The notes beneath the pieces are model-generated. The model was not told where the DNA came from and ran no database searches. It was given only the letters and a program-made list of their open reading frames with translations. A stretch of DNA of 59,988 nt, counting the filler, from Jimgerdemannia flammicorona (Eukaryota): NCBI GenBank assembly GCA_003990765.1. It is 3 parts of 3 records of this genome, joined end to end, with 100 filler letters (N's around TTAATTAATTAA, not from the genome) between each part and the next. Parts side by side here need not be neighbours in the genome. Positions count along the whole stretch, not along the records: positions 1 to 19,936 come from RBNJ01001801.1; positions 20,037 to 39,963 come from RBNJ01001802.1; positions 40,064 to 59,988 come from RBNJ01001803.1. One strand, written 5' to 3'. The position numbers and the translations under genes were made by a program. Positions 1-59,988 of this stretch are shown in pieces (the first letter of the stretch is position 1; the number at the start of each line of letters is the position of its first letter).

Positions 1-3000
1 AAAAAAAGAGATGATGCAATCAATGGTGATGTCATCAAAGACTATCCAAATAGTGCCTAAACCTATAAATAGCCTAGCAGTCATAGTATAGTTAGATTAG
101 TATTGTACGACATGACTGTGAACTGACTCAGCAGTCAGATGATCTCTTAACATATCAGATCACACTTGTACTATGTGACTACATTCCGATTTAGTAAAGC
201 ACTTAGTGCTACATCTATATCTAGCATAGTCCAGATAGCCCCTCACTAGTATAAATACCCCCTCCCCCAGACCTCAGAATCACAGACTCGAACACATAAG
301 AACATTCCTGAATACTTCCCCATAATATCCCTTCACACAACTACTCCTAGTCTAGCAATATCATGAATAGCAAATAAACCTATTCAATAACCCACAAACC
401 ACTCTTAAGTAAATCCACTACCCATTAGGTCCACTCCTAACCTCGTCACGAAATTTCCTAATTGGGTATTGTCTGCAGCAATATGCCGATTCAACTAAGC
501 TGGTCTTAGTTTCTTGAACTTCCTGAAATATGGGGAATCCTGAACATCCAGAACTAGTCCGAAAAAGGACTTTGGTTGAGACATCAACCCAATCTTGCAA
601 TCAATAAGCATAGAGGACATACTTCATATGAAATTGATCTTGACCATAAGAAAACGGTCTTCCAGAATATCCAGAACTTCCAGAAAACCCTTCCAGAACT
701 ACATAATGGTTACCCTAAAAAGCAACCCTCTTACAACTTGGTAGCAGCAGTTTACAATCCAATTCTGCTTCAAGATGCTTCCTCACCCTGCTACAAACCC
801 TTCCGAGAATTTCTACAAGTTAGTATAAAGCCCAACCTCTGAACTGGAATTAATCCTGAACCATCTGACAATCTGGAGAGAATTGAACCTGATGTACAAG
901 GACAATTTGACCTCCACACCTGCAACAAGTGGGATAAACTTCATTCAAAGAAAGAAGTACTCTGGTTAAACCAGCAAATAGGTGAAACCTTATTCACCAA
1001 ACTCCTTGTACTACAACCAGCAAGTCAAGATGAAGAAGGTCTTATTGAAGTCTTCTTTACTCTTCTCAATAAGAGTTTTGTCAGCTCCACAAATCCAAGC
1101 GACCTAGGACAACCAGCAGCAGTCTTTCTAGCCTTAGTTCCTCATGAAGCCCAAGCCTCTGTGGCCAAGTGGCTCAACTCTACCAACTTTCACCACACCA
1201 GGACCAAAACTGCCTTATACTACCGATTCCAGAACAGCAAGGCCTGCCATATCCTTAAAGAAGAAGCAAGAGAAACCCTTCATCAACTACCTAACCCCAA
1301 ACCTGAAGCAGGCCCTGCTACAGCCCTACCTGAATCTGAAACCAATACTGAACCTGAACTTGACTTTGAATTAAGTCCGTCTGAAATCAGATATACAACT
1401 AATTCTGTGTACTTTGACACCAAGCAAACCCAATTATACGGGGACTAAACCGAAGAAGAGGAGGAGTATCTCAGTGAATTCGATCCCAGATATACCACCA
1501 AAGGAGAAGTACCTCCATCAGGACAGAATACACCTACATAGCAACAAACAGTTATCTATCAAGCCCTCACTCCAGATCCACAACTACTACTCCAACAACT
1601 TACGCAGACCCAAAGAACCCCATCACACTCTGCACCAGTACCTCAAGTAGTACCAGTAACACCACTACCAGCAGTCCAAGCACCTCCAGTAAACAACATG
1701 GTGAACTAACAGATTCTAGACCTTACAGCCCAGGTAGCCATAATGGCAGCAACCATTACTACCTTAGCTGAACAGACCCGACCTACCAAAAATCTGAGCC
1801 TACCTACCTTCAATGGTACTGCACAAGAAGTCCAAAGCTTCATTAGTATAGTTGATACCAACTTTGAAGCCAATCAATGGACTAATGAGCGAGTTGCTGA
1901 CTGCATTCTGACAAACAATCAAGACCACACCCTGGAACAACTCTTTGCTACCACTACAGCCTATGTCCGCTGAGTTGTTACATTCTTCCGAGGACCTGCT
2001 GAAGAATGGTGGTGAACCCTTCCTGAAAAACCCCTCACATGGGATACCCGATCTGCAGTAGTTGCCCAGAATGCAGCAAATAATGCCCCAGGATACGGAG
2101 CCCATCCTGCAGCCCCTGGACTTAAACAACTCATGATTGCTCAATACCGCAGTGAAACCATGATTGCTGAATCTCTTTTTTTTTTTTTTTTTTTTTATAG
2201 TTACTTGGACTCATGATTGCTGAATCTCGAGTAAAACTGCATAACCTCAAATTTGATGTACATGGCAAAGAAGAATTTGAAACCTTCTGTACAAAGCTCA
2301 AGTCACTCCTGAATACTGTTGGCCTAGGATACATTGCCAATGATGAAGCATGAAATAGTACAAGAGCAGACCATTTATTCGATGCCCTGCCTGAATGGCT
2401 TACTAGAAAAATCTGAGAACAAGGCTGCCCAGTTGGTTGTGATCACCAACAATGGTGCCTGGCAAGAATCAAGACTATGGTCAAGCAAATCCTAACAGCT
2501 GGACCAATTCTGCCCCGAAGGCAATTCAACAATAAGAAAAAGACTTGGACCAAGAAAGAAGAACCCAAGTATAAAGCATCTCGAGCTCCCTCCACATCCA
2601 CCTCTTAGACACTCAGAAATCATGAACCCACCCAACCAAGTATCTTCAAGAAACTTACTGAAGGTGAAAGGAATGAACTTCGAAGAAGTGGAGCATACTT
2701 CTATTGCCGAAAGACAGGACACATGGCCAGTGCCTGCCCTAACCGAAAACTCCGAACAGCAACATGAGCAACTATTACCACTCTTCACCACCTCAACAAC
2801 CTGACCACCAGAACACTGAACTTTGTCAAGTTAAGACAAACTGCTAAGGCCCCAACCAAAGGAAGTCAAAAAGCAGCCGGATATGACCTGTATGCCACCG
2901 AAGAAGCTACAGTTTCTAACCGAGAAGTCAAACAAGTCTATACAGGAATCAGTATCCAAATCTCTGAAGGACATGTTGGAAGAATATGCTGTCACAGCAG

Positions 3001-3481
3001 CCTAGCATTGAAAGGACTCTCAGTAGAAGGAGGAGTCATTGATGAGAATTACATAGGCGAAATTATTGTCCTCATTCGAAACCACAGTTGGACACCCTTC
3101 AAGATCCCTACTGGCTTCTGCATCGCCCAGATCCTATTCGAAAAAATTGAGTCAACCCTGATAGTTAAGGAAGTCCCTGAACTACTACCCACCATCCGAG
3201 GATCCAAAGGATTTGGCTCATCAAACAAGGTCCCAGTCCAACCTACCATGAGCAAAGAAGAATAATTCTATAAGAAGATAGAAGATGGATATATACCAAG
3301 TGGCCAATGCCCTCATAGTATTGGAATGTACTCTTCCCGAATGATTGATGATTGCTTCTCTTGTGTCAACGAACTGGCTCAAAGAAGAACCAATAGAAGA
3401 AAGGCTCCTACAACTGAAATCACCACAATTGGATCAGACAAACTGCTCACCCTTAAGACTTTTATCAATGGAGCATCTGTC
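1..3481 (+). mobile_element. Ty3/gypsy family A, copy 1 (partial 5' LTR 1-735, PBS, gag, zinc knuckle, dUTPase, start of protease; cut by LINE insertion)
   Basis: Colinear with the reverse complement of the full-length copy. LTR ends TTACA at 735, followed by ACT-TGGTAGCAG. Zinc-knuckle remnant and dUTPase (AGYDL...RGSKGFGSS) at ~2820-3225. Similarity stops at ~3481, just before the protease DSG motif. Multiple C>T stop codons. Confidence 0.93.
2176..2211 (-). mobile_element. Extremely 5'-truncated poly(A) retroposed insertion (15 nt + A21) with 17-bp TSD
   Basis: CATGATTGCTGAATCTC is duplicated at 2159-2175 and 2212-2228 around T21-ATAGTTACTTGGACT. The sibling copies (~13395-13411, ~23900-23916) have a single uninterrupted site. 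Confidence 0.85.
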
Positions 3482-3562
3482 CATCTTTCTCCAGTAACAT
3501 TCAGGTTACACAATCTTTTGGCAACACTTTTGACGCAGTTTCTAGAGATAAGCTACTAGTAT

Positions 3563-5605
3563 CATGGCTACCGATGAGAATCCTGAGGTGTGTACTAGGC
3601 AGGGTGGCCCTGGAGTGTTTGGATGGTAGCATATGGGGAGAGGACCTGGCTTGGGGAGAAGCATGAGGGGCCTGCTGGCAGGAGGATGTGGTGGAGGAGG
3701 AGGCAGGGCTGGAGGGCAAGGGTCTGCTGGCAATAATGGGGGAAGATCCGGGTTCCCAAGCTTCGTGGACAAGGTCAAGGGGAGTGGGTGGCCTGCTGGT
3801 AATAGGGCTAGTGCTGCTGAGGGGAAGGGCAAGGTGAGCCTAGGGAGGGGGGGTGGTGCTCTGGCTGGGAGTGCAGGAGTAGGGGCTGGAGGGGCGGTGG
3901 CTGGGGGTGTGACTGTTGATGGGGGTGTGATGGGGAATCAGGAAAAAAAAGAGATGTAATGGCTGATGGCCAGGTGGAGCAGGGGGTCCCAATACGGAAG
4001 GGGGACCTGGCCGATGGTGTTACGGGGCTGGCGGTGGCACTGTTACTCAAGAAGTCGATCTCGGAGTTTACAGTGACTCTGTGCTTCTAAGGCTTAGGGG
4101 TGACGGCAAGGATGGTCTTGGGGCTTATCTCGAAGCAGGTGGCTGAGGCAGCTTCGGTAAAATTCCTGAAGGGTCTGGAGGGAGTTGAGGTGGGCTTTGA
4201 GGAGGCAGGTCCACTGGAAGAGGCGCTGAGGGCAGGAGTGGCAGTTGGCAAGGTGGTGGTCTCTATGATACGCTGTTTGAGGTAGGACCCCAGGGTGGTG
4301 CAGCTGCTGGTGAAGGGGGTGCCCACAGTGACGAAGGAGGAGACGAGGAGAAAGGTAGAGGAGGTGATGGCGGAGTATGGAGATGTGGTGGATATTGGCT
4401 TCCAGGTGTGGGAGGGGATGACGATCAGAACTGGCGATGTTGATGTCAGGATTTGGCTGGCAGGGAGGGAGGCCACAGGGAAGGCTGGTGACTAGCCCTC
4501 AGTATTGATGTGGGGGGCCTTCATTTGTAAGGTGTCGAGGGTGAAGGGGAGTGAGAAGGAGGAGGAGGATTTGTTGGAGGTATTGGAGGAGATGAGTGGT
4601 GCAGTGGAGTGGCAGGCAAAGGCCTGGAAGCTTTATGAGGAGTCGATGCACTTGGAGATTGTGGAGGGGAAGCGTATCCACACTGACAAGAGGCAGTGGG
4701 AGTGGGCTCAGGGGCACTTGAGACAGAGGGAGCTCTTGGCGAGTATGACTGGAGGGGAGAAGAGGAAGGTTGATGGGGCTGAAGGGTCTGGAGGTGCCAA
4801 AGCCAGTGTATGGGCTAGCAAAGGTAGCAAGGAGCCAGTGGTGACAGAAGAATGGGCTATGAAGGTACTGGGCAGGGATCCCTATGCAGATGGTACTTTC
4901 GAGATCTGGGAGGAGGAGTTGGATGGTACCCCCCCCCCACTTATCAGGAGGGGCCCGGTGGGGTGGAGAGGGGCAGCGGAAGATGTACCGATGAAGGGGG
5001 CCCAGCGGGTTACCTTTGGGGTCCCAGATGTGGCGAAAGGGGGCCAGATAGTAGCTGTTAGTGAGGACGAGCTAGTGGACATCCCAGAAGAGGAGTGGAA
5101 TGAGGATGCCAGTGTGGGTGTGGATACTACAATACTGGATGTAGGGCAGCCAGGAACCCCTGGAGGGAAGGAGATCGGGAATCTACTGTGGATGAGTAAG
5201 GTGATAGATAACCTTGCAGCTGAGGAGTTGGGGGAAGTGGATCTGAGGGTTATGCCAGAGGAGTACTGGGTACAGATTCTGCGAGGTGCAGGAGTGGTGG
5301 AGGCACTGCAGATGGAGATTCTTACAATACTGCTGGAGGAAGAGGGTTATGAGGTAGATGAGGTGAGGAGGGTGGAGCTGGTGGTTGTTGCGGGTGAGCG
5401 GGCAGTCTACTGTTGGGCAGAACGCCATAGTTTGCAGTTCTGACAGGAGGCCTGTAGGGAGTATAGGGAGAACTTTGAGGAGAAAGAGGATGGGGCAATG
5501 GTTGAACTTCTGGAGGGATAGGAGGCACAGGGAACTGAGAGGAAGGAACTAGCTGCAGGACATGACTTGGATTTGGCATAGGTGGACTTGAGTGTAGATT
5601 TGTAG
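3563..5605 (+). pseudogene. LINE ORF1 (degenerate, several stops)
   Basis: G/E/V-rich coding-like frames (including 4100-5443) between the LINE 5' end and the ORF2 start; assigned by position. Confidence 0.65.
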
Positions 5606-5636
5606 AGGAGAGGTTTAATCTTTAACAATATTCCTC

Positions 5637-6237
5637 ATGAACAGTACAACTAACATTTTCTTGCTCAATGTGAATGGTCTTCGAGGATCTGGGTGGTGTA
5701 AGAACATTTTTACTTGGCTAAAGGGATTGGAGGCTGATCTCTTTTTACTGCAGGATGTACGGTGTAAGGATGAAGATGATCAGGTGGAATGAACTAAGGA
5801 ATGGGGTGGGGCTACTGCTTGGTTTGGAAAGGTGGTGATTCTGTTGAAGAAGGGTAGAGGAGATTTGGAAGGGATCAAGAACTGGGGATATTGACTGGTC
5901 TGGAGTGAATGGTACCAGCCAGGGTGGGAATCAGTGAGAGTGGGCTCATGCTACTGCCCAGTGGCTAGGGGAGAGAAGATTGCATGGATCAAGGAACCAC
6001 TGGAGGAGGGCATTCTTTTGGAGGATGGGGTCGATGTCCTTGGTGGTGATTTTAACATGGTTCAAGATTTGCAGTTGGATAGGACTGATGGAGGAAGAAA
6101 TGCTGGTGGGAGGAGTGGTGGTCTGGATGCATGGAAGGAGGTGGAAAACCTTAGCTCCTTAGGGGATATGGGCTGAACATGGTGGGGCGATACCAGGGTC
6201 TACACGCACTGGGTGAATGGCTTAGGGACAAGGATTG
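5637..6237 (+). pseudogene. LINE ORF2 AP-endonuclease, 5' part
   Basis: MNSTTNIFLLNVNGLRG, LLQDV, VGSCYCP, LGGDFN; ends at GTRI(D), where the LTR element is inserted. Confidence 0.88.
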
Positions 6238-8311
6238 TGTAAGGGGGTTACTTTTTAGGGTGACCGTTACGTAGTTCTGGAAGGGTTTTCTAGGAGTTCT
6301 GGATATTCTGGAAGACCGTTTTCTTATGGTCAAGATCAATTTCATATGGAGTATGTCCTCTATGCTTATTGATTTCAAGATCGGGTTGATGTCTCAACCA
6401 AAGTCCTTTTTTGGACTAGTTCTGGATGTTCAGGATTTTCCGTATTTCAGGAAGGTCAAGAAACTAAGACCAGCTTAGTTGAATTGGCGTATCGCTGCAG
6501 ACAATACCCAATTAGGAAATTTCATGACGGGGTTAGGAGTAGGACCTAACAAGGAGCAGATTTACTTAAGAGTAGTTTGTGGGTTATGGAATAGGTTTAT
6601 TTGCTATTCATGATATTGCTATACTAGGAGTAGTTGTGTGAAGGAATATTGTGGGGAAGTGCTCAGGAGTTGTGTTCGGATTATTCAAGTCTTTCAAGTC
6701 TGAGATTCTGAGGTCTGGGGGAGGGGGTATTTATACTAGTGAGGGGCTATCTGGACTATGCTGAATATGGATGTAGCACTAAGTGCCTTGCTGAGTCGGA
6801 ATACAGTCACGTAGTACAAGTGTAATCTGACATGTCAAGAGATCGTCTGACTGCTGAGTCAGTTCACAGTCACGTCGTACAAGGCTAATCTAACTATACT
6901 ATGACTGCTAGACTATTTATAGGTTTAGGCACTATCTGGGTAGTCCTCGATGACATCACCATCGATTGCATCATCTCTGGTGAAGTAGTCATCTAGGAAG
7001 AGTGGTTCGCGGATTACTTCTCCTTGTTGGCTAAGATAGTAATACATTGGGACTTCATCTCCATCCCACAGGATAGCATTGTCTGTTTCGTAAGCTGGAT
7101 AAGGTGTTGGTGGGTGAAGGATGGGTGTATTGTCTTTGCTTTCATCGGATTCGCTGTCTGCGTACCTTCTATAGGTTACAGTACTATGAGTCGCAGGGTT
7201 GTAGTAAGCTGGCGGCTGTGGTTCGAGTCGCTCGTACTCAGGTGGTGGGGTTGTTGGTTCGATCTCTAGGGTTGTTTGGAGGTACAGGTTGTGTTCTCCA
7301 GTCTCTTCATTGTAGTTGAAGTAGTCAGGGGTGAATGCGGGTTGGTATTCGTACCAGTGGTCATTGTCCCAATAAGTCTCATATGTAGTTATGAACTGTT
7401 GTAAGTTCATCAGTAAGGTTGGCGGAGTGATCAGGGTTGGCAGAGATTCTTGGCTTGAGGTTATGTCAGCGTCAGAGGGATCATTGTCTTCTGCTTCATC
7501 TTCATCGAAGTGGATTATATTGTAAACGTCCTTCATGGCATATCCGACTTGAGGCATTTGCAGGATATGGTCATCGGGGTGCGGGAAGGTTCTGTCTGTG
7601 GTTTTGACATACTTGAGGTACTTGTGGTTGATTTCTTGTATCATGTCATCGATTTGGCCATAGGACAGGGTAGTAACCATTTTGCTGATAGTGACTCGGA
7701 GGCGGGAAATAAAGGTATTGTACTCATAGAAGAGTTCTCGATGTTTGCGGGCGATAAGCTTTTGGTGTTGAGACATCTGGGTAGTATCTGTATTGTGGTG
7801 GTGTTCGACCATATCTTCTAGGAGGCGGCCGATCTGGTAGTAGCTTGAGATTTGTCCGATTCGGTGGGCCTCGCTAAGCATGTTCAGGGCATTCCATCAG
7901 GCTTCCACAAAGTAGAGGGGTGCCAGGCTATGGATATTCATGAGGGGCAGAGGGGGTGTGGCTCGGTTGACAATGGCATTCCAAATGTCAGCACGGATAC
8001 AGTTGTAGATCTCGGTGGTCATGTTTGTGTATTTGGAAGTTGTGGTTGTTGTTTGTTTTGGTTTTCTGATTTGACGCATCTTGGTGCTCGGTATATATGC
8101 ATTTGGTCCTGATTGGTAAGGTTCCGTTTGTATAGATCTTGTGTTCTGTGACTTCGTATTGACTCAGCTTTGTGTGCTGTGACTTCGGTTTGACTCAGCT
8201 TCGTGATCAAGCAGGTGATTTCCAGATTTGTTCGGAGGTCGTGTGTGATTTCAGTGGCTTTGTTCAGAGGGTGATGTGTAATTTCGGTGGCTTGGAGGTT
8301 GTGCGCTTACA
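6238..8311 (-). repeat. 3' LTR of family A (2074 bp)
   Basis: TG...CA termini; preceded on the minus strand by the PPT AAGAAGGGGAGAGT; near-identical to 14835-16899. Confidence 0.96.
6925..8022 (-). CDS. LTR(U3)-encoded accessory protein, family A (318-aa open part 6925-7881; 365 aa if the TGA at 7897-7899 is read as CGA)
   Basis: The long ORF is kept in both LTRs. The single upstream stop sits at a different codon in each LTR, so the consensus is open from MTTEIY. The ORF ends just before a TATAAATA motif. Confidence 0.75.
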
Positions 8312-8325
8312 ACTCTCCCCTTCTT
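8312..8325 (-). other. Polypurine tract (AAGAAGGGGAGAGT)
   Basis: Purine run abutting the 3' LTR; the same motif occurs at 25857-25870 in copy 3. Confidence 0.9.
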
Positions 8326-8739
8326 AGCTTTCGACGTCCTCGTCAGGGCCTTCTAATTTGTTCTAGTGTTGTTACACCATTTGGGAGGTCAAAAGTCTGG
8401 TAAGGTCCATTTTTCTCAGAAAGTGGCATGCTCGTAGTATAGTTGCCTAATGTGTTGGATTCACACATTAAAGGGTCGTGTGTTTAATGCCATGCACCGG
8501 AAGTGATTCTGATGTCGTTCACTGCTGGAGAATTTCCTCTAAGGAATCTTCTTAAATATCTATGCCTCGTTTCCCACCAGTGGTACAGAGAGAATAGGCT
8601 TGCTTTCAGTTTTGCTATTTTTTCCAGAGATTCAGTAGTCTTGTCTTGTTTTGCTGAGTTCTCAACTTGGTTCGTGATAGTTATAATGTTCAGGAGGATA
8701 ATATATAGTATGTACGGATAGGTGCAGAGTTTTTTGGTT

Positions 8740-11700
8740 CTAGTTGTTCAAGAAATCATATTCCTGAACTAGGTCAGTAGTATTCTGGAGATTGGTCTTG
8801 GGTTCCCAGGTTGCATCATGGATTGGGTAACCTTTCCATTTGACAAGGTACTCAGGATGGTTCTTGTTGCCACGTTTGTTGAGGATTTGTTCAACTTCAT
8901 ATTCTTCTTGGTCATTAATGATGACAGGTGCAGGTGGTTTGGTGGTCCGATTTGGAAATAGCTCATCATCATTGTCATTGTATCGCTTGAGACGTTGAAC
9001 ATTAAAGACTGGGTGAATCTTAATGGTATCTGGTAGTGCCAGTTTGTAGGAGGTTTGAGAGACTTATGCAATGACTTCAAATGGTTCAATGAACTTGCTG
9101 TTCAGCTTTGTGGATGGTCTGTGCTTGAGGTTATCAACTCGGTATCCTCTGATGTCTAGTAGAACTTTTTCTCCAATATCAAAAGTTTCTTCTCGGCGGT
9201 GTTGGTTAACATACTGTGACTGTTGTTCTTGAGCTCGTGATAAATTCTCAATTGCGATCTGGCTTAGATTGCGTATTCGGAGTAGGAATTCTTCAACAGC
9301 TTCGACTGTGGAGGGTTCTTCAGTAGTTCGGGTAAGTGTCAAAGGGGTGTTCGGGTTTTGTCCAGTATTAGCAAAGAATGGGGTCATTCCAAGAGAGGTT
9401 TGCTTGCTATTGTTATAGGCAAACTCGACTGTAGTGAGATGTTCATGCCAATCATCTTGTCTGTAGGAAACATAGTTCCTTAGCATTTGTTCCAGAGTTC
9501 GGTTCATTCTTTCGGTTTGGCCATCAGTTTCAGGGTGAAAGGCTGTGGATAGTGCAAGTTTCATTCCAAGGTATGCATGGAGGGTTTTCCAAAAGTGGCT
9601 GGTGAATTTCGGATCTCGGTCACTAACAATGATCTTGGGAAGACTATGATAGCGGAAGATGTTGTCAAACAAAAGTGTGGCTATGTCTGGTGCTGTTGCA
9701 GTAGTGGTAGTAGGTACAAAGTGGGCTTGTTTGCTGAGATAGTCCACAAAGACAACAATTGCATCTTTTCCGTTCTTGGTTCGGGGTAGTTGTACAATGA
9801 AGTCCATAGAGATTTGTTCCCAATTTGCAGATGGTACTGGAATAGGGTGGAGTAAGCCAGGTTTTGCTAGTGTTGAGGACTTGTTTCGTTGGCAGGCATC
9901 ACAGGAAGTGATATAGGTCTTGAGCTGATCTGCCATGCAGGGCCAATAGAAGTTTCGGGAGATAACTTCATAACATTTATCAAATCCTAAATGTCCAGCT
10001 GTAGGGGCATCATGACATTCGAATAGGATAGTCCTTCGGAGGTCTCGGTTGTTTGGAACATACAATCTGTCCTTGTAGTAGATAGCATTGTCCTTGAGTT
10101 GGTATTGATTGTACCGGGTATGCTTGTCGGTATCATCATTGTTCTGGATTTCTTGGAGTGCTTGAGCTTCTTTATCATCAACACATGCTGCGATGATTTG
10201 TTCCATGATAGTGTTGGTAACCAAGGTCAGAGTTTGGATAACTTCTTCAATTGGTGGTCTGGAGATTGCATCGGCAACGATGTTTTCCTTGCCAGAGTAG
10301 TACTGGATTTCATAGTCAAAGTTGGTGAGGACTTTCATCCATCTAGCTTGCTTTTGAGAAAGGGTAGCCTGTGTCTTGATGTTGACTAATGACTTGTGGT
10401 CAGTCAATATAGTGAAGTGTGCTCCTTCTAGATATGGTCGCCATTTGATCAGAGTGTCTACGATGGCTAGCATTTCCTTTTCGTGAGTTGCGTAGTTGAT
10501 TTCAGCATCGTTGAACTTGCGGGAGTGATAGGCCACAGGGTGTCCTTCTTGCATGAGCACTGCTCCAAGAGCTAGGTCAGAGGCATCAGTGGTGACTTCG
10601 TATAGTAGGGCAGGGTTTGCCACTTGAAGTACTGGTGTGGTTATCAGGACATCTTTCAGTACTTGAAAGGCGGTATCTTGTTCGGGTCCCCAATTTACAA
10701 GATTGTTGAAGTCTTTTTCTTGTTTCATGGTCCAAGGTTGTTCTTGTTTCTTGCTGTGCTTGGTCATTTGGGTGAGGGCAGTAGCGATTTTGGCAAAGTT
10801 GGCAACAAATCGCCTGTAATAGTTTGCTAATCCCAGAAATGATTGGAGGTCTTTCAGCTTCTTCAGTCTGGGCCAATCTTTGATTGCAGAGATTTTGCTG
10901 GGGTCCACTTTAATTCCATTCGGAGTAACAATGTGTCCAAGGAATTGAATTTCTTTCAGGAGAAATTCGCACTTGCTGAGTTTTGCAAAGAGATGGTTTT
11001 CTCAGAGTTTCAGTAGTACTAGTTCAAGGTGTTCAAGATGTTCCTCTAGGGTTTTGCTGAAGACTAGGATGTCATCAATGTAGACAACAACGAATTTGTC
11101 CAGGTATGGATACAGAATGGTATTCATCAGTGTCTGGAAGGTTGCTGGAGCATTAGTTAAGCCAAAGGACATAACCAGGAACTCGAAGTGTCCGTAGCGA
11201 GTTCGGAAAGCTGTCTTGTAGATGTCTTCTTCTTTCATGGCAATTTGCCAGTAACTATTTCACAGGTCAAAAGAGCTCATGAATTGTGGGTTGGTAAGTC
11301 TATCGAATATTTCATCGATCCTCAGTAGTGGGCAACAGTTCTTGATGGTCTGTTTATTGAGATCGCGGTAGTCGATGCACATTCGTAGGTCTCCTCCTTT
11401 CTTGACAATGAAGAGGACTGGTGCACCATAGGGTGATACGTTGGGTCTGATGAATCCTTATTCTAGGAGTTCGTCGATTTCCTTCTTGAGTGCATCAATT
11501 TCTCTCAGAGACATGTGGTAGATTGACTTGAAGGCTGGTTTGGCATCTGGAATAGTCTTGATGGCATGATCTACTGCTCGTTTCGGAGGTAGGCCTTTTG
11601 GGAGCTTCTTTGAGAATATGTCTCGGAATTTCTGGAGTAGTGATCTGACATGGCTGTCAACTTTGGAAAAATCCTCTTCAGAGTTCTCGGGTTCTCCTTT

Positions 11701-13872
11701 GGATGGTCAGATGGAGATGGTGAAGAGAGGACATTTCTTGGCCAATTTCTTGAGTTGTAGCTTGTTGATGTGGATGATCTTTGGTCCAGGGTCACTAGAG
11801 TTAAGTGAGTCCTTTTCGCCTTGTAGTTTGAAGTTGTGGCGTCCTTTCTTGATGGTTAGAGAATGGTTTACCCAATCGATCATAGGGTTCTCTTGTTTTA
11901 ACCATGGGGTTCCAAGGATGATTTCGTTGTCAGGAAGTGGTATGATTTGGAGGGTAACATGTACTCGGTAGTCGCCAATTCGGAAGGGTAGATTGCGGAC
12001 TTCTTTGCTAATAACATGTGAGGTTCCATCAGCTGTAGCAACTGCTTGAGTTTGCTGTACTGGGGAGGTGAAGACCTTGAGTCTGTTGGCTGTCTCTTTA
12101 TTGATGAAGTTGCCTGAGGCGCCACTGTCTATCATAATCTTGACAGGTGCTCTGTTGACAAAAGCCTTAAGGGTGAGCAGTTTGTCTGATCCAATGGTGG
12201 TAATTTCAGTTGTAGGAGCCTTTCTTCTGTTAGTTCTTCTTTGAGCCAGTTCGTTGACACAAGAGAAGCAATCATCAATCATTCGGGAAGAGTACATTCC
12301 AATACCATGAGGGCATCGGCCACTTGGTACATATCCATCTTCTATCTTCTTGTAGAATTGTTCTTCTTTGCTCACAGTAGGTTGGGCTGGGGCCTTGTTT
12401 GAAGAGCCAAATCCTTTGGATCCTCAGATGGTGGGCAGTAGTTCAGGGACTTCCTTGACTGTCAGGGTTGACTCGATTTTTTCGAATAGGATCTGGGCAA
12501 TGCAGAAGCCAATAGGGATCTTGAAGGGTGTCCAACTGTGGTTTCGGATGAGGACAATAATTTCGCCTATATAATCTTCCTCAATGACTCCTCCTTCTAC
12601 TGAGAGTCCTTTCAGTGCTAGGCTGCTGTGACAGCATATTCTTCCAACATGTCCTTCAGGGATTTGGATACTGATTCCTGTATAGACTTATTTGATTTCT
12701 CGGTTGGAAACTGTAGCTTCTTTGGCTGCATATAGGTCATATCCGGCTGCTTTTTGACTTCCTTTGGTTGGGGCCTTAGCAGTTTGTCTTAACTTGACAA
12801 AGTCTAGTATTCTGGTGGTCAGGTTGTTGAGGTGGTGCAGAGTAGTAACAGTTGCTCATGTTGCTGTTCGGGGTTTTCGGTTGGGGCAGACACTGGCCAT
12901 GTGTCCTGTCTTTTGGCAATAGAAGCATGCTCCGCTTCTTCGAAGTTCATTCCTTTCGCCTTCAGTGAGTTTCTTGAAGGTACTCGGCTGAGTGGGTTCA
13001 TGATTTCTGGGTGTCCACGAGGTGGATGTGGAGGGAGCTCGGGATGCTTCATACTTGGGTTCTTCTTTCTTAGTCCAAGTCTTTTCCTTGTTGTTGAATT
13101 GCCTTCAGGGCAGAATTGGTCCAGCTGTTAGGATTCGCTTGACCATAGTCTTGATTCTTGCCAGGCACCATTGTTGGTGATCGCAACCAACTGGGCAGCC
13201 TTGTTCTTGGATTTTTCTAGTAAGCCATTCAGGTAGGGCATCGAATAAATGGTCTGCTCTTGTACCATTTCGTGCTTCATCATTGGCAATGTATCCTAGG
13301 CCAACAGTGTTCAGGAGTGACTCGAGTTTTGTACAGAAGGTTTCGAATTCTTCTTTGCCATGTATGTCAAATTTGAGGTTGTGGAGTTTTACTCGAGATT
13401 TAGCAATCATGGTTTCACTGCGGTATTGAGCAATCATGAGTTGTTTGAGTCCAGGGGCTGCAGGATGGGCTCCATATCCTGGGGCATTGTTTGCTACATT
13501 CTGAGCAACCACTGCAGGTCGGGTATCCCATGTGAGGGGTTTTTCAGGAAGGGTTCGCCACCATTCTTCGGCAGGTCCTCGGAAGAATGTAACAACTCGG
13601 CGGACATAGGCTGTAGTGGTAGCGAAGAGTTGTTCCAGGGTATGGTCCTGATTGTTTGTCAGAACGCGGTCAGCAACTCGCTCATTGGTCCATTGATTGG
13701 CTTCAAAGTTGGTATCAACTACACTAATGAAGCTTTGAACTTCTTGTGCAGTACCATTGAAGGTAGGTAGGCTCAGATTTTTTGTAGGTCGGGTCTGTTC
13801 AGCTAAGGCAGTAATGGTTGCTGCCATTATAGCTACTTGGGCTGTGAGATCTAGAATCTGTTGGTTCGCCAT
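8740..13872 (-). pseudogene. gag-pol polyprotein of family A with scattered point stops
   Basis: Gag 13105-13872; CFYCQKTGHMASVC ~12885-12930; dUTPase ~12400-12805; protease IDSGAS ~12120; RT YIDD ~11075; RNase H TDASDLALG; integrase HDAPTAGH...CDACQ, SMDF, SDRD, PETDGQTE; chromodomain EEYEVEQIL...YLVKWKGY...TWEP ~8790-8910. Confidence 0.95.
12400..12805 (-). pseudogene. dut: Trimeric dUTPase domain in-frame between zinc knuckle and protease
   Basis: AAGYDLY, HSSLA (degenerate RSSLA), GGVIEEDYIGEI, IAQI, (R)GSKGFGSS match dUTPase motifs 1-5; also present at ~2820-3225 and ~24505-24915. Confidence 0.9.
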
Positions 13873-14819
13873 GTTGATTGCTGGAGACGGTTGGACTACT
13901 GGTAGTGGTGTTACTGGTACTACTTGAGGTACTGGTGCAGAGTGTGATAGGGTTCTTTGGGTCTGTGTAAGTTGCTGGAGTAGTAGTTGTAGATCTGGAG
14001 TGAGGGCTTGATAGATAGCTGTTTGTTGCTGTGTAGGTATATTCTGTCCTGATGGATGTGTGTCTCCTTCAGTAGTGTATCCGGGATCGAATTCGGTGAG
14101 ATACTCCTCCTCTTCTTCGGTTTGGTCCCCATATAATTGGGTTTGCTCGGCATCAAAGTAGACAGAATCAGTTGTATATCTGATTTCAGATGGACTTAAT
14201 TCAAAGTCAAGTTCAGGTTTGGTATTGGTTTCAGATTCAGATAGGGTTGTAGCAGGGCCTGCTTCAGGTTCGAGATCAGGTAGTTGATGAAGGGTTTCTC
14301 TTGCTTCTTCTTTCAGGATATGGCGGGCCTTGCTGTTCTGGAATCGGTAGTATAAGGCGGTCTTGGTTCTGATGCAGTGAAAGTCGGTAGAGTTGAGCCA
14401 CTTGGCTACAGAGGCTTGGGCTTCATGAGGAACTAAGGCTAGAAAGACTGCTGCTGGTTGTCCTAGATCACTCGGATTTGTAGAGCTGACAAAACTCTTG
14501 TTGAGAAGAGTAAAGAAGGCTTCAATAAGACCTTCTTCATCTTGACTTGCTGGGTATAGTGCAAGGAGTTCGGTGAATAGAGTTTCGCCTATTTGTTGGT
14601 TTAACTTGAGTACTTCTTTCTTTGAATGAAGTTTATCCCACTTGTTGCAGGTGTGGAGGTCAAATTGTCCTTGTACGTCAGGTTCAATTCTCTCCAGATT
14701 GTCAGATGGTTCAGGATAAATTTTAGTTCAGAGGTTGGGCTTTATACCAACTTGTAGGAATTCGCAGAGGGGTTTGTAGCGGGGTGAGGAAGCGTCTTGA
14801 AGCGGAATTGGATTGTAAA

Positions 14820-14831
14820 CCACTGCTACCA
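14820..14831 (-). other. Primer-binding site TGGTAGCAGTGG (probably initiator tRNA-Met)
   Basis: TGG lies 3 nt after the LTR end. TGGTAGC is complementary to the ...GCUACCA 3' end typical of initiator tRNA-Met; host tRNAs were not checked. Confidence 0.75.
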
Positions 14832-14834
14832 AGT

Positions 14835-16899
14835 TGTAAGGGGGTTACTTTTTAGGGTGACCGTTACGTAGTTCTGGAAGGGTTTTCTGGGAGTTCTGGA
14901 TATTCTGGAAGACTGTTTTCTTATGGTCAAGATCAATTTCATATGGAGTACATCCTCTATGCTTATTGATTTCAAGATCGGGTTGGCGTCTCAACCAAAG
15001 TCCTTTTTTGGACTAGTTCTGGATGTTCAGGATTTTCCGTATTTCAGAAAGGTCAAGAAACTAAGACCAGCTTAGTTGAATTGGCATATCGCTGCAGACA
15101 ATACCCAATTAGGAAATTTCGTGACGGGGTTAGGAGTAGGACCTAACAAGGAGCAGATTTACTTAAGAGTAGTTTGTGGGTTATGGAATAGGTTTATTTG
15201 CTATTCATGATATTGCTATACTAGGAGTAGTTGTGTAAAGGGATATTGTGGGGAAGTGCTCAGGAGTTGTGTTCGGATTATTCAAGTCTGAGATTCTGAG
15301 GTCTGGGGGAGGGGGTATTTATACTAGTGAGGGACTATCTGGACTATGCTGAATATGGATATAGCACTAAGTGCCTTGCTGAGTCGGAATGCAGTCATGT
15401 AGTACAAGTGTGATCTGACATGTCAAGAGATCGTCTGACTGCTGAGTCAGTTCACAGTCACGTCATACAAGGCTAATCTAACTATACTATGACTGCTAGA
15501 CTATTTATAGGTTTAGGCACTATCTGGGTAGTCCTCGATGACATCACCATCGATTGCATCATCTCTGGTGAAGTAGTCATCTAGGAAGAGTGGTTCGCAG
15601 ATTACTTCTCCTTGTTGGCTAAGGTAGTAATACATTGAGACTTCATCTCCATCCCACAGGATAGCATCATCTGTTTCGTAAGCTGGATAAGGTGTTGGTG
15701 GGCAAAGGATGGGTGTATTGTCTTCACTTTCATCAGATTTGCTGTCTGCGTACCTTCTATAGGTTACAGTACTATGAGTTGCAGGGTTGTAGTAAGCTGG
15801 TGGCTGTGGTTCGAGTTGCTCGTACTCAGGTGGTGGGGTTGTTGGTTCGATCTCTAGGGTTGTTTGGAGGTACAGGTTATGTTCTCCAGTCTCTTCATTG
15901 TAGTTGAAGTAGTCAGGGGTGAACGCGGGTTGGTATTCGTGCCAGTGGTCATTGTCCCAATAAGTCTCATATGCAGTTATGAACTGTTGTAAGTTTATCG
16001 GCAAGGTTGGCGGAGTGATCAGGGTTGGCAGAGATCCTTGGCTTGAGGTCATGTCGGCGTCAGAGGGATCATTGTCTTCTGCTTCATCTTCATCGAAGTG
16101 GATTATATCGTAAATGTCCTTCATGGCATATCCGACTTGAGGCATTTGCAGGATATGGTCATTGGGGTGTGGAAAGGTTCTGTCTGTGGTTTTGACATAC
16201 TTGAGATACTTGTGGTTGATTTCTTGTATCATGTCATCGATTTGGCTATAGGACAGGATAGCAACCATTTCGCTGGTAGTGACTCGGAGGCGGGGAATAA
16301 AGGTATTGTACTCATAGAAGAGTTCTCGATGTTTGCGGGCGATAAGCTTTTGGTGTTGAGACATCTGGGTAGTATCTGTATCATGGTGGTGTTCGACCAT
16401 GTCTTCTAGGAGGCGGCCAATCTGGTAGTAGCTTGAGATTTGTCCAATTCGGTAGGCCTCGCTAAGCATGTTCAGGGCGTTCTATCGGGCTTCCACAAAG
16501 TAGAGGGGTGCCAGGCTATGGATATTCATGAGGGGCAGAGGGGGTGTGGCTCGGTTGACAATGGCATTCCAAATGTCAGCACAGATATGGTTGTAGATCT
16601 CGGTGGTCATGTTTGTGTGTTTGGAAGTTGTGGTTGTTGTTTGTTTTGGTTTTCTGATTCGACGCGTCTTGGTGCTCGGTATATATGCATTTGGTCCTGA
16701 TTGGTAAGGTTCCGTTTGTGTAGATCTTGTGTTCCGTGACTTCGTATTGACTCAGCTTTGTGTGCTGTGACTTCGGTTTGACTCAGCTTCGTGATCAAGC
16801 AGGTGATTTCCAGATTTGTTTGGAGGTCGCATGTGATTTCAGTGGCTTTGTTCAGAGGGTGATGTATAATTTCGGTGGCTTGGAGGTTGTGTGCTTACA
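14835..16899 (-). repeat. 5' LTR of family A (2065 bp)
   Basis: TG...CA termini; followed on the minus strand by the PBS TGGTAGCAGTGG. Confidence 0.96.
15513..16610 (-). CDS. Second copy of the LTR-encoded accessory protein (open 15513-16469; TGG>TAG at 16482-16484)
   Basis: Same-length 318-aa ORF, near-identical to 6925-7881. Confidence 0.75.
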
Positions 16900-16904
16900 G
16901 ATTG

Positions 16905-19900
16905 ACTGGATTCTGACAGCTGAATGTTGGGGTGCTGATGTCTAGAAGACTTTGGAGGTGGTGTGGTGCCCATGGTCTGATCACTGGGGACTGATTGGCC
17001 AGGGGCGGTTTGGGGAGAGTGGAGATGGACCTGGACATTGGTGTCTTAACTCCTCCCTGCTGGCCAAGAAGGGGTTGTGGGACTCATGGGTAGAGGACAT
17101 ATAGGCAAAGATTCCGTTTTGGAGGCAGGAGGGTTTATCTGTAGATGTCCGTTGGATGAGATTGAAGGAGACTGCGAGGGTTTATTGGGGAGGAGCTGGT
17201 AGGGAGGCAGGAAGAAGGAGGAGGAGGCAAATACAGTCTGCCTCCAATAGGCTGAGGAGATTGCAGTTGGAGTGGGCAGATTTGCTTGCGTCTGATGAGG
17301 TGGAGGATTGGAGGTTAGTGAGGGCGAAATTGGAGGTTGTAGAACTGCAACAGGTGTTGCGAGAGGAGGAGGAGATTCATATGCAAGGTATGGCGGCCAG
17401 GCTTAGATGGCAGGGGCTTGAGGAGGGGGAGTGGCCTACTAGGTACTTGTCTAGGCTCCTCAAAGCCAGGCAGGTGAGGCATAGGTGAGATGGGATCTTG
17501 AATGCTGAGGGAGAGTTGGTGCATGGCATGCAGCAGATCCTGGGAGTGTTGAAGGAGAATTGGCGGGGTCTGTGGAGTGAGGAAGAAGGGGGTGCTGATG
17601 CAGAGGCGATTGGTGACACACTGAAAGAGTGGGAGCCACCACAGGTAGAGGGGCTGGATGACTTGACCTTACCTGTCCAGGAGGAGGAGATATAAGGTGT
17701 CCTGGCAGTGACTAAGCTTGGGACGGCACCAGGGGAGGATGAGTTACCGTGGGACTTCTGGAAGAAGATGGTGGAAGTCCCAGGGATGCTGGGTGAGATG
17801 GCGGCCCTCTGTGACCATGTTCTTCTGAATGGCATATGGGTTGGTGAGCAGGACTTAGGGCTGGTTGCCCTATTGTACAAAGATAAGAGCCGGTGTGAGG
17901 ATTGGAAGAACTGGAGGCCAATCATGCTGCTAGATATGGATTGGAAGTTGGTGACTAAGGTGATTGTTGCAAGGCTACAGAAGGTTGCTCAACAGGTGCT
18001 GGGGGAGGAGCAGCGGGGCTTTGTAGGTGGTAGACTTATAAGAGATGGAACTGCCTGAGTACATGGCATTATTGAAGGAGCCCGGGCCTGTGGACTGGAT
18101 GGGAGACTGGTCTTTTTGGATCAAGAGAAGGCCTATGACCATATTTGGTGGGTTTGGTTGGGCAAGGTACTGGACAGGATTGGTGTTCTGCCACAGTTTC
18201 GGGCCTCTATATTGAGTTTGTTGGAAGGGAGTCGAGCAGCGCTGATGTGTAATAGCCACAGGGGTTTGGCATTCCCCTTGGGGAGAGGAGTCCCTCAGGG
18301 GGACCCACTGTCTCCTATCCTTTATGCACTCTCCTTGGAACCTTTGATGGACAGGATCTGTAAGAGAGTGACTGGGCTCTCTGTATATGACGTGGAATGG
18401 AAGGTGGGGGCCTTTGCAGATGACATGGTAGTTGGACTTGGATCAGTAGCGGATGTAGAGGCTCTTCGGGAAACAGTGGAGTGGTATGAGGCACACTCTG
18501 GAGCAAAGCTCAACTGGCATAAGTGTGAGACAATGGTGCTGGGAAATGGGCTAGTGGGAGGGAATGTCATTGGAACAATTGTCCCCACAGGAGAGGTGGT
18601 GTGGTACCTCGGTATCTTCCTCTCTGTATATGGATCAGTCCTACCATGGATATGGTGGGAGAGGAGGGTAGCCATTTGGGGAGAGGCTCTAAAAGGCTGG
18701 GGGGGTTATCACATCTCCCTGGCAGGGAGAGTGGCAATTCTGAATGTATACTGGTTCCCCAAGCTATGGTATGTGGCATATCACTTAGACTTTTCTACTT
18801 GGGTGGTAAAGAGGCTGATGAAACTGGCTAGGGATTGGATTTGGGCTGGTAGAAGAGCCCAGATCAGTTGGGATACCCTTGTCAAGCCAGTGCTTAGGGG
18901 AGGCCTGGGCCTTGTAGATTTTCCTAAGCGTCTACACTGCCTGTGAGTTTGGTGGTTGAGAAGGGCTGTTGATCTACAGGGTGGAGGTTGGGTGCCATTG
19001 ATAAAGAAGGTATGGGAGATGAGAGTCTCCCCCCAGGGGTCCACAGAGGATCTACTCTCTTTGGTGGGTCTGAATGGAAGCCGACAGTTATGGTATAAGG
19101 GCTTCTGGTGGGGAGTGGTTGAAGGGGCACACCGGATAGGTCTGTGCTGGCAGGAAAATGAGGGGGAGGAGGTATGGGGTCCAGCGATATGGCAATGGGA
19201 CTGTCTGCTTCTAGGGGGAGTTCCACTAGCTGAGTTTGACATTGGCAATGGAGTAGAGTGTCAGCGGCGAATTGGCCAGGATCTTTGGCCAAGTAGCTGG
19301 CAGGCGGTGAGGATTGGTGAAGAGTGGGATTGGGCAAGGATCTGGTCTTAGAGTATGGAGATCCGGCGGTGGCTCCCTCCCAAGTTCTGGGTAGTGTGGT
19401 AGCATATGTTGTGGAGGAATGTTATGTTGAACTTCCATGCTGGGTATCTGGTAGATGGGGGTCAGCTGGATTGTGAGGAGTGTTATAATGTTGGGCAAGT
19501 TGGGGGTTTTGTGCAAATGCCAGAACATTGGCTGGGGGAGTGTGAGGTTCTGGGTGACTTTTGGATAGCTGTAGGAGACTGCCTTGGGGTTGAAAGGAGA
19601 CCAGATGGGGAGAGAGGTCGCTGGGAAGATCTGGAATCTAGACTTGTGGGAGGTGTCAGTAATAGGTAGCTTACTATAGGATGGGTTGTGGCAGTGTGGG
19701 TGGGGTTGGCTGGACATTGGCTCTTTGTTTTTGAGGAGGGGTGACAGATAGGGATACAGGAGAAATTATTGAGATGGGAGGAGTTGGTGGCGGATTTGTT
19801 GACAGAGTGGTGGGTTGGGTGGGGACTGCAAGGTGGGTGACGTCGCCGGCTGGTGGAAGGGATCTGTGAGCAGAGTGGTGGGTGGGTGGTGATGGTGTTT
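16905..19900 (+). pseudogene. LINE ORF2, 3' part (end of APE, reverse transcriptase, CCHC)
   Basis: (D)WIL and SDH, then RT motifs in ORFs 17708-18058 and 18116-18946 (FADD), then a zinc-knuckle-like CEEC/EHWLGEC in 19406-19669. Confidence 0.9.
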
Positions 19901-19936
19901 GATAAAGTGGTTTTTCATCAAGAAGGGGTAGGGGGG

Positions 19937-20036
19937 NNNNNNNNNNNNNNNNNNNNNNNNNNNNNNNNNNNNNNNNNNNNTTAATTAATTAANNNNNNNN
20001 NNNNNNNNNNNNNNNNNNNNNNNNNNNNNNNNNNNN
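19937..20036. other. Assembly gap / artificial contig linker
   Basis: N44-TTAATTAATTAA-N44. Confidence 0.99.
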
Positions 20037-20699
20037 TTTAATAGACTCAATGTCCCATGGATTTTTATTGGAAGGGAACCTAGACTATATAGGCCAAAAC
20101 CCTCCCCCACCACCCATCAAGTACTGCCCCCCCATTAACCTAGGCTAGCTATTGTCCAGCAGCTTGACCATGCCAGGCACAGCAGGGCCTATGTGGCCTG
20201 CACCTCATTCTGCACACCATGCTCTCCCTACCACCAGGGGAAACCCAGCCATATGTCAATGACCAAAAGTGTATGCCCAAGAACCCAATGTATATATAAG
20301 GCCACACCTGAGCCAAATAGAATAGCCCCTGCCACTCCAAAGAGAATGACAGACAAAGCACAACATGGTGGGTAGGGCCTAGTTCTCCCAGTCGAGGTGA
20401 GTAAAGGACTTACACATGAGGCGGGAGGAGACCCCCAATACCCCACTACTCAAGTCTGTGGGCCTTGATCACATTGCCATGTCAGCTCCCGGTTCCAGTT
20501 GAGTGCAGTCAAGATACCTGAAATGGGTAGCCTCAGGCCCCCTGACCCCCCCTGACAACCAGGCCCAATCTGCCAAATTGCCAAAAGAAGCCAAGAGTGA
20601 CACCTACCACCTAACTGCACTACACCAATCAAAAGACCCCACCGAAGCAGCACCTGCCCCAGCCCTGATGACCACCCCCAGCCTGGCACCCTACTGGTT

Positions 20700-21190
20700 C
20701 ACTGTTATCGCCCTTTCTCCTATCTGTGATGGCCATCTCCCCTCCCATCCCAACACCACCTGAAAAACAGTCACCTATACCAGAACTGCACTCACTGGGA
20801 AGCTCACCAAAGCTAGAGGACTCCACCACAGGCACCGAGGACCTACAGGTAACCTATACTGAGCACTTGATGCCCAAGGTTGGCCAACTTCCTATGTAGC
20901 CTGAGACACACTGAGACAGTACCTTGTTGGTGATGGCAAAAAGAAGAAGGCACTACACCAAAATGAGTGCACTCTAGATACAGCCGAAGGCACCAGAAAC
21001 CATGAAAAAGTGGAGAAGACACTGATCTGATACCAATAAAGGGGCAACTCATCACCATTGCCTCCCTCCTACTGCCCTGCAACAGGTACAGCAAACCAAC
21101 CCAAGGTAGAGGGGGTAATAATTGTGGAAAGTGGACTCGGAAGATTGCCTACCAAACCATTGTGACCAGTAAGGTAGCAGAGAAAGATGC
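20700..21190 (+). repeat. Unclassified dispersed repeat; second copy inverted at ~59505-59988
   Basis: For example GATGGCCATCTCCCCTCCC...GAAAAACAGTCACCTATACCAGAACTG and GTGGACTCGGAAGATTGCCTACCAAAC match the reverse complement of the window end. The repeat probably extends left toward 20037. Confidence 0.8.
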
Positions 21191-21194
21191 CATC

Positions 21195-24100
21195 TATAAT
21201 TAGTTTTGGTGTACTGTACTATTACAAAAGGAAACTGAAGTACCAAACTCAAACTGAGATAAGAAGAACTCTATCTCATCTATCAAAGGTTCATGAACTG
21301 CACTTATCAACTCAAGACCAAGATACACCACAACTATACAAAGACCTCATTACTTAGCAGAAACAAAACACATTTGAACAACTCTGTTTGCTCTATCTGT
21401 ATCACCTCTATTGGAGAATAATAGATACTTCATCTGAACTCAAGAAAGCTGACATTGTCGAAACCAATCTCAAGCCCATCCACGTGATAGATATTACTAC
21501 TAGAAATTGTCTCAGATTATAGAAAATATCATTTCCAAGAGGTTTGAACTCCCAGCCATGAAATTGGGAGCCCTCGCTCTAGACAAGGTTGGCCAGTCCT
21601 CACAAATGTGCTAGCAGTCCAAAAAAAAGAGAACCAAGACCTGTTATCTTTGTACAACCACCACCACTGAGGACAGCCTTAATTTTACAAGAGACAGAGG
21701 TGATGATACCTTTGAAACTGATGATATCAGAAGTCAGAAAACTGCTCAGACTTTGCCAGAGATGATGTCATTAATAGTGATATCATCAAAGACTAACCAG
21801 ACAGCATCTAAATCTATAAATAGCTTAGCAGTCATAGTATAGTTAGATTAGCCTTGTATGATGTAATTATGAACTGACTCAGCAGTCAGACAATCTCTTG
21901 ATATGTCAGATCACACTTATACTATATAACTGTATTCTGACTCAGCAAAGTACTAAGTGCTACATCCATAGTCCAGATAATCCCTCACTAGTATAAATAC
22001 CCCCTCTCTCAGACCTCAGAATCTCAGACTTGAACACACAAGAACATTCCTGAATACTTCTCCACAACATTCCTTTACACAACTACTCCTAGTATAGCAA
22101 TATCATAAATAGCAAATAAACCTATTTAATAACCCACAAACCACTCTTAAGTAAATCTGCTCTCTGTTAGGTCCCACTCCTAACTATATCATGAAATTTC
22201 CTAATTGGATATTGTCTGCAGTGATACACTGATTCAACTAAGCTGGTCTTAGTTTCTTGAACTTCCTGAAATATGGAAAAACCTGAACATCCAGAACTAG
22301 TCCAAAAAAGGACTTTGGTTGAGATGTCAACCCAATCTTGAAATCAGTAAGCATAGAGGACATACTCTATACAAAATTGATCTTGACCTTAAGAAAATGG
22401 TCTTCCAGAATATCTAGAACTTCCAGAAAACCCTTCCAGAACTACATAACAGTTACTCTAACAAGTAACTCTCTTACAACTTGGTAGTAGTAGTTTACAT
22501 TCCAATTCTGCTTCAAGATGCTTCCTCACCCTGCTACAAATACCTCTGAGAATTCCTACAAGTTGGTATAAAGCCCAACCTCTGAACTGGAATTTATCCC
22601 AAACCATCTGACAATCTGGAGAGAATTGAACCTGGCATACAAGGACAATTTGACCTCCACACCTGCAATAAGTGGGACAGACTTCATTCAAAGAAAGAAG
22701 TACTCCAACTAAATCAGCAGATAGACAAAACCCTATACACCAAACTCCTTGCTCTACACCCAGCAAGTCAAGATGAAGAAGGTCTTATAAAAGCCTTCTT
22801 TACTCTTCTCATCAAGAGTTTTGTCAGCTCTATAAATCCAAGTGATCTAGGATAACCAGCAGCAGTCTTTCTAGCCTTAGTTTCTTACAAAGCCCAAGCC
22901 TCTGTAGCCAAGTAGCTCAACTCTACCAACTTTCACCATACCAGGACCATGACCACATTATACTACTAATTCCAGAATAGCAAGGCCCACCATATTCTTA
23001 AGGAAGAAGCAAGAGAAACCCTTTGTCAACAACCTGACCCTGAACCAGAAGCAGGCCCAGCTACAGTCCTACCTGAACCTGAAACCAATACTGAACCAGA
23101 ACTTGACTTTGAATTAAGTCCATCTGAAATCAGATATATAACTGATTCTGTCTACTTTGATACTGAGCAAACCCAACTACATGAGACCAAGCCAAAGAGG
23201 AGGAGGAGTATCTCAGTGAATTCAATCCTGGATATACCATCAAAGGAGACACACCTCCATTAGGACAGAACCCACCTACATAGCAATGGACAGCTATCTA
23301 TTGAGCCCTCACTCCAGATCCACAACTATTACTCCAGCAACTTACACAGACTCAAAGACCCCCATCACACTCTGCATCAATACCTCAAGTAGTACTAGTA
23401 ATACTACTATCAGTAATCCAACCATCTCTAGCAAACAATATGCAAACCAACAGATTCTAGATCTTATAGCTCAGATAGCCATAATGGCAGCAACCATTAC
23501 TGCCTTAGCTGAATAGACCTGACCAACCAAAAATCTGAGCCTACCTATCTTCAATGGTACTGCTCAAGAAGTCCAAAGCTCCATTAGTGTAGTTGACACT
23601 AACTTCAAAGCCAATCAATGGACCAATGAGCAAGTTGCTGACCACCTTCTGACAAACAATTAAGACCACACTCTGGAACAACTCTTTGCTACTACTATGG
23701 TCTATGTCTATCGAGTTGTTACATTCTTCTGAGGACCTGTTGAAGAATGGTGGTGAACCCTTCCTGAAAAACCCCTCACATTGGATACTCAACCTGCAGT
23801 AGTTGCCCAGAATGCAGCAAACAATGCCCCAGGATATGGAGCCCATCCTGCAGCCTCTGGACTGAAATAACTCATGATTGCTCAATACCACAGCAAAACC
23901 ATGATTGCCAAATCTCAAGTTAAACTCCACAACCTAAAATTTGATATATATGGCAAGGAGGAATTTGAAACCTTTTGTACAAAACTCGAGTCACTTCTAA
24001 ACACTGTTGGCCTAGGATACATTGCCAATGATGAAGCATGAAATGGTACAAGAGCAGACCATTTATTCAATGTACTACTGGAATAGCTTACTAGAAAAAT

Positions 24101-27100
24101 CAGAGAACAAGGACACCTAGTTAGTTGTGACCACCAATAATGGTGCCTGGTAAGAATCAAGACTATGGTCAAGCAAATTCTGACAGCTAGACCAATTCTG
24201 CCCTAAAGACAATTTCAACAACAAGGAAAAAACTTGGACTAAGAAAGAAGAACCCAAATATGAAGCACCCTGAGCTCCATCCACATCTACCTCTTGGACA
24301 CCCCGAAATCATGAACCCACCCAACTGAGTATCTTCAAGAAACTTACTGAAGGAGAAAGAAATGAACTTTGAAGAAACAGAGCAAGCTTCTATTGCTGAA
24401 AGACAGGACATATGGCCAGTGCCTACCCTAACTGAAAACCCCAAACAGCAATATGAGCAACTGTTACTACTCTGTACTACCTCAATAACCTGACTACAAG
24501 AATACTGAACTTTGTCAAGTTAAGACCAACTGCTAAGGCCCCAACCAAAGGAAGTCAAAAGGTAGCTGGATATGACCTGTATGCAGCTGAAGAAACTACA
24601 GTTTTCAACCAAAAAATCAAGCAAGTCTACACAGGAATCAGTATCCAAATCCCTGAAGAACATATTGGAAGAATATGCTATCACAGTAGCCTAGCATTGA
24701 AAGAACTCTCAGTAGAATGAGGAGTCATTGATGAAGATTACACAGGAAAAATTATTGTTCTCATCTGAAATCATAGTTGGATACCCTTCAAGATCCCCAT
24801 TGGTTTCTGTATCGCACAGATCCTATTTGAGAAAATCAAGTCAACTCTGACAGTTAAAGAAGTCCCTGAACTACTACCTACCATCTGAGAATCCAAAGGA
24901 TTTGACTCATCAAACAAGGCCCCAGCCCAACCTACCACAAGCAAAGAAGAACAATTCTACAAGAAAATTGAAGACAGATATGTACTCAGTGGCCAATACC
25001 CCCATGGTATTGGAATATACTCTTTCCAAATGATTGATGATTGCTTCTCTTATATCAATGAACTGGCTCAAAGAAGAACCAACAGAAGGAAAACTCCTAT
25101 AACCAAAATCACCACCATTGGATCAGACAAACTGCTTACACTTCAAGCTTTTGTCAACTGAGCACCTGTCAAGATTATGATAGATAGTGGTGCCTCAGGC
25201 AACTTCATCAATAAAGAAACAGCCAACAGACTCAAGGTCCTGACATCTCCAGTACAACAAACTCAAGCAGTTGCTACAGCTGATAGAACCTCTCATGTCA
25301 TTAGCAAGGAAGTCTGCAACCTGCCCCTCTGAATTGATGACTACTAAGTATATGTTACCCTCTAGATTGTACCACTTCCTGATAATGAAATCATCCTTGA
25401 AACTCTATGGTTAAAACAAGAGAACCTTATGATCGATCAGATAAACCATTTTCTGACTATTAAGAAAGGATGCCACAACTTCAAACTACAAGGCAAAAAG
25501 GACCCACTCAGTTCCAGTGACCCTGGACCAAAGATCACCCATACCAATAAGCTACAGCTTAAGAAATTGGCCAAGAAATGCCCTCTTTTTGCTATCTCCA
25601 TCCACCCATCCAAAGGAGAACCCAAGAACTCTGAAGAAGACTTTTCCAAAGTTGACAACTATATCAGACCCTTATCCCAGAAAGTCCAAGACACATTTCT
25701 GAATTGAACTGCAAAACCACCTGCACCTGTCATTATTAATGATCAAGAAGAATACAAAGTTAAACAAATCCTCAACAAACATTGCCACAAGAATCATCCA
25801 AATGATACAACAACACTAGATCAAATTAGAAGACCCCAATGAGGACATTGAAAGCTAAGAAGGGGAGAGTTGTAAGCACACAACCTCCAAGCCACCAAAA
25901 TCGCATATCATCCTCAGAACTAAATTGGAAACCACATGTGAGACTACAAAACAAGTTACTAAAGAGATCACCTGATTACATAAAATACACCAGCAAGCAC
26001 ACGAACCTACTATCAAGACACAAGAATACTAGAAGAAGTACTATAACTATAAGACTGATCCTGAATATCTACAACTAGTTTTGATATACTGTACTATTAT
26101 AAAAGGAAACTGAAGTACCAAACTCAAACTGAGACAAGAAGAACCCTATCTCATCTATCAAAGGTTCATGAACTGCACTTATCAACTCAAGACCAAGATA
26201 TATTGCAACTATACAAAGACCTCATTACTTAGCAGAAGCAAAACATATTTGAACAACTTCGTTCACTTTATCTATATCACCTCTGTTGGAAAATAACAGA
26301 TGCTTCATCTAAACTCAAAAAAGCTGACATTGTTGAAACCAATCTCAAGCCTATCTATGTGACAGATATTACTACTAGAAATTGCCTCAGATTACAGAAA
26401 ATATCATTTCTGAGAGATTTGAACCCCCAGCTATAACATTGAGAGCTCTTGCCCTAGACAAGGATGACCAGTCCTCGCAAATGCACCAGCAGTTTAAAAA
26501 AAAAGAGAACCAAGACTTGTTATCCTTGTACAACCACCACCACTGAGAATAGCCTTAATTTTGCAAGAGACAGAGGTGATGACACCTTTGAAACTAATGA
26601 TATCAGAAGTCAAAAAACTGCTCAGACTTTGCCAGAGATGATGTTATCAATAGTAATATCATCAAAGACTAACCAGACAGTATCTAAATCTATAAATAGC
26701 TTAGCAGTCATAATATAGTTAGATTAGCCTTGTATGACATGACTGTGAACTGACTCAGCAGTCAGACAATCCTGTGACATATCGGATCACACTTATACTA
26801 TATGACTGCATTCTGACTCAGCAAAGCACTAAGTGCTACATCCATAGTCTAGATAGCCCCTTACTAGTATAAATACTCCCTCCCCCAGACCTCAGAATCT
26901 CAGACTCAAATATATAAGAACATTCCTGAACACTTCCCCACAACATCCCTTCACACAACTACTCCTAATATAGCAATATCATGAATAGTAAATAAACCTA
27001 TTTAATAACCCACAAACCACTCTTAAGTAAATCCACTCTCCATTAGATCCCACTCCTAACTCCATCATGAAATTTCCTAATTAGGTATTGTCTGCAGCTA

Positions 27101-27354
27101 TATGCTGATTCAACTAAGCTAGTCTTAGTTTCTTGAACTTCCTGAAATACAGAAAAACCTGAATATCCAGAACTAGTCTAAAAAAGGACTTTGGTTGAAA
27201 TATCAATCTAATCTTGAAATCAATAAGCATAGAGGACATACTCCATATGAAATTGATCTTGACCTTAAGAAAACAGTCTTCCAGAATATCTAGAACTTCC
27301 AGAAAACCCTTCCAGAACTACGTAATAGTTATTCTAACAAGTAACCCTCTTACA
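21195..27354 (+). mobile_element. Ty3/gypsy family A, copy 3: deletion derivative (gag-NC-dUTPase-PR, lacks RT/RH/IN) with variant LTRs
   Basis: 5' LTR (truncated on the left) ends 22478, then TGGTAG PBS. Gag, dUTPase and IDSGAS follow. At ~25690 the sequence jumps to chromodomain-proximal DNA. PPT 25857-25870; 3' LTR 25871-27354 (TGTAAG...TTACA). Confidence 0.92.
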
Positions 27355-27759
27355 ACATAGGTTATCAAAGAAGTAAGATAGGGATTTAATGAAAGGATCC
27401 CAAAGAGATAGTATATTAAAGATATATATTACTCAATTAGGCAATTATATATATATATTATATAATTATAGAATTCATTGTATATACAATATCTTGTCCT
27501 CTTTTCCTTATGCTCAATTATCTTCACTATCATACAGTTTTACTCCCACCCACCTCTCTATTTATATATATATTATATATTGGGTTCTTTGAAACTGACT
27601 GATATAATGTATTCAAGACAGAAACATTCCTCATACACACATTCACTCAAATATGCAAACTTATACACATCTAATTTATTATTATATATAATCTAGTATA
27701 AGGGTGGCAGCTATGAGTGGGTATGGGTTATCAAAGGAGTAAGATGGGGATTTAACTTA

Positions 27760-30700
27760 AATATCAGCAAAAATGTTTCATTATAGTCTACACCATAATT
27801 ATGCAAATAACCCTTGGTAATGAAATGAGCTTTATATTGCTATCAGCATTACACTTTATCTTATATACCTACTTGGATCTAATTGCTTAATAGTTTGATA
27901 GAAGAGGTACTAGATCTCAGGTACTATTCTCAATGAGTGAATCATATTTCTCATCTATCATACATTCCCATTTCTTACTGTCCAGGCATTGCATAGCCTT
28001 GTCATATATACTTGGCTCACTAGAAGATATTACAATATATATACATTTATATGCTTCAGTATAGCTTACATGGTCTTGATATTACTGTCATTTAGGGCTT
28101 ACTGGTATATTTCAATAACTTCCTAATTCTGAACACATTTCTCAGCATATGTTAGAGTACTTTTACATTTGTTTACCCTTTGTAGAAGATTCTTTATCAT
28201 TGTATTTATTATCATCTTCATCTTAGATCTCAGTGATTCTTGACTTGGGTAACTCTGGCTCAGACTTGGATATATATAGCAGTTGAAAATAATTTGTAAC
28301 TAGCTATATTTGAAAAAATATTTTTCTTTACTACTAGACAGATAGATGATAATTGCTCTGATTGCTGTATTTCTGCTAGCTGGGATGTAGAGGTTGTTTT
28401 AACTGACACTTCCATGCAGATCTCTGAGCTTTTTTCATTAAATTATATATCACACAAAATCACCACATATCTCTTATGTAAGTTCCAGAGCCTATATGAT
28501 TTTCTGCTATATCCTAGAGGTATGTGCTTAAATACCTTTGGCTCAAATTTTTGCTAATTGATATTACTTTTGTTGAGAACATATACATCACATCCAAATA
28601 TATATAGATGTGATACATCAGGCTTAGTTCTGCTCCATAATTCTTCAGGAGTATGATCAGTATTTCTGAAGTATTTGTTATTTCTGGACTTCTTGCTTAG
28701 TGATTAAGATATGCACTAGTTATAGATGTATACTATCATATTAATAACTTTAGCCCAATAGGAATATCCTAGTCTAGCTGCATTGATCATCATATATATC
28801 ATTTCTATGATCATATAGTTAAATCACTTGGCTATACCATTCTGCTGAGATATATAAGGAGCCATCATTTGATAGCTTATGCCATATTTTGTCAAGAATT
28901 GTCTGAATGCATTGTTGACTTATTCATATCTATTATCTGAGCATATAGTGTGCATTCTATAACCTGTTTCATTTTTAGTAATTGTTTTGAATTCTTTGAA
29001 TTTCTCCAAGACTTCACTCTTTGCCAATAGGAAATATATATATATCTTGCACATATGATCATCAATAATTATTAGAAAATATATCTTACCAGAGTGTGAC
29101 AGGATATACATCAGGCCACATATATATATTAGTATAGATGAGATCAAGGATCTCCAAGATATACTTCAATCATTCTTTAAATGATTACTGAGAAGCTTTG
29201 TTTTCTACACATATCTTACAAAAGTTATTCTCTAGATATATATATGCTGGTAATCCACTCACTAAGCTACTTCTTATTATACATTTGAGGCTCATCTTAC
29301 CAATATGTCCTAAGCATTAATATTATATATTGGATATATTGGATGTAGTTATCATATTAGTAGAGGCTTTCATATTATTTATCATCTCATTGATCATTAT
29401 TTTTTGAGACTGTCATCAGCTTATTGTTATATGAATTATGTACTCTGGCACCCTTTGAATATATATAGATATCCTTATTGTTATGAGTCATCATTTTGCC
29501 AATAGAGAAGAGGTTCCTTCCTATCTCCAGAGTATACAGTATATCTACAAAAGTAGCAGTAGGCTTGACAACATTTTCATAAAGATGTATTCCCACATTT
29601 CCCTTTCCTTAAGCATAGATAATATTGTTATCTCCTAACTTAATAGATATAGAGTGCTTAAAAGGCTCAGATATAGAGAACCATTTCCTATATAGTATCA
29701 TATATTGTGTTGCTCCAGAATCCATTAGTCTGACATCATTGTCAATGGGTATATTTGTCAGATATATACTTAGAGAATATATAGTTATTGGTGATATTGA
29801 TATCACTACTTTTCATCAGCCCAAAAGTGTTTTGCTGACTGGTATTCATAGATGACAGGTTGGTAGATTTGATGGTAGATCTCATGCTAACAGAACTAGT
29901 ATTACTGATAGCTTATATAAAAAATAGATTACCACTTTCATTGGTTTCAGCAGTATTTGCATTGCTATACTTCTTTTGATAGTTTTTTCCACTATTTCTA
30001 TATTATTAATATTGGCTTTTTCTATGCTTATTTTTACTACTCTCTTTGTTATTTTTCCAACTATAACAATATTGCTTTCTGTATCCATACTTACCACAGT
30101 ATTCACAGTAACCATCATACTTGGTTGATTGACTGAACTGGTTATTACATTGTTGAGCTTAGGTTTGGATTTGTCTCCTTTGACCTTATTGTCCATACTT
30201 CTCTTGTTTGGCACCACATCTGTAGGACCCATAGAAGGCATTTTCATCATTATTGATACTATTTCCTTAGTACATTTCCTCATTCATAAGACTCATTATT
30301 ATGTAGGCATAATTTGAATTCTCATATATGGCTGCTACTATGACATTATACACATCCAGAAGTCCTCTTGTGAGTGCTATAACCTTGTCTTTATTCTCAA
30401 TACAATCTGTAGATACACTGAGAGAATTTACTTAATTTACCAAGTTATTAATATGACTGGCATATTCATGAATTCTCTCTTTAGACTTTATTTGAAGATT
30501 GAATAACTGAGATTTCAGATAGAATTGATTCAATATAGATGCTTACATGTGATAATTGCTAGAGTCTCTCACATCTTATATATAGTTATTGCATGCATTA
30601 TGAGCTTCATTTGTAAGTTTGACAATGTGAATATAATCTCATATAATGCTCAGTAATTATTGGTGGTATTGTAATCTTGAATTAGTGCTTATAGCTTTAG

Positions 30701-31121
30701 ATACTCCACTAAGCCACATTTATCAAGGAGATTTATTATATAAAATGCTCAAATGATATAGTCTCTTCTATCAAAGATCAGAATGAACCTCTTGGCTGTA
30801 TTTATACTAATAACTGAAACTATGTTTCCCATATCTGTAGAGGTAGTTATACTTATAGTTGGTAGAATGCTTATGATTGACATATCTATTTTTATGCTCA
30901 TATTACTAGGCTGATCATCAGACATTTCTAGTGTAGTGTATTTTAAAGAGATATTTTTATTATAGCTACTTAGTACTAGCGGGACTCATAATCTTTACTG
31001 TAAAGAGAGGTATTTTATTGAAGTTGTATAGGTTGCATATTTTATGCTTTACTGATGAATGACATAATCTAATAGTATGGCATAAGGTCACATACTGATA
31101 TATTGAGTTGCCATTCCAACA
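27760..31121 (-). mobile_element. Degenerate Ty1/copia element with short (~123 bp) LTR at 30999-31121
   Basis: Order is gag, protease (MDSGATQYM ~29720), LGHI, integrase (IIDD, SDNRYE, QQNGIA), then start of RT, which is copia domain order. PBS-like GATTATGAGTCCC follows the LTR. Confidence 0.85.
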
Positions 31122-33009
31122 ATAACTAACAGAGCTATTACTGAACCAAACAGTATACTGTAAAGTCTCAAACCAATAGGCAAGGAAGACCTATTTCACA
31201 ATGTGATGCTTGTCAAATCAATTGAAAGAATCATAGCTTGCATATTAAATACAATTATAAAGAAGTTAGTACAAATTGATTTAGCTAGCTGATAATTTAA
31301 TATTCAATATTCTGCTAACATTGATATTGTTATTATCCTCTAGCAACTGCAGAAAAATCAATCAATATTATAGATACAGCCAATCATGAATGAGATATCT
31401 GTAAATTGTATACTTCTAATTATAATAAAAGAATCAGAGAAGATTCTAATAATTTTAAAGATATATAAATATCCTAACAGCAGGATATCTTCTCTGTCTC
31501 CAGCTGTGTCAATTGTTAAAATATATCCCTTTATATGTACTTCCTAAACTGATATCTAAATAATGAAGATATGCTATATATTAATCAAATTAGAAATTTA
31601 CATATAGGCTTAGTGAGTTTTAGATATTTGGGTCTACAATTATATGACACTTATGGCTTGGACATACATAATTATATTACTAATTTGGGGCTATATATTT
31701 TGGATATACAGTATGCTTTAATTGACTAATAGACTGTGAAATTTGATTTTAAATTTGCTTTTAGGCAGTTTGATAGTTTTAAGTGACCAAAACCAAGATA
31801 TTACCATGCAGTTATTGGTGTTTATCCCATCAGTCATTGTGGATATATCCAAAGCATAGATCTAAAATACAAATTCTACAAATCAATTCTTATTCCTATT
31901 GTTACATATAATTGTAATTGTAATAAAATGAATAAAATGTCTATAAATTAAAGTACAAATATCCTATCATCACATTTTGTCTGAATTTGTCATTGATAAT
32001 TCCAAAATATGATACAAAAGATTTCCATATCAGTATATCTGTCTAACAAAATAATATTTAGAAGAAAATGATCAACCTTTACTCTTAATCTATAGTTAAT
32101 TTCATTATACAGTATTGGGATAACATTTGTGTAATACATATAATTTGTTCCTGGCTAATGGCAAATATTATTTATATATAATTCTTTTCACATCCAGTAC
32201 ATATAACACATATCTAACATTCAAACATACATTCAATGCAATATGGTCAAGCATATATTTGAGTACATCAATAAGCAATCAGCTCCTATTATCTCTGCCA
32301 AGTGCCTTCATCTCATTACTATATATCCAAAAGCCCTCTCAGATGAAACTGTCCAAATAGCCAAATGTGATATTGAGTCTGTCAAAGAGCTATTGACTCC
32401 TGTTATCTCTGCCAAGTGCTCTCATTCCTTGGGCAACACTGAAACAAATATTATAGTAGATAAATAAGTTCTATATAGTAACAGATTTGCATCACAAATG
32501 ATATTTAATATAGCAAAGAGTTCACTTCTAGTATCACAAACAAGCTTCAAACTAATGGTATATTTATGTACCATCATTCATAGAAGTCAAAAAGAAAATA
32601 CAAGCAGCCAATGACATAGTGTTATTGCTGTCAAATACTGTGGAAAACCAAACAGCTACATATAAAATATATTTATAAAAATGGTTAGTTATCTTTTCTA
32701 TTTCCTTACTACTTTATATATATACCAGTATTAGTTCAATATATATTACTCAAAGTACCAACATCTGCTGCTACTTATCTTCCACCAATCTTGTATAGCC
32801 ACAGCTACCACTCTCTCATCAACTCCTCCTGCTGTCCCTGTACTGACTCCATCTGCTGTCCCAGTACCAGCTTCTGCTACCCTATCTGCCCCCCCCCCAC
32901 ACCTGTAGTACTAGCTTCTATTACCTCTCTCCCATTGACTATACCTGCTTCTGCTGTTTCAGAAGATGAATTAGTAATTTATCTTTTTGATGATTTCACC
33001 CTCTCAGAG

Positions 33010-33415
33010 GATATAAATCAAATGAATATATACAACAAATTTATTGAATTGGAGCCAAGGCAATATTGCAGGGGTGGAGCCAGTATATGAACTTAGTTTT
33101 GGAACTGAGTTTGATACATCTTTGTTCCAGACAGATATCTAGTAAACAAATATAACAAATATATTATATTGGAGTGATCAAGACAATGCAGCAGGGGTAA
33201 AGTCAGTTTATAATCTTGTTTTTGAGACCAAGTTTAATGTATCTATCATCTAGGCAGATATCTATCAAACAAATACAACAAATCTATTGAATTAGAGTAA
33301 TCAAGGAAATACAGCAGAGATGGAGACAGTATACAATCTCTTTTTTGAGATCAAATTTGATATATCTATCTTTTAGACAGATATTCATCAAATGAATATA
33401 ACAAATCTATTAGAA
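33010..33415 (+). repeat. Degenerate ~120-bp tandem repeat, ~3.3 units
   Basis: Recurring CAGATAT...AACAAAT.TATT..ATTGGAG...GCAGGGGT...CAGT.TA.AA.CT..TTTT.GAGA. Confidence 0.7.
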
Positions 33416-34679
33416 AGCAGTATAGGTATTGAGATATTAGATTCCTTTTAGAATGTTATCACTTAATGATTAGAGTTATAGTATATATACAAACTATTGC
33501 ATTTTTGTGAGATTTCAGTTTTGTTTCATTTTGGTAATACATATGTTGTCTCTCTTATTAGAGTTACTATTATGAGCTACCTATTAGTACAAAACATTGT
33601 AATGGCTTGCTTTTCAATTTTATTTAAAAGAGGGCTCAGTTGTCAGTTTTTTTGTTTTTTAGATTTTATTATGCCATCATGAGGCAACCATCTGAACAGA
33701 GTTCAGAAGCTGGTCCAAGAGTATTAGCTAGATAGTTTGTTACTTTATATTTTTATAGAAGAGGTGGTTTTGGGCTTTTGTTTCACTATCATGAGGTAAC
33801 CATCAGAGCAAGGCTTTAAAGCTGGTCCAATGATGATACCTGAAGGCAACTGTCTGAACAGAGTTCAGAAGCTGGTTCAAAGGGTTTTAACTAGATAGCT
33901 TCTTACTATATATACTTATAGATTATATATTTTTGTTCTTTGTATTTGGGGTTCAAGATTTATTTAATATTCTGAATAGAATATATATATATAAATATAT
34001 ATAATATAAATAAAGAGTATATGTCTTTATTGTTTAAATAGATAAAAATAAAACAAAGACTATAGTTTTCTTCCTGATAGATATCAGCCAAATTAACACA
34101 TCAAATCTATTGAATGTTATGGAAGATTGTGGTCACTCAGTTATAGTTGTGACATATTTACTCACAAACTTAGATATCATTCAATAGATTTGTTATAATC
34201 ATCTGACTAGTATCTGCAATAAGCTCAATATACTATAGTTATAGTATAAAGGTGGAGAGGAAGAGAGAGATGAAAATGGGGCTGAAGTAGAATTATTAAA
34301 GTACCACCAATAAGAAGAGTAGTGCTAGATATTCTATAGAGCAATTTCTATTATAGGGCAATTACTACACAATAGGGCCCCTGTGAGCAGGGGGGTTACT
34401 TTCACTAGTTATATTATGAAAATCTTACCTAATGGAATAATATTGAGGTTGGTTATACAATCTTTGAAAAAGATAGCTAGTTTCTTCAGATCAATAACAA
34501 AGCTATTTAATAGCAAAATTAAAATCAAAATTTATAATACTCACATATGTCTTATATCACAAAATCTATATCAGGTGAAGATTTTGCACATAATGTTATC
34601 AGACAATATCTATTTTGATTCTCAAAATAAAACCAATATATATTTCTCCTTTTTACATACTCTATTTGCTATATGTGAA

Positions 34680-35050
34680 ATAGCTAACATTATAACTCTT
34701 AACTGCCTTGTCCAAGGTGACACCCCTCTATCTGAATGTGCATTCTCTGTCAAAATTACCAAGACTGAGAGCATTGATAAACTCAAAGAGCTGATAAAAG
34801 AGAAGATCATCAATATAGTTAATGTAACTTTCAATGCTAAAAATCTCAAACTTTAGAAGGTCAACATCCTTCTTAATAAATCCAATAGTAAGCTGGCTGC
34901 CCTCATAGCTGATACCAATACCAACTTTGATATCAAGAATATACTGTGTGGTGGGATGTTGTCAGCATTGCTATACAAGATTGGCAAGATCTTTCCTGAG
35001 GAGCTTATAGAGGAATATATTCATATTATTGTCTAGTATCCTACTACAAT
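34680..35050 (+). pseudogene. Crinkler (CRN)-type N-terminal ubiquitin-like domain pseudogene
   Basis: ITLNCLVQGD...AFSVKI...LKELIKEK...AKNLKL*KV (LxLWKV)...IFPEE...IHIIV. Start ATG>ATA and TGG>TAG lesions. Decayed exon-like sequence continues to ~37100. Confidence 0.85.
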
Positions 35051-37401
35051 ATTGCTGGTCACTCCTCAACCTGGTATGTTCTTATTATCTTTATATATCT
35101 TATATATACTATTACAAGAGAGAATACTTTGATATAGTAGTGGTAAAGGTAACTTAGATGAGTGTTTTGACAAACAGAAGCAAATATCTTACAAATTGTT
35201 TTCTCTTGACTATATATTACAACTACTTTAGTACTTACAAACTCCAGATATTTAATATTATGTTGAACTTTTGAACTATGCATCATTATGGCTAGAAACC
35301 TTTAGAGGAGTTTTCATTAATGATCTCTATAAGGCAATCAAGGCAGCAAAACCCAATGACATTATCTGTAACTATAACTAGCTGATCCTCCTTATCACTC
35401 ATCCTGATGCTGAGAGCAATGATATACTAGATAATGATCTTCTTGAATAATATAGTGATATTAACACACTCATATAACATTATAAAATCATGAGGGTAAA
35501 TCCCATTAAGGTTAAACTGTCCCTGAGTCAAAACTTATAAGAAACAATATCTTTACAAACCCTTGATAAGTTTTTTAAAATTGTATTACAATTTATCATT
35601 TTACATTATGAATATATATCTAATGCATTATTGGATTAACTAGATTATATTTTATCTACCATATCACTATCAAAGTATTCAAGAGTTGACTTACTATCTA
35701 GTAAGCCAAATATATTGAGCTGAATATTAAGAGAAACAACACCCACACCAACTCCTGATAAGTATATATTTTAATAATTATATTTGATATGTGATACTTA
35801 TAATATATGGATACTTATTAATATTATATTAGATTCAATAGGTTATATTACATCTACTGTATCACTATCTAAGTATTCCAGGATTGCAGAAGCTACATAT
35901 AGAAGAGCTTTGTAATAAGATCTCATTATATTTGATATGTAAAGAGATAGATCTGTATAAACAATTGCTGGTAGTTAGTGTAATAGTTGTATATGAAACT
36001 GTATTACATAGATATAAGTGGAAATATAATGATCTTAATGATAATGAAGATAATATTCAAACAGAAAGCATAAAATTTCTATACTTTTATGGTATAAATA
36101 AAAGATGTACTTGTTCTTAATTATATTGGGGTTCCTGCAGCAAAGAAAATTATTAAAATAATCAAGAGATGACTTGTTATATTTATTTAATATTTCTTTC
36201 TATTGACTTGATAATTATTTCCCAGAGCAGACAGAGTAAGACAATATATCTGATAATATACCTAGTATCATTCCTAAATATAGATAATTCAATGATGATA
36301 ATATAAGGTTATACATTATTATATTACTATTTATCAAAACAAACCTAGTATTAATAATTGTATTTTTTCTACTTAGAAATTAGAATTTTCTTTGAGTATT
36401 ATAGTACTTAGAAGAAAAACAATATCAATTAACTATATAATTCCAAATAACAGTCCATCTGCAGCAACAGTGACAGATTTATCATATATTCCCTCTTCTC
36501 CTAATTCAGATATCAGTGAAGAATCTATCATTAAGATAAATAAGAATAGTGATATAAATTATTTTGTTGGACCTAGTGAAATTGAATAGAGCCTGGATGA
36601 TTGTCTATCTTGAGTAAATATTTTATATTTTACACAATGTTTATATTATATATATGATTTATATTTATCATATTATTTATCTTCCAATGATAGATCATAG
36701 ATGAAGTTGACATCTCAAATATATGTCATGAATATTGAACAGTAATTATTAGAAAGTATAAGTCAATAAAAGTTTATCTAGCAGCTCTTGAAGAACTGTA
36801 GGTATTTAATTTTAGTATCTAATTATATAGTTAATATTGATATATTGAAATAATATAGCCAAACTATTTTCTTCACAGAGCTTTAAGCTATATATTTGTT
36901 TTTTAAAAAGAGAATCTGCATGATCTATATGGATATTTCGATGACAATCTCTGGAGAAATTTGTTTATTAAATTCCGAAACCTGTATCCATATTTATCTA
37001 TCTCAGATAATATCCTTCAGATATTCACTAACACTATTAGTGAGATTTCAAAAAATACCTCTTTCTTTATATAAGTATTCCTGCTCTAATATTATGATTT
37101 TGAGTTTAGATTATATATAAGAATCCAAATTATCAAAACTATAAAGCCATTATATATAGTGTAACGGTGACCCCAGAATGATGACATCAGCACAGGAGAC
37201 AGCCTTTCCTTACAAGCCACCAGATCGAAGCACAAGAAGATCATATGGCATATGAGATGAGCAATGATGACCAACTGTGAGTCATTGTGACCACAGCACA
37301 AGTATCCTGAAGAATATAAAAGAAGGATCAAGGAACCGCAGTAGCAGCAACCAACAAGAACCACCAATCCCAAAATAGCTCAAAGACTTACTACAAATGA
37401 A

Positions 37402-38229
37402 ATGCCTGCCGCCTGCCAAACCTCAAGGTCAAGGAAACACCAAGGTACCTCGGTCGAAGAAAGGATGTTCCAAGACATCAGAAGAGCCATGGAGACCCAC
37501 TCAAGAAGGACTCCTAGTGTCAACCTAGGTACTGCAGACCCCTATCACTTCATCCTCTACCGCTGTGAAATGGAAACAAGGATCACCATTGCCACCGAAT
37601 ACCTCCAAATATGGCAGGAGTACAAAATAGGAAACCTCCTCTGCCGGGAGTTCCCACAGGCCAGCCCTCAAGAGCTACAAGATGCCACTCCCATAGACCT
37701 ATGAGAAGCAAGGACAGCAAAGAAGATCCATCAGATCTTCAGGCATGCACCATAGTCGATTCCCAACTTGGAGTATGTTAGAGTCTCAGATTTCAGAGAC
37801 CTGTCATCTCGCCGCATCAATGCACTAGAAGCCAGGGTGGCTACAGAAGCCCAGTCCACTATCACCCTCAACAGTGAAGAAGTAGAAGACTTCTGGTACC
37901 CCATCCTTCAGGACAACCCAGACCAATTCCTGCAAGGATTGATCTCAGTATTCCAAGGCCCAAGCATCTGGGTTAGATCCCCCCAAGACCCCACATTTGT
38001 CCCCTATTTTGTGGAAGAGAACCTCATAGACTGGAGAGCTCCAGATCTTGTCCCCGATTTCCCCGCCGAACGTGATGACATCATCGGTGATGACGTCATC
38101 CTGCATGACATTGACATACCCAAAGTACGCGAGATGTATGACCTGCATGACAAATTCGCAGATCTCATCTCCTTCAGTGATGATGATGATGATGATGAAG
38201 CCCCCATGGTCCTGAAATTTCTGCTCTAA
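37402..38229 (+). pseudogene. LTR-encoded accessory ORF, family B (275 codons, two in-frame point stops)
   Basis: ORFs 37402-37704 and 37768-38229 are in the same frame. The linker reads *EARTAKKIHQIFRHAP*SIPNL, with stops explicable as CGA>TGA and TGG/CAG>TAG. Confidence 0.72.
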
Positions 38230-38792
38230 GTTCTTTGTTACACTGAATAATGCCAGCACCAGTATTCTGAGGTGACGCGAAATTGTTCCAGCATCAGCAT
38301 TTTGATATGATACTGGATAATGCCAGCATCCTGAACCTGTACAACCAACAATACCAGCCCTGGAACTTAGTAGTTTTAGTTATTGGAACTTATATTTAGC
38401 TTTATATCTTAGCAACCATTGAATTATATTTTGTATAAATACTCCTCTTATTTCCTCTGAAATAAAGTCAGTTCCTCTCAGTGCAATACACACTTCCTTG
38501 CAAGCAATCTAAGAGATAACAAGACAGTTAAAAAGATAAGAAGTTTGAGGACTATAAGACCTTAGGAAGGCACTCCAATAAGAACTTGCTTATAACAACT
38601 TGAGTTAGTCTAAGAGATATATCTTGAAGAGAATCTGACATATTCGAAGGACTCAGCGACCACTACGTGACAACTTGGTGCCCATTGGCTGGTGATTCAA
38701 GATGAATCCCTCACTTTCAAGCTGAAAAACGAACAACCCCCACAACAACTACCCTGACTACAAGAGTTACCCCTGCAAGAATTCAAGACAAG

Positions 38793-39963
38793 ATGGAAAT
38801 GCGTCCCCCCACATTCTATGGATATACTACTGAAGAGTCAATCCTGACCTTCATTGAAGACTTTGAACAATTTGCCACCATATGAGCCCTTGATGTGGAT
38901 GCTCAATTGGCCCTTCTACCAGTCAGCCTCAGAGGACCTGCCAGAGACAAGTTCAATGCAGCCACCATTGCTGGTACTGATGCAGTCAAACTTGCCAATA
39001 TGAAGGTCTTCCTCAGAAACACATACTATACTAAAGAGATCAAGCAAGCTCTCAAGGATCAACTCAATACTATCTGCCAGGGATTTAGTGAAGATCCCAA
39101 CTCATTCTATACCCGAATCTGCCACCAGATTGTCCTGGCTGGCTATGACGATGCCCTCAAGGAACAAATAGCGGATTCAACCTTCCTCAAAGGAGTTCAC
39201 CCTGAAATTGCCCTAGCAATCTGGTCTACCCCAGCTGCACTGACCCTTGATCAGAAAGTGGTCTTTGCACAGAGATATTGGACTGCCAGACACCCTGCCA
39301 AACACTCAATGGGGAAAATAACTGGCATCAAGATAGAGCTATCAAAGCCAACTAGCATCCTACCTGCCACAGTTGTAAACAGACAACCAACCTCATCTAC
39401 CCCCAAGACAGCCAAAGCTGACCCAGTGGAAGAACTTGCCAAGCAGTTTGCCGAGATGACTGCACACCTTGGTGATGTTGTTAGAGAATTCCGAAGCACT
39501 AACAGAAGACCAGTACAGAGATTTGCAGCTGCTACAGAAGAACGCAATAACATCACATGCTTCAGATGTGGAGAAGAAGGCCACTATGCAAAGAATTGCA
39601 TGACTGAAACAAGATGCAAAGCCCAACCAAGCAATGCTAGCAGAACCAGAGAACAAATCAATGCAGTAGTCATCGAGGAGATTGGTGACACTGATGATGA
39701 AGAATATTACGAGGAGCTTGAATTCTACTCTGCTACTGAAGGTACCAGAACTCAGTCCAAGCCCTATGACAAGAAGAGCAATAGCAAGCCAGTTGGAAGA
39801 CCAAAGAAAACCCCAGCTGTCACTATTCAAAGCAAGACCCAACCTGAGGAGATTGATCAAGACATGGAGTTAGATGAAGCTGCCCGCCAAATCATTGAAG
39901 GCACTACTCCAGTCTCAGGAGAAAGTGAAAGCAAGAAGGAACAGAAGCTGCACAAGACCAAGG
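38793..39963 (+). CDS. gag: Gag of family B (capsid-like region plus CCHC zinc knuckle), one internal TGA, runs into the gap
   Basis: MEMRPPTFYG...; CFRCGEEGHYAKNC at ~39558-39599. Confidence 0.88.
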
Positions 39964-40063
39964 NNNNNNNNNNNNNNNNNNNNNNNNNNNNNNNNNNNNN
40001 NNNNNNNTTAATTAATTAANNNNNNNNNNNNNNNNNNNNNNNNNNNNNNNNNNNNNNNNNNNN
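39964..40063. other. Assembly gap / artificial contig linker
   Basis: N44-TTAATTAATTAA-N44. Confidence 0.99.
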
Positions 40064-40663
40064 GGGGGAACAAATATATAAACATTGCAATGTAAGAATT
40101 TGAATAGGTATTTTTGTGTCAAAAATAACCTATTCAGGGGGAAGATGTGACATATGGTATGAAATAGAAACAGGAAATAGACATTTGATCGTAGTACCTG
40201 AATCCAATTTCCGATTTAGTATAGTCTTTTACTGTGGACACTGCATCTAAAACATTATCAGTGAAACTCTTGTTACTTTCACGAATTTCAGATAGGATTT
40301 CACATGAGATTCTACCTGAGAATTTCACATGAAAAGACTTAATACTTAGCCGCATATTTAGTAGCAGAATTAGCGCACAAATCTGTATAAATAACTCAGT
40401 ATTTTAGAGTGAATAAACCTCAGTCAGAACGAGTCAGATCAAACCAGTCCAATTCCAAAATCCATCCAACTTACTAAATTCCGTGTCCACTACGTTACAA
40501 TATATAACTTAAATAAAAATATCAACTGTATTCCCCAAAAAAATAAAATATAAACTAAAAGAAATATATATAAACTAGAACTATATATAATTCAGAATTA
40601 CAACTATTTAGAAATTTTCAATAATTGAAATATATTCCAAATATCTAAAATATCTACTCTTAT

Positions 40664-40913
40664 TAGTGCTCCCAAACAAATTGAGAGTCTAATTTGAATC
40701 CTATTTTTCAAAATATAATAACTCGATAAATATAGGTCCAAATTCAATGATCTTTAGCTTGTTAGATTCCCCTATATAAGGGGAATTTAACAAACTAAAG
40801 ATCATTGAATTTAAATGTATATTCATTAAGTTATTATATTTTGAAAAATAGGGTTCAAATTAGACCTCAAATCAAATTAGTCTTTGATTCAATTTGATTC
40901 ATTAGGAGTACTA
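40664..40913. mobile_element. hAT-type MITE (250 bp) with long internal palindrome
   Basis: Imperfect TIR TAGTGCTCCCAA...TTAGGAGTACTA; exact 8-bp TSD ACTCTTAT; ~80-bp inverted arms centred on TATATA at ~40775. Confidence 0.9.
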
Positions 40914-40949
40914 ACTCTTATATAAGATATATAAATATAATATATATAG

Positions 40950-42620
40950 AAATATAATATATGTAGATGTATAGTTATATTTAGTTTGAACTTAAACTTT
41001 AGAAGAACTTTATGAGTAAATTGGTAATCATATACTCTATAAAAATGTATTCAAGATATATAATACTATTTTCTATATATTTCTATATAAAATGATAAAG
41101 TATATCAATATGTTTTATTTCGCTATAATAGATAGGATTATTTACAAGTATGATTATTAATTAGTTATCTTATCTAATCAATATAGGGTTCTCTTAAATG
41201 AGGCCAAGCTCCTTTAGTAATTTATAGGGCTATATGGTCTTTTTTATTACTAATAACAATGCTTGATATTTAGTCTGAGTAAAAGAGATTACTATAGAAG
41301 ACTACTTATGTATTTGTTATAATAATGTCTTTGCTAATATAAAGAGATATCTCATTATAGACTGATAATTATCTAAGTCTCCAGCCCAATCAGTATTATA
41401 AGTATTAGATAACTATATACTATTATTATTGTTCTTATCATTGTTCTTGCTCAATTTACCAAGAGTAAGTATATAGTATATCATTTCTTTAATATATCTA
41501 AAAATCCTCTTAACTGTAGTTCAATATAAATTTTCATAATAAGAGGAGTATTATATTATCTTTTAACTGTAAAAGAGATATTAGGTATTATTTTAAGTAT
41601 TAAGTATATGAGAAAACTGACTGCTTATTGATAGGAAATATTGCTATAGTTATTGTTTTTGTTATTATTTTCAGACATAGTATCAGACTTCTTTAACTTT
41701 ATAGAAGTCTCTATTAAAGTATTAATGAGTTTATATTTACTCATATTAAAATAATTAAGAATTATCTAGATATAAGTAACTTGTAAAAGATATATAATTG
41801 TACTTTCTATTATATATGATATATATTTCTAAAAAAAAAGATGTATCACCTATATCTGTCATCTTGAATTCTTAGTAAAGAGCTTCTTTAACTCTATTAA
41901 TTCTATTCTTACTAATAATAGTAATGATATCATTTATCTTTATACAAATGAATACTATGCTATTATTATTATAATATTAAATATATATATATATAATTAT
42001 CTACTTTACAATATATAAATCTATTATTAAAAAAATATTTATTAATTCTTTTATTCTATAATTGCACTATTTATTTGATACTATATAGTCTTTATATATA
42101 TAACTTATATATGAGTTCTTTGTTCTGATTATTATAGTTTTGTAGTTAATAAATATATAGTTTAGTATTAATATCACTATTTAGAAAGGTTATCTTAATA
42201 TTTATTTGATAAATTATAAGATTATAGTATATATTGATTATAAGAAGTATTCTTAGTAAGATAAACTTGAATATCAGAGGAAAGATCTCATTATAGTCTA
42301 TACTGAAATCTTGTAAATATTTCTTAATAATAAAATAAGCTTTATATTATTTCATACTTCTGTCACTCTTATACTTAATTTTATAGACCCACTTAGATCT
42401 AATTATTTGATAGTTTGGTAGAAGTGATACTAATTTTTATATGCTATTCTGGATGAGTAAGTTGTATTTTTCATCTATAGCTCACTTCTATTTTTCATTA
42501 TCAGAACTAGTTATAGCTTCATTATATATATATATTTGAGTATTGATCTTATGTGTGTTTATGAGAGATAATAAGCTGGTATCATATATAACTTAGTATC
42601 ATAGATAATATTACAAAATT
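40950..42620 (-). pseudogene. Very decayed copia RT/RNase H relic
   Basis: 42380-42540 aligns by eye with 27860-28020 (start of copia RT); extremely AT-rich, boundaries approximate. Confidence 0.5.
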
Positions 42621-43735
42621 CTGACCAATGAAGATTGATTCTATCATATAAATCATATAGACAAATTTATCTGTAGATACTAATGACCTAAGGGATATAG
42701 CTTACTAAGTATTATAGAGAACTATGAAGAGTTGGTTTCTGCTATCTTAAAGGCAATGATATACTTTATTTATATTTTCTTATATGAATATCATATATTA
42801 TATTATAGTAATTTTTCAACAAAGGTCCCCTGATTTCTGTTGAGTCCCTTAGCTGAAAAGCTTAGTATGTAAGTATGAGATATATATATGTATATGTAGA
42901 GAAGAGAGGGGGGGCAAAGATGCCTGAGGGGAGAAATAATAATAAAATAAAAAAACATATATGATAAGATATATAGAATGAGTCTCAATCAGTAAACTAG
43001 AGGGTGAGATATTTGAAAAATAGAGAAGGATGGGAAACCAACTCTTTATAGTCCTCTATAATACTTGCAAAGTCTGGGACAGACTTTGGTACCTATGATA
43101 TCTCATCTATCTGAGACTAAGCATCACTTATTCCAGACTATTTTAGAGTTAGTTATTCATAGATTTAATATGAGTAGAGTCTAGACTAGTGTGGGAGTCT
43201 TATGCTTGAGAACTATATAGATAAGAGATATCATTTAGGTAGGTTTGGAGAGGATGGGTATCTGGTGAGACAAGTAGTAGTAGTGTTCAAAGATGGTCTT
43301 GGAGCTCTAGTTTCCACTTTCCAAGATCCCATTAATGGGTGTCTCACCTTTTAATGGCTTAATAGAGATTTCAGTATAGATAGAATGTAGGCAGTAGATT
43401 GGATCAATGCCAGCAGCAGTCATGTATTTCAAGAACCAGTTGTGGAGACAGTCAGCTGTCAGATTATAGTATAGAGACTATATACTGATGAAGAGATAGT
43501 CCTAATTAATTTCTGAGTATAGGGGTTCTATTTCATATATCTAGCAAAAAGTACAATATACTGGACATATATCCTTGTCTTCTAAAAGAGCAGAGATAGG
43601 GCAGGAAGTCTTGTAGGAGTTGTCAGAGGTATATTCCTTAGTTATGTCAGCAGTTAGAACTATCTCAGCTGCTCAGTCATCTTGGCCTCTCTAGAAGTCT
43701 ATAGTTGCCTAATATTATATTAAGTCACTGACTAC

Positions 43736-44163
43736 TAGTGCTCTCAAATAAATGGAATCAATTTGAATCAAATTGAATTGAGGGTCATTTGAATCAAATC
43801 AAATTGGGGATTTTTCAATTCAAATCAAGTTTGAATTGAATTGAATTCAAATTGAATTAAGGGTCTGATTCAAACTGTATTTTTCAAAATATAATAACTT
43901 GATTAATATATGTCCAAATGCAATGACTTTTAGCTTGTTAGATTCCCATATATAAGAGAAATCTAACAAGCTAAAGATCATTGAATTTGGATTTATATTT
44001 ATTGAGTTATTATATTTTAAAAAATAGGGTTCAAATTGGACCTCAAATCAAATTAGTCTTTGATTCAATGTGAATTGAATAAAATTGAACCTTTGATTTG
44101 ATTGAATCAAATCAAATCAAATTTGGGTCAAATTCAATTTGATTCGATTCATTGAGAGCACTA
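43736..44163. mobile_element. hAT-type MITE (428 bp), same family as 40664-40913
   Basis: TIR TAGTGCTCTCAA/TTGAGAGCACTA; 8-bp TSD CTGACTAC/CTGACTAT; subterminal GAATC/GAATT pentamer arrays; same central palindrome. Confidence 0.92.
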
Positions 44164-45799
44164 CTGACTATACACTATGAGGTACAAAGTGTGAGAAGAA
44201 TAAGTATCTTTTTTTCCATATAGGACCCTCTGTTTGATGGAGTTGAAGAGACCTAATAATTGAAGCTATTGGATGAGGGTAAAGATGTCCCATTGTAGGG
44301 CTTTGTCCTTGAGGGGAGGGAGATATAGGTTGTCTACTCCTCAGATGAGGCAGGAGATTGTGGAGAGTTTAGAGAAATAGATACTATTGATAGATAGTAT
44401 CTAGTGGCAAATGGCAATGTAGATACTACAGAGTTGGTAGGTACTCATACCCTTATAGAAAAGGTAGCCTAAACAGTTGGTCTATTATTCTATGATTGCT
44501 CTAGTGAGATTGATATGCTGTTGACTATACTAATAGATATGCAGATTTGGAGTTCTTATGAGAAGAGATTTATATACTGGTCCAAATAAGATTTCTAGTC
44601 AGTACTGTTAGATTTTTAGTATCTGGGGAGTACCACTGATGAGTTCCACTAGGTTATTCTAGTAATATATCTATATTATTATTCCTATTATATAATGTAA
44701 AAGAAGAATTAGAAAGACTATTGCTATTCTCAAGAGCTTGGGCTACCAGCTCTATTATTGCCAGAAGAGTGTGATGAGGATAAGATAGTTGCAATAATCC
44801 TCCTTTACCTTGTACAGTATGTAGTTGATGAGGATCTAGGGGAGTTTGCATATGCCCTGATGGGTGGCCATTAGTGTTAGAAGGTATCTGTCTTTAGGGT
44901 AGCTGAGTTGGGTCACCAGCTATAGAAAAGAGGAGTCTGCATCATTATTCGGAATACCAAAAGATCTATATATATTGGGCCCCACTGGTAGTAGAGTTGT
45001 TGGATAGTAGAGAGTTGCAGTTTCCAATCATTGGGGTCAGGATATATATAACTTAAAAAGTCTGCCCATATATTCTCTGTCTCTGGCAGATATTCTATAA
45101 AGAGGTAAATGCATCATATTAGACAGATCTGATGAATCTGGACAGTAATATCATTAAGGTAGAGGAGAGATCTCTCTTGTTTATTGACAAAGGTCTGTAT
45201 TATTATGTTATCTATTGTAATGTGCCTGACTCAATAGAGGCAAATTACAAGGTTGGAAGTTGATGTAGTTTGGCTTAAGCCCCCAGTTACTTTGTCAAAA
45301 AGCAACAAAATGTTCTAAGATTCCTGAGGTCCTTGGTGTTTAGTGGTATAATAGTCAAGATCTGGATACTGTGTGAGGGTTTCCTTTTTGGGACAGGTTC
45401 TTGAGTGTAGCAGCAATTAGTGTGTGAATGGATTTTCTTCTTGGGTAGTGGTCAATTTGTATATAACATGAGCGGGTTCCTTATTTGGGTCAACTGAGAA
45501 CTGGTAGAATTTCATATGTAGTGTAAATGGGTTCCTTATTTGGATCAACTGGGAATATCACAATTTTATGTAGCATGATGATCCCTGTATGACAGTCTGG
45601 CAATTTAGCAGTTCTCCTTCTTGAGTGATGAGCGATCTCTATATAGCATGATGATCTCCAAAAGTATGTGATTCCTGGCAGATGGCTTGATTTGGCTCAC
45701 TGGGAATAGAGGCGGCAGGTTCTCCTTGGGCTTACTGGGAACAACAAATAACTCGGATGACACAGATTTGACTTTTAACTAGGAATACTACTCGGATGA

Positions 45800-45990
45800 T
45801 GCAGACTCTTCCTGAATTGGCAGGCTCTTCTGAGAATACGATGGCATGGATTCTTTCTGAATTGGTGAACTCTTCTGGGAATATAATGGTGCAGATTCTT
45901 CCTGAATTAGTGGCTTCAACTGGGAATGCGGATAACTTGAAAATGGCAGATGACACAGATTCTTCTGAATTAGCAGACTTCTGGGAAATG
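45800..45990. repeat. 45-bp tandem repeats inside family C LTRs (also ~51260-51435)
   Basis: Recurring G(A/G)TTCTTCCTGAAT..GC..G..CTTCTG(G/A)GAAT units. Confidence 0.8.
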
Positions 45991-46580
45991 GTGGCGAAGT
46001 TCTTTCTTGAACTTGGTGGCAAACTTCAGGCTTATCTGGCAAGCAGACCAAAAACAGACTTGTTCTTTGTATTAGAAAGTGGACCAGAGTAGAAGAGAAG
46101 AGAACCAAGCTCACAACTTCTTGGCAGTGGCTCATTGGCAGGTGTATCTCCTAAGTATTGCAATCCTTCTTGGATCAAGTGGCTTTTGGCAGGTGTTTCT
46201 CCTAAGTGTACCAGACAATTGACTTTTGCTTTGGTTTGTATTCAACTTTTGGACTGAGGTTTATTCACTCTTATCTCTGGAGTAATTTATACATTGTGGT
46301 TGCTATCTGGTTACTACCTGGCTAACTATAGATTTGCTATCTATGGTGTGTTTGGGCAGATGGTCACTGTTCGGCAGACAGCCACTGTCCAGGGGATAGT
46401 CACTGTTCACATTATTCCCTTCTTTGGCTATCTGGTTATTTATACATTTTTCTGCAGCAATGGTTGCTGGTTACTATACTATGCTAATGTTCACATCACC
46501 TGGTTAGGTTTTGAGATTGCTATGTTTTATGGTTTGTTACATCAGCCCCTACTGAAGGATAGTCTGTCCCAGACTGTTCT

Positions 46581-47087
46581 TCAGTCATCATCCCAATAGG
46601 CATAAGCTGCTTCTGCATCTATATCTATCCCATCATCTTTATTGTCTGTATCAGGGTCACTCTATTCTAGCTCTAGATCTTCTTCTTGTCCTTTGGGAAA
46701 CAGGATGTCTACTTGTTGGAGAATACTCTGAAAGGTGGTCTCATTCATCTGATGAATATCATTGAGATAGAAGTGAGATTGCACTAGGGCTCCAACATTT
46801 CGTTTGTATAGAGTGTAGATTTGTTTGGCAGTTCTGACTTCTCGGCAGGTTATCCCAGCTAGTCCTCCAATATATGGTTGTTCTTCAAGTAATTGTCTGA
46901 TGTTGTAGAAGGCCTGTAGATGGTGGATCTGTAACAATCTTTGGGTGATGGCAAGGTTCTCTTGATGCTTTTGGATCAATTGTATCAGGGTTCCTTCAAG
47001 TTGGCAGAACTGGGGTAAGAGAACTGGTAGGGCCTAGAAGGAGCTGAGAACCAATGTCTGGAGGTGCTGATCAATCCTTTGGCTCAT
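46581..47087 (-). pseudogene. Accessory ORF3 of family C, between the polyprotein stop and the PPT
   Basis: The ATG overlaps the upstream TGA. Reads MSQRIDQHLQ...AFYNIRQLLE...REVRTAKQIYTLY..., then an acidic tail; two point stops and a probable late frameshift. Confidence 0.7.
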
Positions 47088-50000
47088 GGTGTAGAGGGGA
47101 GATATAGTTTGAGGTGATTGATGTGTACTGCTGTTCTCAGGGTTTGTCCATCTATGCTTCTTAAATAGATGCCAGTTCTTCTGATATTGTGTACAAGATA
47201 AGGTCCTTCCCATTTGGGTTCTAGTTTGGCAGCAAAGTTTGTTTCTATCATGCTTCTCCAAACCAGGACTTGATCACCAATCTTGATCTTCTGATGTCTG
47301 CAGTCTTGACAGTCAGGGTGTCTTCTATGGTTGCAATATCCCATTGCTCGGAAATGATGTTCCCAGCTGTTTATCTCCTGTTGTCTCGGGAATCGGCACC
47401 CATCTTGGTCATAAGTGAGTGGAAGAGTGGATAAAGGATATATTTCTGTCTGGGTGAAGAAGCCTTATCCCCTGAATCAGCTTTGCAGCTTGGTGGTGAC
47501 TTCTTGAAAGGTAGTTGACTGTGCAAGTGTGTTCGGGGGTTCTGGTCTCTGGGGTCTCTGTCTTTCTTGTTGGTCCAACAGATGACACTGATAGCAGTAG
47601 TCTTGGGGAGAGAGGAAGACCATTTGGTGTTGATATCTTCCTAGCCAAAAAGCTTTCTCTTGGTGGGTTTCTTTCTTGGGGATAATGGTGATTGTACTGG
47701 GTCCTTCTTCTGTATTCCAAGGGTCATTGTCTTCAGGTGGTGTCCAGTGAGGGTTATTCCAGAGAATGAGTTCAGGGACCTCTTCTTCATCAGGTACTTC
47801 TTGTTCAGGAACTTCTTGGTCAGAAGTTTCTTCTTCCTCAGATGATTCTTGACCCCAAATTGCTTGTACTTCTGCAGCTTCGGTTGCAGGTGTTTCTGGG
47901 ACATGTCTGTATTTCTTCTTCTTCCTTCTGCACTCTGGGCAGGCTGTGCCAGGCGATTTCCTTGTTCCCATGATCTTGGAGGAGTGCTTGGGACACTTGT
48001 GTCTCTTGAGGCATATAGGGCATCCTTTGGCTTCTCCTGTAATAGCTCCAATGGTAATAGGGATAGTATTCTTGGCCCACACATTAGCTTCTGATTGGTC
48101 ATCCACCAGATTGATTCAGGGATTGAGTCTGGGATCATTTCCATCTTCAGATTCTTCTTCTTCTTCTGTGGTAGATTCTTTACTGCTGGTATATTCTTCC
48201 TGAATAGTGACCTTCTTCTTCTTCTTTGATTGCTCATAGCTGGTCACCTTAACTCTATATTTCTTACCTCAGTAATCAAACTTGAGTACTTATTGGCCAA
48301 TGTCAACAACTGCATTCATTTCCTTCATCCAGTTGGTGCCAAGAATCATGTCATAGGTGACAGCTTTGGTAACAACAGCTTTGGGAATAGAGAACTGAAT
48401 GTGTCCAAGGGAAATGGTGATATTTCGTACTTCTCCAAGGGGTTGAGTTTGGGCTCCATCTGCTACTATGATGCTGAGGTTAGATGGTCCATCAATGGGT
48501 CATTGAAGGGTGTCCAGGAACCGTTTGGCAATGATACAGACAGCTACTCCTGTGTCTATGAGGATCTTCGCCTTTTGTCCTCCAATATCTCCATGTAAGT
48601 AGGTGCTGACATATCTTTCAGCTACTTGGACAGGGATAGAAGCTGGTTCTTGCTGTGGGATTGGAACTCGGCCAGTGCTAGACCTGGTAGTTCTCAGCAA
48701 TTTGTTTTGGACTCTGGCTGGTATCAGTTGCAAGAACTGCAGGAGAGGGACTTCTATCTTGGCTTCTTGAATCTTCTACCAGACTTCATTGTAAATGTCT
48801 CTAGGCATGGTCTTCGGAGTGTACTTCTTCTTAGGCTTTGGAGCAGCAGGTTCCTGTTCTTCTTGTTCCATTTCTTCATTTTCTGGTGGCAACTCATTTG
48901 TCTCAGGGACAAAAGGTGAAGGAGTTCAGGGAGGTGTTTCTACTTGTTCCTCCTCATGTTCTTCATCCTCTTCTTGGATAATTCTTCTGCTGATGTTCCT
49001 GGATGGTCTTCCTATAGGTCTCTTTCTTTTCTCTACTGGATAGACTGTTATCTGGGTTGTAACCTTAGTGGGGTACAAGTCTAAGTCACTGTAGTCTTCA
49101 CTGTTGCTTGCTTCTTTAAAATCTTCAACAGGATGGACTTCAGTCTTTTTGTACTGAGTGTCATTCCTTCAGTTTGGTGGTTCTGAGTCTCTTTGGTCAC
49201 TTCTTTTGTTGTCACATTCAGTGGCATAGTATCTAAATTGTCCACACTGGAAGTATTGGACTTGGGCTCTGTCTCAGACAGGGTACCTTCTTTCTTCTTG
49301 CTGGTAATTCCTGTTATCTCTTAGTGGTTAACCTTGGCTCCTCTATGGTGGGTATCCTCTATTGTCTTGATAGCTTCGATTTTCTCATGTAGTGAGTTTT
49401 TCAATCTGTCCAACCAATTGGTCCAACTTAGAGCTAAGGTCTTGGATTTCACTTCTATCCTTCTTTCCTTCCTTGGCTGGCCTTCTTTCTTCAGATCTTT
49501 CTTGTCCTTGAAGGAGTCCTTGTAGGGCTTTGACCAGAATGTCTTCTTTATCTTCTTTCCTATCATGGTCACTCTAAGTAGTTCCTTGTCTAACATCAAA
49601 GAATCCTTGGATTACATCTACTTGCTCTTTGGACCTTCTGATGCCTAGAGTGTGGACATACTGGGCAATGTTTGGGGGAATTCCATTCATGAAGGTCATT
49701 GGACCAATAATGTCCTGATTGGTGGCATTGAATCCGGCAGCATGCATTCTCTTCTGGATTCTTGTAAAGAAGGCTCTGGGTGATTCTCCTAGGTTCATCT
49801 TCATTCTCATGATAGATTCTTGGGCATTGTGGTGGGTTTTGTTTCCTGCATACTTTTCAATGAGCCAGTGGACTATGGCCTCATATTCTAGCTTGTCAGA
49901 CATTGCTGCTTGTATCTGTCTTGCTAATTCTGAATCTCAGTTGTTTGCTGTTCAATGAAAAATTCCTCTGGCTGGTTCTCTGAACTGGGCTTTGTAGATG

Positions 50001-50614
50001 GCAATTTTTCTTTCATCTGAGAGATTCCTCAAGGCTGTGATTTCTTCGATTCCATCAAGGAATTCTCTGGGGTCTTCCTCTGGGTATCCTGCAAAGGTTG
50101 GCAATGAGATGGCCATTTTATCATCACTTTCTTCTGATTCTGGTTCAAGTTCAGATTCTGATTCTGATTCACTTTCTGAACTATTACTGAAGATGGGGGT
50201 GCTTGTGTATCTTGAGGATGGTGTTCTGGACCTTGGATGAAGTGGAATAGGTCTAGGTATTCTTGTAGGAGCTACTTCTGGCTCTGCAAAGGGTTGTGGT
50301 AAAGGTTCTATTGGTGAGATTGGTGGGGCTGATCTGGGGCATCTGGCTGTAAGGTCTTGGGTCTATGTGATAAGATCTTCTAGTTCTTGTACAAGTTCTC
50401 TAAAATCTCTAGCAGGGCTACCTGTATTGTCTAATTGATCTGGTTGGGGATTTCGAGCTATACTGCCTTCTGGTTCTAGTTGGGATCCTTCTGATGCTGG
50501 GTAATTGGCAAGTCTTGATATGATTACTTTTCTTCTTGTCCAAATACTAGTGATGACTGGTTCTCCTGTAATGGCAGAGGTTGGTGTTGTATCAAATGTA
50601 TCCAGTTTGACTAT
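47084..50614 (-). pseudogene. Single-frame gag-protease-Cys-rich-GPY/F polyprotein of family C (point stops)
   Basis: ORF pieces 49574-49903, 48500-48733, 47477-48106 and 47084-47344, plus the zinc knuckle at ~49214-49255, all share one reading frame. Confidence 0.8.
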
Positions 50615-53600
50615 GGGTTCTTGTAAGCTGAAAAGTCATGATGATTTTAAAATGTTCCCAGTTGAGCCCTCAAATGTAATGTGCCTGGCTCAATGGAGGC
50701 AAATTACAAGGTTGGGGGTTGATGTAGTTTGGCTTGAGCCCCCAGTTACTTTGTCAAAAAGCAATAAAATGTTCTAAGATTCCTGAGATCCTTGGTGTTT
50801 AGCAGTATAATAGTCAAGATCTGGATACTGTGCAAGCAATTTCCTTTTTGGGACAGGTTCTTGGGTGTAGTGGCGATTTATGTATGAATGGATTTCCTTC
50901 TTGAGTAATGGTCAATTTGTGTGTAGTGCGAGCGGGTTCCTTATTCAGGTCAACTGGGAACTGGTAGAATTTCATGTATAGCATGAATGGGTTCCTTATT
51001 CAGGTCAACTGAGAATATCACGATTTTGTATAGTACAATGATCCCTGTATGATGGTCTGGCAATTTAGTGGTTCTCCTTCTTGAGTGATGGGTGATCTCT
51101 GTGTAGTATGACAATCTCCAAAAGTATGCGATTCCTGGCAGATGGCTCGATTTGGCTCACTGGGAATAGAGGCGGTGGGTTCTCCTCAGCTTACTGAGAA
51201 CAACAAATAACTTGAATGGCATAGATTCAACTTTTAACTAGAAATACTACTCAGATGATGCGGACTCTTCCTGAATCGGTGGGCTCTTCTGAGAATACAA
51301 TGGTGTGGATTCTTCCTGAATCGGCAGGCTCTTCTGGGAATATGATGGTACAGATTCTTCCTGAATCAGCAGCTTCAACTGGGAATGCAGATAACTGATG
51401 AGGCAGATTCTCCTGAATCAGCAGACTTCTGGGAAATGGCAGCGAAGTTCTTCCTTGAACTTGGCAGCAAACTTCAGGCTTATCTGGCAAATGGACCAAA
51501 AATGGACTCGTTCTTTATATCAGAAAGTAGACCAAAGTGGAAGAGAAGAGAACCAAGCTCACAACTTCTTAGTAGTGGCTCATTGGCAGGCATATCTCCT
51601 AAGTGTTGCAATCCTTCCTAGATCAAGTGGCTTTTGGCAGACATTTCTCCTAAGTATACCAGACAATTGACTTTTGCTTTGGTTTGTATTCAACTTTTGG
51701 ACTGAGGTTTATTCACTCTTGTCTCTGGGGTAATTTATACATTATGGTTGCTATCTGGTTGCTACCTGGCTAATTATAGATTTGCTATCTATGGTGTGTT
51801 TGGGCAGACAGTCACTGTCTGGTGGACAGCTACTGTCCAGGGAACAGCCACTGTTCACATTATTCCCTTCTTTGGCTATCTGATTAATTATACATTTTTT
51901 CACAGCAATGGTTGCTGGTTACTATGCTATACTAATGTTCACATCATCTGGTTAGGTTTTGAGATTGCTATGTTTCATAGTTTGTCACACTATTTAGATA
52001 AGAATTATGCAGCCTTTCCAGTAGTTGCTGTTGATCTGCAGTATGAAAAGAACTGTCTTAAGTTTGCAGTAGTTGATGGAGAGAAGTCATTCAGAAGGTA
52101 TCCATGTACTAGCTGTCTGGGGTATTGTATAATTACATATAGATGAGGAGAAGATCTTGAAGCCCCAGCCCACATTACTGACATCTATATCAACTATGAT
52201 CTTGGAGACCTCAGAGAGGAGAGAGTAGCCATTTTAGCTCAGAAGTTTATAAGACCATCAATGAAGATTGGTCTTAGAGTTCAGGAATGGTATTATTGTA
52301 TCATTCTAGTTGTTATAGTAGAGGGCCATCTGGATGTTATGAATGAGAGACCAGATATAAAAGTAGGCTGAGAAAATGGTCTGTATTATTGAGTTGTAAA
52401 GGCTGACCAGTGAGGCAATATTGTGGATTAGAAAGATGACCAAGATATGTCAAAGTAGATTTATTGTTTCCTTATAGATCTTGTGAACTTTGTCAGTAGG
52501 TAGACATAGTTCCATAGTGGTCATATCAATCAGGAAGTCTAGAAATGTCTGGGTCTGCTTAGATTCTCAAGTACATTTGGTAGAGTGGAGTAGAAATCCT
52601 AATATTTCAAGATATGTAATTATAGGTAATCTTATTATGAAGAACTGCTTTGTTATAGTTAGAGGTTAGGAGACAGATATTGTTAATATAGTAGGTGAGG
52701 TGAATCCCTTATCTCCATAATGGTTTCAATACTATAGCTATCAGCTTAGTTCAAATGCATGATACTGAGAACAGGTCAAACAGTATAGCCTAAAACTTCC
52801 ATTTAGTTCAGTACTACCAGAAGGCTAGAAATTATTCATTATTAGAGTGAAGAGAGATGTAGAGCTATGTCAATCTTGATAAGAAAGTCCCCTAGTTATA
52901 CCATATGTCAGAGGGTCTGAATACCTTCTATCTTGAAGTATAATTACTATATGACTTATGCAGTGAATGAGTATTTAGATAGGTACAGTATTTGTCTATC
53001 TGTAAAACTATAAAGATATTGGAAAAGAAGAGTTCTTCTCTGGAGTGGGCCTTAGTAATGGTCTCTTTATTGAAGAAGTTATAGACAGCTATATCCACAA
53101 GAGTCTTCTCTATAGTAGATATGCTCTATTTATAGGTGAACTGAGATTGTACTCATAGAGAGATTGGAAGTATCAGCCAGTTGATCTATATCTTACCATA
53201 GACTATATCTATTGCCTATTTGTTGATCTCTAGGATATTCCAAATAGAGTCAGATACCTGGGTCAGTCAGGCTCCTATCTTAGATATATTGGATACCTTT
53301 GAGATAATAGAGTGATAAAGAGAGAGATTTCTCAGGGTTGAGCAGCAGTAGTCAATATGCTTGGTCCTGGGGTCCAGTATTAGAAGCTGCCCCAAGTACT
53401 TGAGATATAGTTCTGATGGATTTATAGTAAGTTGCAAAAGTTGGAGCATTGGTTACCCCTGAATCCATTTTTCTGACTATAGCTTCCAGAGGTGAATTTG
53501 CCATAATTGGAGATAGAAGTGGTGTTCTGAGTAATAGATAGCTTTTTGGAAGCAATGTAGACTACCAGATAGTATTTGTGATATTTGGCATCATTGTAGA

Positions 53601-54689
53601 AATATTGGAGAAAGTTAGTACCAAACAGGTCACTATTATATTTAGAACTAGATGAGACTATCTTGTATACTGATATGAGTATTGAGAACCATTCCATAGC
53701 TTTGGCAAGTTTGATATATCAGTAGATATAGATGCTTTTAGTCTTGTAGAATCTGATATAGAGAGAGTCTTATAGCTTCTCCACCATAGAGGCAATAATG
53801 GCTTTATGGATCAATTTATAATAGTGAGTATTAGCTCTATCACTATATAGCTCAAGTGTTAGCAATAGGTCAAAGAATATTATAAATAGTATATTAGAAG
53901 TCAGTAAGTATTCAGTCAGTATTCTGGCAGCCTTAGGAAAATTGTCAGGAAAGATTTTATCAATAACAGAGGTATGAAAGATACTACTCTTGGGTTTAGA
54001 GTTATATTGGATAAGTTTTCAGAGCCTGGAAAGAGTGAGATACACATTGATACATTTTATAAAAACTATATTAGTGAGTATAGATGGGGTCTGGTATTGC
54101 CCAATAGTCTATATCTTTGCAGTAATGAGGAATTCATCATTGCTCCTATTATCTAAGATATGTTATAAGTATTTATTATTGGGCATCTTATTGAGTCTAA
54201 GAGATAGGGTTCCCACACATCTGAGTCAGAGAAAGAGTATATTAATAATATATTATCATTCATATTTTGATATAATAGCTGAATCCAATAGAGTAGGACT
54301 GAGGTTGACCATGACTGCAGCAGTAATCTGTTGAATGAATTTGTTCCATTTGGTCAGAGCAGCTTATTGTTATTATTGCTATAAGAGTTCATTATTTATA
54401 ATAAAAAGATGGGCCAAAGAGAAGAGAGTGAACTTTCAAGCTTTTAAAATAGCTAAGAGACTCTACAGAAGTCAGAGAATCTTTATTGAAAAATTACTAT
54501 AATACAATATATAATATTTATATTAGAAAATCCAAATAAAGTATATTATTACTTTTGAGATAGCAGAAACTAACTCTGAAATAGTCCAGAATAAGTAATT
54601 CTTAGTTATTACTATTATAGCTTACTGATATATCTTAATAACTTTCCAATTCAGAATAAGTTTCTCAGCAAATACTGAAATACTTTTAT

Positions 54690-55676
54690 TTCTCTTTATC
54701 TTTGATAGATCTCTTATTGCTAGAGAGTTTGTTACTATTATCATTATCTTTGATCTTTGTTATTTTTGACTTAGATAACTCTGGCTCAGATATATATAAC
54801 AGTTATATTGACTGCTGTATTTATACTGACTGGGATATAGAGGATTTTTTGACTGGTATTTTAGTATAGTCTACAAGCTTACTGCTTTTATATAGCTATA
54901 ATAATAATATTATATACTTTCAGAAGACCTCTTATACATAAGTACTAAGACTTTGTCTTTATTGCCAATACAATTTACAGATATACTGAGAGAATTTACT
55001 TAATTCACTAGATTATCAATATAATTAGTATACTCATAGATATACTTCTTGAGTTTTATTTATAGATTAAATAGCTAAAATTTCAGGTAAAATCTAATCA
55101 ATATAGAAGTCTGCATGTAATAATTCTGTAATACTTCCCATATCTTATAGACTGTCACAGTATATATTATGAGCTTTGATTGCAAGTTTGATAATGTGAA
55201 TATAATCTCATATAATGCTTGATGATTATTTATAATATTATAATCTTAAATTTATACTTATAGTTTTATATACTCTACTAAGCTATATTTGTCAAGAAGA
55301 TTCATTATATGGAATACCCAAATAGCATAATCTTTCCCATTGAAGACTGAGATAGACCTCTTGGCCATATTTATGCTAACAACCAGGACTGCATTTCCTG
55401 TACCTGTGCCTATGGTTATAGTGGGGACTGCTTCTACCATTGCCATAATATTTGTGATTGGTATATCCATATTGCTAGGATTGCTAGGCTGATTGTTGCT
55501 TGACATTTTAGTGTGTATTAAAGAGGTAGCTGCTTAGTGCTATCAGAGCTCATAACCTTTATTGTGAAAAGAGGGTTTTTTTTTTGAAGTTGCATAGGTC
55601 GCATACTGATGAATGACGTAAAACTGATGAAATGGCATAAGGTCACGTGCTGACAAATCGAGTTGCCATCTCAACA
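54690..55676 (-). mobile_element. Second copia copy: 5' LTR 55563-55676, PBS, gag N-terminus, internally deleted
   Basis: LTR matches 30999-31121; GGTTATGAGC PBS-like motif; gag FNGKDYAIW motif (55258-55506) matches ~30690-30930. Confidence 0.85.
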
Positions 55677-56415
55677 AAGATGACCGTGTTCATGAATCTC
55701 GATGGGTCGGCCGCGTGCAAGAAAGCAGAGCGGGAGGTGCGGTTTCCGCTTTTTGCGACGGCTGCGTGCCGAAATAATAACGATTCCTTGGCAACTGCGA
55801 AGCCGTTTGAGCCGACGTTCGGTTAACGGAATGGCATTTGGATCGGGGCCCAGAGTTCTTGGCCATCTGCGCTTTCGCCGTCGAGCTTCGCCATGACGCC
55901 GCCAGCGTAGCAGGCATTAAGCGGCAGCAGGATCCTGTCGACCATGAGGGGAAGTTGAGCTTCTCGAAAAAAAAAATCTCCGTCGATTGCATGCTTCTCG
56001 AGAGGTTCGCCTTGTTTGTAACCAGGAATAGTTTGCCGTCCGATGCCCGCTTACGCCCGCGGCGCTGCGATGTTTAATGACATCTAACTCCTCGATGATG
56101 ACTGTGCGTGTGGCCCTCTCGTCTTGGAGAAGCTTGACTTGGTTCTTGGGATAGTCACAACGAAGATTCGGTGGGAACCTCGTTGAACCACTTTGCGTCG
56201 TTGATAGTGTACTCGAAGCTCGCCGTAGCCATTGAGCGACGAGTGCAATGCCATTGGCGAAGGTTTTCGCAGAGGATTAGGTTTTCGTGATGAACAAAGT
56301 TTGCTTGGGACGAGGTATTCGTATTGGGGTGAGTTTTCGAGGGGTTATTATCTCTAAATGTGGGGTCGTCGATTGCAGTAGAAGCAGATTGATTTTCCTC
56401 GATGGGGGTGTTCAA
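55677..56415 (-). pseudogene. Frameshifted paralog of the caspase-like gene, truncated at the copia LTR
   Basis: ASFEYTINDAKWFNEVPTE and LNACYAGGVMAKLD are nearly identical to the gene at 57655-58932; indels break the frame. Confidence 0.9.
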
Positions 56416-56941
56416 ATTGGTAGACGAACAAGCTCACACTTTATAGCCTGATTATTTACGCATTCCGTCTATTATGTAATCAACGACCCCAGGGTCGGAT
56501 TATTCCGAATGAACGTAACAGCACGGCTACTCAGACTTAGAGTATAGTTTTCGTAGTAAATATTCTAACCAATAAAGTTCGTTGGAACAAAAAGAAGGAT
56601 TTGAGAAGCTGTGAAGCAAGAATCCAGATTTTCGTATTCCGAAAGACCGCAGCAAATGGTCCAGACCGGGCATTCGTCCCATTACAGTTACACAACTCCA
56701 CCTACATACATTTCACATTATAGATTTCAAAATGCGGTCAGTGATTGAACAAAAGAGCCATAAGCTTTATGAAATATGCATTTGCGTGCTCGTCAATTTG
56801 CTGTATTCCTCCCAAACTGCTGTCATCATGACCAAGGACCACCGGGATACGTAGAGACATTACCTAGTCATTAAACGAATTGAGGGTGGAAATACCCATT
56901 TTCTTAACGGTTTGTTGAAGCGGTGGTCGACACATTTTTCC

Positions 56942-56972
<31 letters not shown>

Positions 56973-57075
56973 GAATCGCCTATGTGACATTTTTCGACAC
57001 TCTTCAGGTGTCAATTTCAGTTTTATTGAGTAAGGAACATCTATAGATTATTTTTGTCTGATCATCTCGACATGA

Positions 57076-57304
57076 TGAGTTTTAATATCAACGAGTATCG
57101 CCTCGTCACCAAATGTCACTGTCGTCGTCATCGTACCTAGAAGCCGTTTGTCCATAAACACGCCGAGTTTTAATGGCAACTGGAATCGTCTCATTACCAA
57201 AGTCGCTGTCGTCGCCATCGCACCTAGAGGCATTTTTATCCATAAACATCCTGAATTTTAATGGCAACGAGTATCGTCTCATTACCAAAGTCGCTGTCGT
57301 CGCA
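57076..57304. repeat. 88-bp tandem repeat, ~2.6 units
   Basis: The TTTTAAT..CAAC anchor recurs ending at 57092, 57180 and 57268. Confidence 0.85.
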
Positions 57305-57654
57305 GAAGCTTTTGGTTCGTCAACAAGCTTTGACAATGAGAAAAGGACGAGTGGGTGTTATATAAGGGCGCGCGCCAGTCGATTGCAAAAGGCATACCGT
57401 CCGAAACTGAGGTGATAATCTGTTTATACCATTTGAGGGAACCACGGATGGGATTCATTTGGAGCCGAGACCGCAAAATAACCTTTTTCATTGTCCATCT
57501 TGTGTTAATGGAATGTAACAGAATGCGAATATGAAGATTCGTCAGCAGTGAACCGTTCAACATTTCCTTTGGCCAACTGAAATTTAATTTCCTTGCAATT
57601 GTATTGAATACGGATAGTTTACTACTATAAATATTTATATAATAACCCCTAATT

Positions 57655-58932
57655 TCAGTGATTTACAATAGAAAATGTTGCACCAGGGCCAAACACGCTT
57701 CCGGCTATATTATTCCCATTTGTCACATTTGTCGTCCCATTAATATTGTTTTGGATACCGCCTTGGCGCCAATCCCTGTTCTTTTCATCTTTCTCATCAT
57801 CTTCTGTGCTCTCCTCGATGTCGATCTCGATCTCGAGATCGTCAAGCAATTGGAATTTACGCCCCGACCCGAGTTGATAGCAGCCAACTGCAAAGTTGGC
57901 ACCGTCAAAGTCACAGTGTGGCATCTGACATTTTTTGGTTTTTGCGTGTACGTACGTTGTACACGCCGCAAAGAGGTCGGCTGTGTAGACGAGGCCGTCG
58001 TCGTTCTCTGTCTTGGCGGTCCCAGAGAACCCTCGCGCGAGGCCAATCGTGAAAGGGCTGTACCTCGTCTTGCGATCTTTGGCCAGGTGTGCGGTTTCGG
58101 CTTTTTGCGAGGACTGAGCCGCCGAAATAATGACGACTCCTTGGCCTAGGCCTCTGCGAAGCCATTTAAGCTGACGTTCGTTGAACGGAATGGCCTTTGA
58201 ATCAGGGTCGAGAGTTCTTTTGCCATCTACGCCTTCGTCGTCGAGCTTTGCCATGACGCCACCAGCGTAGCAGGCATTGAGCAGCAGCAGGATCCTGTCG
58301 GCCATGAGGGAGTTGAGGTTCTCGAACAAAACATCTCCGTCGATTGCTTCTGTCTCGAGAGGTGCACCTCGGCCACAACCATGAGGGAGCAGGAATACTT
58401 TGCCGTCCGAAAGCCGCCTATGCCCGTGGCCGGAAAAGAATACAACAACCGTGCTGCTTTCGCTCGATTTGCCGATACGATTTTTGATGACATCCAACTC
58501 CTCGATGATGGCTGCGCGGGTGGCCTCCTCTCCTTGGAGGAGCTTGACTTGGCTCTCGGGATAGCCACACAACGAAGGTTCGGTGAGAACCTGGTTGATC
58601 CACTTTGCGTCATTGATAGTAGACTCGAAACTCGGCGAAATCTGGCCGGAGCCATTTGTGCCTGTGCCGATGACGAGTGCATGACCATTGAGGAAGGCTT
58701 TCGTTTTAGGTACGGATCCCATGGTAGTCAAGGGTATCGTGGTGGGCAACGTTTGCTCGGGAGAGGTATTTGTGGCGGGCAAAGTTTGCTCGGGCGAGGT
58801 TTTTGTGGTGGGCGAAGTTTGCTGGGGCGAGGTTTTTGTGGTGGGCAAAGATTGCTTGGGCGAGGTTTTTGTGGTAGGCAAAGTATGTTTGGTCAAGGTC
58901 TTTGTGTTGGTTTTGGAGGGTTTAGAGCCCAT
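57655..58932 (-). CDS. Caspase-like peptidase C14 (metacaspase/orthocaspase-type) protein, 425 aa
   Basis: Intact ORF in CpG-rich DNA. Motifs: HALVIG, INDAKWI...L, LLQGEEATRAAI, VVFFSGHG (H169), LLLLNACYAG (C221), IISAAQSSQKA, SPFT, CQMP. N-terminal MGSKPSK and 11-aa T/P repeats. Confidence 0.9.
   Translation of the reverse strand: MGSKPSKTNTKTLTKHTLPTTKTSPKQSLPTTKTSPQQTSPTTKTSPEQTLPATNTSPEQTLPTTIPLTTMGSVPKTKAFLNGHALVIGTGTNGSGQISPSFESTINDAKWINQVLTEPSLCGYPESQVKLLQGEEATRAAIIEELDVIKNRIGKSSESSTVVVFFSGHGHRRLSDGKVFLLPHGCGRGAPLETEAIDGDVLFENLNSLMADRILLLLNACYAGGVMAKLDDEGVDGKRTLDPDSKAIPFNERQLKWLRRGLGQGVVIISAAQSSQKAETAHLAKDRKTRYSPFTIGLARGFSGTAKTENDDGLVYTADLFAACTTYVHAKTKKCQMPHCDFDGANFAVGCYQLGSGRKFQLLDDLEIEIDIEESTEDDEKDEKNRDWRQGGIQNNINGTTNVTNGNNIAGSVFGPGATFSIVNH
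58735..58895 (-). repeat. 33-bp coding tandem repeat (TLPTTKTSPEQ-like, ~5 units)
   Basis: Repeated GGGCGAGGTTTTTGTGGTGGGC on the plus strand. Confidence 0.9.
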
Positions 58933-59504
58933 GATACGATCAGAAGAAAATCGAGACGCACAATATATTTATACTGATTTGTAGCAGGTGCACAATGAGC
59001 TAGTTTGACAGAGTAAACAATATCAACTTTGTGTACAACGTTCCGGAAACGACAGAGGTGTTCCTGGGGTTCGGGTTCGTTTGGGAAATATTTCTGGTCA
59101 GCAGATAGATCTAATCGAATCGGATGCATTGATTTTTACTTTAAGAGCCACCGTGGCTCCTCTTGCTTTGGCGCCACAACCAAAAACCGTTGAGATCGGC
59201 CGTCATTGCTTACCGCAGTCGCCGCAGTCAGCCTGTACACCCCGAGTAATTTAAGTATGCGGCTCCGAAATTTTATGTCACCGTCAAGCGGGACAACCTG
59301 CAACATCCCCTACCAGGCCTTGTTGTCAGAGGTGTATCAGAAACTGACTAATGCTTGGGTTGTTGCAATTAAAAAATAAGAGCTATTCAAAATTAGAGAA
59401 GAGATGGGTTCAAATAAAGAGAGTGTAAGTATATATATATATATATATTATTATTTGATATATGTAGATGACTGTTGAGTAACAAGTAATTTGTAGCTTG
59501 ATGC

Positions 59505-59988
59505 CCCTTTCTCCGCTACCTTACTGGTCACAAGGTTTGGTAGGCAACCTTCCGAGTCCACTTTCTACAACTATTACCCCCTCTACCTCAGATTGGTTTG
59601 CTGTACCTGTTGCAGGGTAGTGGGAGAGAGGCAATAGTGATGAGTTGCCCCTTTATTGGTGTCTGATCAGTGTCTTCTCCACTTTTTTGTGGTTTCTGGT
59701 ACCTTTGGCTGTGTCTGGGGTGTACTCATTTTGGTGCAGCACCTTCTTCCTTTTGCCATCACCAATAAGATATTATCTTGGTATATCATGGATTATATAG
59801 GAAGTTGGCCAACCTTGGATATAAAGTGCTCAGTATAGGTTATCTGCAGGTCCTTGATATCTGTGGTGGGGCCCTCTGGCTTTGGTGAGCTTTCTGACAA
59901 ACACAGTTCTGGTATAGGTAACTATTTTTCAGGTAGTGTCAGGGTGGAAGGGGAGATGGCCATCATAGATAAGAGAATAAAATAAAAA
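59505..59988 (-). repeat. Second copy of the unclassified repeat at 20700-21190
   Basis: Reverse-complement similarity over ~480 bp; runs off the window end. Confidence 0.8.

Follow-up and report, generated by a model that had tools for sequence, protein, structure and literature searches.

A candidate accessory protein family encoded in or beside the LTRs of three Ty3/gypsy lineages in Jimgerdemannia flammicorona

Introduction

Possession of accessory genes is regarded as characteristic of complex retroviruses, and fungal gypsy elements are, to our knowledge, usually described as gag-pol only. Foamy-virus Tas (Bel1) is the product of a sense gene at the 3' end and in U3, has an acidic C-terminal part, and acts in trans on its own LTR; MMTV Sag, by contrast a membrane glycoprotein, is encoded by a sense ORF wholly within U3. 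In plants, the “ORF0” of some Ty3/gypsy elements (Retrosat2/RIRE3/RIRE8) is situated after the 5' LTR and ahead of gag-pol (PMC3485330), and the abstract of PMC5408684 describes ORFs captured by LTR retrotransposons of bdelloid rotifers.

The window considered here (the whole stretch of DNA analysed: 59,988 nt, filler included, from three records of Jimgerdemannia flammicorona assembly GCA_003990765.1) contains three Ty3/gypsy families, A, B and C, each with an extra sense-strand ORF. These resemble the foamy-virus gene in lying at the 3' end of the element and reaching into or sitting within U3, and in the acidic C-terminal part of their products; a possible separate promoter 5' of the gene and trans action on the element's own LTR, both proposed below, would by analogy extend the likeness. 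They differ in showing no sequence or fold similarity to Tas in Pfam or BFVD (the latter with a model of moderate quality), in their host, here probably a fungus, and in the lack of env in the element. Like MMTV sag, ORFs A and B are sense ORFs wholly in U3, an arrangement that places them in both LTRs; unlike Sag, the A, B and C proteins have no hydrophobic segment. With plant ORF0, compared by description only, they have in common a lineage-restricted extra ORF without assigned function, carried by gypsy elements whose LTRs are unusually long, and an evolution faster than that of pol yet constrained (PMC3485330); their own location differs, being within the LTR or downstream of pol. As in the rotifers, accessory ORFs are common to diverse retroelement types; those of the rotifers (PMC5408684) have recognizable enzyme or env-like domains, and none is known here.

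Full-text searches of the literature found no description of this accessory family, and term look-ups in PMC11075540, PMC11952901 and PMC3248453, whose supplementary TE libraries could contain such elements, found none. The reading favored here, at a probability of roughly 0.4, is that of a single ancestral protein family, encoded by a U3 or 3' gene and most likely acting as a trans-acting regulator of its own element.

Results and Discussion

The three elements and their extra ORFs

All three ORFs are present, in sense orientation, and their translations match those quoted in the preliminary description (Table 1). The three families are very different: their LTRs have no BLASTN similarity to one another, and their gags align barely if at all.

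Table 1. Coordinates of elements, LTRs, extra ORFs and associated motifs in the window.
Feature	Position	Strand	Details
Element A	6238..16899	-	complete Ty3/gypsy chromovirus: gag, dUTPase, protease, RT, RNase H, integrase, chromodomain; TSD CAATC
A 3' LTR	6238..8311	-	2074 bp; start TGTAAGC, end TTACA; preceded by PPT AAGAAGGGGAGAG
A 5' LTR	14835..16899	-	2065 bp; PBS TGGTAGCAGTGG next
ORF A, 3'-LTR copy	6925..8022	-	365 codons; LTR positions 290-1387; 1 stop
ORF A, 5'-LTR copy	15513..16610	-	92% amino-acid identity with 3'-LTR copy; 1 stop
A LTR core	6596..6735	-	GTATAAATACCCC at 6735; AATAAACCT at 6601
Promoter-like stretch 5' of ORF A	8095..8197	-	TGAGTCA x2, 175 and 144 bp before ATG; ATATATA 76 bp before ATG
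A' (relative of A)	21192..27356	+	older, internally deleted; 1290-bp LTRs
B LTR	~37160..38672	+	~1.5 kb; TGTAACG...CGTGACA termini, then PBS and gag; boundaries inferred, single copy
ORF B	37402..38229	+	275 codons; stops at codons 101 (TGA) and 118 (TAG)
Motifs 5' of ORF B	37278..37321	+	TGAGTCA 124 bp and TATAAAA 87 bp upstream of ATG
B LTR core	38434..38466	+	GTATAAATACTCC; AATAAA 27 bp beyond
B gag (zf-CCHC)	38886..39963	+	cut by N runs at 39964-40063
Element C	45216..51989	-	LTRs 45216-46541 and 50675-51989, 87.8% identity; internally deleted 4.1-kb body with gag and integrase C-terminus
ORF C	46581..47087	-	168 codons; stops at codons 18 and 142 (both TAG); between pol end and PPT
ATGA overlap	47084..47087	-	pol stop TGA and ORF C ATG have two bases in common
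C LTR core	46260..46291	-	TGTATAAATTACTCC; AGTGAATAAACCTCAGTC 26 bp beyond

Element A has the ends, target site duplication, PPT and PBS of a Ty3/gypsy element, and Pfam domains on the minus strand follow in the order RVP/gag-asp, RVT_1, RT_RNaseH, Integrase_H2C2 plus rve, and Chromo (E 6.9e-18). Its LTRs are 95.95% identical across 2074 bp. The single stop in the 3'-LTR copy of ORF A is codon 42 (TGA, where the 5'-LTR copy has CGA) and that in the 5'-LTR copy is codon 43 (TAG, where the 3'-LTR copy has TGG): since each copy keeps an intact codon where the other has a stop, the ORF was intact when the element inserted. Of the ORF, the LTRs of the relative A' retain no more than the last ~18 codons, together with the 740-bp 3' part of the LTR; A' nevertheless transposed, so the gene is dispensable in cis.

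The placement previously proposed for the ORFs (within the LTR in A and B, between pol and PPT in C) holds for A, where both LTRs contain the ORF upstream of a TATA at LTR position 1577 and thus wholly within U3, and for C, where the ORF ends 40 nt short of the 3' LTR with the PPT in the gap. For B it is deduced from one LTR rather than from an LTR pair, because the element is cut by the N runs and only one LTR is in the window; on these inferred boundaries, ORF B occupies LTR positions ~243-1070, upstream of a TATA at ~1275, and so also falls within U3. No chromodomain was found in element C.

ORF C raises the possibility that the domain is no independent gene but extends pol/integrase at the C-terminus, by way of a frameshift or read-through: its frame, which is -1 relative to pol, has 62 open codons 5' of the ATG, and two database homologues are annotated with 18-21 additional N-terminal residues. 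Set against this, ORFs A and B are inside the LTR past the PPT, 0.7 kb from the pol stop, and the three families align from a common initiator Met; an extension of pol is considered highly improbable.

Evidence for a single protein family

In direct comparison of the three ORFs, pairwise BLASTP gives E values of 0.24, 0.45 and 2.4, none of them significant, and hhalign probabilities between families are only 4-11%. The pairwise resemblance seen by eye in the preliminary description thus fails in BLASTP, and is borne out when hhalign scores are set against column-shuffled alignments, the real score being higher in 75/75, 75/75 and 74/75 trials (75 shuffles per pair). Intact homologues exist for all three ORFs. 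The protein databases gave few relatives (two for A, six for B, five for C); intact relatives of ORF B are P0003-P0005 and the ORF of a metagenome locus, L001, the one related locus in a metagenome scan. Scans of viral_contigs found no relative.

A significant result comes from leave-one-family-out tests, in which a profile of two families, re-aligned without the third, was scored on the third and on 3000 shuffles. The B+C profile gives the three A sequences 20.0-21.7 bits, with 0/3000 shuffles as high for 3/3 targets; the A+B profile gives four intact C proteins 13.4-17.0 bits (0-1/3000 shuffles equal or better); and the A+C profile gives five B sequences 3.7-10.6 bits (1-24/3000 equal or better). 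The window's own C copy reaches 3.9 bits only, equaled or bettered by 42/3000 shuffles. These tests support the earlier suggestion of one protein common to the three families.

Another possibility is chance: three unrelated, lineage-specific ORFs might look alike since all are helical with acidic tails. The BLASTP and hhalign values above would allow this, and shuffling of residues does not keep helical amphipathic periodicity. It is, on the other hand, difficult to reconcile with the scores of up to 21.7 bits that no shuffle matched, with hhalign scores above those of column shuffles, or with the alignment of all three pairs in one common register. There is also a second common motif in the tails, an (R/K)DDxIxxD(V/I) stretch (residues 328-358 of A pair with 202-233 of B), and a common position relative to a conserved LTR core (below). 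Nor is the all-three profile promiscuous, as it has no further match in six frames of the window and none among 177,635 PDB sequences (best E 0.53). Chance is accordingly judged improbable, and ORFs A, B and C very probably make up a single family of proteins that descends from one ancestral Ty3/gypsy element.

Position relative to the LTR core

A core, GTATAAAT...AATAAACCT, is found downstream of the ORF stop in all three families, 190 bp away in A, 205 bp in B and 290 bp in C. It takes the form GTATAAAT.AC.CC, after which A, C and L001 have AATAAACCT and B a plain AATAAA, and the module of the C LTR is also present in L001 and in an LTR fragment at ~40400. Between families, only the PPT/LTR boundary has shifted relative to the ORF. 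Where the PPT and LTR boundary are downstream of the gene, as in C, the ORF is the last internal gene, its ATG overlapping the pol stop; where the boundary is upstream, as in A and B, the gene has been taken up into U3, so that both LTRs receive a copy. The accessory gene is 3'-terminal in the element, ~190-290 bp 5' of a conserved LTR core made up of a TATA box and AATAAACCT, and its likeness in placement to retroviral accessory genes, remarked on earlier, is supported by these positions.

In A and B, the gene may be expressed from a compact promoter-like stretch in the 5' portion of U3, made up of TGAGTCA sites and, 76-87 bp ahead of the ATG, a TATA-like box; the transcript would finish at the poly(A) signal of the LTR itself. 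In L001, GAATATAAAAG is also found ~65 bp upstream of the ATG. TGASTCA is not enriched across the window (18 found, 13.0 expected; 12/100 shuffles as high). In two contig runs whose RNA label is guessed, the ORF of the A LTR has low depth, and depth is high from ~6717 downward, just past the TATA at 6735; this rise is a weak hint of U3 placement of the ORF. No RNA dataset was listed for the A LTR, the sets listed being contigs with a guessed RNA label. At the 21 best-supported variant sites of ORF A, codon positions are divided 7/5/9, a rough count on a sample both too small and selected.

Selection and decay

When ORF B is compared with the intact 323-aa ORF of L001, dN/dS is 0.225 across 236 codons, not near 1, for one sequence pair in one family whose synonymous sites are near saturation (pS 0.62). 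Differences by codon position number 75/51/105, and the ORF is the sole part of the B LTR that can be aligned with L001 at the DNA level. The two LTR copies of ORF A serve as a control: they differ at 48 sites, 100% of them transitions, and 18/48 differences are synonymous against a chance expectation of 32.9% (p 0.54), a pattern of neutral decay after insertion. The codon patterns suggest an accessory gene under purifying selection across lineages, with single insertions decaying neutrally.

Protein features

The protein consists of a helical N-terminal domain of ~130 aa, without known family, and a disordered, acidic, aromatic-rich tail. An AF2 model of P0009 is an all-helical, soluble bundle of moderate quality (core pLDDT 73-85), in agreement with the helical N-terminal part originally proposed; a model of the B family alone is unusable (pLDDT 35.9). 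The D/E-rich tail studded with Y, W and F is likewise evident in composition (21-46% D/E, 7-14% F/W/Y). By the tile rule (39 residues, net charge <=-9, >=7 W/F/Y/L), tiles of this kind are present in 9/9 sequences.

Over 19 residues, the Kyte-Doolittle mean peaks at 0.47-1.54 in eight sequences and never reaches 1.6; with the soluble bundle of the AF2 model, this agrees with the opinion that the proteins are not env-like. An env-like third ORF of the errantivirus/Athila type was considered and rejected on the signal peptide/TM criterion.

Searches for a described domain were empty throughout: no family in Pfam by hmmscan at E<=10 (7 translations and 13 members), no match to the profile in PDB, a best E of 0.77 in Foldseek against PDB, a best Z of 6.0 in VIA (wide), to generic helical bundles and short of what the tool counts as noise when a model is helical, and a best E of 0.36 in BFVD, with no match at E<=0.001. 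Feature scores in the ESM Atlas are 0.80-0.83, under the 0.9 bar. B and C queries there have the same unnamed cluster in first place (244 aa, 61 members), which is a lead only.

The loose resemblance to DUF1016_N or DUF3102 that had been proposed finds no support at the level of sequence. DUF3102 has no Pfam row at E<=10 in the 7 translations or 13 members. DUF1016_N (PF17761) likewise has no row in this search, its gathering score not being reached; E. coli YhcG, as control, scores 130 bits. The merged N-domain profile gives an hhalign P of 0.23 against YhcG and of 0.19 against a 28-sequence DUF1016_N alignment (30 of 45 loci picked, two dropped for stops), the latter over 11 columns that cover a Y-x-I-G motif only. 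A single observation favors the link, an ESM Atlas structural row with TM 0.43/0.52 over 102 residues, marked under the bar; DUF1016_N PDB chains are absent from the Foldseek and VIA matches. What the two have in common is the Y-x-I-G motif within a helix; DUF1016_N differs in belonging to prokaryotic proteins, where it is the N-domain of YhcG and is fused to a PD-(D/E)XK nuclease.

Possible roles

A conserved, selected third gene in U3, common to deeply diverged families, suggests that the elements carry their own regulator. Tentatively, and by analogy, the protein may be a trans-acting regulator of the element's expression in the style of foamy-virus Tas: at the LTR, the N-terminal domain would dock on DNA or on a factor of the host, while recruitment of the transcription machinery would fall to the acidic-aromatic tail, as in Tas.

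A more elaborate version of this, rather unlikely in all its parts, can be imagined for A and B. Each LTR would be a self-contained gene cassette, in which bZIP-type sites and a TATA-like box in the 5' U3 drive a short accessory-protein mRNA ending at the LTR's poly(A) signal; full elements and solo LTRs would supply a family-specific activator or anti-silencer in trans, and the main LTR promoter 200 bp downstream would be switched on in a Tas-like positive feedback, the gene having moved in or out of the repeat through a shift of the PPT.

The same gene family could instead encode a chromatin or integration adaptor, whose tail binds histones, integrase or Gag in the manner of acidic histone-chaperone tails and whose helical domain oligomerizes or binds the preintegration complex, aiding targeting or particle assembly and not transcription. 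The composition of the tail fits histone or adaptor binding equally well as activation; ORF C adjoins the integrase C-terminus, with a stop/start overlap suggestive of translation coupled to pol; and the presence of a chromodomain in A and its absence from C may mean that some lineages need another targeting device. But A has both chromodomain and ORF, and the ORFs of A and B, past the PPT and separated from the end of pol by >700 nt, are thereby uncoupled from it. An adaptor is a possibility worth keeping in mind, at less than even odds by a wide measure.

A counter-defence factor, blocking silencing (RNAi, DNA methylation, heterochromatin) by sequestering a host component, is also conceivable for this gene family. 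Host pressure appears strong, judging from the heavy transition-only decay of copies and the AT-rich degraded repeats in the window, and the ORF-less A' could benefit in trans. Nothing specific supports this role. There is no similarity to a known suppressor or other family in Pfam, the PDB profile search or BFVD, and it is regarded as quite doubtful.

For the regulator favored here, the implications concern the control, or failed control, of retrotransposons in large, repeat-rich fungal genomes. With a conserved gene placed in U3, solo LTRs may still be coding. Annotation is affected too, as such ORFs are at present called orphan “hypothetical proteins,” and in the three families nature provides a case in which a gene has crossed the boundary of the LTR by movement of the PPT. 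The LTR fragment at ~40064-40560, a possible 3' LTR of element B, is closer to L001 than to B.

Elements and Accessory ORFs

The window holds a nest of LTR retrotransposons, delimited by self-comparison and Pfam scans of 74 ORFs (coordinates in the table below). Element A is bounded by TG..CA ends with CAATC as target duplication; its PPT is AAGAAGGGGAGAG and its PBS TGGTAGCAGTGG, and its coding content by Pfam is a gag with zinc knuckle, dUTPase, protease, RT, RNase H, integrase and a chromodomain. Element C has an internally deleted body of 4.1 kb that retains gag and the integrase C-terminus; the Pfam scan of window ORFs found no chromodomain in it. Element B is interrupted by N runs, and its LTR is followed by a PBS and then by a gag with zinc knuckle. 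BLASTN gave no match between the LTRs of A, B and C, and tblastx of the internal regions recovered no more than scraps (B-C, 23% over 81 residues; A-B, no match): by these comparisons, the three Ty3/gypsy families are far apart.

Coordinates of LTR elements, accessory ORFs and other features in the window
Feature	Position	Strand	Description
Element A, complete	6238-16899	-	LTRs of 2074 and 2065 bp, 95.95% identical
Element A'	21192-27356	+	older, internally deleted relative of A
B LTR, single copy in window	about 37160-38672		TGTAACG...CGTGACA termini
Element C	45216-51989	-	1.3-kb LTRs, 87.8% identical
ORF A	6925-8022; 15513-16610	-	365 codons; LTR positions 290-1387; in both LTRs of element A
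ORF B	37402-38229	+	275 codons; about positions 243-1070 of B LTR
ORF C	46581-47087	-	168 codons; ends 40 nt ahead of 3' LTR, PPT between
N runs interrupting element B	39964-40063
LTR end directly after these N runs	40064-40560		…GTATAAATAAC…AGTGAATAAACCTCAGTC…CGTTACA
Family A dUTPase domains	12427-12687	-
	2768-3262	+	Pfam E 3.3e-33
	24457-24717	+
Family A gag ORF	13108-14727	-
	843-1445	+
GC-rich stretch	17000-20700		strong GC skew
RT domain in that stretch	18059-18943	+	RVT_1, E 6.7e-19
N runs in that stretch	19937-20036
ORF with Crinkler N-terminal domain	34329-34853	+	PF20147, E 1.1e-08
Caspase-domain ORF	57658-58968	-	437 aa; Peptidase_C14, E 1.1e-11

Translation recovered, at the stated positions, the peptides that the preliminary description had quoted for the sense-strand accessory ORFs of the three families. 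Every copy in the window is free of frameshifts and has one or two stop codons; the database homologues P0002, P0003-P0005, P0009, P0010 and P0012, and the intact 323-codon homologue of ORF B in metagenome locus L001, are open throughout. Codon 42 of ORF A is TGA in the 3'-LTR copy vs. CGA in the 5'-LTR copy, and codon 43 is TAG in the 5'-LTR copy vs. TGG in the 3'-LTR copy: since the two LTRs were identical at insertion, and each copy keeps the codon where the other has a stop, ORF A was intact at that time. Both LTRs of A' keep only the last ~18 codons, which argues that an ORF-less form has transposed; the accessory ORF is dispensable in cis.

Homology of the Three Proteins

The proposal that the accessory ORFs can be aligned across A, B and C fails at the level of pairwise BLASTP, which is not significant (E 0.24, 0.45 and 2.4), but holds in profile and shuffle tests. 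Between the three small family alignments, hhalign gave P 0.0028-0.011 with low probabilities, and scores above those of column-shuffled alignments in 75/75, 75/75 and 74/75 trials. Family HMMs were also scored on members of the other families, with pairs chosen from the better-scoring rows: in each of 12 tests the score exceeded the residue shuffles, save for 1-7 out of 2000.

We regard as decisive a leave-one-family-out comparison, in which a two-family profile, re-aligned without the third family, was scored on that third family against 3000 shuffles. The B+C profile gave the three A sequences 20.0-21.7 bits (0/3000 shuffles as high), and the A+B profile gave the four intact C proteins 13.4-17.0 bits (0-1/3000), with just 3.9 bits (42/3000) for the window's own C copy; the five B sequences obtained 3.7-10.6 bits from the A+C profile (1-24/3000). 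Joint alignment of the families gives still higher scores. A gain on pooling two families is predicted by homology and not by chance, and so argues for common descent of the three proteins. All alignments share one register starting at the initiator Met, anchored by Y-x-I-G-x-x-L and R-x-A-K-x-I-x-x-(L/I)-(F/Y), with a second common stretch, (R/K)DDxIxxD(V/I), in the tails. In six frames of the window the merged profile matched the four ORF copies and nothing else; it had no match among 177,635 PDB sequences.

Position Relative to the LTR Core

The LTRs of A, B and C and that of L001 have a common core, GTATAAAT.AC.CC, followed by AATAAA, which reads AATAAACCT in A, C, L001 and an LTR fragment at about 40400. 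TATA and AATAAA are 26-27 bp apart in B and C and 134 bp apart in A. Upstream of the core TATA, the ORF stop lies at 190 bp in A, 205 bp in B and 290 bp in C, so the gene holds its position relative to this promoter/poly(A) module. The families differ in where the PPT, and with it the LTR start, falls: in C it comes after the gene, in A and B before it, and the gene of the latter two is therefore inside U3.

Complex retroviruses carry accessory genes in U3 or at the 3' end. A search of full article texts found no description of the present family. Its closest precedents are those retroviral genes and the ORF0-type extra ORFs carried by plant gypsy elements (PMC3485330).

Selection and Decay

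ORF B and the L001 ORF are 72% identical as DNA, and the ORF is the sole long stretch of the L001 LTR still aligning as DNA with the B LTR. Their differences fall 75/51/105 by codon position, with pN 0.24, pS 0.62 and dN/dS 0.225 (236 aligned codons; one pair from one family, near saturation). As a control, comparison of the ORF A copies in the two LTRs gave 48 differences, every one a transition (CT 15, AG 12, GA 11, TC 10); 18 of them are synonymous, where random transitions would give 32.9% (p 0.54). A dN/dS near 1, which the preliminary description had set against its own proposal, was not seen in the pair of ORF B and L001; decay between the LTR copies of A is neutral. Judged from these sequences, the gene is maintained by lineages, and single insertions decay neutrally.

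The transition-only pattern suggests deamination-type decay of repeats. Every stop codon in ORFs A, B and C is reachable by transition from CGA, CAR or TGG. Sequencing runs aligned to the A LTR show mostly transitions, with a G>A excess on the + strand.

Protein Features and Possible Functions

The expected architecture, a small helical domain with an acidic tail, was borne out. An AF2 model of a C-family protein from the merged alignment has four helices (15-34, 50-85, 97-112, 114-145), with core pLDDT 73-85 and a disordered tail; the model from the B family alone is unreliable (pLDDT 35.9), yet places helices at aligned positions. The pI of the N-domains, 6.2-10.3, runs from neutral to basic, and the tails contain 21-46% D/E and 7-14% aromatic residues. 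A sequence scan found no hydrophobic segment, in agreement with the earlier view that the proteins are not env-like. Nor did a known domain emerge: there was no family or fold match in Pfam, Foldseek PDB, BFVD or VIA wide (best Z 6.0).

The loose resemblance to DUF1016_N suggested earlier did not survive sequence tests: hhalign gave P 0.23 against E. coli YhcG, and P 0.19 against 28 DUF1016_N sequences, with only 11 columns around Y-x-I-G. One structural row in the ESM Atlas (TM 0.43/0.52) points to DUF1016_N and is marked as under the bar. On these profile comparisons, the family is not placed in DUF1016_N.

A net charge of -9 or below with at least seven W/F/Y/L per 39-residue tile is an activation-domain-like composition, and such tiles occur in 9/9 sequences tested. 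The reading we favour is that the accessory protein would act in trans to regulate transcription of its own element, as foamy-virus Tas does; we give this about one chance in three. A chromatin or integration adaptor would rank next, and a counter-silencing factor after that.

The ATG of ORF C overlaps the pol stop (ATGA), which may permit coupled translation or be mere compaction. The ORFs of A and B lie 0.7 kb beyond pol, from which we infer that they need their own mRNA. In each of the two, the ATG is preceded by TGAGTCA sites (124-175 bp away) and by a TATA-like box (76-87 bp away), and the LTR poly(A) signal lies downstream; the TATA box upstream of the ORF is retained in L001. TGASTCA is not enriched across the window, so the upstream promoter reading stays a lead. 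Across the A LTR, contig depth in two runs guessed to be RNA (contigs of uncertain type) stays low within the ORF and climbs from about 6717, directly past the TATA at 6735; this hints weakly that transcription of A starts mainly at the downstream TATA.

Other Features of the Window

A 9.6-kb contig, from a run guessed to be RNA, has ~81% identity to the ORF A tail region over 300 bp only (7114-7413), near one contig end; by sequence it may represent a further related family with part of the accessory gene. Family A has an additional domain, a dUTPase between gag and protease, that is uncommon among fungal gypsy elements. Before the capsid/zinc-knuckle region, the family A gag ORF has a long N-terminal part of ~300 aa that matches no Pfam family. 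The LTR end directly after the N runs at 39964-40063, which may or may not belong to element B, is nearer to L001 than to the B LTR. The GC-rich stretch with an RT domain is probably a non-LTR element. The Crinkler effector domain lies at the end of its ORF, in AT-rich surroundings. This ORF, matches in soil metagenomes and one Mucoromycota cluster in the ESM Atlas would fit a fungal, perhaps mycorrhizal, host. The caspase-domain ORF, with TSP(E/Q)QT-type repeats ahead of the domain, is probably a host metacaspase-like gene.

What the first reader, a model, noticed from the sequence alone, without database searches (positions are those of the whole stretch)
6925..8022. A ~365-codon gene sits wholly inside a 2-kb LTR and is duplicated at every insertion
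Seen: both LTRs keep the 318-codon frame without indels. The only upstream stops are at different adjacent codons (GCC TGA TGG in the 3' LTR, GCC CGA TAG in the 5' LTR), so the ancestral read is A-R-W and the ORF was open from MTTEIY. It ends right before TATAAATA. Inference: it lies in U3, could be expressed only from the 3' LTR copy (splicing or an internal promoter), and solo LTRs would spread it as a standalone gene.
Basis: partly seen in the sequence, partly recalled or inferred. Interest (0 to 1): 0.7.

Follow-up and report, generated by a model that had tools for sequence, protein, structure and literature searches.

The report
Real gene inside retrotransposon terminal repeats
A very abundant jumping gene in a probably fungal genome carries an extra protein-coding gene of unknown family inside its terminal repeats, a region normally used only for control signals, and related jumping genes carry the same gene either inside or just outside that repeat.

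Summary
Observation confirmed. The 365-codon frame lies wholly inside both 2.07-kb LTRs of a full-length dUTPase- and chromodomain-bearing Ty3/gypsy element (5-bp TSD, PBS, PPT). The family gives thousands of first-look matches in the genome. In copies chosen without regard to the ORF, shared variants show purifying selection like integrase (45 synonymous : 17 non-synonymous; non-CpG variants 9:8:38 by codon position). Indels are over tenfold rarer than in non-coding flanks. A pol-deleted derivative keeps only the LTR ends and lacks the ORF, so the ORF is in U3 and not needed in cis. Its N-terminal ~140 residues are distantly homologous to extra ORFs of three other Ty3 families here: one inside U3, two between integrase and the PPT. 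The U3 family D is sister by integrase to the internal family C, so the gene has crossed the LTR boundary more than once. '3' LTR only' is not supported: a conserved CCAAT/TATA precedes the ATG in every LTR, and solo LTRs carry the ORF. No known family or fold was found. Best guess: a helical regulator with an acidic tail acting on the element's own transcription (about 0.4). No RNA data were available.

The parts
6238..8311 (-). 3' LTR, 2074 nt, TG..CA
14835..16899 (-). 5' LTR, 2065 nt; 75 differences from the 3' LTR, all transitions
6925..8022 (-). ORF A in the 3' LTR (365 codons; broken by a stop at codon 42). N-terminal ~140-aa helical domain, acidic Pro/aromatic-rich C-terminal part
15513..16610 (-). 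ORF A in the 5' LTR (broken by a stop at codon 43)
8092..8116 (-). CCAAT (8116-8112) and TATATA (8097-8092): candidate promoter of ORF A inside U3 (inferred)
6914..6921 (-). TATAAATA 3 nt after the ORF stop (candidate genomic promoter 1)
6728..6735 (-). second TATAAATA (candidate genomic promoter 2)
6596..6601 (-). AATAAA, candidate poly(A) signal, 39 of 39 copies
8312..8325 (-). polypurine tract abutting the 3' LTR
14823..14831 (-). primer-binding-site-like TGG motif after the 5' LTR
6233..6237 (.). target-site duplication (partner 16900-16904)
12850..14727 (-). gag region with weak Retrotrans_gag match and CCHC zinc knuckle
12394..12810 (-). dUTPase domain (PF00692, E 9e-33), with stops
11707..12423 (-). 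aspartic protease frame
10939..11457 (-). reverse transcriptase (PF00078, E 8e-32), with stops
8740..11001 (-). RNase H, integrase, SH3-like region and chromodomain
21192..27356 (+). non-autonomous derivative B: 1486-nt LTR (25871-27356) sharing only ~70 nt at the 5' end and the 3' ~740 nt with the A LTR; no ORF in its U3; RT-RNase H-integrase deleted
37160..38672 (+). 5' LTR of family D with a homologous U3 ORF at 37465-38229 (other contig in the window)
46581..47087 (-). family E homologue, single copy between integrase and the 3' LTR (which starts at 46541) of the element 45216-51989 (other contig)

Best explanation
ORF A is an accessory gene of a chromoviral Ty3/gypsy element. It was taken into U3, most simply when plus-strand priming moved to a purine tract upstream of a gene that lay between pol and the LTR. 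The LTR is then a two-part cassette. An upstream CCAAT/TATA drives a short ORF mRNA ending at the LTR's AATAAA in any LTR (5', 3' or solo). A downstream TATA drives the genomic RNA. The protein most likely works in the nucleus as a regulator of its own element: a small helical domain with a basic helix binds DNA or chromatin, and an acidic aromatic tail recruits transcription or anti-silencing machinery, keeping the LTR active in a genome that methylates repeats. SHOWN: coding constraint (~0.95), U3 location and dispensability in cis (~0.9), homology across four Ty3 families and two positions (~0.85). INFERRED: own promoter (~0.6), PPT shift as the route (~0.6), regulator or anti-silencing function (~0.4).
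For: Selection: in the set chosen by an internal fragment, shared variants are 45 synonymous: 17 non-synonymous (ratio 0.10; integrase 0.05; non-coding controls about 0.5; shifted frames 1.6). Fisher p 4e-4 against pooled non-coding controls; non-CpG variants 9:8:38 by codon position, p 3e-8, like integrase 7:4:33. Indels 3.1 per 10 kb against 41 and 73 in non-coding parts. Both halves are constrained. Linkage: 23 of 30 sampled 3' LTRs are A-type with integrase-region DNA upstream; 6 of 30 are ORF-less and all 6 lack RT-RNase H-integrase; 1 is a chimera. Homology: each family scores 17-30 bits on a profile of the other three, above all 955-987 scored shuffles (max 8.8-12.0). C, D and E ORFs show third-position excess (15:13:59, 41:30:79, 52:33:99). 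Position: A and D inside both LTRs; C and E single, ending ~37-39 nt before the 3' LTR. D groups with C by integrase at 100/98 support, apart from A. Protein: helical N-terminal part in a low-confidence model. Last 40 residues have net charge -9 to -18 with 4-7 aromatics in A, D and E. No transmembrane segment (max 19-residue hydropathy 0.03-1.11). 44 of 75 LTR-LTR differences are in CpG context; mCG on TEs is reported for the AM fungus Rhizophagus (PMC8647823, passages).
Against: No expression data were seen. No Pfam, NCBIfam or PHROG family and no PDB sequence match, so DNA binding is not shown. The DUF1016_N lead (Atlas structure row, TM 0.43/0.52, under the tool's bar) failed a profile comparison (E 0.08-0.44, no better than reversed controls). 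Family C lacks the acidic tail (net charge -1). AT-only motifs are protected from C-to-T decay, so 54 of 54 for TATATA is weak evidence (another AT hexamer is 38 of 38). A factor acting freely in trans should be eroded by cheaters, so strong constraint implies cis preference, which fits an RNA- or particle-bound cofactor as well. C, D and E were found through weak hits of the A profile (E 1.5-4.8), so the homology test is partly circular; pairwise hhalign probabilities are only 1-11%. The integrase tree has one degenerate D row, midpoint rooting and long branches.
Confidence: 0.42

Rival explanations
1. Same gene, but the protein is a cis-preferring replication cofactor (binds Gag or the genomic RNA; helps RNA export, particle assembly or nuclear entry of the cDNA) rather than a transcription regulator.
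For: Constraint as strong as on integrase is easiest to keep under cis preference. It is lost together with RT and integrase in derivative B. In C and E it abuts the end of pol.
Against: Derivative B keeps gag, dUTPase and protease DNA yet lost the ORF. Solo LTRs carry the whole cassette with a candidate promoter.
Confidence: 0.25
2. Copy-number control or exclusion factor: resident LTRs, solos included, express it to limit further insertions or competing elements, as endogenous MMTV sag genes protect against related virus.
For: U3 placement multiplies the gene and leaves it in solo LTRs. Endogenous MMTVs keep intact sag (PMC3026287, passages).
Against: Genomic copies decay neutrally after insertion: singleton variants are near the non-coding baseline in the ORF-picked set (0.51), the two window LTRs differ 20:8:20 by codon position, and 0 of 22 junction-picked copies are intact. 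So constraint acts on replicating lineages, not on resident copies. The families reached thousands of matches.
Confidence: 0.12
3. One reading: translated only from the 3' LTR through a spliced or internal subgenomic RNA, as for MMTV sag.
For: [quoted passage not shown] ORF3s of LTR elements are typically spliced units (PMC5408684, passages). C and E homologues have no room for a separate promoter outside pol.
Against: No AG with a pyrimidine tract (12 or more of 18) in the 600 nt upstream of the ATG. A CCAAT/TATA is present in U3. An out-of-frame ATG lies just upstream of the TATA in 50 of 54 copies and would hinder scanning on longer RNAs.
Confidence: 0.3
4. env-like or membrane protein for cell-to-cell spread.
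For: C and E homologues occupy the env position, in sense, between pol and the 3' LTR.
Against: No hydrophobic 19-residue segment, no signal-like N-terminus, one cysteine.
Confidence: 0.03
5. Chance open frame or a recently captured passenger sequence in a long U3, not under selection.
For: Most genomic copies are broken. U3 regions are known to vary between subfamilies without coding (crapaud, PMC10787394, passages).
Against: Codon-position and synonymous bias, indel avoidance, a 66%-identical relative from another sample and distant homologues.
Confidence: 0.02

Closest known systems
MMTV sag (superantigen ORF in the 3' LTR)
   Same: A whole accessory ORF inside an unusually long LTR, duplicated at both ends (PMC3026287, passages).
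   Different: Sag is in a vertebrate retrovirus, acts at the cell surface and is made from spliced RNAs. Here the carrier is a Ty3/gypsy retrotransposon, the protein has no membrane segment, no sequence likeness was found, and a promoter inside U3 is suggested.
Additional ORFs (aORFs) of LTR retrotransposons: Athila/Bagy2 env-like, Grande/RIRE2/Retand antisense, Botrytis Boty, bdelloid ORF3s
   Same: A conserved extra gene of unknown function downstream of pol, kept in most copies; a nuclear regulatory role is proposed for some (PMC7264820 main text; PMC11963269 and PMC5408684 passages). Families C and E here fit the sense, pol-to-3'LTR class.
   Different: Those are described in the internal region. 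ORF A and D lie inside U3, are duplicated and survive in solo LTRs. No TRP28, env, GDSL or DEDDy match.
dUTPase-bearing fungal chromoviruses (PosPlaTy3 of Postia, Phanerochaete and Tuber elements)
   Same: Ty3/gypsy domain order with chromodomain and dUTPase (PMC2864245, passages).
   Different: No LTR-internal gene appears in the passages seen. The paper's figure legend lists an 'add. ORF' whose position I could not see, and its supplement was not read.
crapaud of Podospora (chromovirus with subfamily-specific U3 halves)
   Same: Subfamilies share the 3' LTR half and differ in U3 (PMC10787394, passages), as A and B do here.
   Different: Its variable U3 is under 200 bp and is discussed as promoter or enhancer; here it is 1.3 kb and coding.
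VANC anti-silencing proteins of Arabidopsis VANDAL transposons; foamy-virus Tas and lentiviral nef (the last two recalled)
   Same: Functional analogies only: element-encoded factors that counter silencing or transactivate (VANC: PMC5735166, search listing and abstract start only).
   Different: No sequence or structural link was tested positive. VANC is in DNA transposons.
DUF1016_N (YhcG N-terminal helical domain, PF17761)
   Same: Best Atlas structure row for an E-type relative (TM 0.43/0.52, 102 residues aligned), with a similar Y-x-I-G-x-x-L/I motif.
   Different: Below the tool's bar. Profile comparison not significant. PF17761 finds nothing in the genome.

Membership tests
Ty3/gypsy chromovirus (carrier element) | Direct LTRs with TG..CA ends and a 4-6 bp target-site duplication | tested here: met
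Ty3/gypsy chromovirus (carrier element) | Domain order gag, protease, RT, RNase H, integrase | tested here: met
Ty3/gypsy chromovirus (carrier element) | Chromodomain at the integrase C-terminus | tested here: met
   PF00385 E 7e-18
Ty3/gypsy chromovirus (carrier element) | Placement in a named chromoviral clade (Tcn1, MarY1 and others) by RT phylogeny | not tested
   No reference elements in hand; the tree holds only this genome's integrases
Conserved additional ORF (aORF) of LTR retrotransposons | Present in most copies of the family and conserved like gag/pol | tested here: met
Conserved additional ORF (aORF) of LTR retrotransposons | Located in the internal region (between pol and 3' LTR, or upstream of gag) | tested here: not met
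   A and D are inside the LTR; met for homologues C and E
Conserved additional ORF (aORF) of LTR retrotransposons | Transcribed as its own or a spliced unit | not testable with these tools
   no RNA holder listed
env / env-like ORF3 | Signal peptide and transmembrane segment(s) | tested here: not met
   max 19-residue hydropathy 0.86 for ORF A; at most 1.11 in relatives
MMTV sag | ORF inside the LTR | tested here: met
MMTV sag | Sequence homology to Sag and membrane anchoring | tested here: not met
   no Pfam hit; no hydrophobic segment
DUF1016_N (PF17761) | Score above the family cut-off or a significant profile match | tested here: not met
DUF1016_N (PF17761) | Same fold | tested here: inconclusive
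   Atlas TM 0.43/0.52 under the bar; own models pLDDT 31 and 50
VANC-like anti-silencing / Tas-like transactivator (works-like claim) | Binds own element DNA and raises its transcription or lowers its methylation | not testable with these tools
   inference from charge pattern and position only

The most novel reading that the evidence does not exclude
An undescribed family of retrotransposon accessory proteins is shared by deeply diverged Ty3 lineages of early-diverging fungi and has repeatedly moved from the pol-LTR interval into U3. This turns the LTR into a self-contained, self-promoted gene for a sequence-specific anti-silencing or transactivating factor, which 5', 3' and solo LTRs can all express and which pol-less derivatives exploit in trans.
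Probability: 0.25. Interest if true: 0.85.

Novelty: new variant of a known kind. Interest (0 to 1): 0.64.

Why it matters
LTRs of retrotransposons are treated as non-coding and are masked or ignored in annotation, and gag-pol is held to be sufficient for transposition. Here a gene as constrained as integrase sits in U3 of a family with thousands of matches, and its homologues occur in at least four Ty3 families of one genome. The sister pair C (internal) and D (U3) gives a natural test of how retroviral layouts such as sag-in-U3 arise by a shift of the LTR boundary. If the protein counters silencing, it would help explain LTR-driven genome growth in methylating soil fungi, and solo LTRs would be gene cassettes rather than inert scars.

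Tried and rejected
Expression: no RNA holder listed. Contigs of 4 public runs from 4 studies cover the LTR, which shows presence only. Homologue searches with ORF A alone: 1 hit (P0001, 66%). The HMMER scan of 1.84 billion representatives gave P0003 (95%), P0001 and three repeat proteins that I rejected on inspection. Metagenome contig scan: none confirmed. Atlas features for ORF A: nothing usable. Profile search of longer proteins: none. Alignment-based metagenome scan could not run. Structure: AlphaFold pLDDT 31 (full length) and 50 (N-terminal domain). Foldseek on viral models: no E below 0.9. VIA-align best Z 5.9 on generic helices. No fold is claimed. DUF1016_N link not supported by hhalign. 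A likeness to DUF3102 is recalled only; no Pfam hit. Derivative B's U3 as a second cargo ORF: rejected. All three frames carry stops in at least 90% of 30 copies within two indel-free stretches, and no homology to ORF A was found. The phase test on B is blurred by indels and was not relied on. Two RT translations were out of frame, and the 'RT' rows used such a frame and were ignored. The two window LTRs alone give no third-position excess (20:8:20), so that simple test is uninformative. Phage tblastn: chance hits only. Host identity was not established; 'probably fungal, Mucoromycota/Glomeromycotina-like' rests on a Crinkler domain in the window, AT-rich background, soil holders and one sub-threshold Atlas row. 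Literature: nine searches gave no report of a whole gene inside a retrotransposon U3. The library lacks most subscription papers, and the supplement of PMC2864245 (structures of 150+ fungal elements) was not read and may bear on novelty.

Full report
1. Observation. The window is three joined contigs; the finding lies on the first. A full-length LTR element runs on the minus strand from 16899 to 6238. Its LTRs are 2065 and 2074 nt, 96% identical, with TG..CA ends, a CAATC duplication, a TGG primer-site motif and a purine tract. The internal region holds gag with a CCHC knuckle, dUTPase, protease, RT, RNase H, integrase and a chromodomain. Both LTRs carry a 365-codon frame at LTR nt 290-1387 without indels, each broken by one stop, at codon 42 or 43. 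TATAAATA follows 3 nt after the stop; a second one lies at nt 1577 and AATAAA at nt 1711.

2. Abundance and state. The ORF region gives 3580-5172 first-look candidates in the 231-Mb genome (not copy numbers). An exact PPT-LTR junction pattern matches 515 times, the control 0 times. Among 59 copies picked through the ORF, 51 are full length and 19 of these are unbroken; no stop is fixed. Unbiased samples are more decayed: 2 of 16 near-full copies are stop-free, and 0 of 22 junction-picked copies are free of both stops and frameshifts. The two window LTRs differ by 75 transitions and no transversion, 44 in CpG context, distributed 20:8:20 over codon positions. This is post-insertion decay and says nothing on selection.

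3. Is it a gene? I used 30 loci picked by a non-coding internal fragment. Variants shared by at least a quarter of copies fall 17:7:49 over codon positions in the ORF, 8:3:38 in integrase, and evenly in non-coding controls. Indels are 3.1 per 10 kb in the ORF, 1.4 in integrase, 41 and 73 in non-coding parts. Shared variants are 45 synonymous to 17 non-synonymous, a ratio of 0.10 against 0.05 for integrase, about 0.5 for non-coding DNA read as codons, and 1.6 for shifted frames. With CpG-prone columns removed the bias stays (9:8:38, p 3e-8). Both halves of the protein are constrained.

4. U3 location and cis need. A derivative family B (window 21192-27356; 2179 first-look candidates) shares only about 70 nt at the LTR start and the last ~740 nt, which include both TATA boxes and the AATAAA. 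Its different U3 has no long frame and its RT-RNase H-integrase region is deleted. Of 30 sampled 3' LTRs, 23 are A-type with integrase-region DNA upstream, 6 are B-type and all 6 are pol-deleted, and 1 is a chimera. So the cis signals lie downstream of the ORF, the ORF is in U3, and it travels with autonomy. Caveat: B has AT-rich motifs of its own in U3, and no start site was mapped.

5. Expression. No RNA holder was listed. Upstream of the ATG, inside U3, lie CCAAT (53 of 54 copies) and TATATA (54 of 54), then an A/C-rich leader. An out-of-frame ATG sits just before the TATA, and no strong splice acceptor was found in 600 nt. AT-only motifs resist C-to-T decay, so this is suggestive only. Family D independently has TATAAAA about 155 nt before its U3 ORF in 7 of 7 copies. 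Seven of 59 copies are solo LTRs, 6 with perfect duplications and 3 stop-free. I therefore favour (0.6) a cassette usable from any LTR over the 3'-only spliced route (0.3).

6. The protein family. ORF A alone finds only two relatives, from ENA and JGI. Earlier AI notes on this genome (leads only) mentioned homologous U3 genes in other families, so I scanned 400 kb of other contigs plus the fetched loci. Weak hits (E 1.5-4.8) led to three families, C, D and E (first-look candidates 2529, 6093, 1294). They align on a Y-x-I/L-G-x-x-L helix and an A-x-K/R-I-x-x-L-F/Y helix. Pairwise hhalign is weak (E 0.003-0.05; reversed 0.04-0.92). Each family, however, scores 17-30 bits on a profile of the other three, above all of about 960-990 shuffles; this is partly circular for A. 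All three show third-position bias. A profile search adds 13 E-type proteins from ENA and JGI. D lies inside both LTRs; C and E lie once, between integrase and the PPT, ending about 37-39 nt before the 3' LTR. By integrase, D groups with C (100/98), E is next, and A is in a separate chromoviral group (13 rows, midpoint root, one degenerate D row, long branches flagged). The simplest reading is that the gene crossed the PPT boundary at least twice; the direction is not shown.

7. Function. No Pfam, NCBIfam, PHROG or PDB match was found. Models are unreliable (pLDDT 31 and 50) and fold searches give only generic helices. The Atlas's best structural row for an E-type protein is DUF1016_N, under its bar, and a direct profile test failed. 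What the sequences show is a soluble helical domain with a basic helix and, in A, D and E but not C, an acidic aromatic tail. From established knowledge (recalled), that pattern is typical of DNA-binding regulators with acidic activation domains. With CpG-driven decay in this genome, and TE methylation reported in an AM fungus (PMC8647823, passages), I commit to a regulator or anti-silencing role at about 0.4. A cis-acting replication cofactor (0.25) and copy-number control (0.12) are the main rivals; env-like (0.03) and chance (0.02) are disfavoured.

8. Comparison and novelty. The layout works like MMTV sag (PMC3026287, passages) but the protein is not Sag. The gene class is that of retrotransposon aORFs, which the review PMC7264820 (main text read) and PMC11963269 and PMC5408684 (passages) place in the internal region. 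dUTPase-bearing fungal chromoviruses are known (PMC2864245, passages; supplement not read), as is U3 swapping between subfamilies (PMC10787394, passages). PMC1189080 (passages) describes the YhcG N-terminal domain as helical and of unknown structure. Nine literature searches found no whole gene inside a retrotransposon U3, within a library that lacks most subscription papers. The same idea recurs in at least nine earlier notes of this scan on this genome, which is not independent support. Verdict: a real, selected, undescribed accessory gene in an unusual position; new variant of a known kind; interest 0.64. The host is probably an early-diverging soil fungus, but this was not established.

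Noticed in passing
window 19937-20036 and 39964-40063: The window is three contigs joined by N runs; only 1-19936 is the contig that holds the element.
   Followed up: yes
window 7-3481 +: Another copy of the family cut by the contig start: LTR end plus gag region, 91% identical.
   Followed up: partly
window 5620-6237 and 18059-18946 +: The element is inserted into a G-rich non-LTR (LINE-like) element: an endonuclease-like frame on the left (motifs recalled) and an RVT_1 match on the right.
   Followed up: no
window 34329-34856 +: Crinkler N-terminal domain (PF20147, E 1e-8), a hint at the host group.
   Followed up: no
window 57655-58968 -: Caspase-domain ORF (PF00656, E 1e-11) next to a 33-nt tandem repeat at 58731-58895.
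   Followed up: no
L144, L146, L130: Chimeric or nested LTRs: an A LTR switching to a B LTR after 211 or 1312 nt, and family C DNA following nt 280 of an A LTR.
   Followed up: partly
window 6925-6986: Derivative B keeps the last ~60 nt of ORF A just before the TATA; this may be an overlapping promoter element (inference). Family D's protein has a similar RDD-I-x-D motif near its end.
   Followed up: partly
window 45216-46541 and 50675-51989 -: The LTRs of the family E element contain short internal repeats and long stop-poor stretches; not tested for coding.
   Followed up: no
window 6238-16899: All 75 differences between the two LTRs are transitions, 44 in CpG context and the rest also C-to-T or G-to-A, which points to methylation-driven decay.
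   Followed up: partly
window 40679-40897 and 43834-44073: Palindromic ~215-nt repeat pair, MITE-like.
   Followed up: no

Follow-up and report, generated by a model that had tools for sequence, protein, structure and literature searches.

A C14 caspase-like protein of Jimgerdemannia flammicorona with a conserved C-terminal N/G-rich tail, a candidate homotypic recruitment motif

A minus-strand gene in the stretch of Jimgerdemannia flammicorona DNA analysed here (59,988 nucleotides, filler included; 'the window') encodes a caspase-like protein, P0001. Four segments follow one another in it, starting with a repeat-rich N-terminus and a C14 caspase domain and ending with an acidic linker and a tail that is rich in N/G and free of charge. 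The explanation that we prefer, with a confidence that is evenly poised, is that P0001 is a latent caspase-like cysteine protease whose C-terminal tail would serve as a homotypic recruitment/activation motif. By sequence comparison the gene belongs to a multi-paralog family of the Endogonales (the order in which a taxonomy look-up places the host), and the closest relatives of this family appear to be the caspase effectors found in STAND-NTPase (NB-ARC/NACHT) conflict systems of prokaryotes. The initial annotation had read the protein as an amyloid-activated protease effector of a cell-death or immune pathway. That reading is partly supported; the term 'homotypic recruitment motif' has the better support, and amyloid is at present a hypothesis.

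In the six-frame listing of the window the ORF extends from stop to stop over 57655–58968 on the minus strand. Its first ATG is at 58932 and its stop codon at 57655–57657, giving a complete single-exon CDS for a protein of 425 aa (57658..58932, minus strand; ORF and translation, tblastn), which the window matches at 100% over residues 1–425 (tblastn). The translated C-terminus reads ...DDLEIEIDIEESTEDDEKDEKNRDWRQGGIQNNINGTTNVTNGNNIAGSVFGPGATFSIVNH, followed by the stop. The 57655–57770 span given in the initial annotation consists of this stop, the last 36 codons (residues 390–425, 57658–57765) and two residues. The surroundings of the gene are retrotransposon-rich DNA, and the window holds only about 1 kb upstream of it. 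Five short sequencing-run contigs from three runs fall on the gene, all within 58081–58865 and none spanning the tail; RNA-library contigs lie at 58498–58690 and 58516–58666. It is very improbable that the real C-terminus differs from the one described here through a gene-model artefact, as it would if the annotated NCBI model (P0002) were right in splicing at the V423 codon, which is overlapped by a GTAAAT sequence, into a downstream ORF. P0002 still retains 39 of the 42 tail residues, its other intron deletes residues 83–194 including the catalytic His, and both RNA-library contigs fall inside that 'intron'; the sequence that it adds enters an 88-bp tandem repeat (Tandem Repeats Finder), and in 13 of the 18 tailed homologues the protein ends 0–3 residues from the tail-profile match. 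In alignment, 18 homologues are collinear with P0001 and do not have the introns of P0002.

In the N-terminal low-complexity region (58739..58910, minus strand) Tandem Repeats Finder detected a 33-bp tandem repeat, present 5.2 times, whose units each code for 11 aa rich in T/P/K/Q; the region is extra in P0001 and P0003, and residues 1–74 of P0001 have AF2 pLDDT values below 50. In translation the repeats are preceded by the start MGSKPSK, a putative N-myristoylation start by its pattern. The caspase domain (Peptidase C14, clan CD; residues 83–362; 57847..58686, minus strand) was placed by Pfam, alignment, AF2 and Foldseek. Peptidase_C14 (PF00656) scores 45.3 bits over residues 83–341 (cut-off 21.4; E 1.1e-11). 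The catalytic dyad is His169 (FSGHGH) and Cys221 (LLNACYAGG), both at least 90% conserved across 20 family sequences, and the two motifs align with SGHG and DCCHAGG of prokaryotic homologues. The AF2 model is confident over residues 83–376. Foldseek gave 118 matches in the PDB at E ≤1e-3, headed by GSU0716, metacaspases, MALT1 and legumain, and a phmmer search of PDB sequences with P0001 gave no match. By profile, dyad and caspase-hemoglobinase fold P0001 is a member of Peptidase C14 in clan CD. The initial identification, caspase-like protease and early-diverging fungal host alike, is borne out: in homology search the protein is 100% identical to one from J. flammicorona.

The acidic linker (residues 363–384; 57781..57846, minus strand), as defined from the family alignment, contains an element conserved in the family, (F/Y)PLLGDDhxFDIE, and then a run of residues rich in E/D. 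Charged residues make up 30–67% of the linker across 18 members and 53% of the 30 residues preceding the P0001 tail. The tail motif itself occupies residues 384–425 (57658..57783, minus strand; tail profile, 39.2 bits), and residues 377–425 have AF2 pLDDT values below 50, i.e. are predicted to be disordered as a monomer. An acidic linker and then a charge-free N/G-rich tail after the C14 domain, as first described, were confirmed by Pfam, translation and composition. AF2 places residues 368–372, with moderate confidence, as a strand beside the caspase domain. This strand, and the position of the conserved PLLGDDhxFDIE element immediately before the tail, would suit a cis-regulatory role in which linker and tail form an intramolecular autoinhibitory or pro-peptide segment, maybe cleaved at h-x-F-D-h-E or docked on the protease, with no partner involved. 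Some clan CD enzymes do have C-terminal pro-segments, e.g. legumain, which is among the Foldseek matches. We nevertheless consider such a role improbable, as the tail itself is undocked in the AF2 model, the motif also occurs in repeated form in the protease-free proteins P0068 and P0069, and tails in the prokaryotic clade match the N-termini of other proteins (see below).

The caspase family, from homology search and alignment, has 20 members at 33–75% identity, with domain identity of 41–50% for most of them. Three are from Jimgerdemannia and eight from Endogone sp. by name, the rest being metagenome or Logan proteins; a metagenome scan with the family alignment yielded no relative. The tail is carried by 18 of the 20, is 34–42 aa long and has the core G-x-x-[IFL]-x-G-x(1-2)-[SN]-[FY]-G-[ND]-N-A-x-[FI]-S, in which two Gly and one hydrophobic column never vary across the 18. 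In P0001 the last 34 residues contain no D, E, K or R and are 24% N, 18% G and 26% hydrophobic, and the hydrophobic residues of the tail alternate. Proline is present in some tails. The tail alignment (A2) consists of these 18 tails and excludes P0015 and P0021, neither of which matches the tail profile; P0015 has an expanded, repeated tail and P0021 is divergent with altered catalytic motifs. In a leave-one-out profile test 14 of the 18 tails outscored 100 out of 100 composition-preserving shuffles, one was reached by 2 of 100 shuffles and three were indistinguishable from shuffles. Because the pattern recurs in 18 of 20 members and stands out in the shuffle tests, the tail is more than random low complexity, and its non-conservation in homologues, which the initial annotation had named first among the grounds for giving up its reading, does not hold. 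A four-copy complex prediction for the tail scored 0.02 and gave no answer.

Among the segments of the protein the tail evolves fastest (mean pairwise identity 0.19, compared with 0.27 for the linker and 0.49 for the domain). This rate is what might be seen in a relic or generic low-complexity tail, left over from a bacterial adaptor tail whose partner has been lost and kept as a disordered N-rich segment, e.g. for solubility or condensation; the lack of a partner in two low-powered database searches and of similarity between fungal and bacterial tails would also agree with it. That the same two Gly and hydrophobic column stay invariant despite the low domain identity, that the positional signal exceeds composition in the 14 tails above, and that P0068 and P0069 use the motif again all make a relic rather unlikely in our estimation.

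As first noted, no partner NLR is visible in the window. No NACHT or NB-ARC domain was found in the 34 scanned ORFs out of the 55 of at least 120 aa, the Walker A motif is absent from all six-frame ORFs of at least 20 aa, and among 1842 six-frame ORFs the tail profile matched only the gene's own tail, leaving no second copy in the window. A GIGNYFSGS-like stretch in an ORF at the window end (59839–59985, plus strand) was rejected as a chance resemblance (4.9 bits, E 2.7, no preceding start codon). With the tail profile, a word-index database search recovered just 11 proteins, each a family caspase, and an exhaustive search of 1.84 billion proteins returned no NLR; the power of both is low for a motif of 40 aa, and in the exhaustive search an E-value of ≤1e-3 takes about 35 bits, a score that just 11 of the 18 training tails reach. 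The exhaustive search did find the tail core in two stretches of P0068 and four of P0069, both non-caspase proteins (E 5.6e-5 and 8.8e-4, respectively; 13/30 and 10/22 identities with caspase tails by BLASTP). Neither has a significant Pfam family or an NTPase domain. Searches of metagenome and genome contigs recovered neither of them. P0069 is a singleton, and its AF2 model, made without an alignment, has a mean pLDDT of 37, too low to be informative. The best match of the exhaustive search, P0067, was discarded as spurious, being an acidic bacterial repeat protein matched over profile positions 3–24 only.

The tail shares with NLR-associated motifs the form of a short C-terminal motif behind a flexible linker on an effector, conserved among orthologues. 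Known fungal amyloid motifs (HRAM of HET-S/NWD2, PP, sigma and PUASM) are likewise 20–40 aa C-terminal effector motifs behind a flexible linker, G/N-rich with conserved glycines and hydrophobic positions. Pfam has models for HRAM, PP and sigma. When the 18 fungal tails were scanned against Pfam with E up to 10, however, none matched an amyloid-motif or EAD family and the one weak match was unrelated; the 52-aa tail of P0001 matched no Pfam family at E up to 1. Scoring with amyloid-motif HMMs, a check proposed in the initial annotation, went against its reading for the families that Pfam models. PUASM was compared by pattern (FxGxGxQxxGxGxF in the part of PMC9815663 available). The effectors that carry these fungal motifs are HeLo, HeLo-like, SesA/B and PNP_UDP proteins of Dikarya, not caspases, and the NLR-side copy that defines such systems was not found for the Jimgerdemannia tail.

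A narrower form of our preferred explanation, and a subset of it, is that an NLR with the same motif at its N-terminus templates the tail, which would act as a prion-like amyloid signalling motif by the logic of HET-S/NWD2. Tail composition, position and predicted monomer disorder all fit known amyloid motifs, the matched partner in prokaryotic relatives is most often an NB-ARC/NACHT protein, and BASS–CHAT pairs have been published (10.1101/2020.01.06.895854, in the part available). We rate this form as possible but doubtful, since neither the window nor the two low-powered database searches yielded a motif-bearing NLR, the Pfam families of known amyloid motifs match none of the 18 tails, and the only non-caspase carriers found, P0068 and P0069, have no NTPase domain. 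NLRs are also scarce in Mucoromycota, where canonical ones are few, with as few as one in some species, according to the available part of PMC12258605; Bifiguratus, the Endogonales proteome of that study, appears in the species list only, among the supplements searched.

The prokaryotic relatives provide a parallel. The nearest non-fungal relatives of the family are caspases of Anaerolineae, Nostocales and Methanothrix, and homologues beyond the fungal family are prokaryote-type proteins. The adaptor or effector modules that they bear are EAD1, TIR_2 and a zinc ribbon; EAD7 and TCAD2 also score, though below cut-off. Over a whole-length alignment the fungal caspase domain is 31% identical to a prokaryotic (Nostocales-type) caspase (E 6e-31). 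We examined 43 prokaryotic loci, where the caspase tail reaches 25 aa or more in 36 cases. A match was counted when such a tail scored 28 bits or better against the first 200 aa of an ORF that lies in the same locus and is 400 aa or longer. On this definition 20 of the 36 loci have a caspase tail with a counterpart at the N-terminus of a large protein nearby. N-terminal matches numbered 40 and matches elsewhere three, the first 200 aa making up 30% of residues; reversed tails matched in no locus and five shuffles in 0, 2, 0, 0 and 0 loci. The matched partner carries NB-ARC or NACHT in 14 of the 20 loci, and EAD10 opens seven partner ORFs. These matched tails support the fungal tail as a homotypic recruitment motif. 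For the claim that the fungal protein is an NLR-paired effector, the logic is found in the prokaryotic relatives, while no motif-bearing fungal NLR came out of the low-powered searches.

The Nostocales caspases, of 311–320 aa, have a 35-aa N/Q/G-rich tail directly after the acidic linker, and in one of 311 aa residues 284–310 correspond to positions 34–60 of the 77 in EAD10 (E 5e-4, below cut-off), so that some caspases carry just the ~25-aa core of EAD10. The fungal tail occupies the same position as this EAD10-core tail in homologous caspases. Homology between the fungal tail and the prokaryotic tails or EAD10 was considered, as the glycine spacing is alike by eye, and set aside for lack of support: hhalign of A2 against an alignment of Nostocales tail/EAD10-core sequences (A3) gave a probability of 0.3%, cross-HMM searches between fungal and prokaryotic tails gave nothing better than E 0.04, the A3 HMM searched against fungal proteins gave a best E of 0.13, and EAD10 (PF19954) matches none of the 18 fungal tails in Pfam. 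The fungal linker also resembles, by eye, the prokaryotic linker GLPFxGEPEIEPEPG.

Homotypic recruitment of this kind is the 'EAD principle' (Kaur, Burroughs, Iyer, Aravind; available part of PMC8195603), under which tail-matched prokaryotic caspases, with a domain homologous to the fungal one, lie beside STAND NTPases; examples are the Nostocales 311-aa caspases with the EAD10-core tail and Anaerolineae caspases with a G-rich tail and a zinc ribbon. Fungal and prokaryotic proteins share the order of caspase, acidic E/P-rich linker and, at the very C-terminus, a short tail without charge that is rich in N/G/Q, as well as overall size (311–345 aa for most members). They differ in that none of the tests run relates the fungal tail sequence to the prokaryotic ones, P0001 and P0003 have an N-terminal repeat region, no partner, adjacent or other, was found for the fungal tail in the window or in the two low-powered database searches, and the fungal family is multi-paralog and set in retrotransposon-rich DNA. 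BASS motifs, which the available part of Dyrka et al. 2020 (10.1101/2020.01.06.895854) describes as C-terminal to CHAT metacaspase domains and paired with NLRs, offer a second likeness, in that a caspase-type effector ends in a short motif presumed to recur in the sensor. The bacterial BASS effectors there, also NLR-paired, are CHAT metacaspase, TIR2 and hydrolase domains, and the comparison, made by description, sets CHAT (PF12770) against C14 in the fungus. The metazoan inflammasome, in which caspase-1 is recruited into CARD/ASC filaments, is similar by analogy only, a caspase there being activated by proximity after homotypic polymerization of an appended module. CARD is a folded six-helix domain, unlike the short disordered tail of Jimgerdemannia, and there is no sequence relation.

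Under our preferred explanation of a homotypic recruitment motif, a partner with the same motif, which could be a sensor or else a hub with several motif copies such as P0068/P0069, would nucleate co-assembly of the tails into a β-rich and possibly amyloid-like structure; the assembly would cluster the protease domains and activate them by proximity, and the active protease might then cleave death or immune substrates. The surviving fungal partner, the amyloid-like assembly and the output are the parts of this explanation that we infer. More speculatively, and to our mind unlikely in its full form, Endogonales might have taken the caspase effector from NLR-type conflict systems of filamentous bacteria, expanded it and added a new, lineage-specific β-type motif, with domain-less P0068/P0069-like hubs of 2–4 spaced copies acting in the manner of an ASC speck to cluster and fire the caspases; this would amount to an inflammasome-like, amyloid-nucleated pathway, possibly tuned to endobacteria or plant partners.

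In the portions of the literature available, NLRs are described as activating death effectors through amyloids or adaptors in Dikarya and filamentous bacteria. The same portions contain no description of such a motif in an early-diverging fungus or of a C14 caspase as a motif-bearing effector in fungi, and the supplements of 10.1101/2020.01.06.895854 (Fig. S5, tables) and PMC9815663 (S1 Text) may list comparable caspase–motif pairs. The matched-tail statistics over 36 prokaryotic loci are a useful side result. Should the tail prove to function in recruitment, it would represent a new motif family and would link regulated cell death in fungi to a bacterial NLR–caspase module, probably gained horizontally; a 40-aa peptide on a protease would then also be a simple, testable system for the origin of proximity-activated caspases outside animals.

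The N/G-rich tail closes the product of a minus-strand ORF (57655-58968) with its first ATG at 58932 and its stop at 57655-57657. The 425-aa protein, P0001, opens with MGSKPSK and runs into 11-aa T/P/K/Q-rich repeats (33-bp tandem repeat, 5.2 copies, 58739-58910), followed on the same minus strand by a Peptidase_C14 domain (residues 83-362, 57847-58686; from Pfam, with the C-terminal boundary set by us), an acidic linker (residues 363-384, 57781-57846) and the tail (residues 384-425, 57658-57783), whose final 34 residues have zero charged positions, 24% N and 18% G. ORF translation and this composition confirm the tail sequence and coordinates of the initial annotation, which was also right to speak of an early-diverging fungus (by taxonomy J. 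flammicorona belongs to Endogonales, Mucoromycota).

The homology search gave 65 proteins, and a close family of 20 at 33-75% identity was delimited, counting P0001 itself (three named Jimgerdemannia, eight named Endogone sp. FLAS-F59071, the rest metagenome or Logan proteins). P0001 and P0003, the two long Jimgerdemannia paralogues, begin MG-x-x-x-S-K, followed in P0001 by five of the 11-aa T/P/K/Q-rich repeats, and the remaining members begin at the caspase domain; this start fits what we take to be the N-myristoylation pattern and is a putative site only.

P0001 is 100% identical, across the shared parts, to a J. flammicorona 'hypothetical protein'. The deposited NCBI model (P0002) omits residues 83-194 (58351-58686), including the catalytic His, and from a splice at the V423 codon continues in an ORF further downstream that reaches an 88-bp tandem repeat. 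In alignment every other family member is collinear with the unspliced ORF, the match to the tail profile (an HMM of 18 family tails) lies 0-3 residues from the protein end in 13/18 members, and two contigs of RNA-type libraries (58498-58690 and 58516-58666) fall inside the supposed intron. The intron-less 425-aa protein was therefore taken as the product, and an artefact of the gene model is highly improbable, although among contigs of sequencing runs on the gene none gave read data over the tail itself. The sequence just beyond the gene's 3' end holds the 88-bp repeat (2.6 copies, 57077-57303), which the NCBI model reads as coding, and an A28 run (56942-56969).

The description of this protein as caspase-like is borne out. 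Pfam assigns residues 83-341 to Peptidase_C14 (45.3 bits, cut-off 21.4; E 1.1e-11), His169 (SGHG) and Cys221 (NACYAGG) are kept in at least 90% of the 20 members, and the AF2 model built with the family alignment is confident over 83-376 (pLDDT below 50 for 1-74 and 377-425) and gives a caspase-hemoglobinase fold in Foldseek (best matches GSU0716, metacaspases, MALT1 and legumain). With profile, His-Cys dyad and fold all present, P0001 is a C14/clan CD member. A degraded second caspase gene copy (55734-56349, minus strand) lies about 1.3 kb downstream of the intact gene; tblastn matched it in three different frames, interrupted by an in-frame stop, and more closely to P0003 (71% over 63 aa) than to P0001. 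The matches stop near P0001 residue 283, so that the copy has no linker or tail.

An acidic linker and a same-pattern N/G-rich tail end 18/20 members. Two members that do not match the tail profile were left out of the tail alignment (n = 18): P0015 has an expanded, repeated tail, and P0021 is divergent and altered in its catalytic motifs. Two Gly and a hydrophobic position between them occur in 18/18 tails, and the continuation [SN]-[FY]-G-[ND]-N-A-x-[FI]-S in the majority. In a leave-one-out test, which close paralogues inflate, each tail's score under a profile built from the 17 remaining tails was compared with those of 100 composition-preserving shuffles: 14/18 tails scored above all 100 shuffles, one was equalled by 2/100, and those of P0007, P0017 and P0020 were indistinguishable from shuffles. 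The P0001 tail reached 24.6 bits and the best of its shuffles 6.6, though its nearest relative shares just 43% of tail positions. The tail is thus conserved in homologues, one of the points on which the initial annotation had staked its proposal. Averaged over pairs of members, however, identity is 0.19 in the tail, 0.27 in the linker and 0.49 in the domain; the tail is the fastest-evolving part, which counts against strong constraint. That it is a low-complexity relic whose partner has been lost we consider unlikely.

An exhaustive search of 1.84 billion representative proteins with the tail profile (E ≤1e-3) gave seven matches: four family caspases, P0067, P0068 and P0069. P0067, an acidic bacterial repeat protein, was rejected as spurious. 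P0068 (a 214-aa fragment) and P0069 (272 aa) are non-caspases with no significant Pfam family, carry two and four matched stretches, and show 13/30 and 10/22 identities to caspase tails. From its occurrence in these non-caspases, the motif is a module that serves more than one protein type, as expected of a shared interaction motif.

The initial annotation saw in the tail an amyloid motif through which an NLR activates the protease, and reported no partner NLR in the window. The latter holds: no NACHT or NB-ARC was found in 34 scanned ORFs (of 55 of at least 120 aa), no Walker A in any six-frame ORF, and no second copy of the tail motif in the window, which reaches just ~1 kb upstream of the gene. 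A word-index search with the tail profile gave 11 proteins among 8000 scored candidates, all family caspases and no NLR. Nor did the exhaustive search find an NLR with the motif, although E ≤1e-3 needs about 35 bits there, reached by just 11/18 training tails, and a diverged N-terminal copy is easily missed. Mucoromycota have few canonical NLRs, down to one in some species, according to the accessible part of PMC12258605, in whose searchable supplements the Endogonales proteome occurs only in the species list. An NLR-side copy, the key feature of amyloid signalling motifs, is not refuted by the window or by these low-power searches, which showed none. The strict version of homotypic recruitment, in which an NLR templates a prion-like amyloid, is a doubtful though real possibility.

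The window is rich in retrotransposons (Ty3-type RT, RNase H, integrase and protease ORFs) and also holds dUTPase (2768-3265), Crinkler-N and zinc-knuckle ORFs. An ORF in an AT-rich stretch (34329-34856, plus strand) matches at its C-terminal end the Crinkler effector N-terminal domain (PF20147, E 1.1e-8). The block 4000-20000 has strong positive GC skew (up to +0.47). Both of its strands carry Ty3-type ORFs (protease, RNase H, integrase and RT), and several long ORFs there lack a Pfam match (13105-14727, 6925-7896 and 15513-16481).

Homologues beyond the family are of prokaryote type, with EAD1, TIR_2 or zinc-ribbon modules (EAD7 and TCAD2 below cut-off), and the fungal caspase is probably of bacterial ancestry. 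With one of them, P0023, 43 loci were collected from species-representative prokaryotic genomes, mostly Anaerolineae, Nostocales and other filamentous cyanobacteria, and Methanothrix. The caspase ORF was recognisable in 38/43; in 36 of those, 25 aa or more of tail followed the linker. Between domain and tail these prokaryotic caspases (L001-L042) carry a conserved linker element, GLPFxGEPEIEPEPG, which leads into a G/N/Q/V-rich region; by eye the element is like the conserved fungal (F/Y)PLLGDDhxFDIE plus acidic linker (57781-57846, minus strand, in the window). The fungal h-x-F-D-h-E resembles a caspase-type cleavage tetrapeptide and is a candidate processing site.

The criterion for a matched tail was a local alignment of 28 bits or more to a same-locus ORF no shorter than 400 aa, lying in the first 200 residues of that ORF. 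This was so in 20/36 loci; 40 matches were N-terminal and three elsewhere, the first 200 residues making up just 30% of those ORFs, and reversed tails gave 0 loci and five shuffles 0, 2, 0, 0 and 0. At least one matched partner had NB-ARC or NACHT in 14/20 loci (16/23 partner ORFs of one Pfam scan, three more from a separate scan), other partners being VMAP-C or WD40 proteins, and Pfam EAD10 (PF19954) stood at the start of seven partner ORFs. A Methanothrix caspase and the adjoining NB-ARC-TPR protein have G-x-IYKP-x-G-x-V in common, and a zinc ribbon and G-[DE]-VSGQVA-[VI]-G each occur in both members of one Anaerolineales pair. Nostocales caspases (311-320 aa) have a 35-aa N/Q/G-rich tail directly after the linker, whose core GKYN-h-NIGQ...IGD is the middle of their partners' N-terminal EAD10 (EAD10 positions 34-60 of 77 in Pfam, E 5e-4, below cut-off). 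This matching corresponds to the 'EAD principle' in the accessible part of PMC8195603, and BASS-CHAT pairs follow the same logic in that of 10.1101/2020.01.06.895854.

At eight Nostocales loci (L016, L018-L021, L023, L027 and L042) the tail of the caspase (307-320 aa) is just the ~25-aa middle of EAD10, and full EAD10 opens several neighbouring NB-ARC-TPR, NACHT-HEAT, VMAP and WD40 proteins, which suggests that this short beta-type core is the interacting element of EAD10. In the Anaerolineales locus L017 (7842-11483, plus strand) the caspase is fused to a ~900-aa C-terminal region 35-48% identical to three neighbouring large ORFs, apparently an 'all-in-one' form of the caspase and partner system.

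The fungal caspase domain aligns over its whole length with a Nostocales caspase (31% identity, E 6e-31), and the fungal tail therefore occupies the position of a sister-clade tail for which matching to neighbouring STAND sensors, at their N-termini, has been demonstrated. The two are alike in domain and tail position and unlike in tail sequence: no relation was detectable between the fungal tail and prokaryotic tails or EAD10 (hhalign probability 0.3%), the fungal tail HMM reached at best E 0.21 against 1184 prokaryotic ORFs, and the Nostocales-core HMM at best E 0.13 against fungal proteins. Profile scoring, proposed in the initial annotation, came out negative, 0/18 fungal tails matching a Pfam amyloid-motif or EAD family. 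Judged by these comparisons the fungal tail is a distinct motif, which we place outside EAD10 and any named amyloid motif family.

Our best reading, to which we give about an even chance, sees in the tail a homotypic recruitment and activation motif. The tails would co-assemble with motif copies carried by a partner, which could be a sensor or a multi-motif hub, and co-assembly would cluster the protease domains, leading to activation by proximity. AF2 leaves the tail disordered in the monomer, and structure predictions neither favour nor disfavour this; that the tail acts in cis, as an autoinhibitory or pro-segment, seems improbable. Bacterial BASS-CHAT pairs and fungal NLRs with a fused CHAT protease are already known from the accessible literature. 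As far as its accessible parts go, the literature searched describes no motif of this kind from early-diverging fungi, and no fungal C14 caspase that serves as the motif-bearing effector. We regard the tail as a new and conserved motif family borne by a caspase; comparative support for its putative role is strong.
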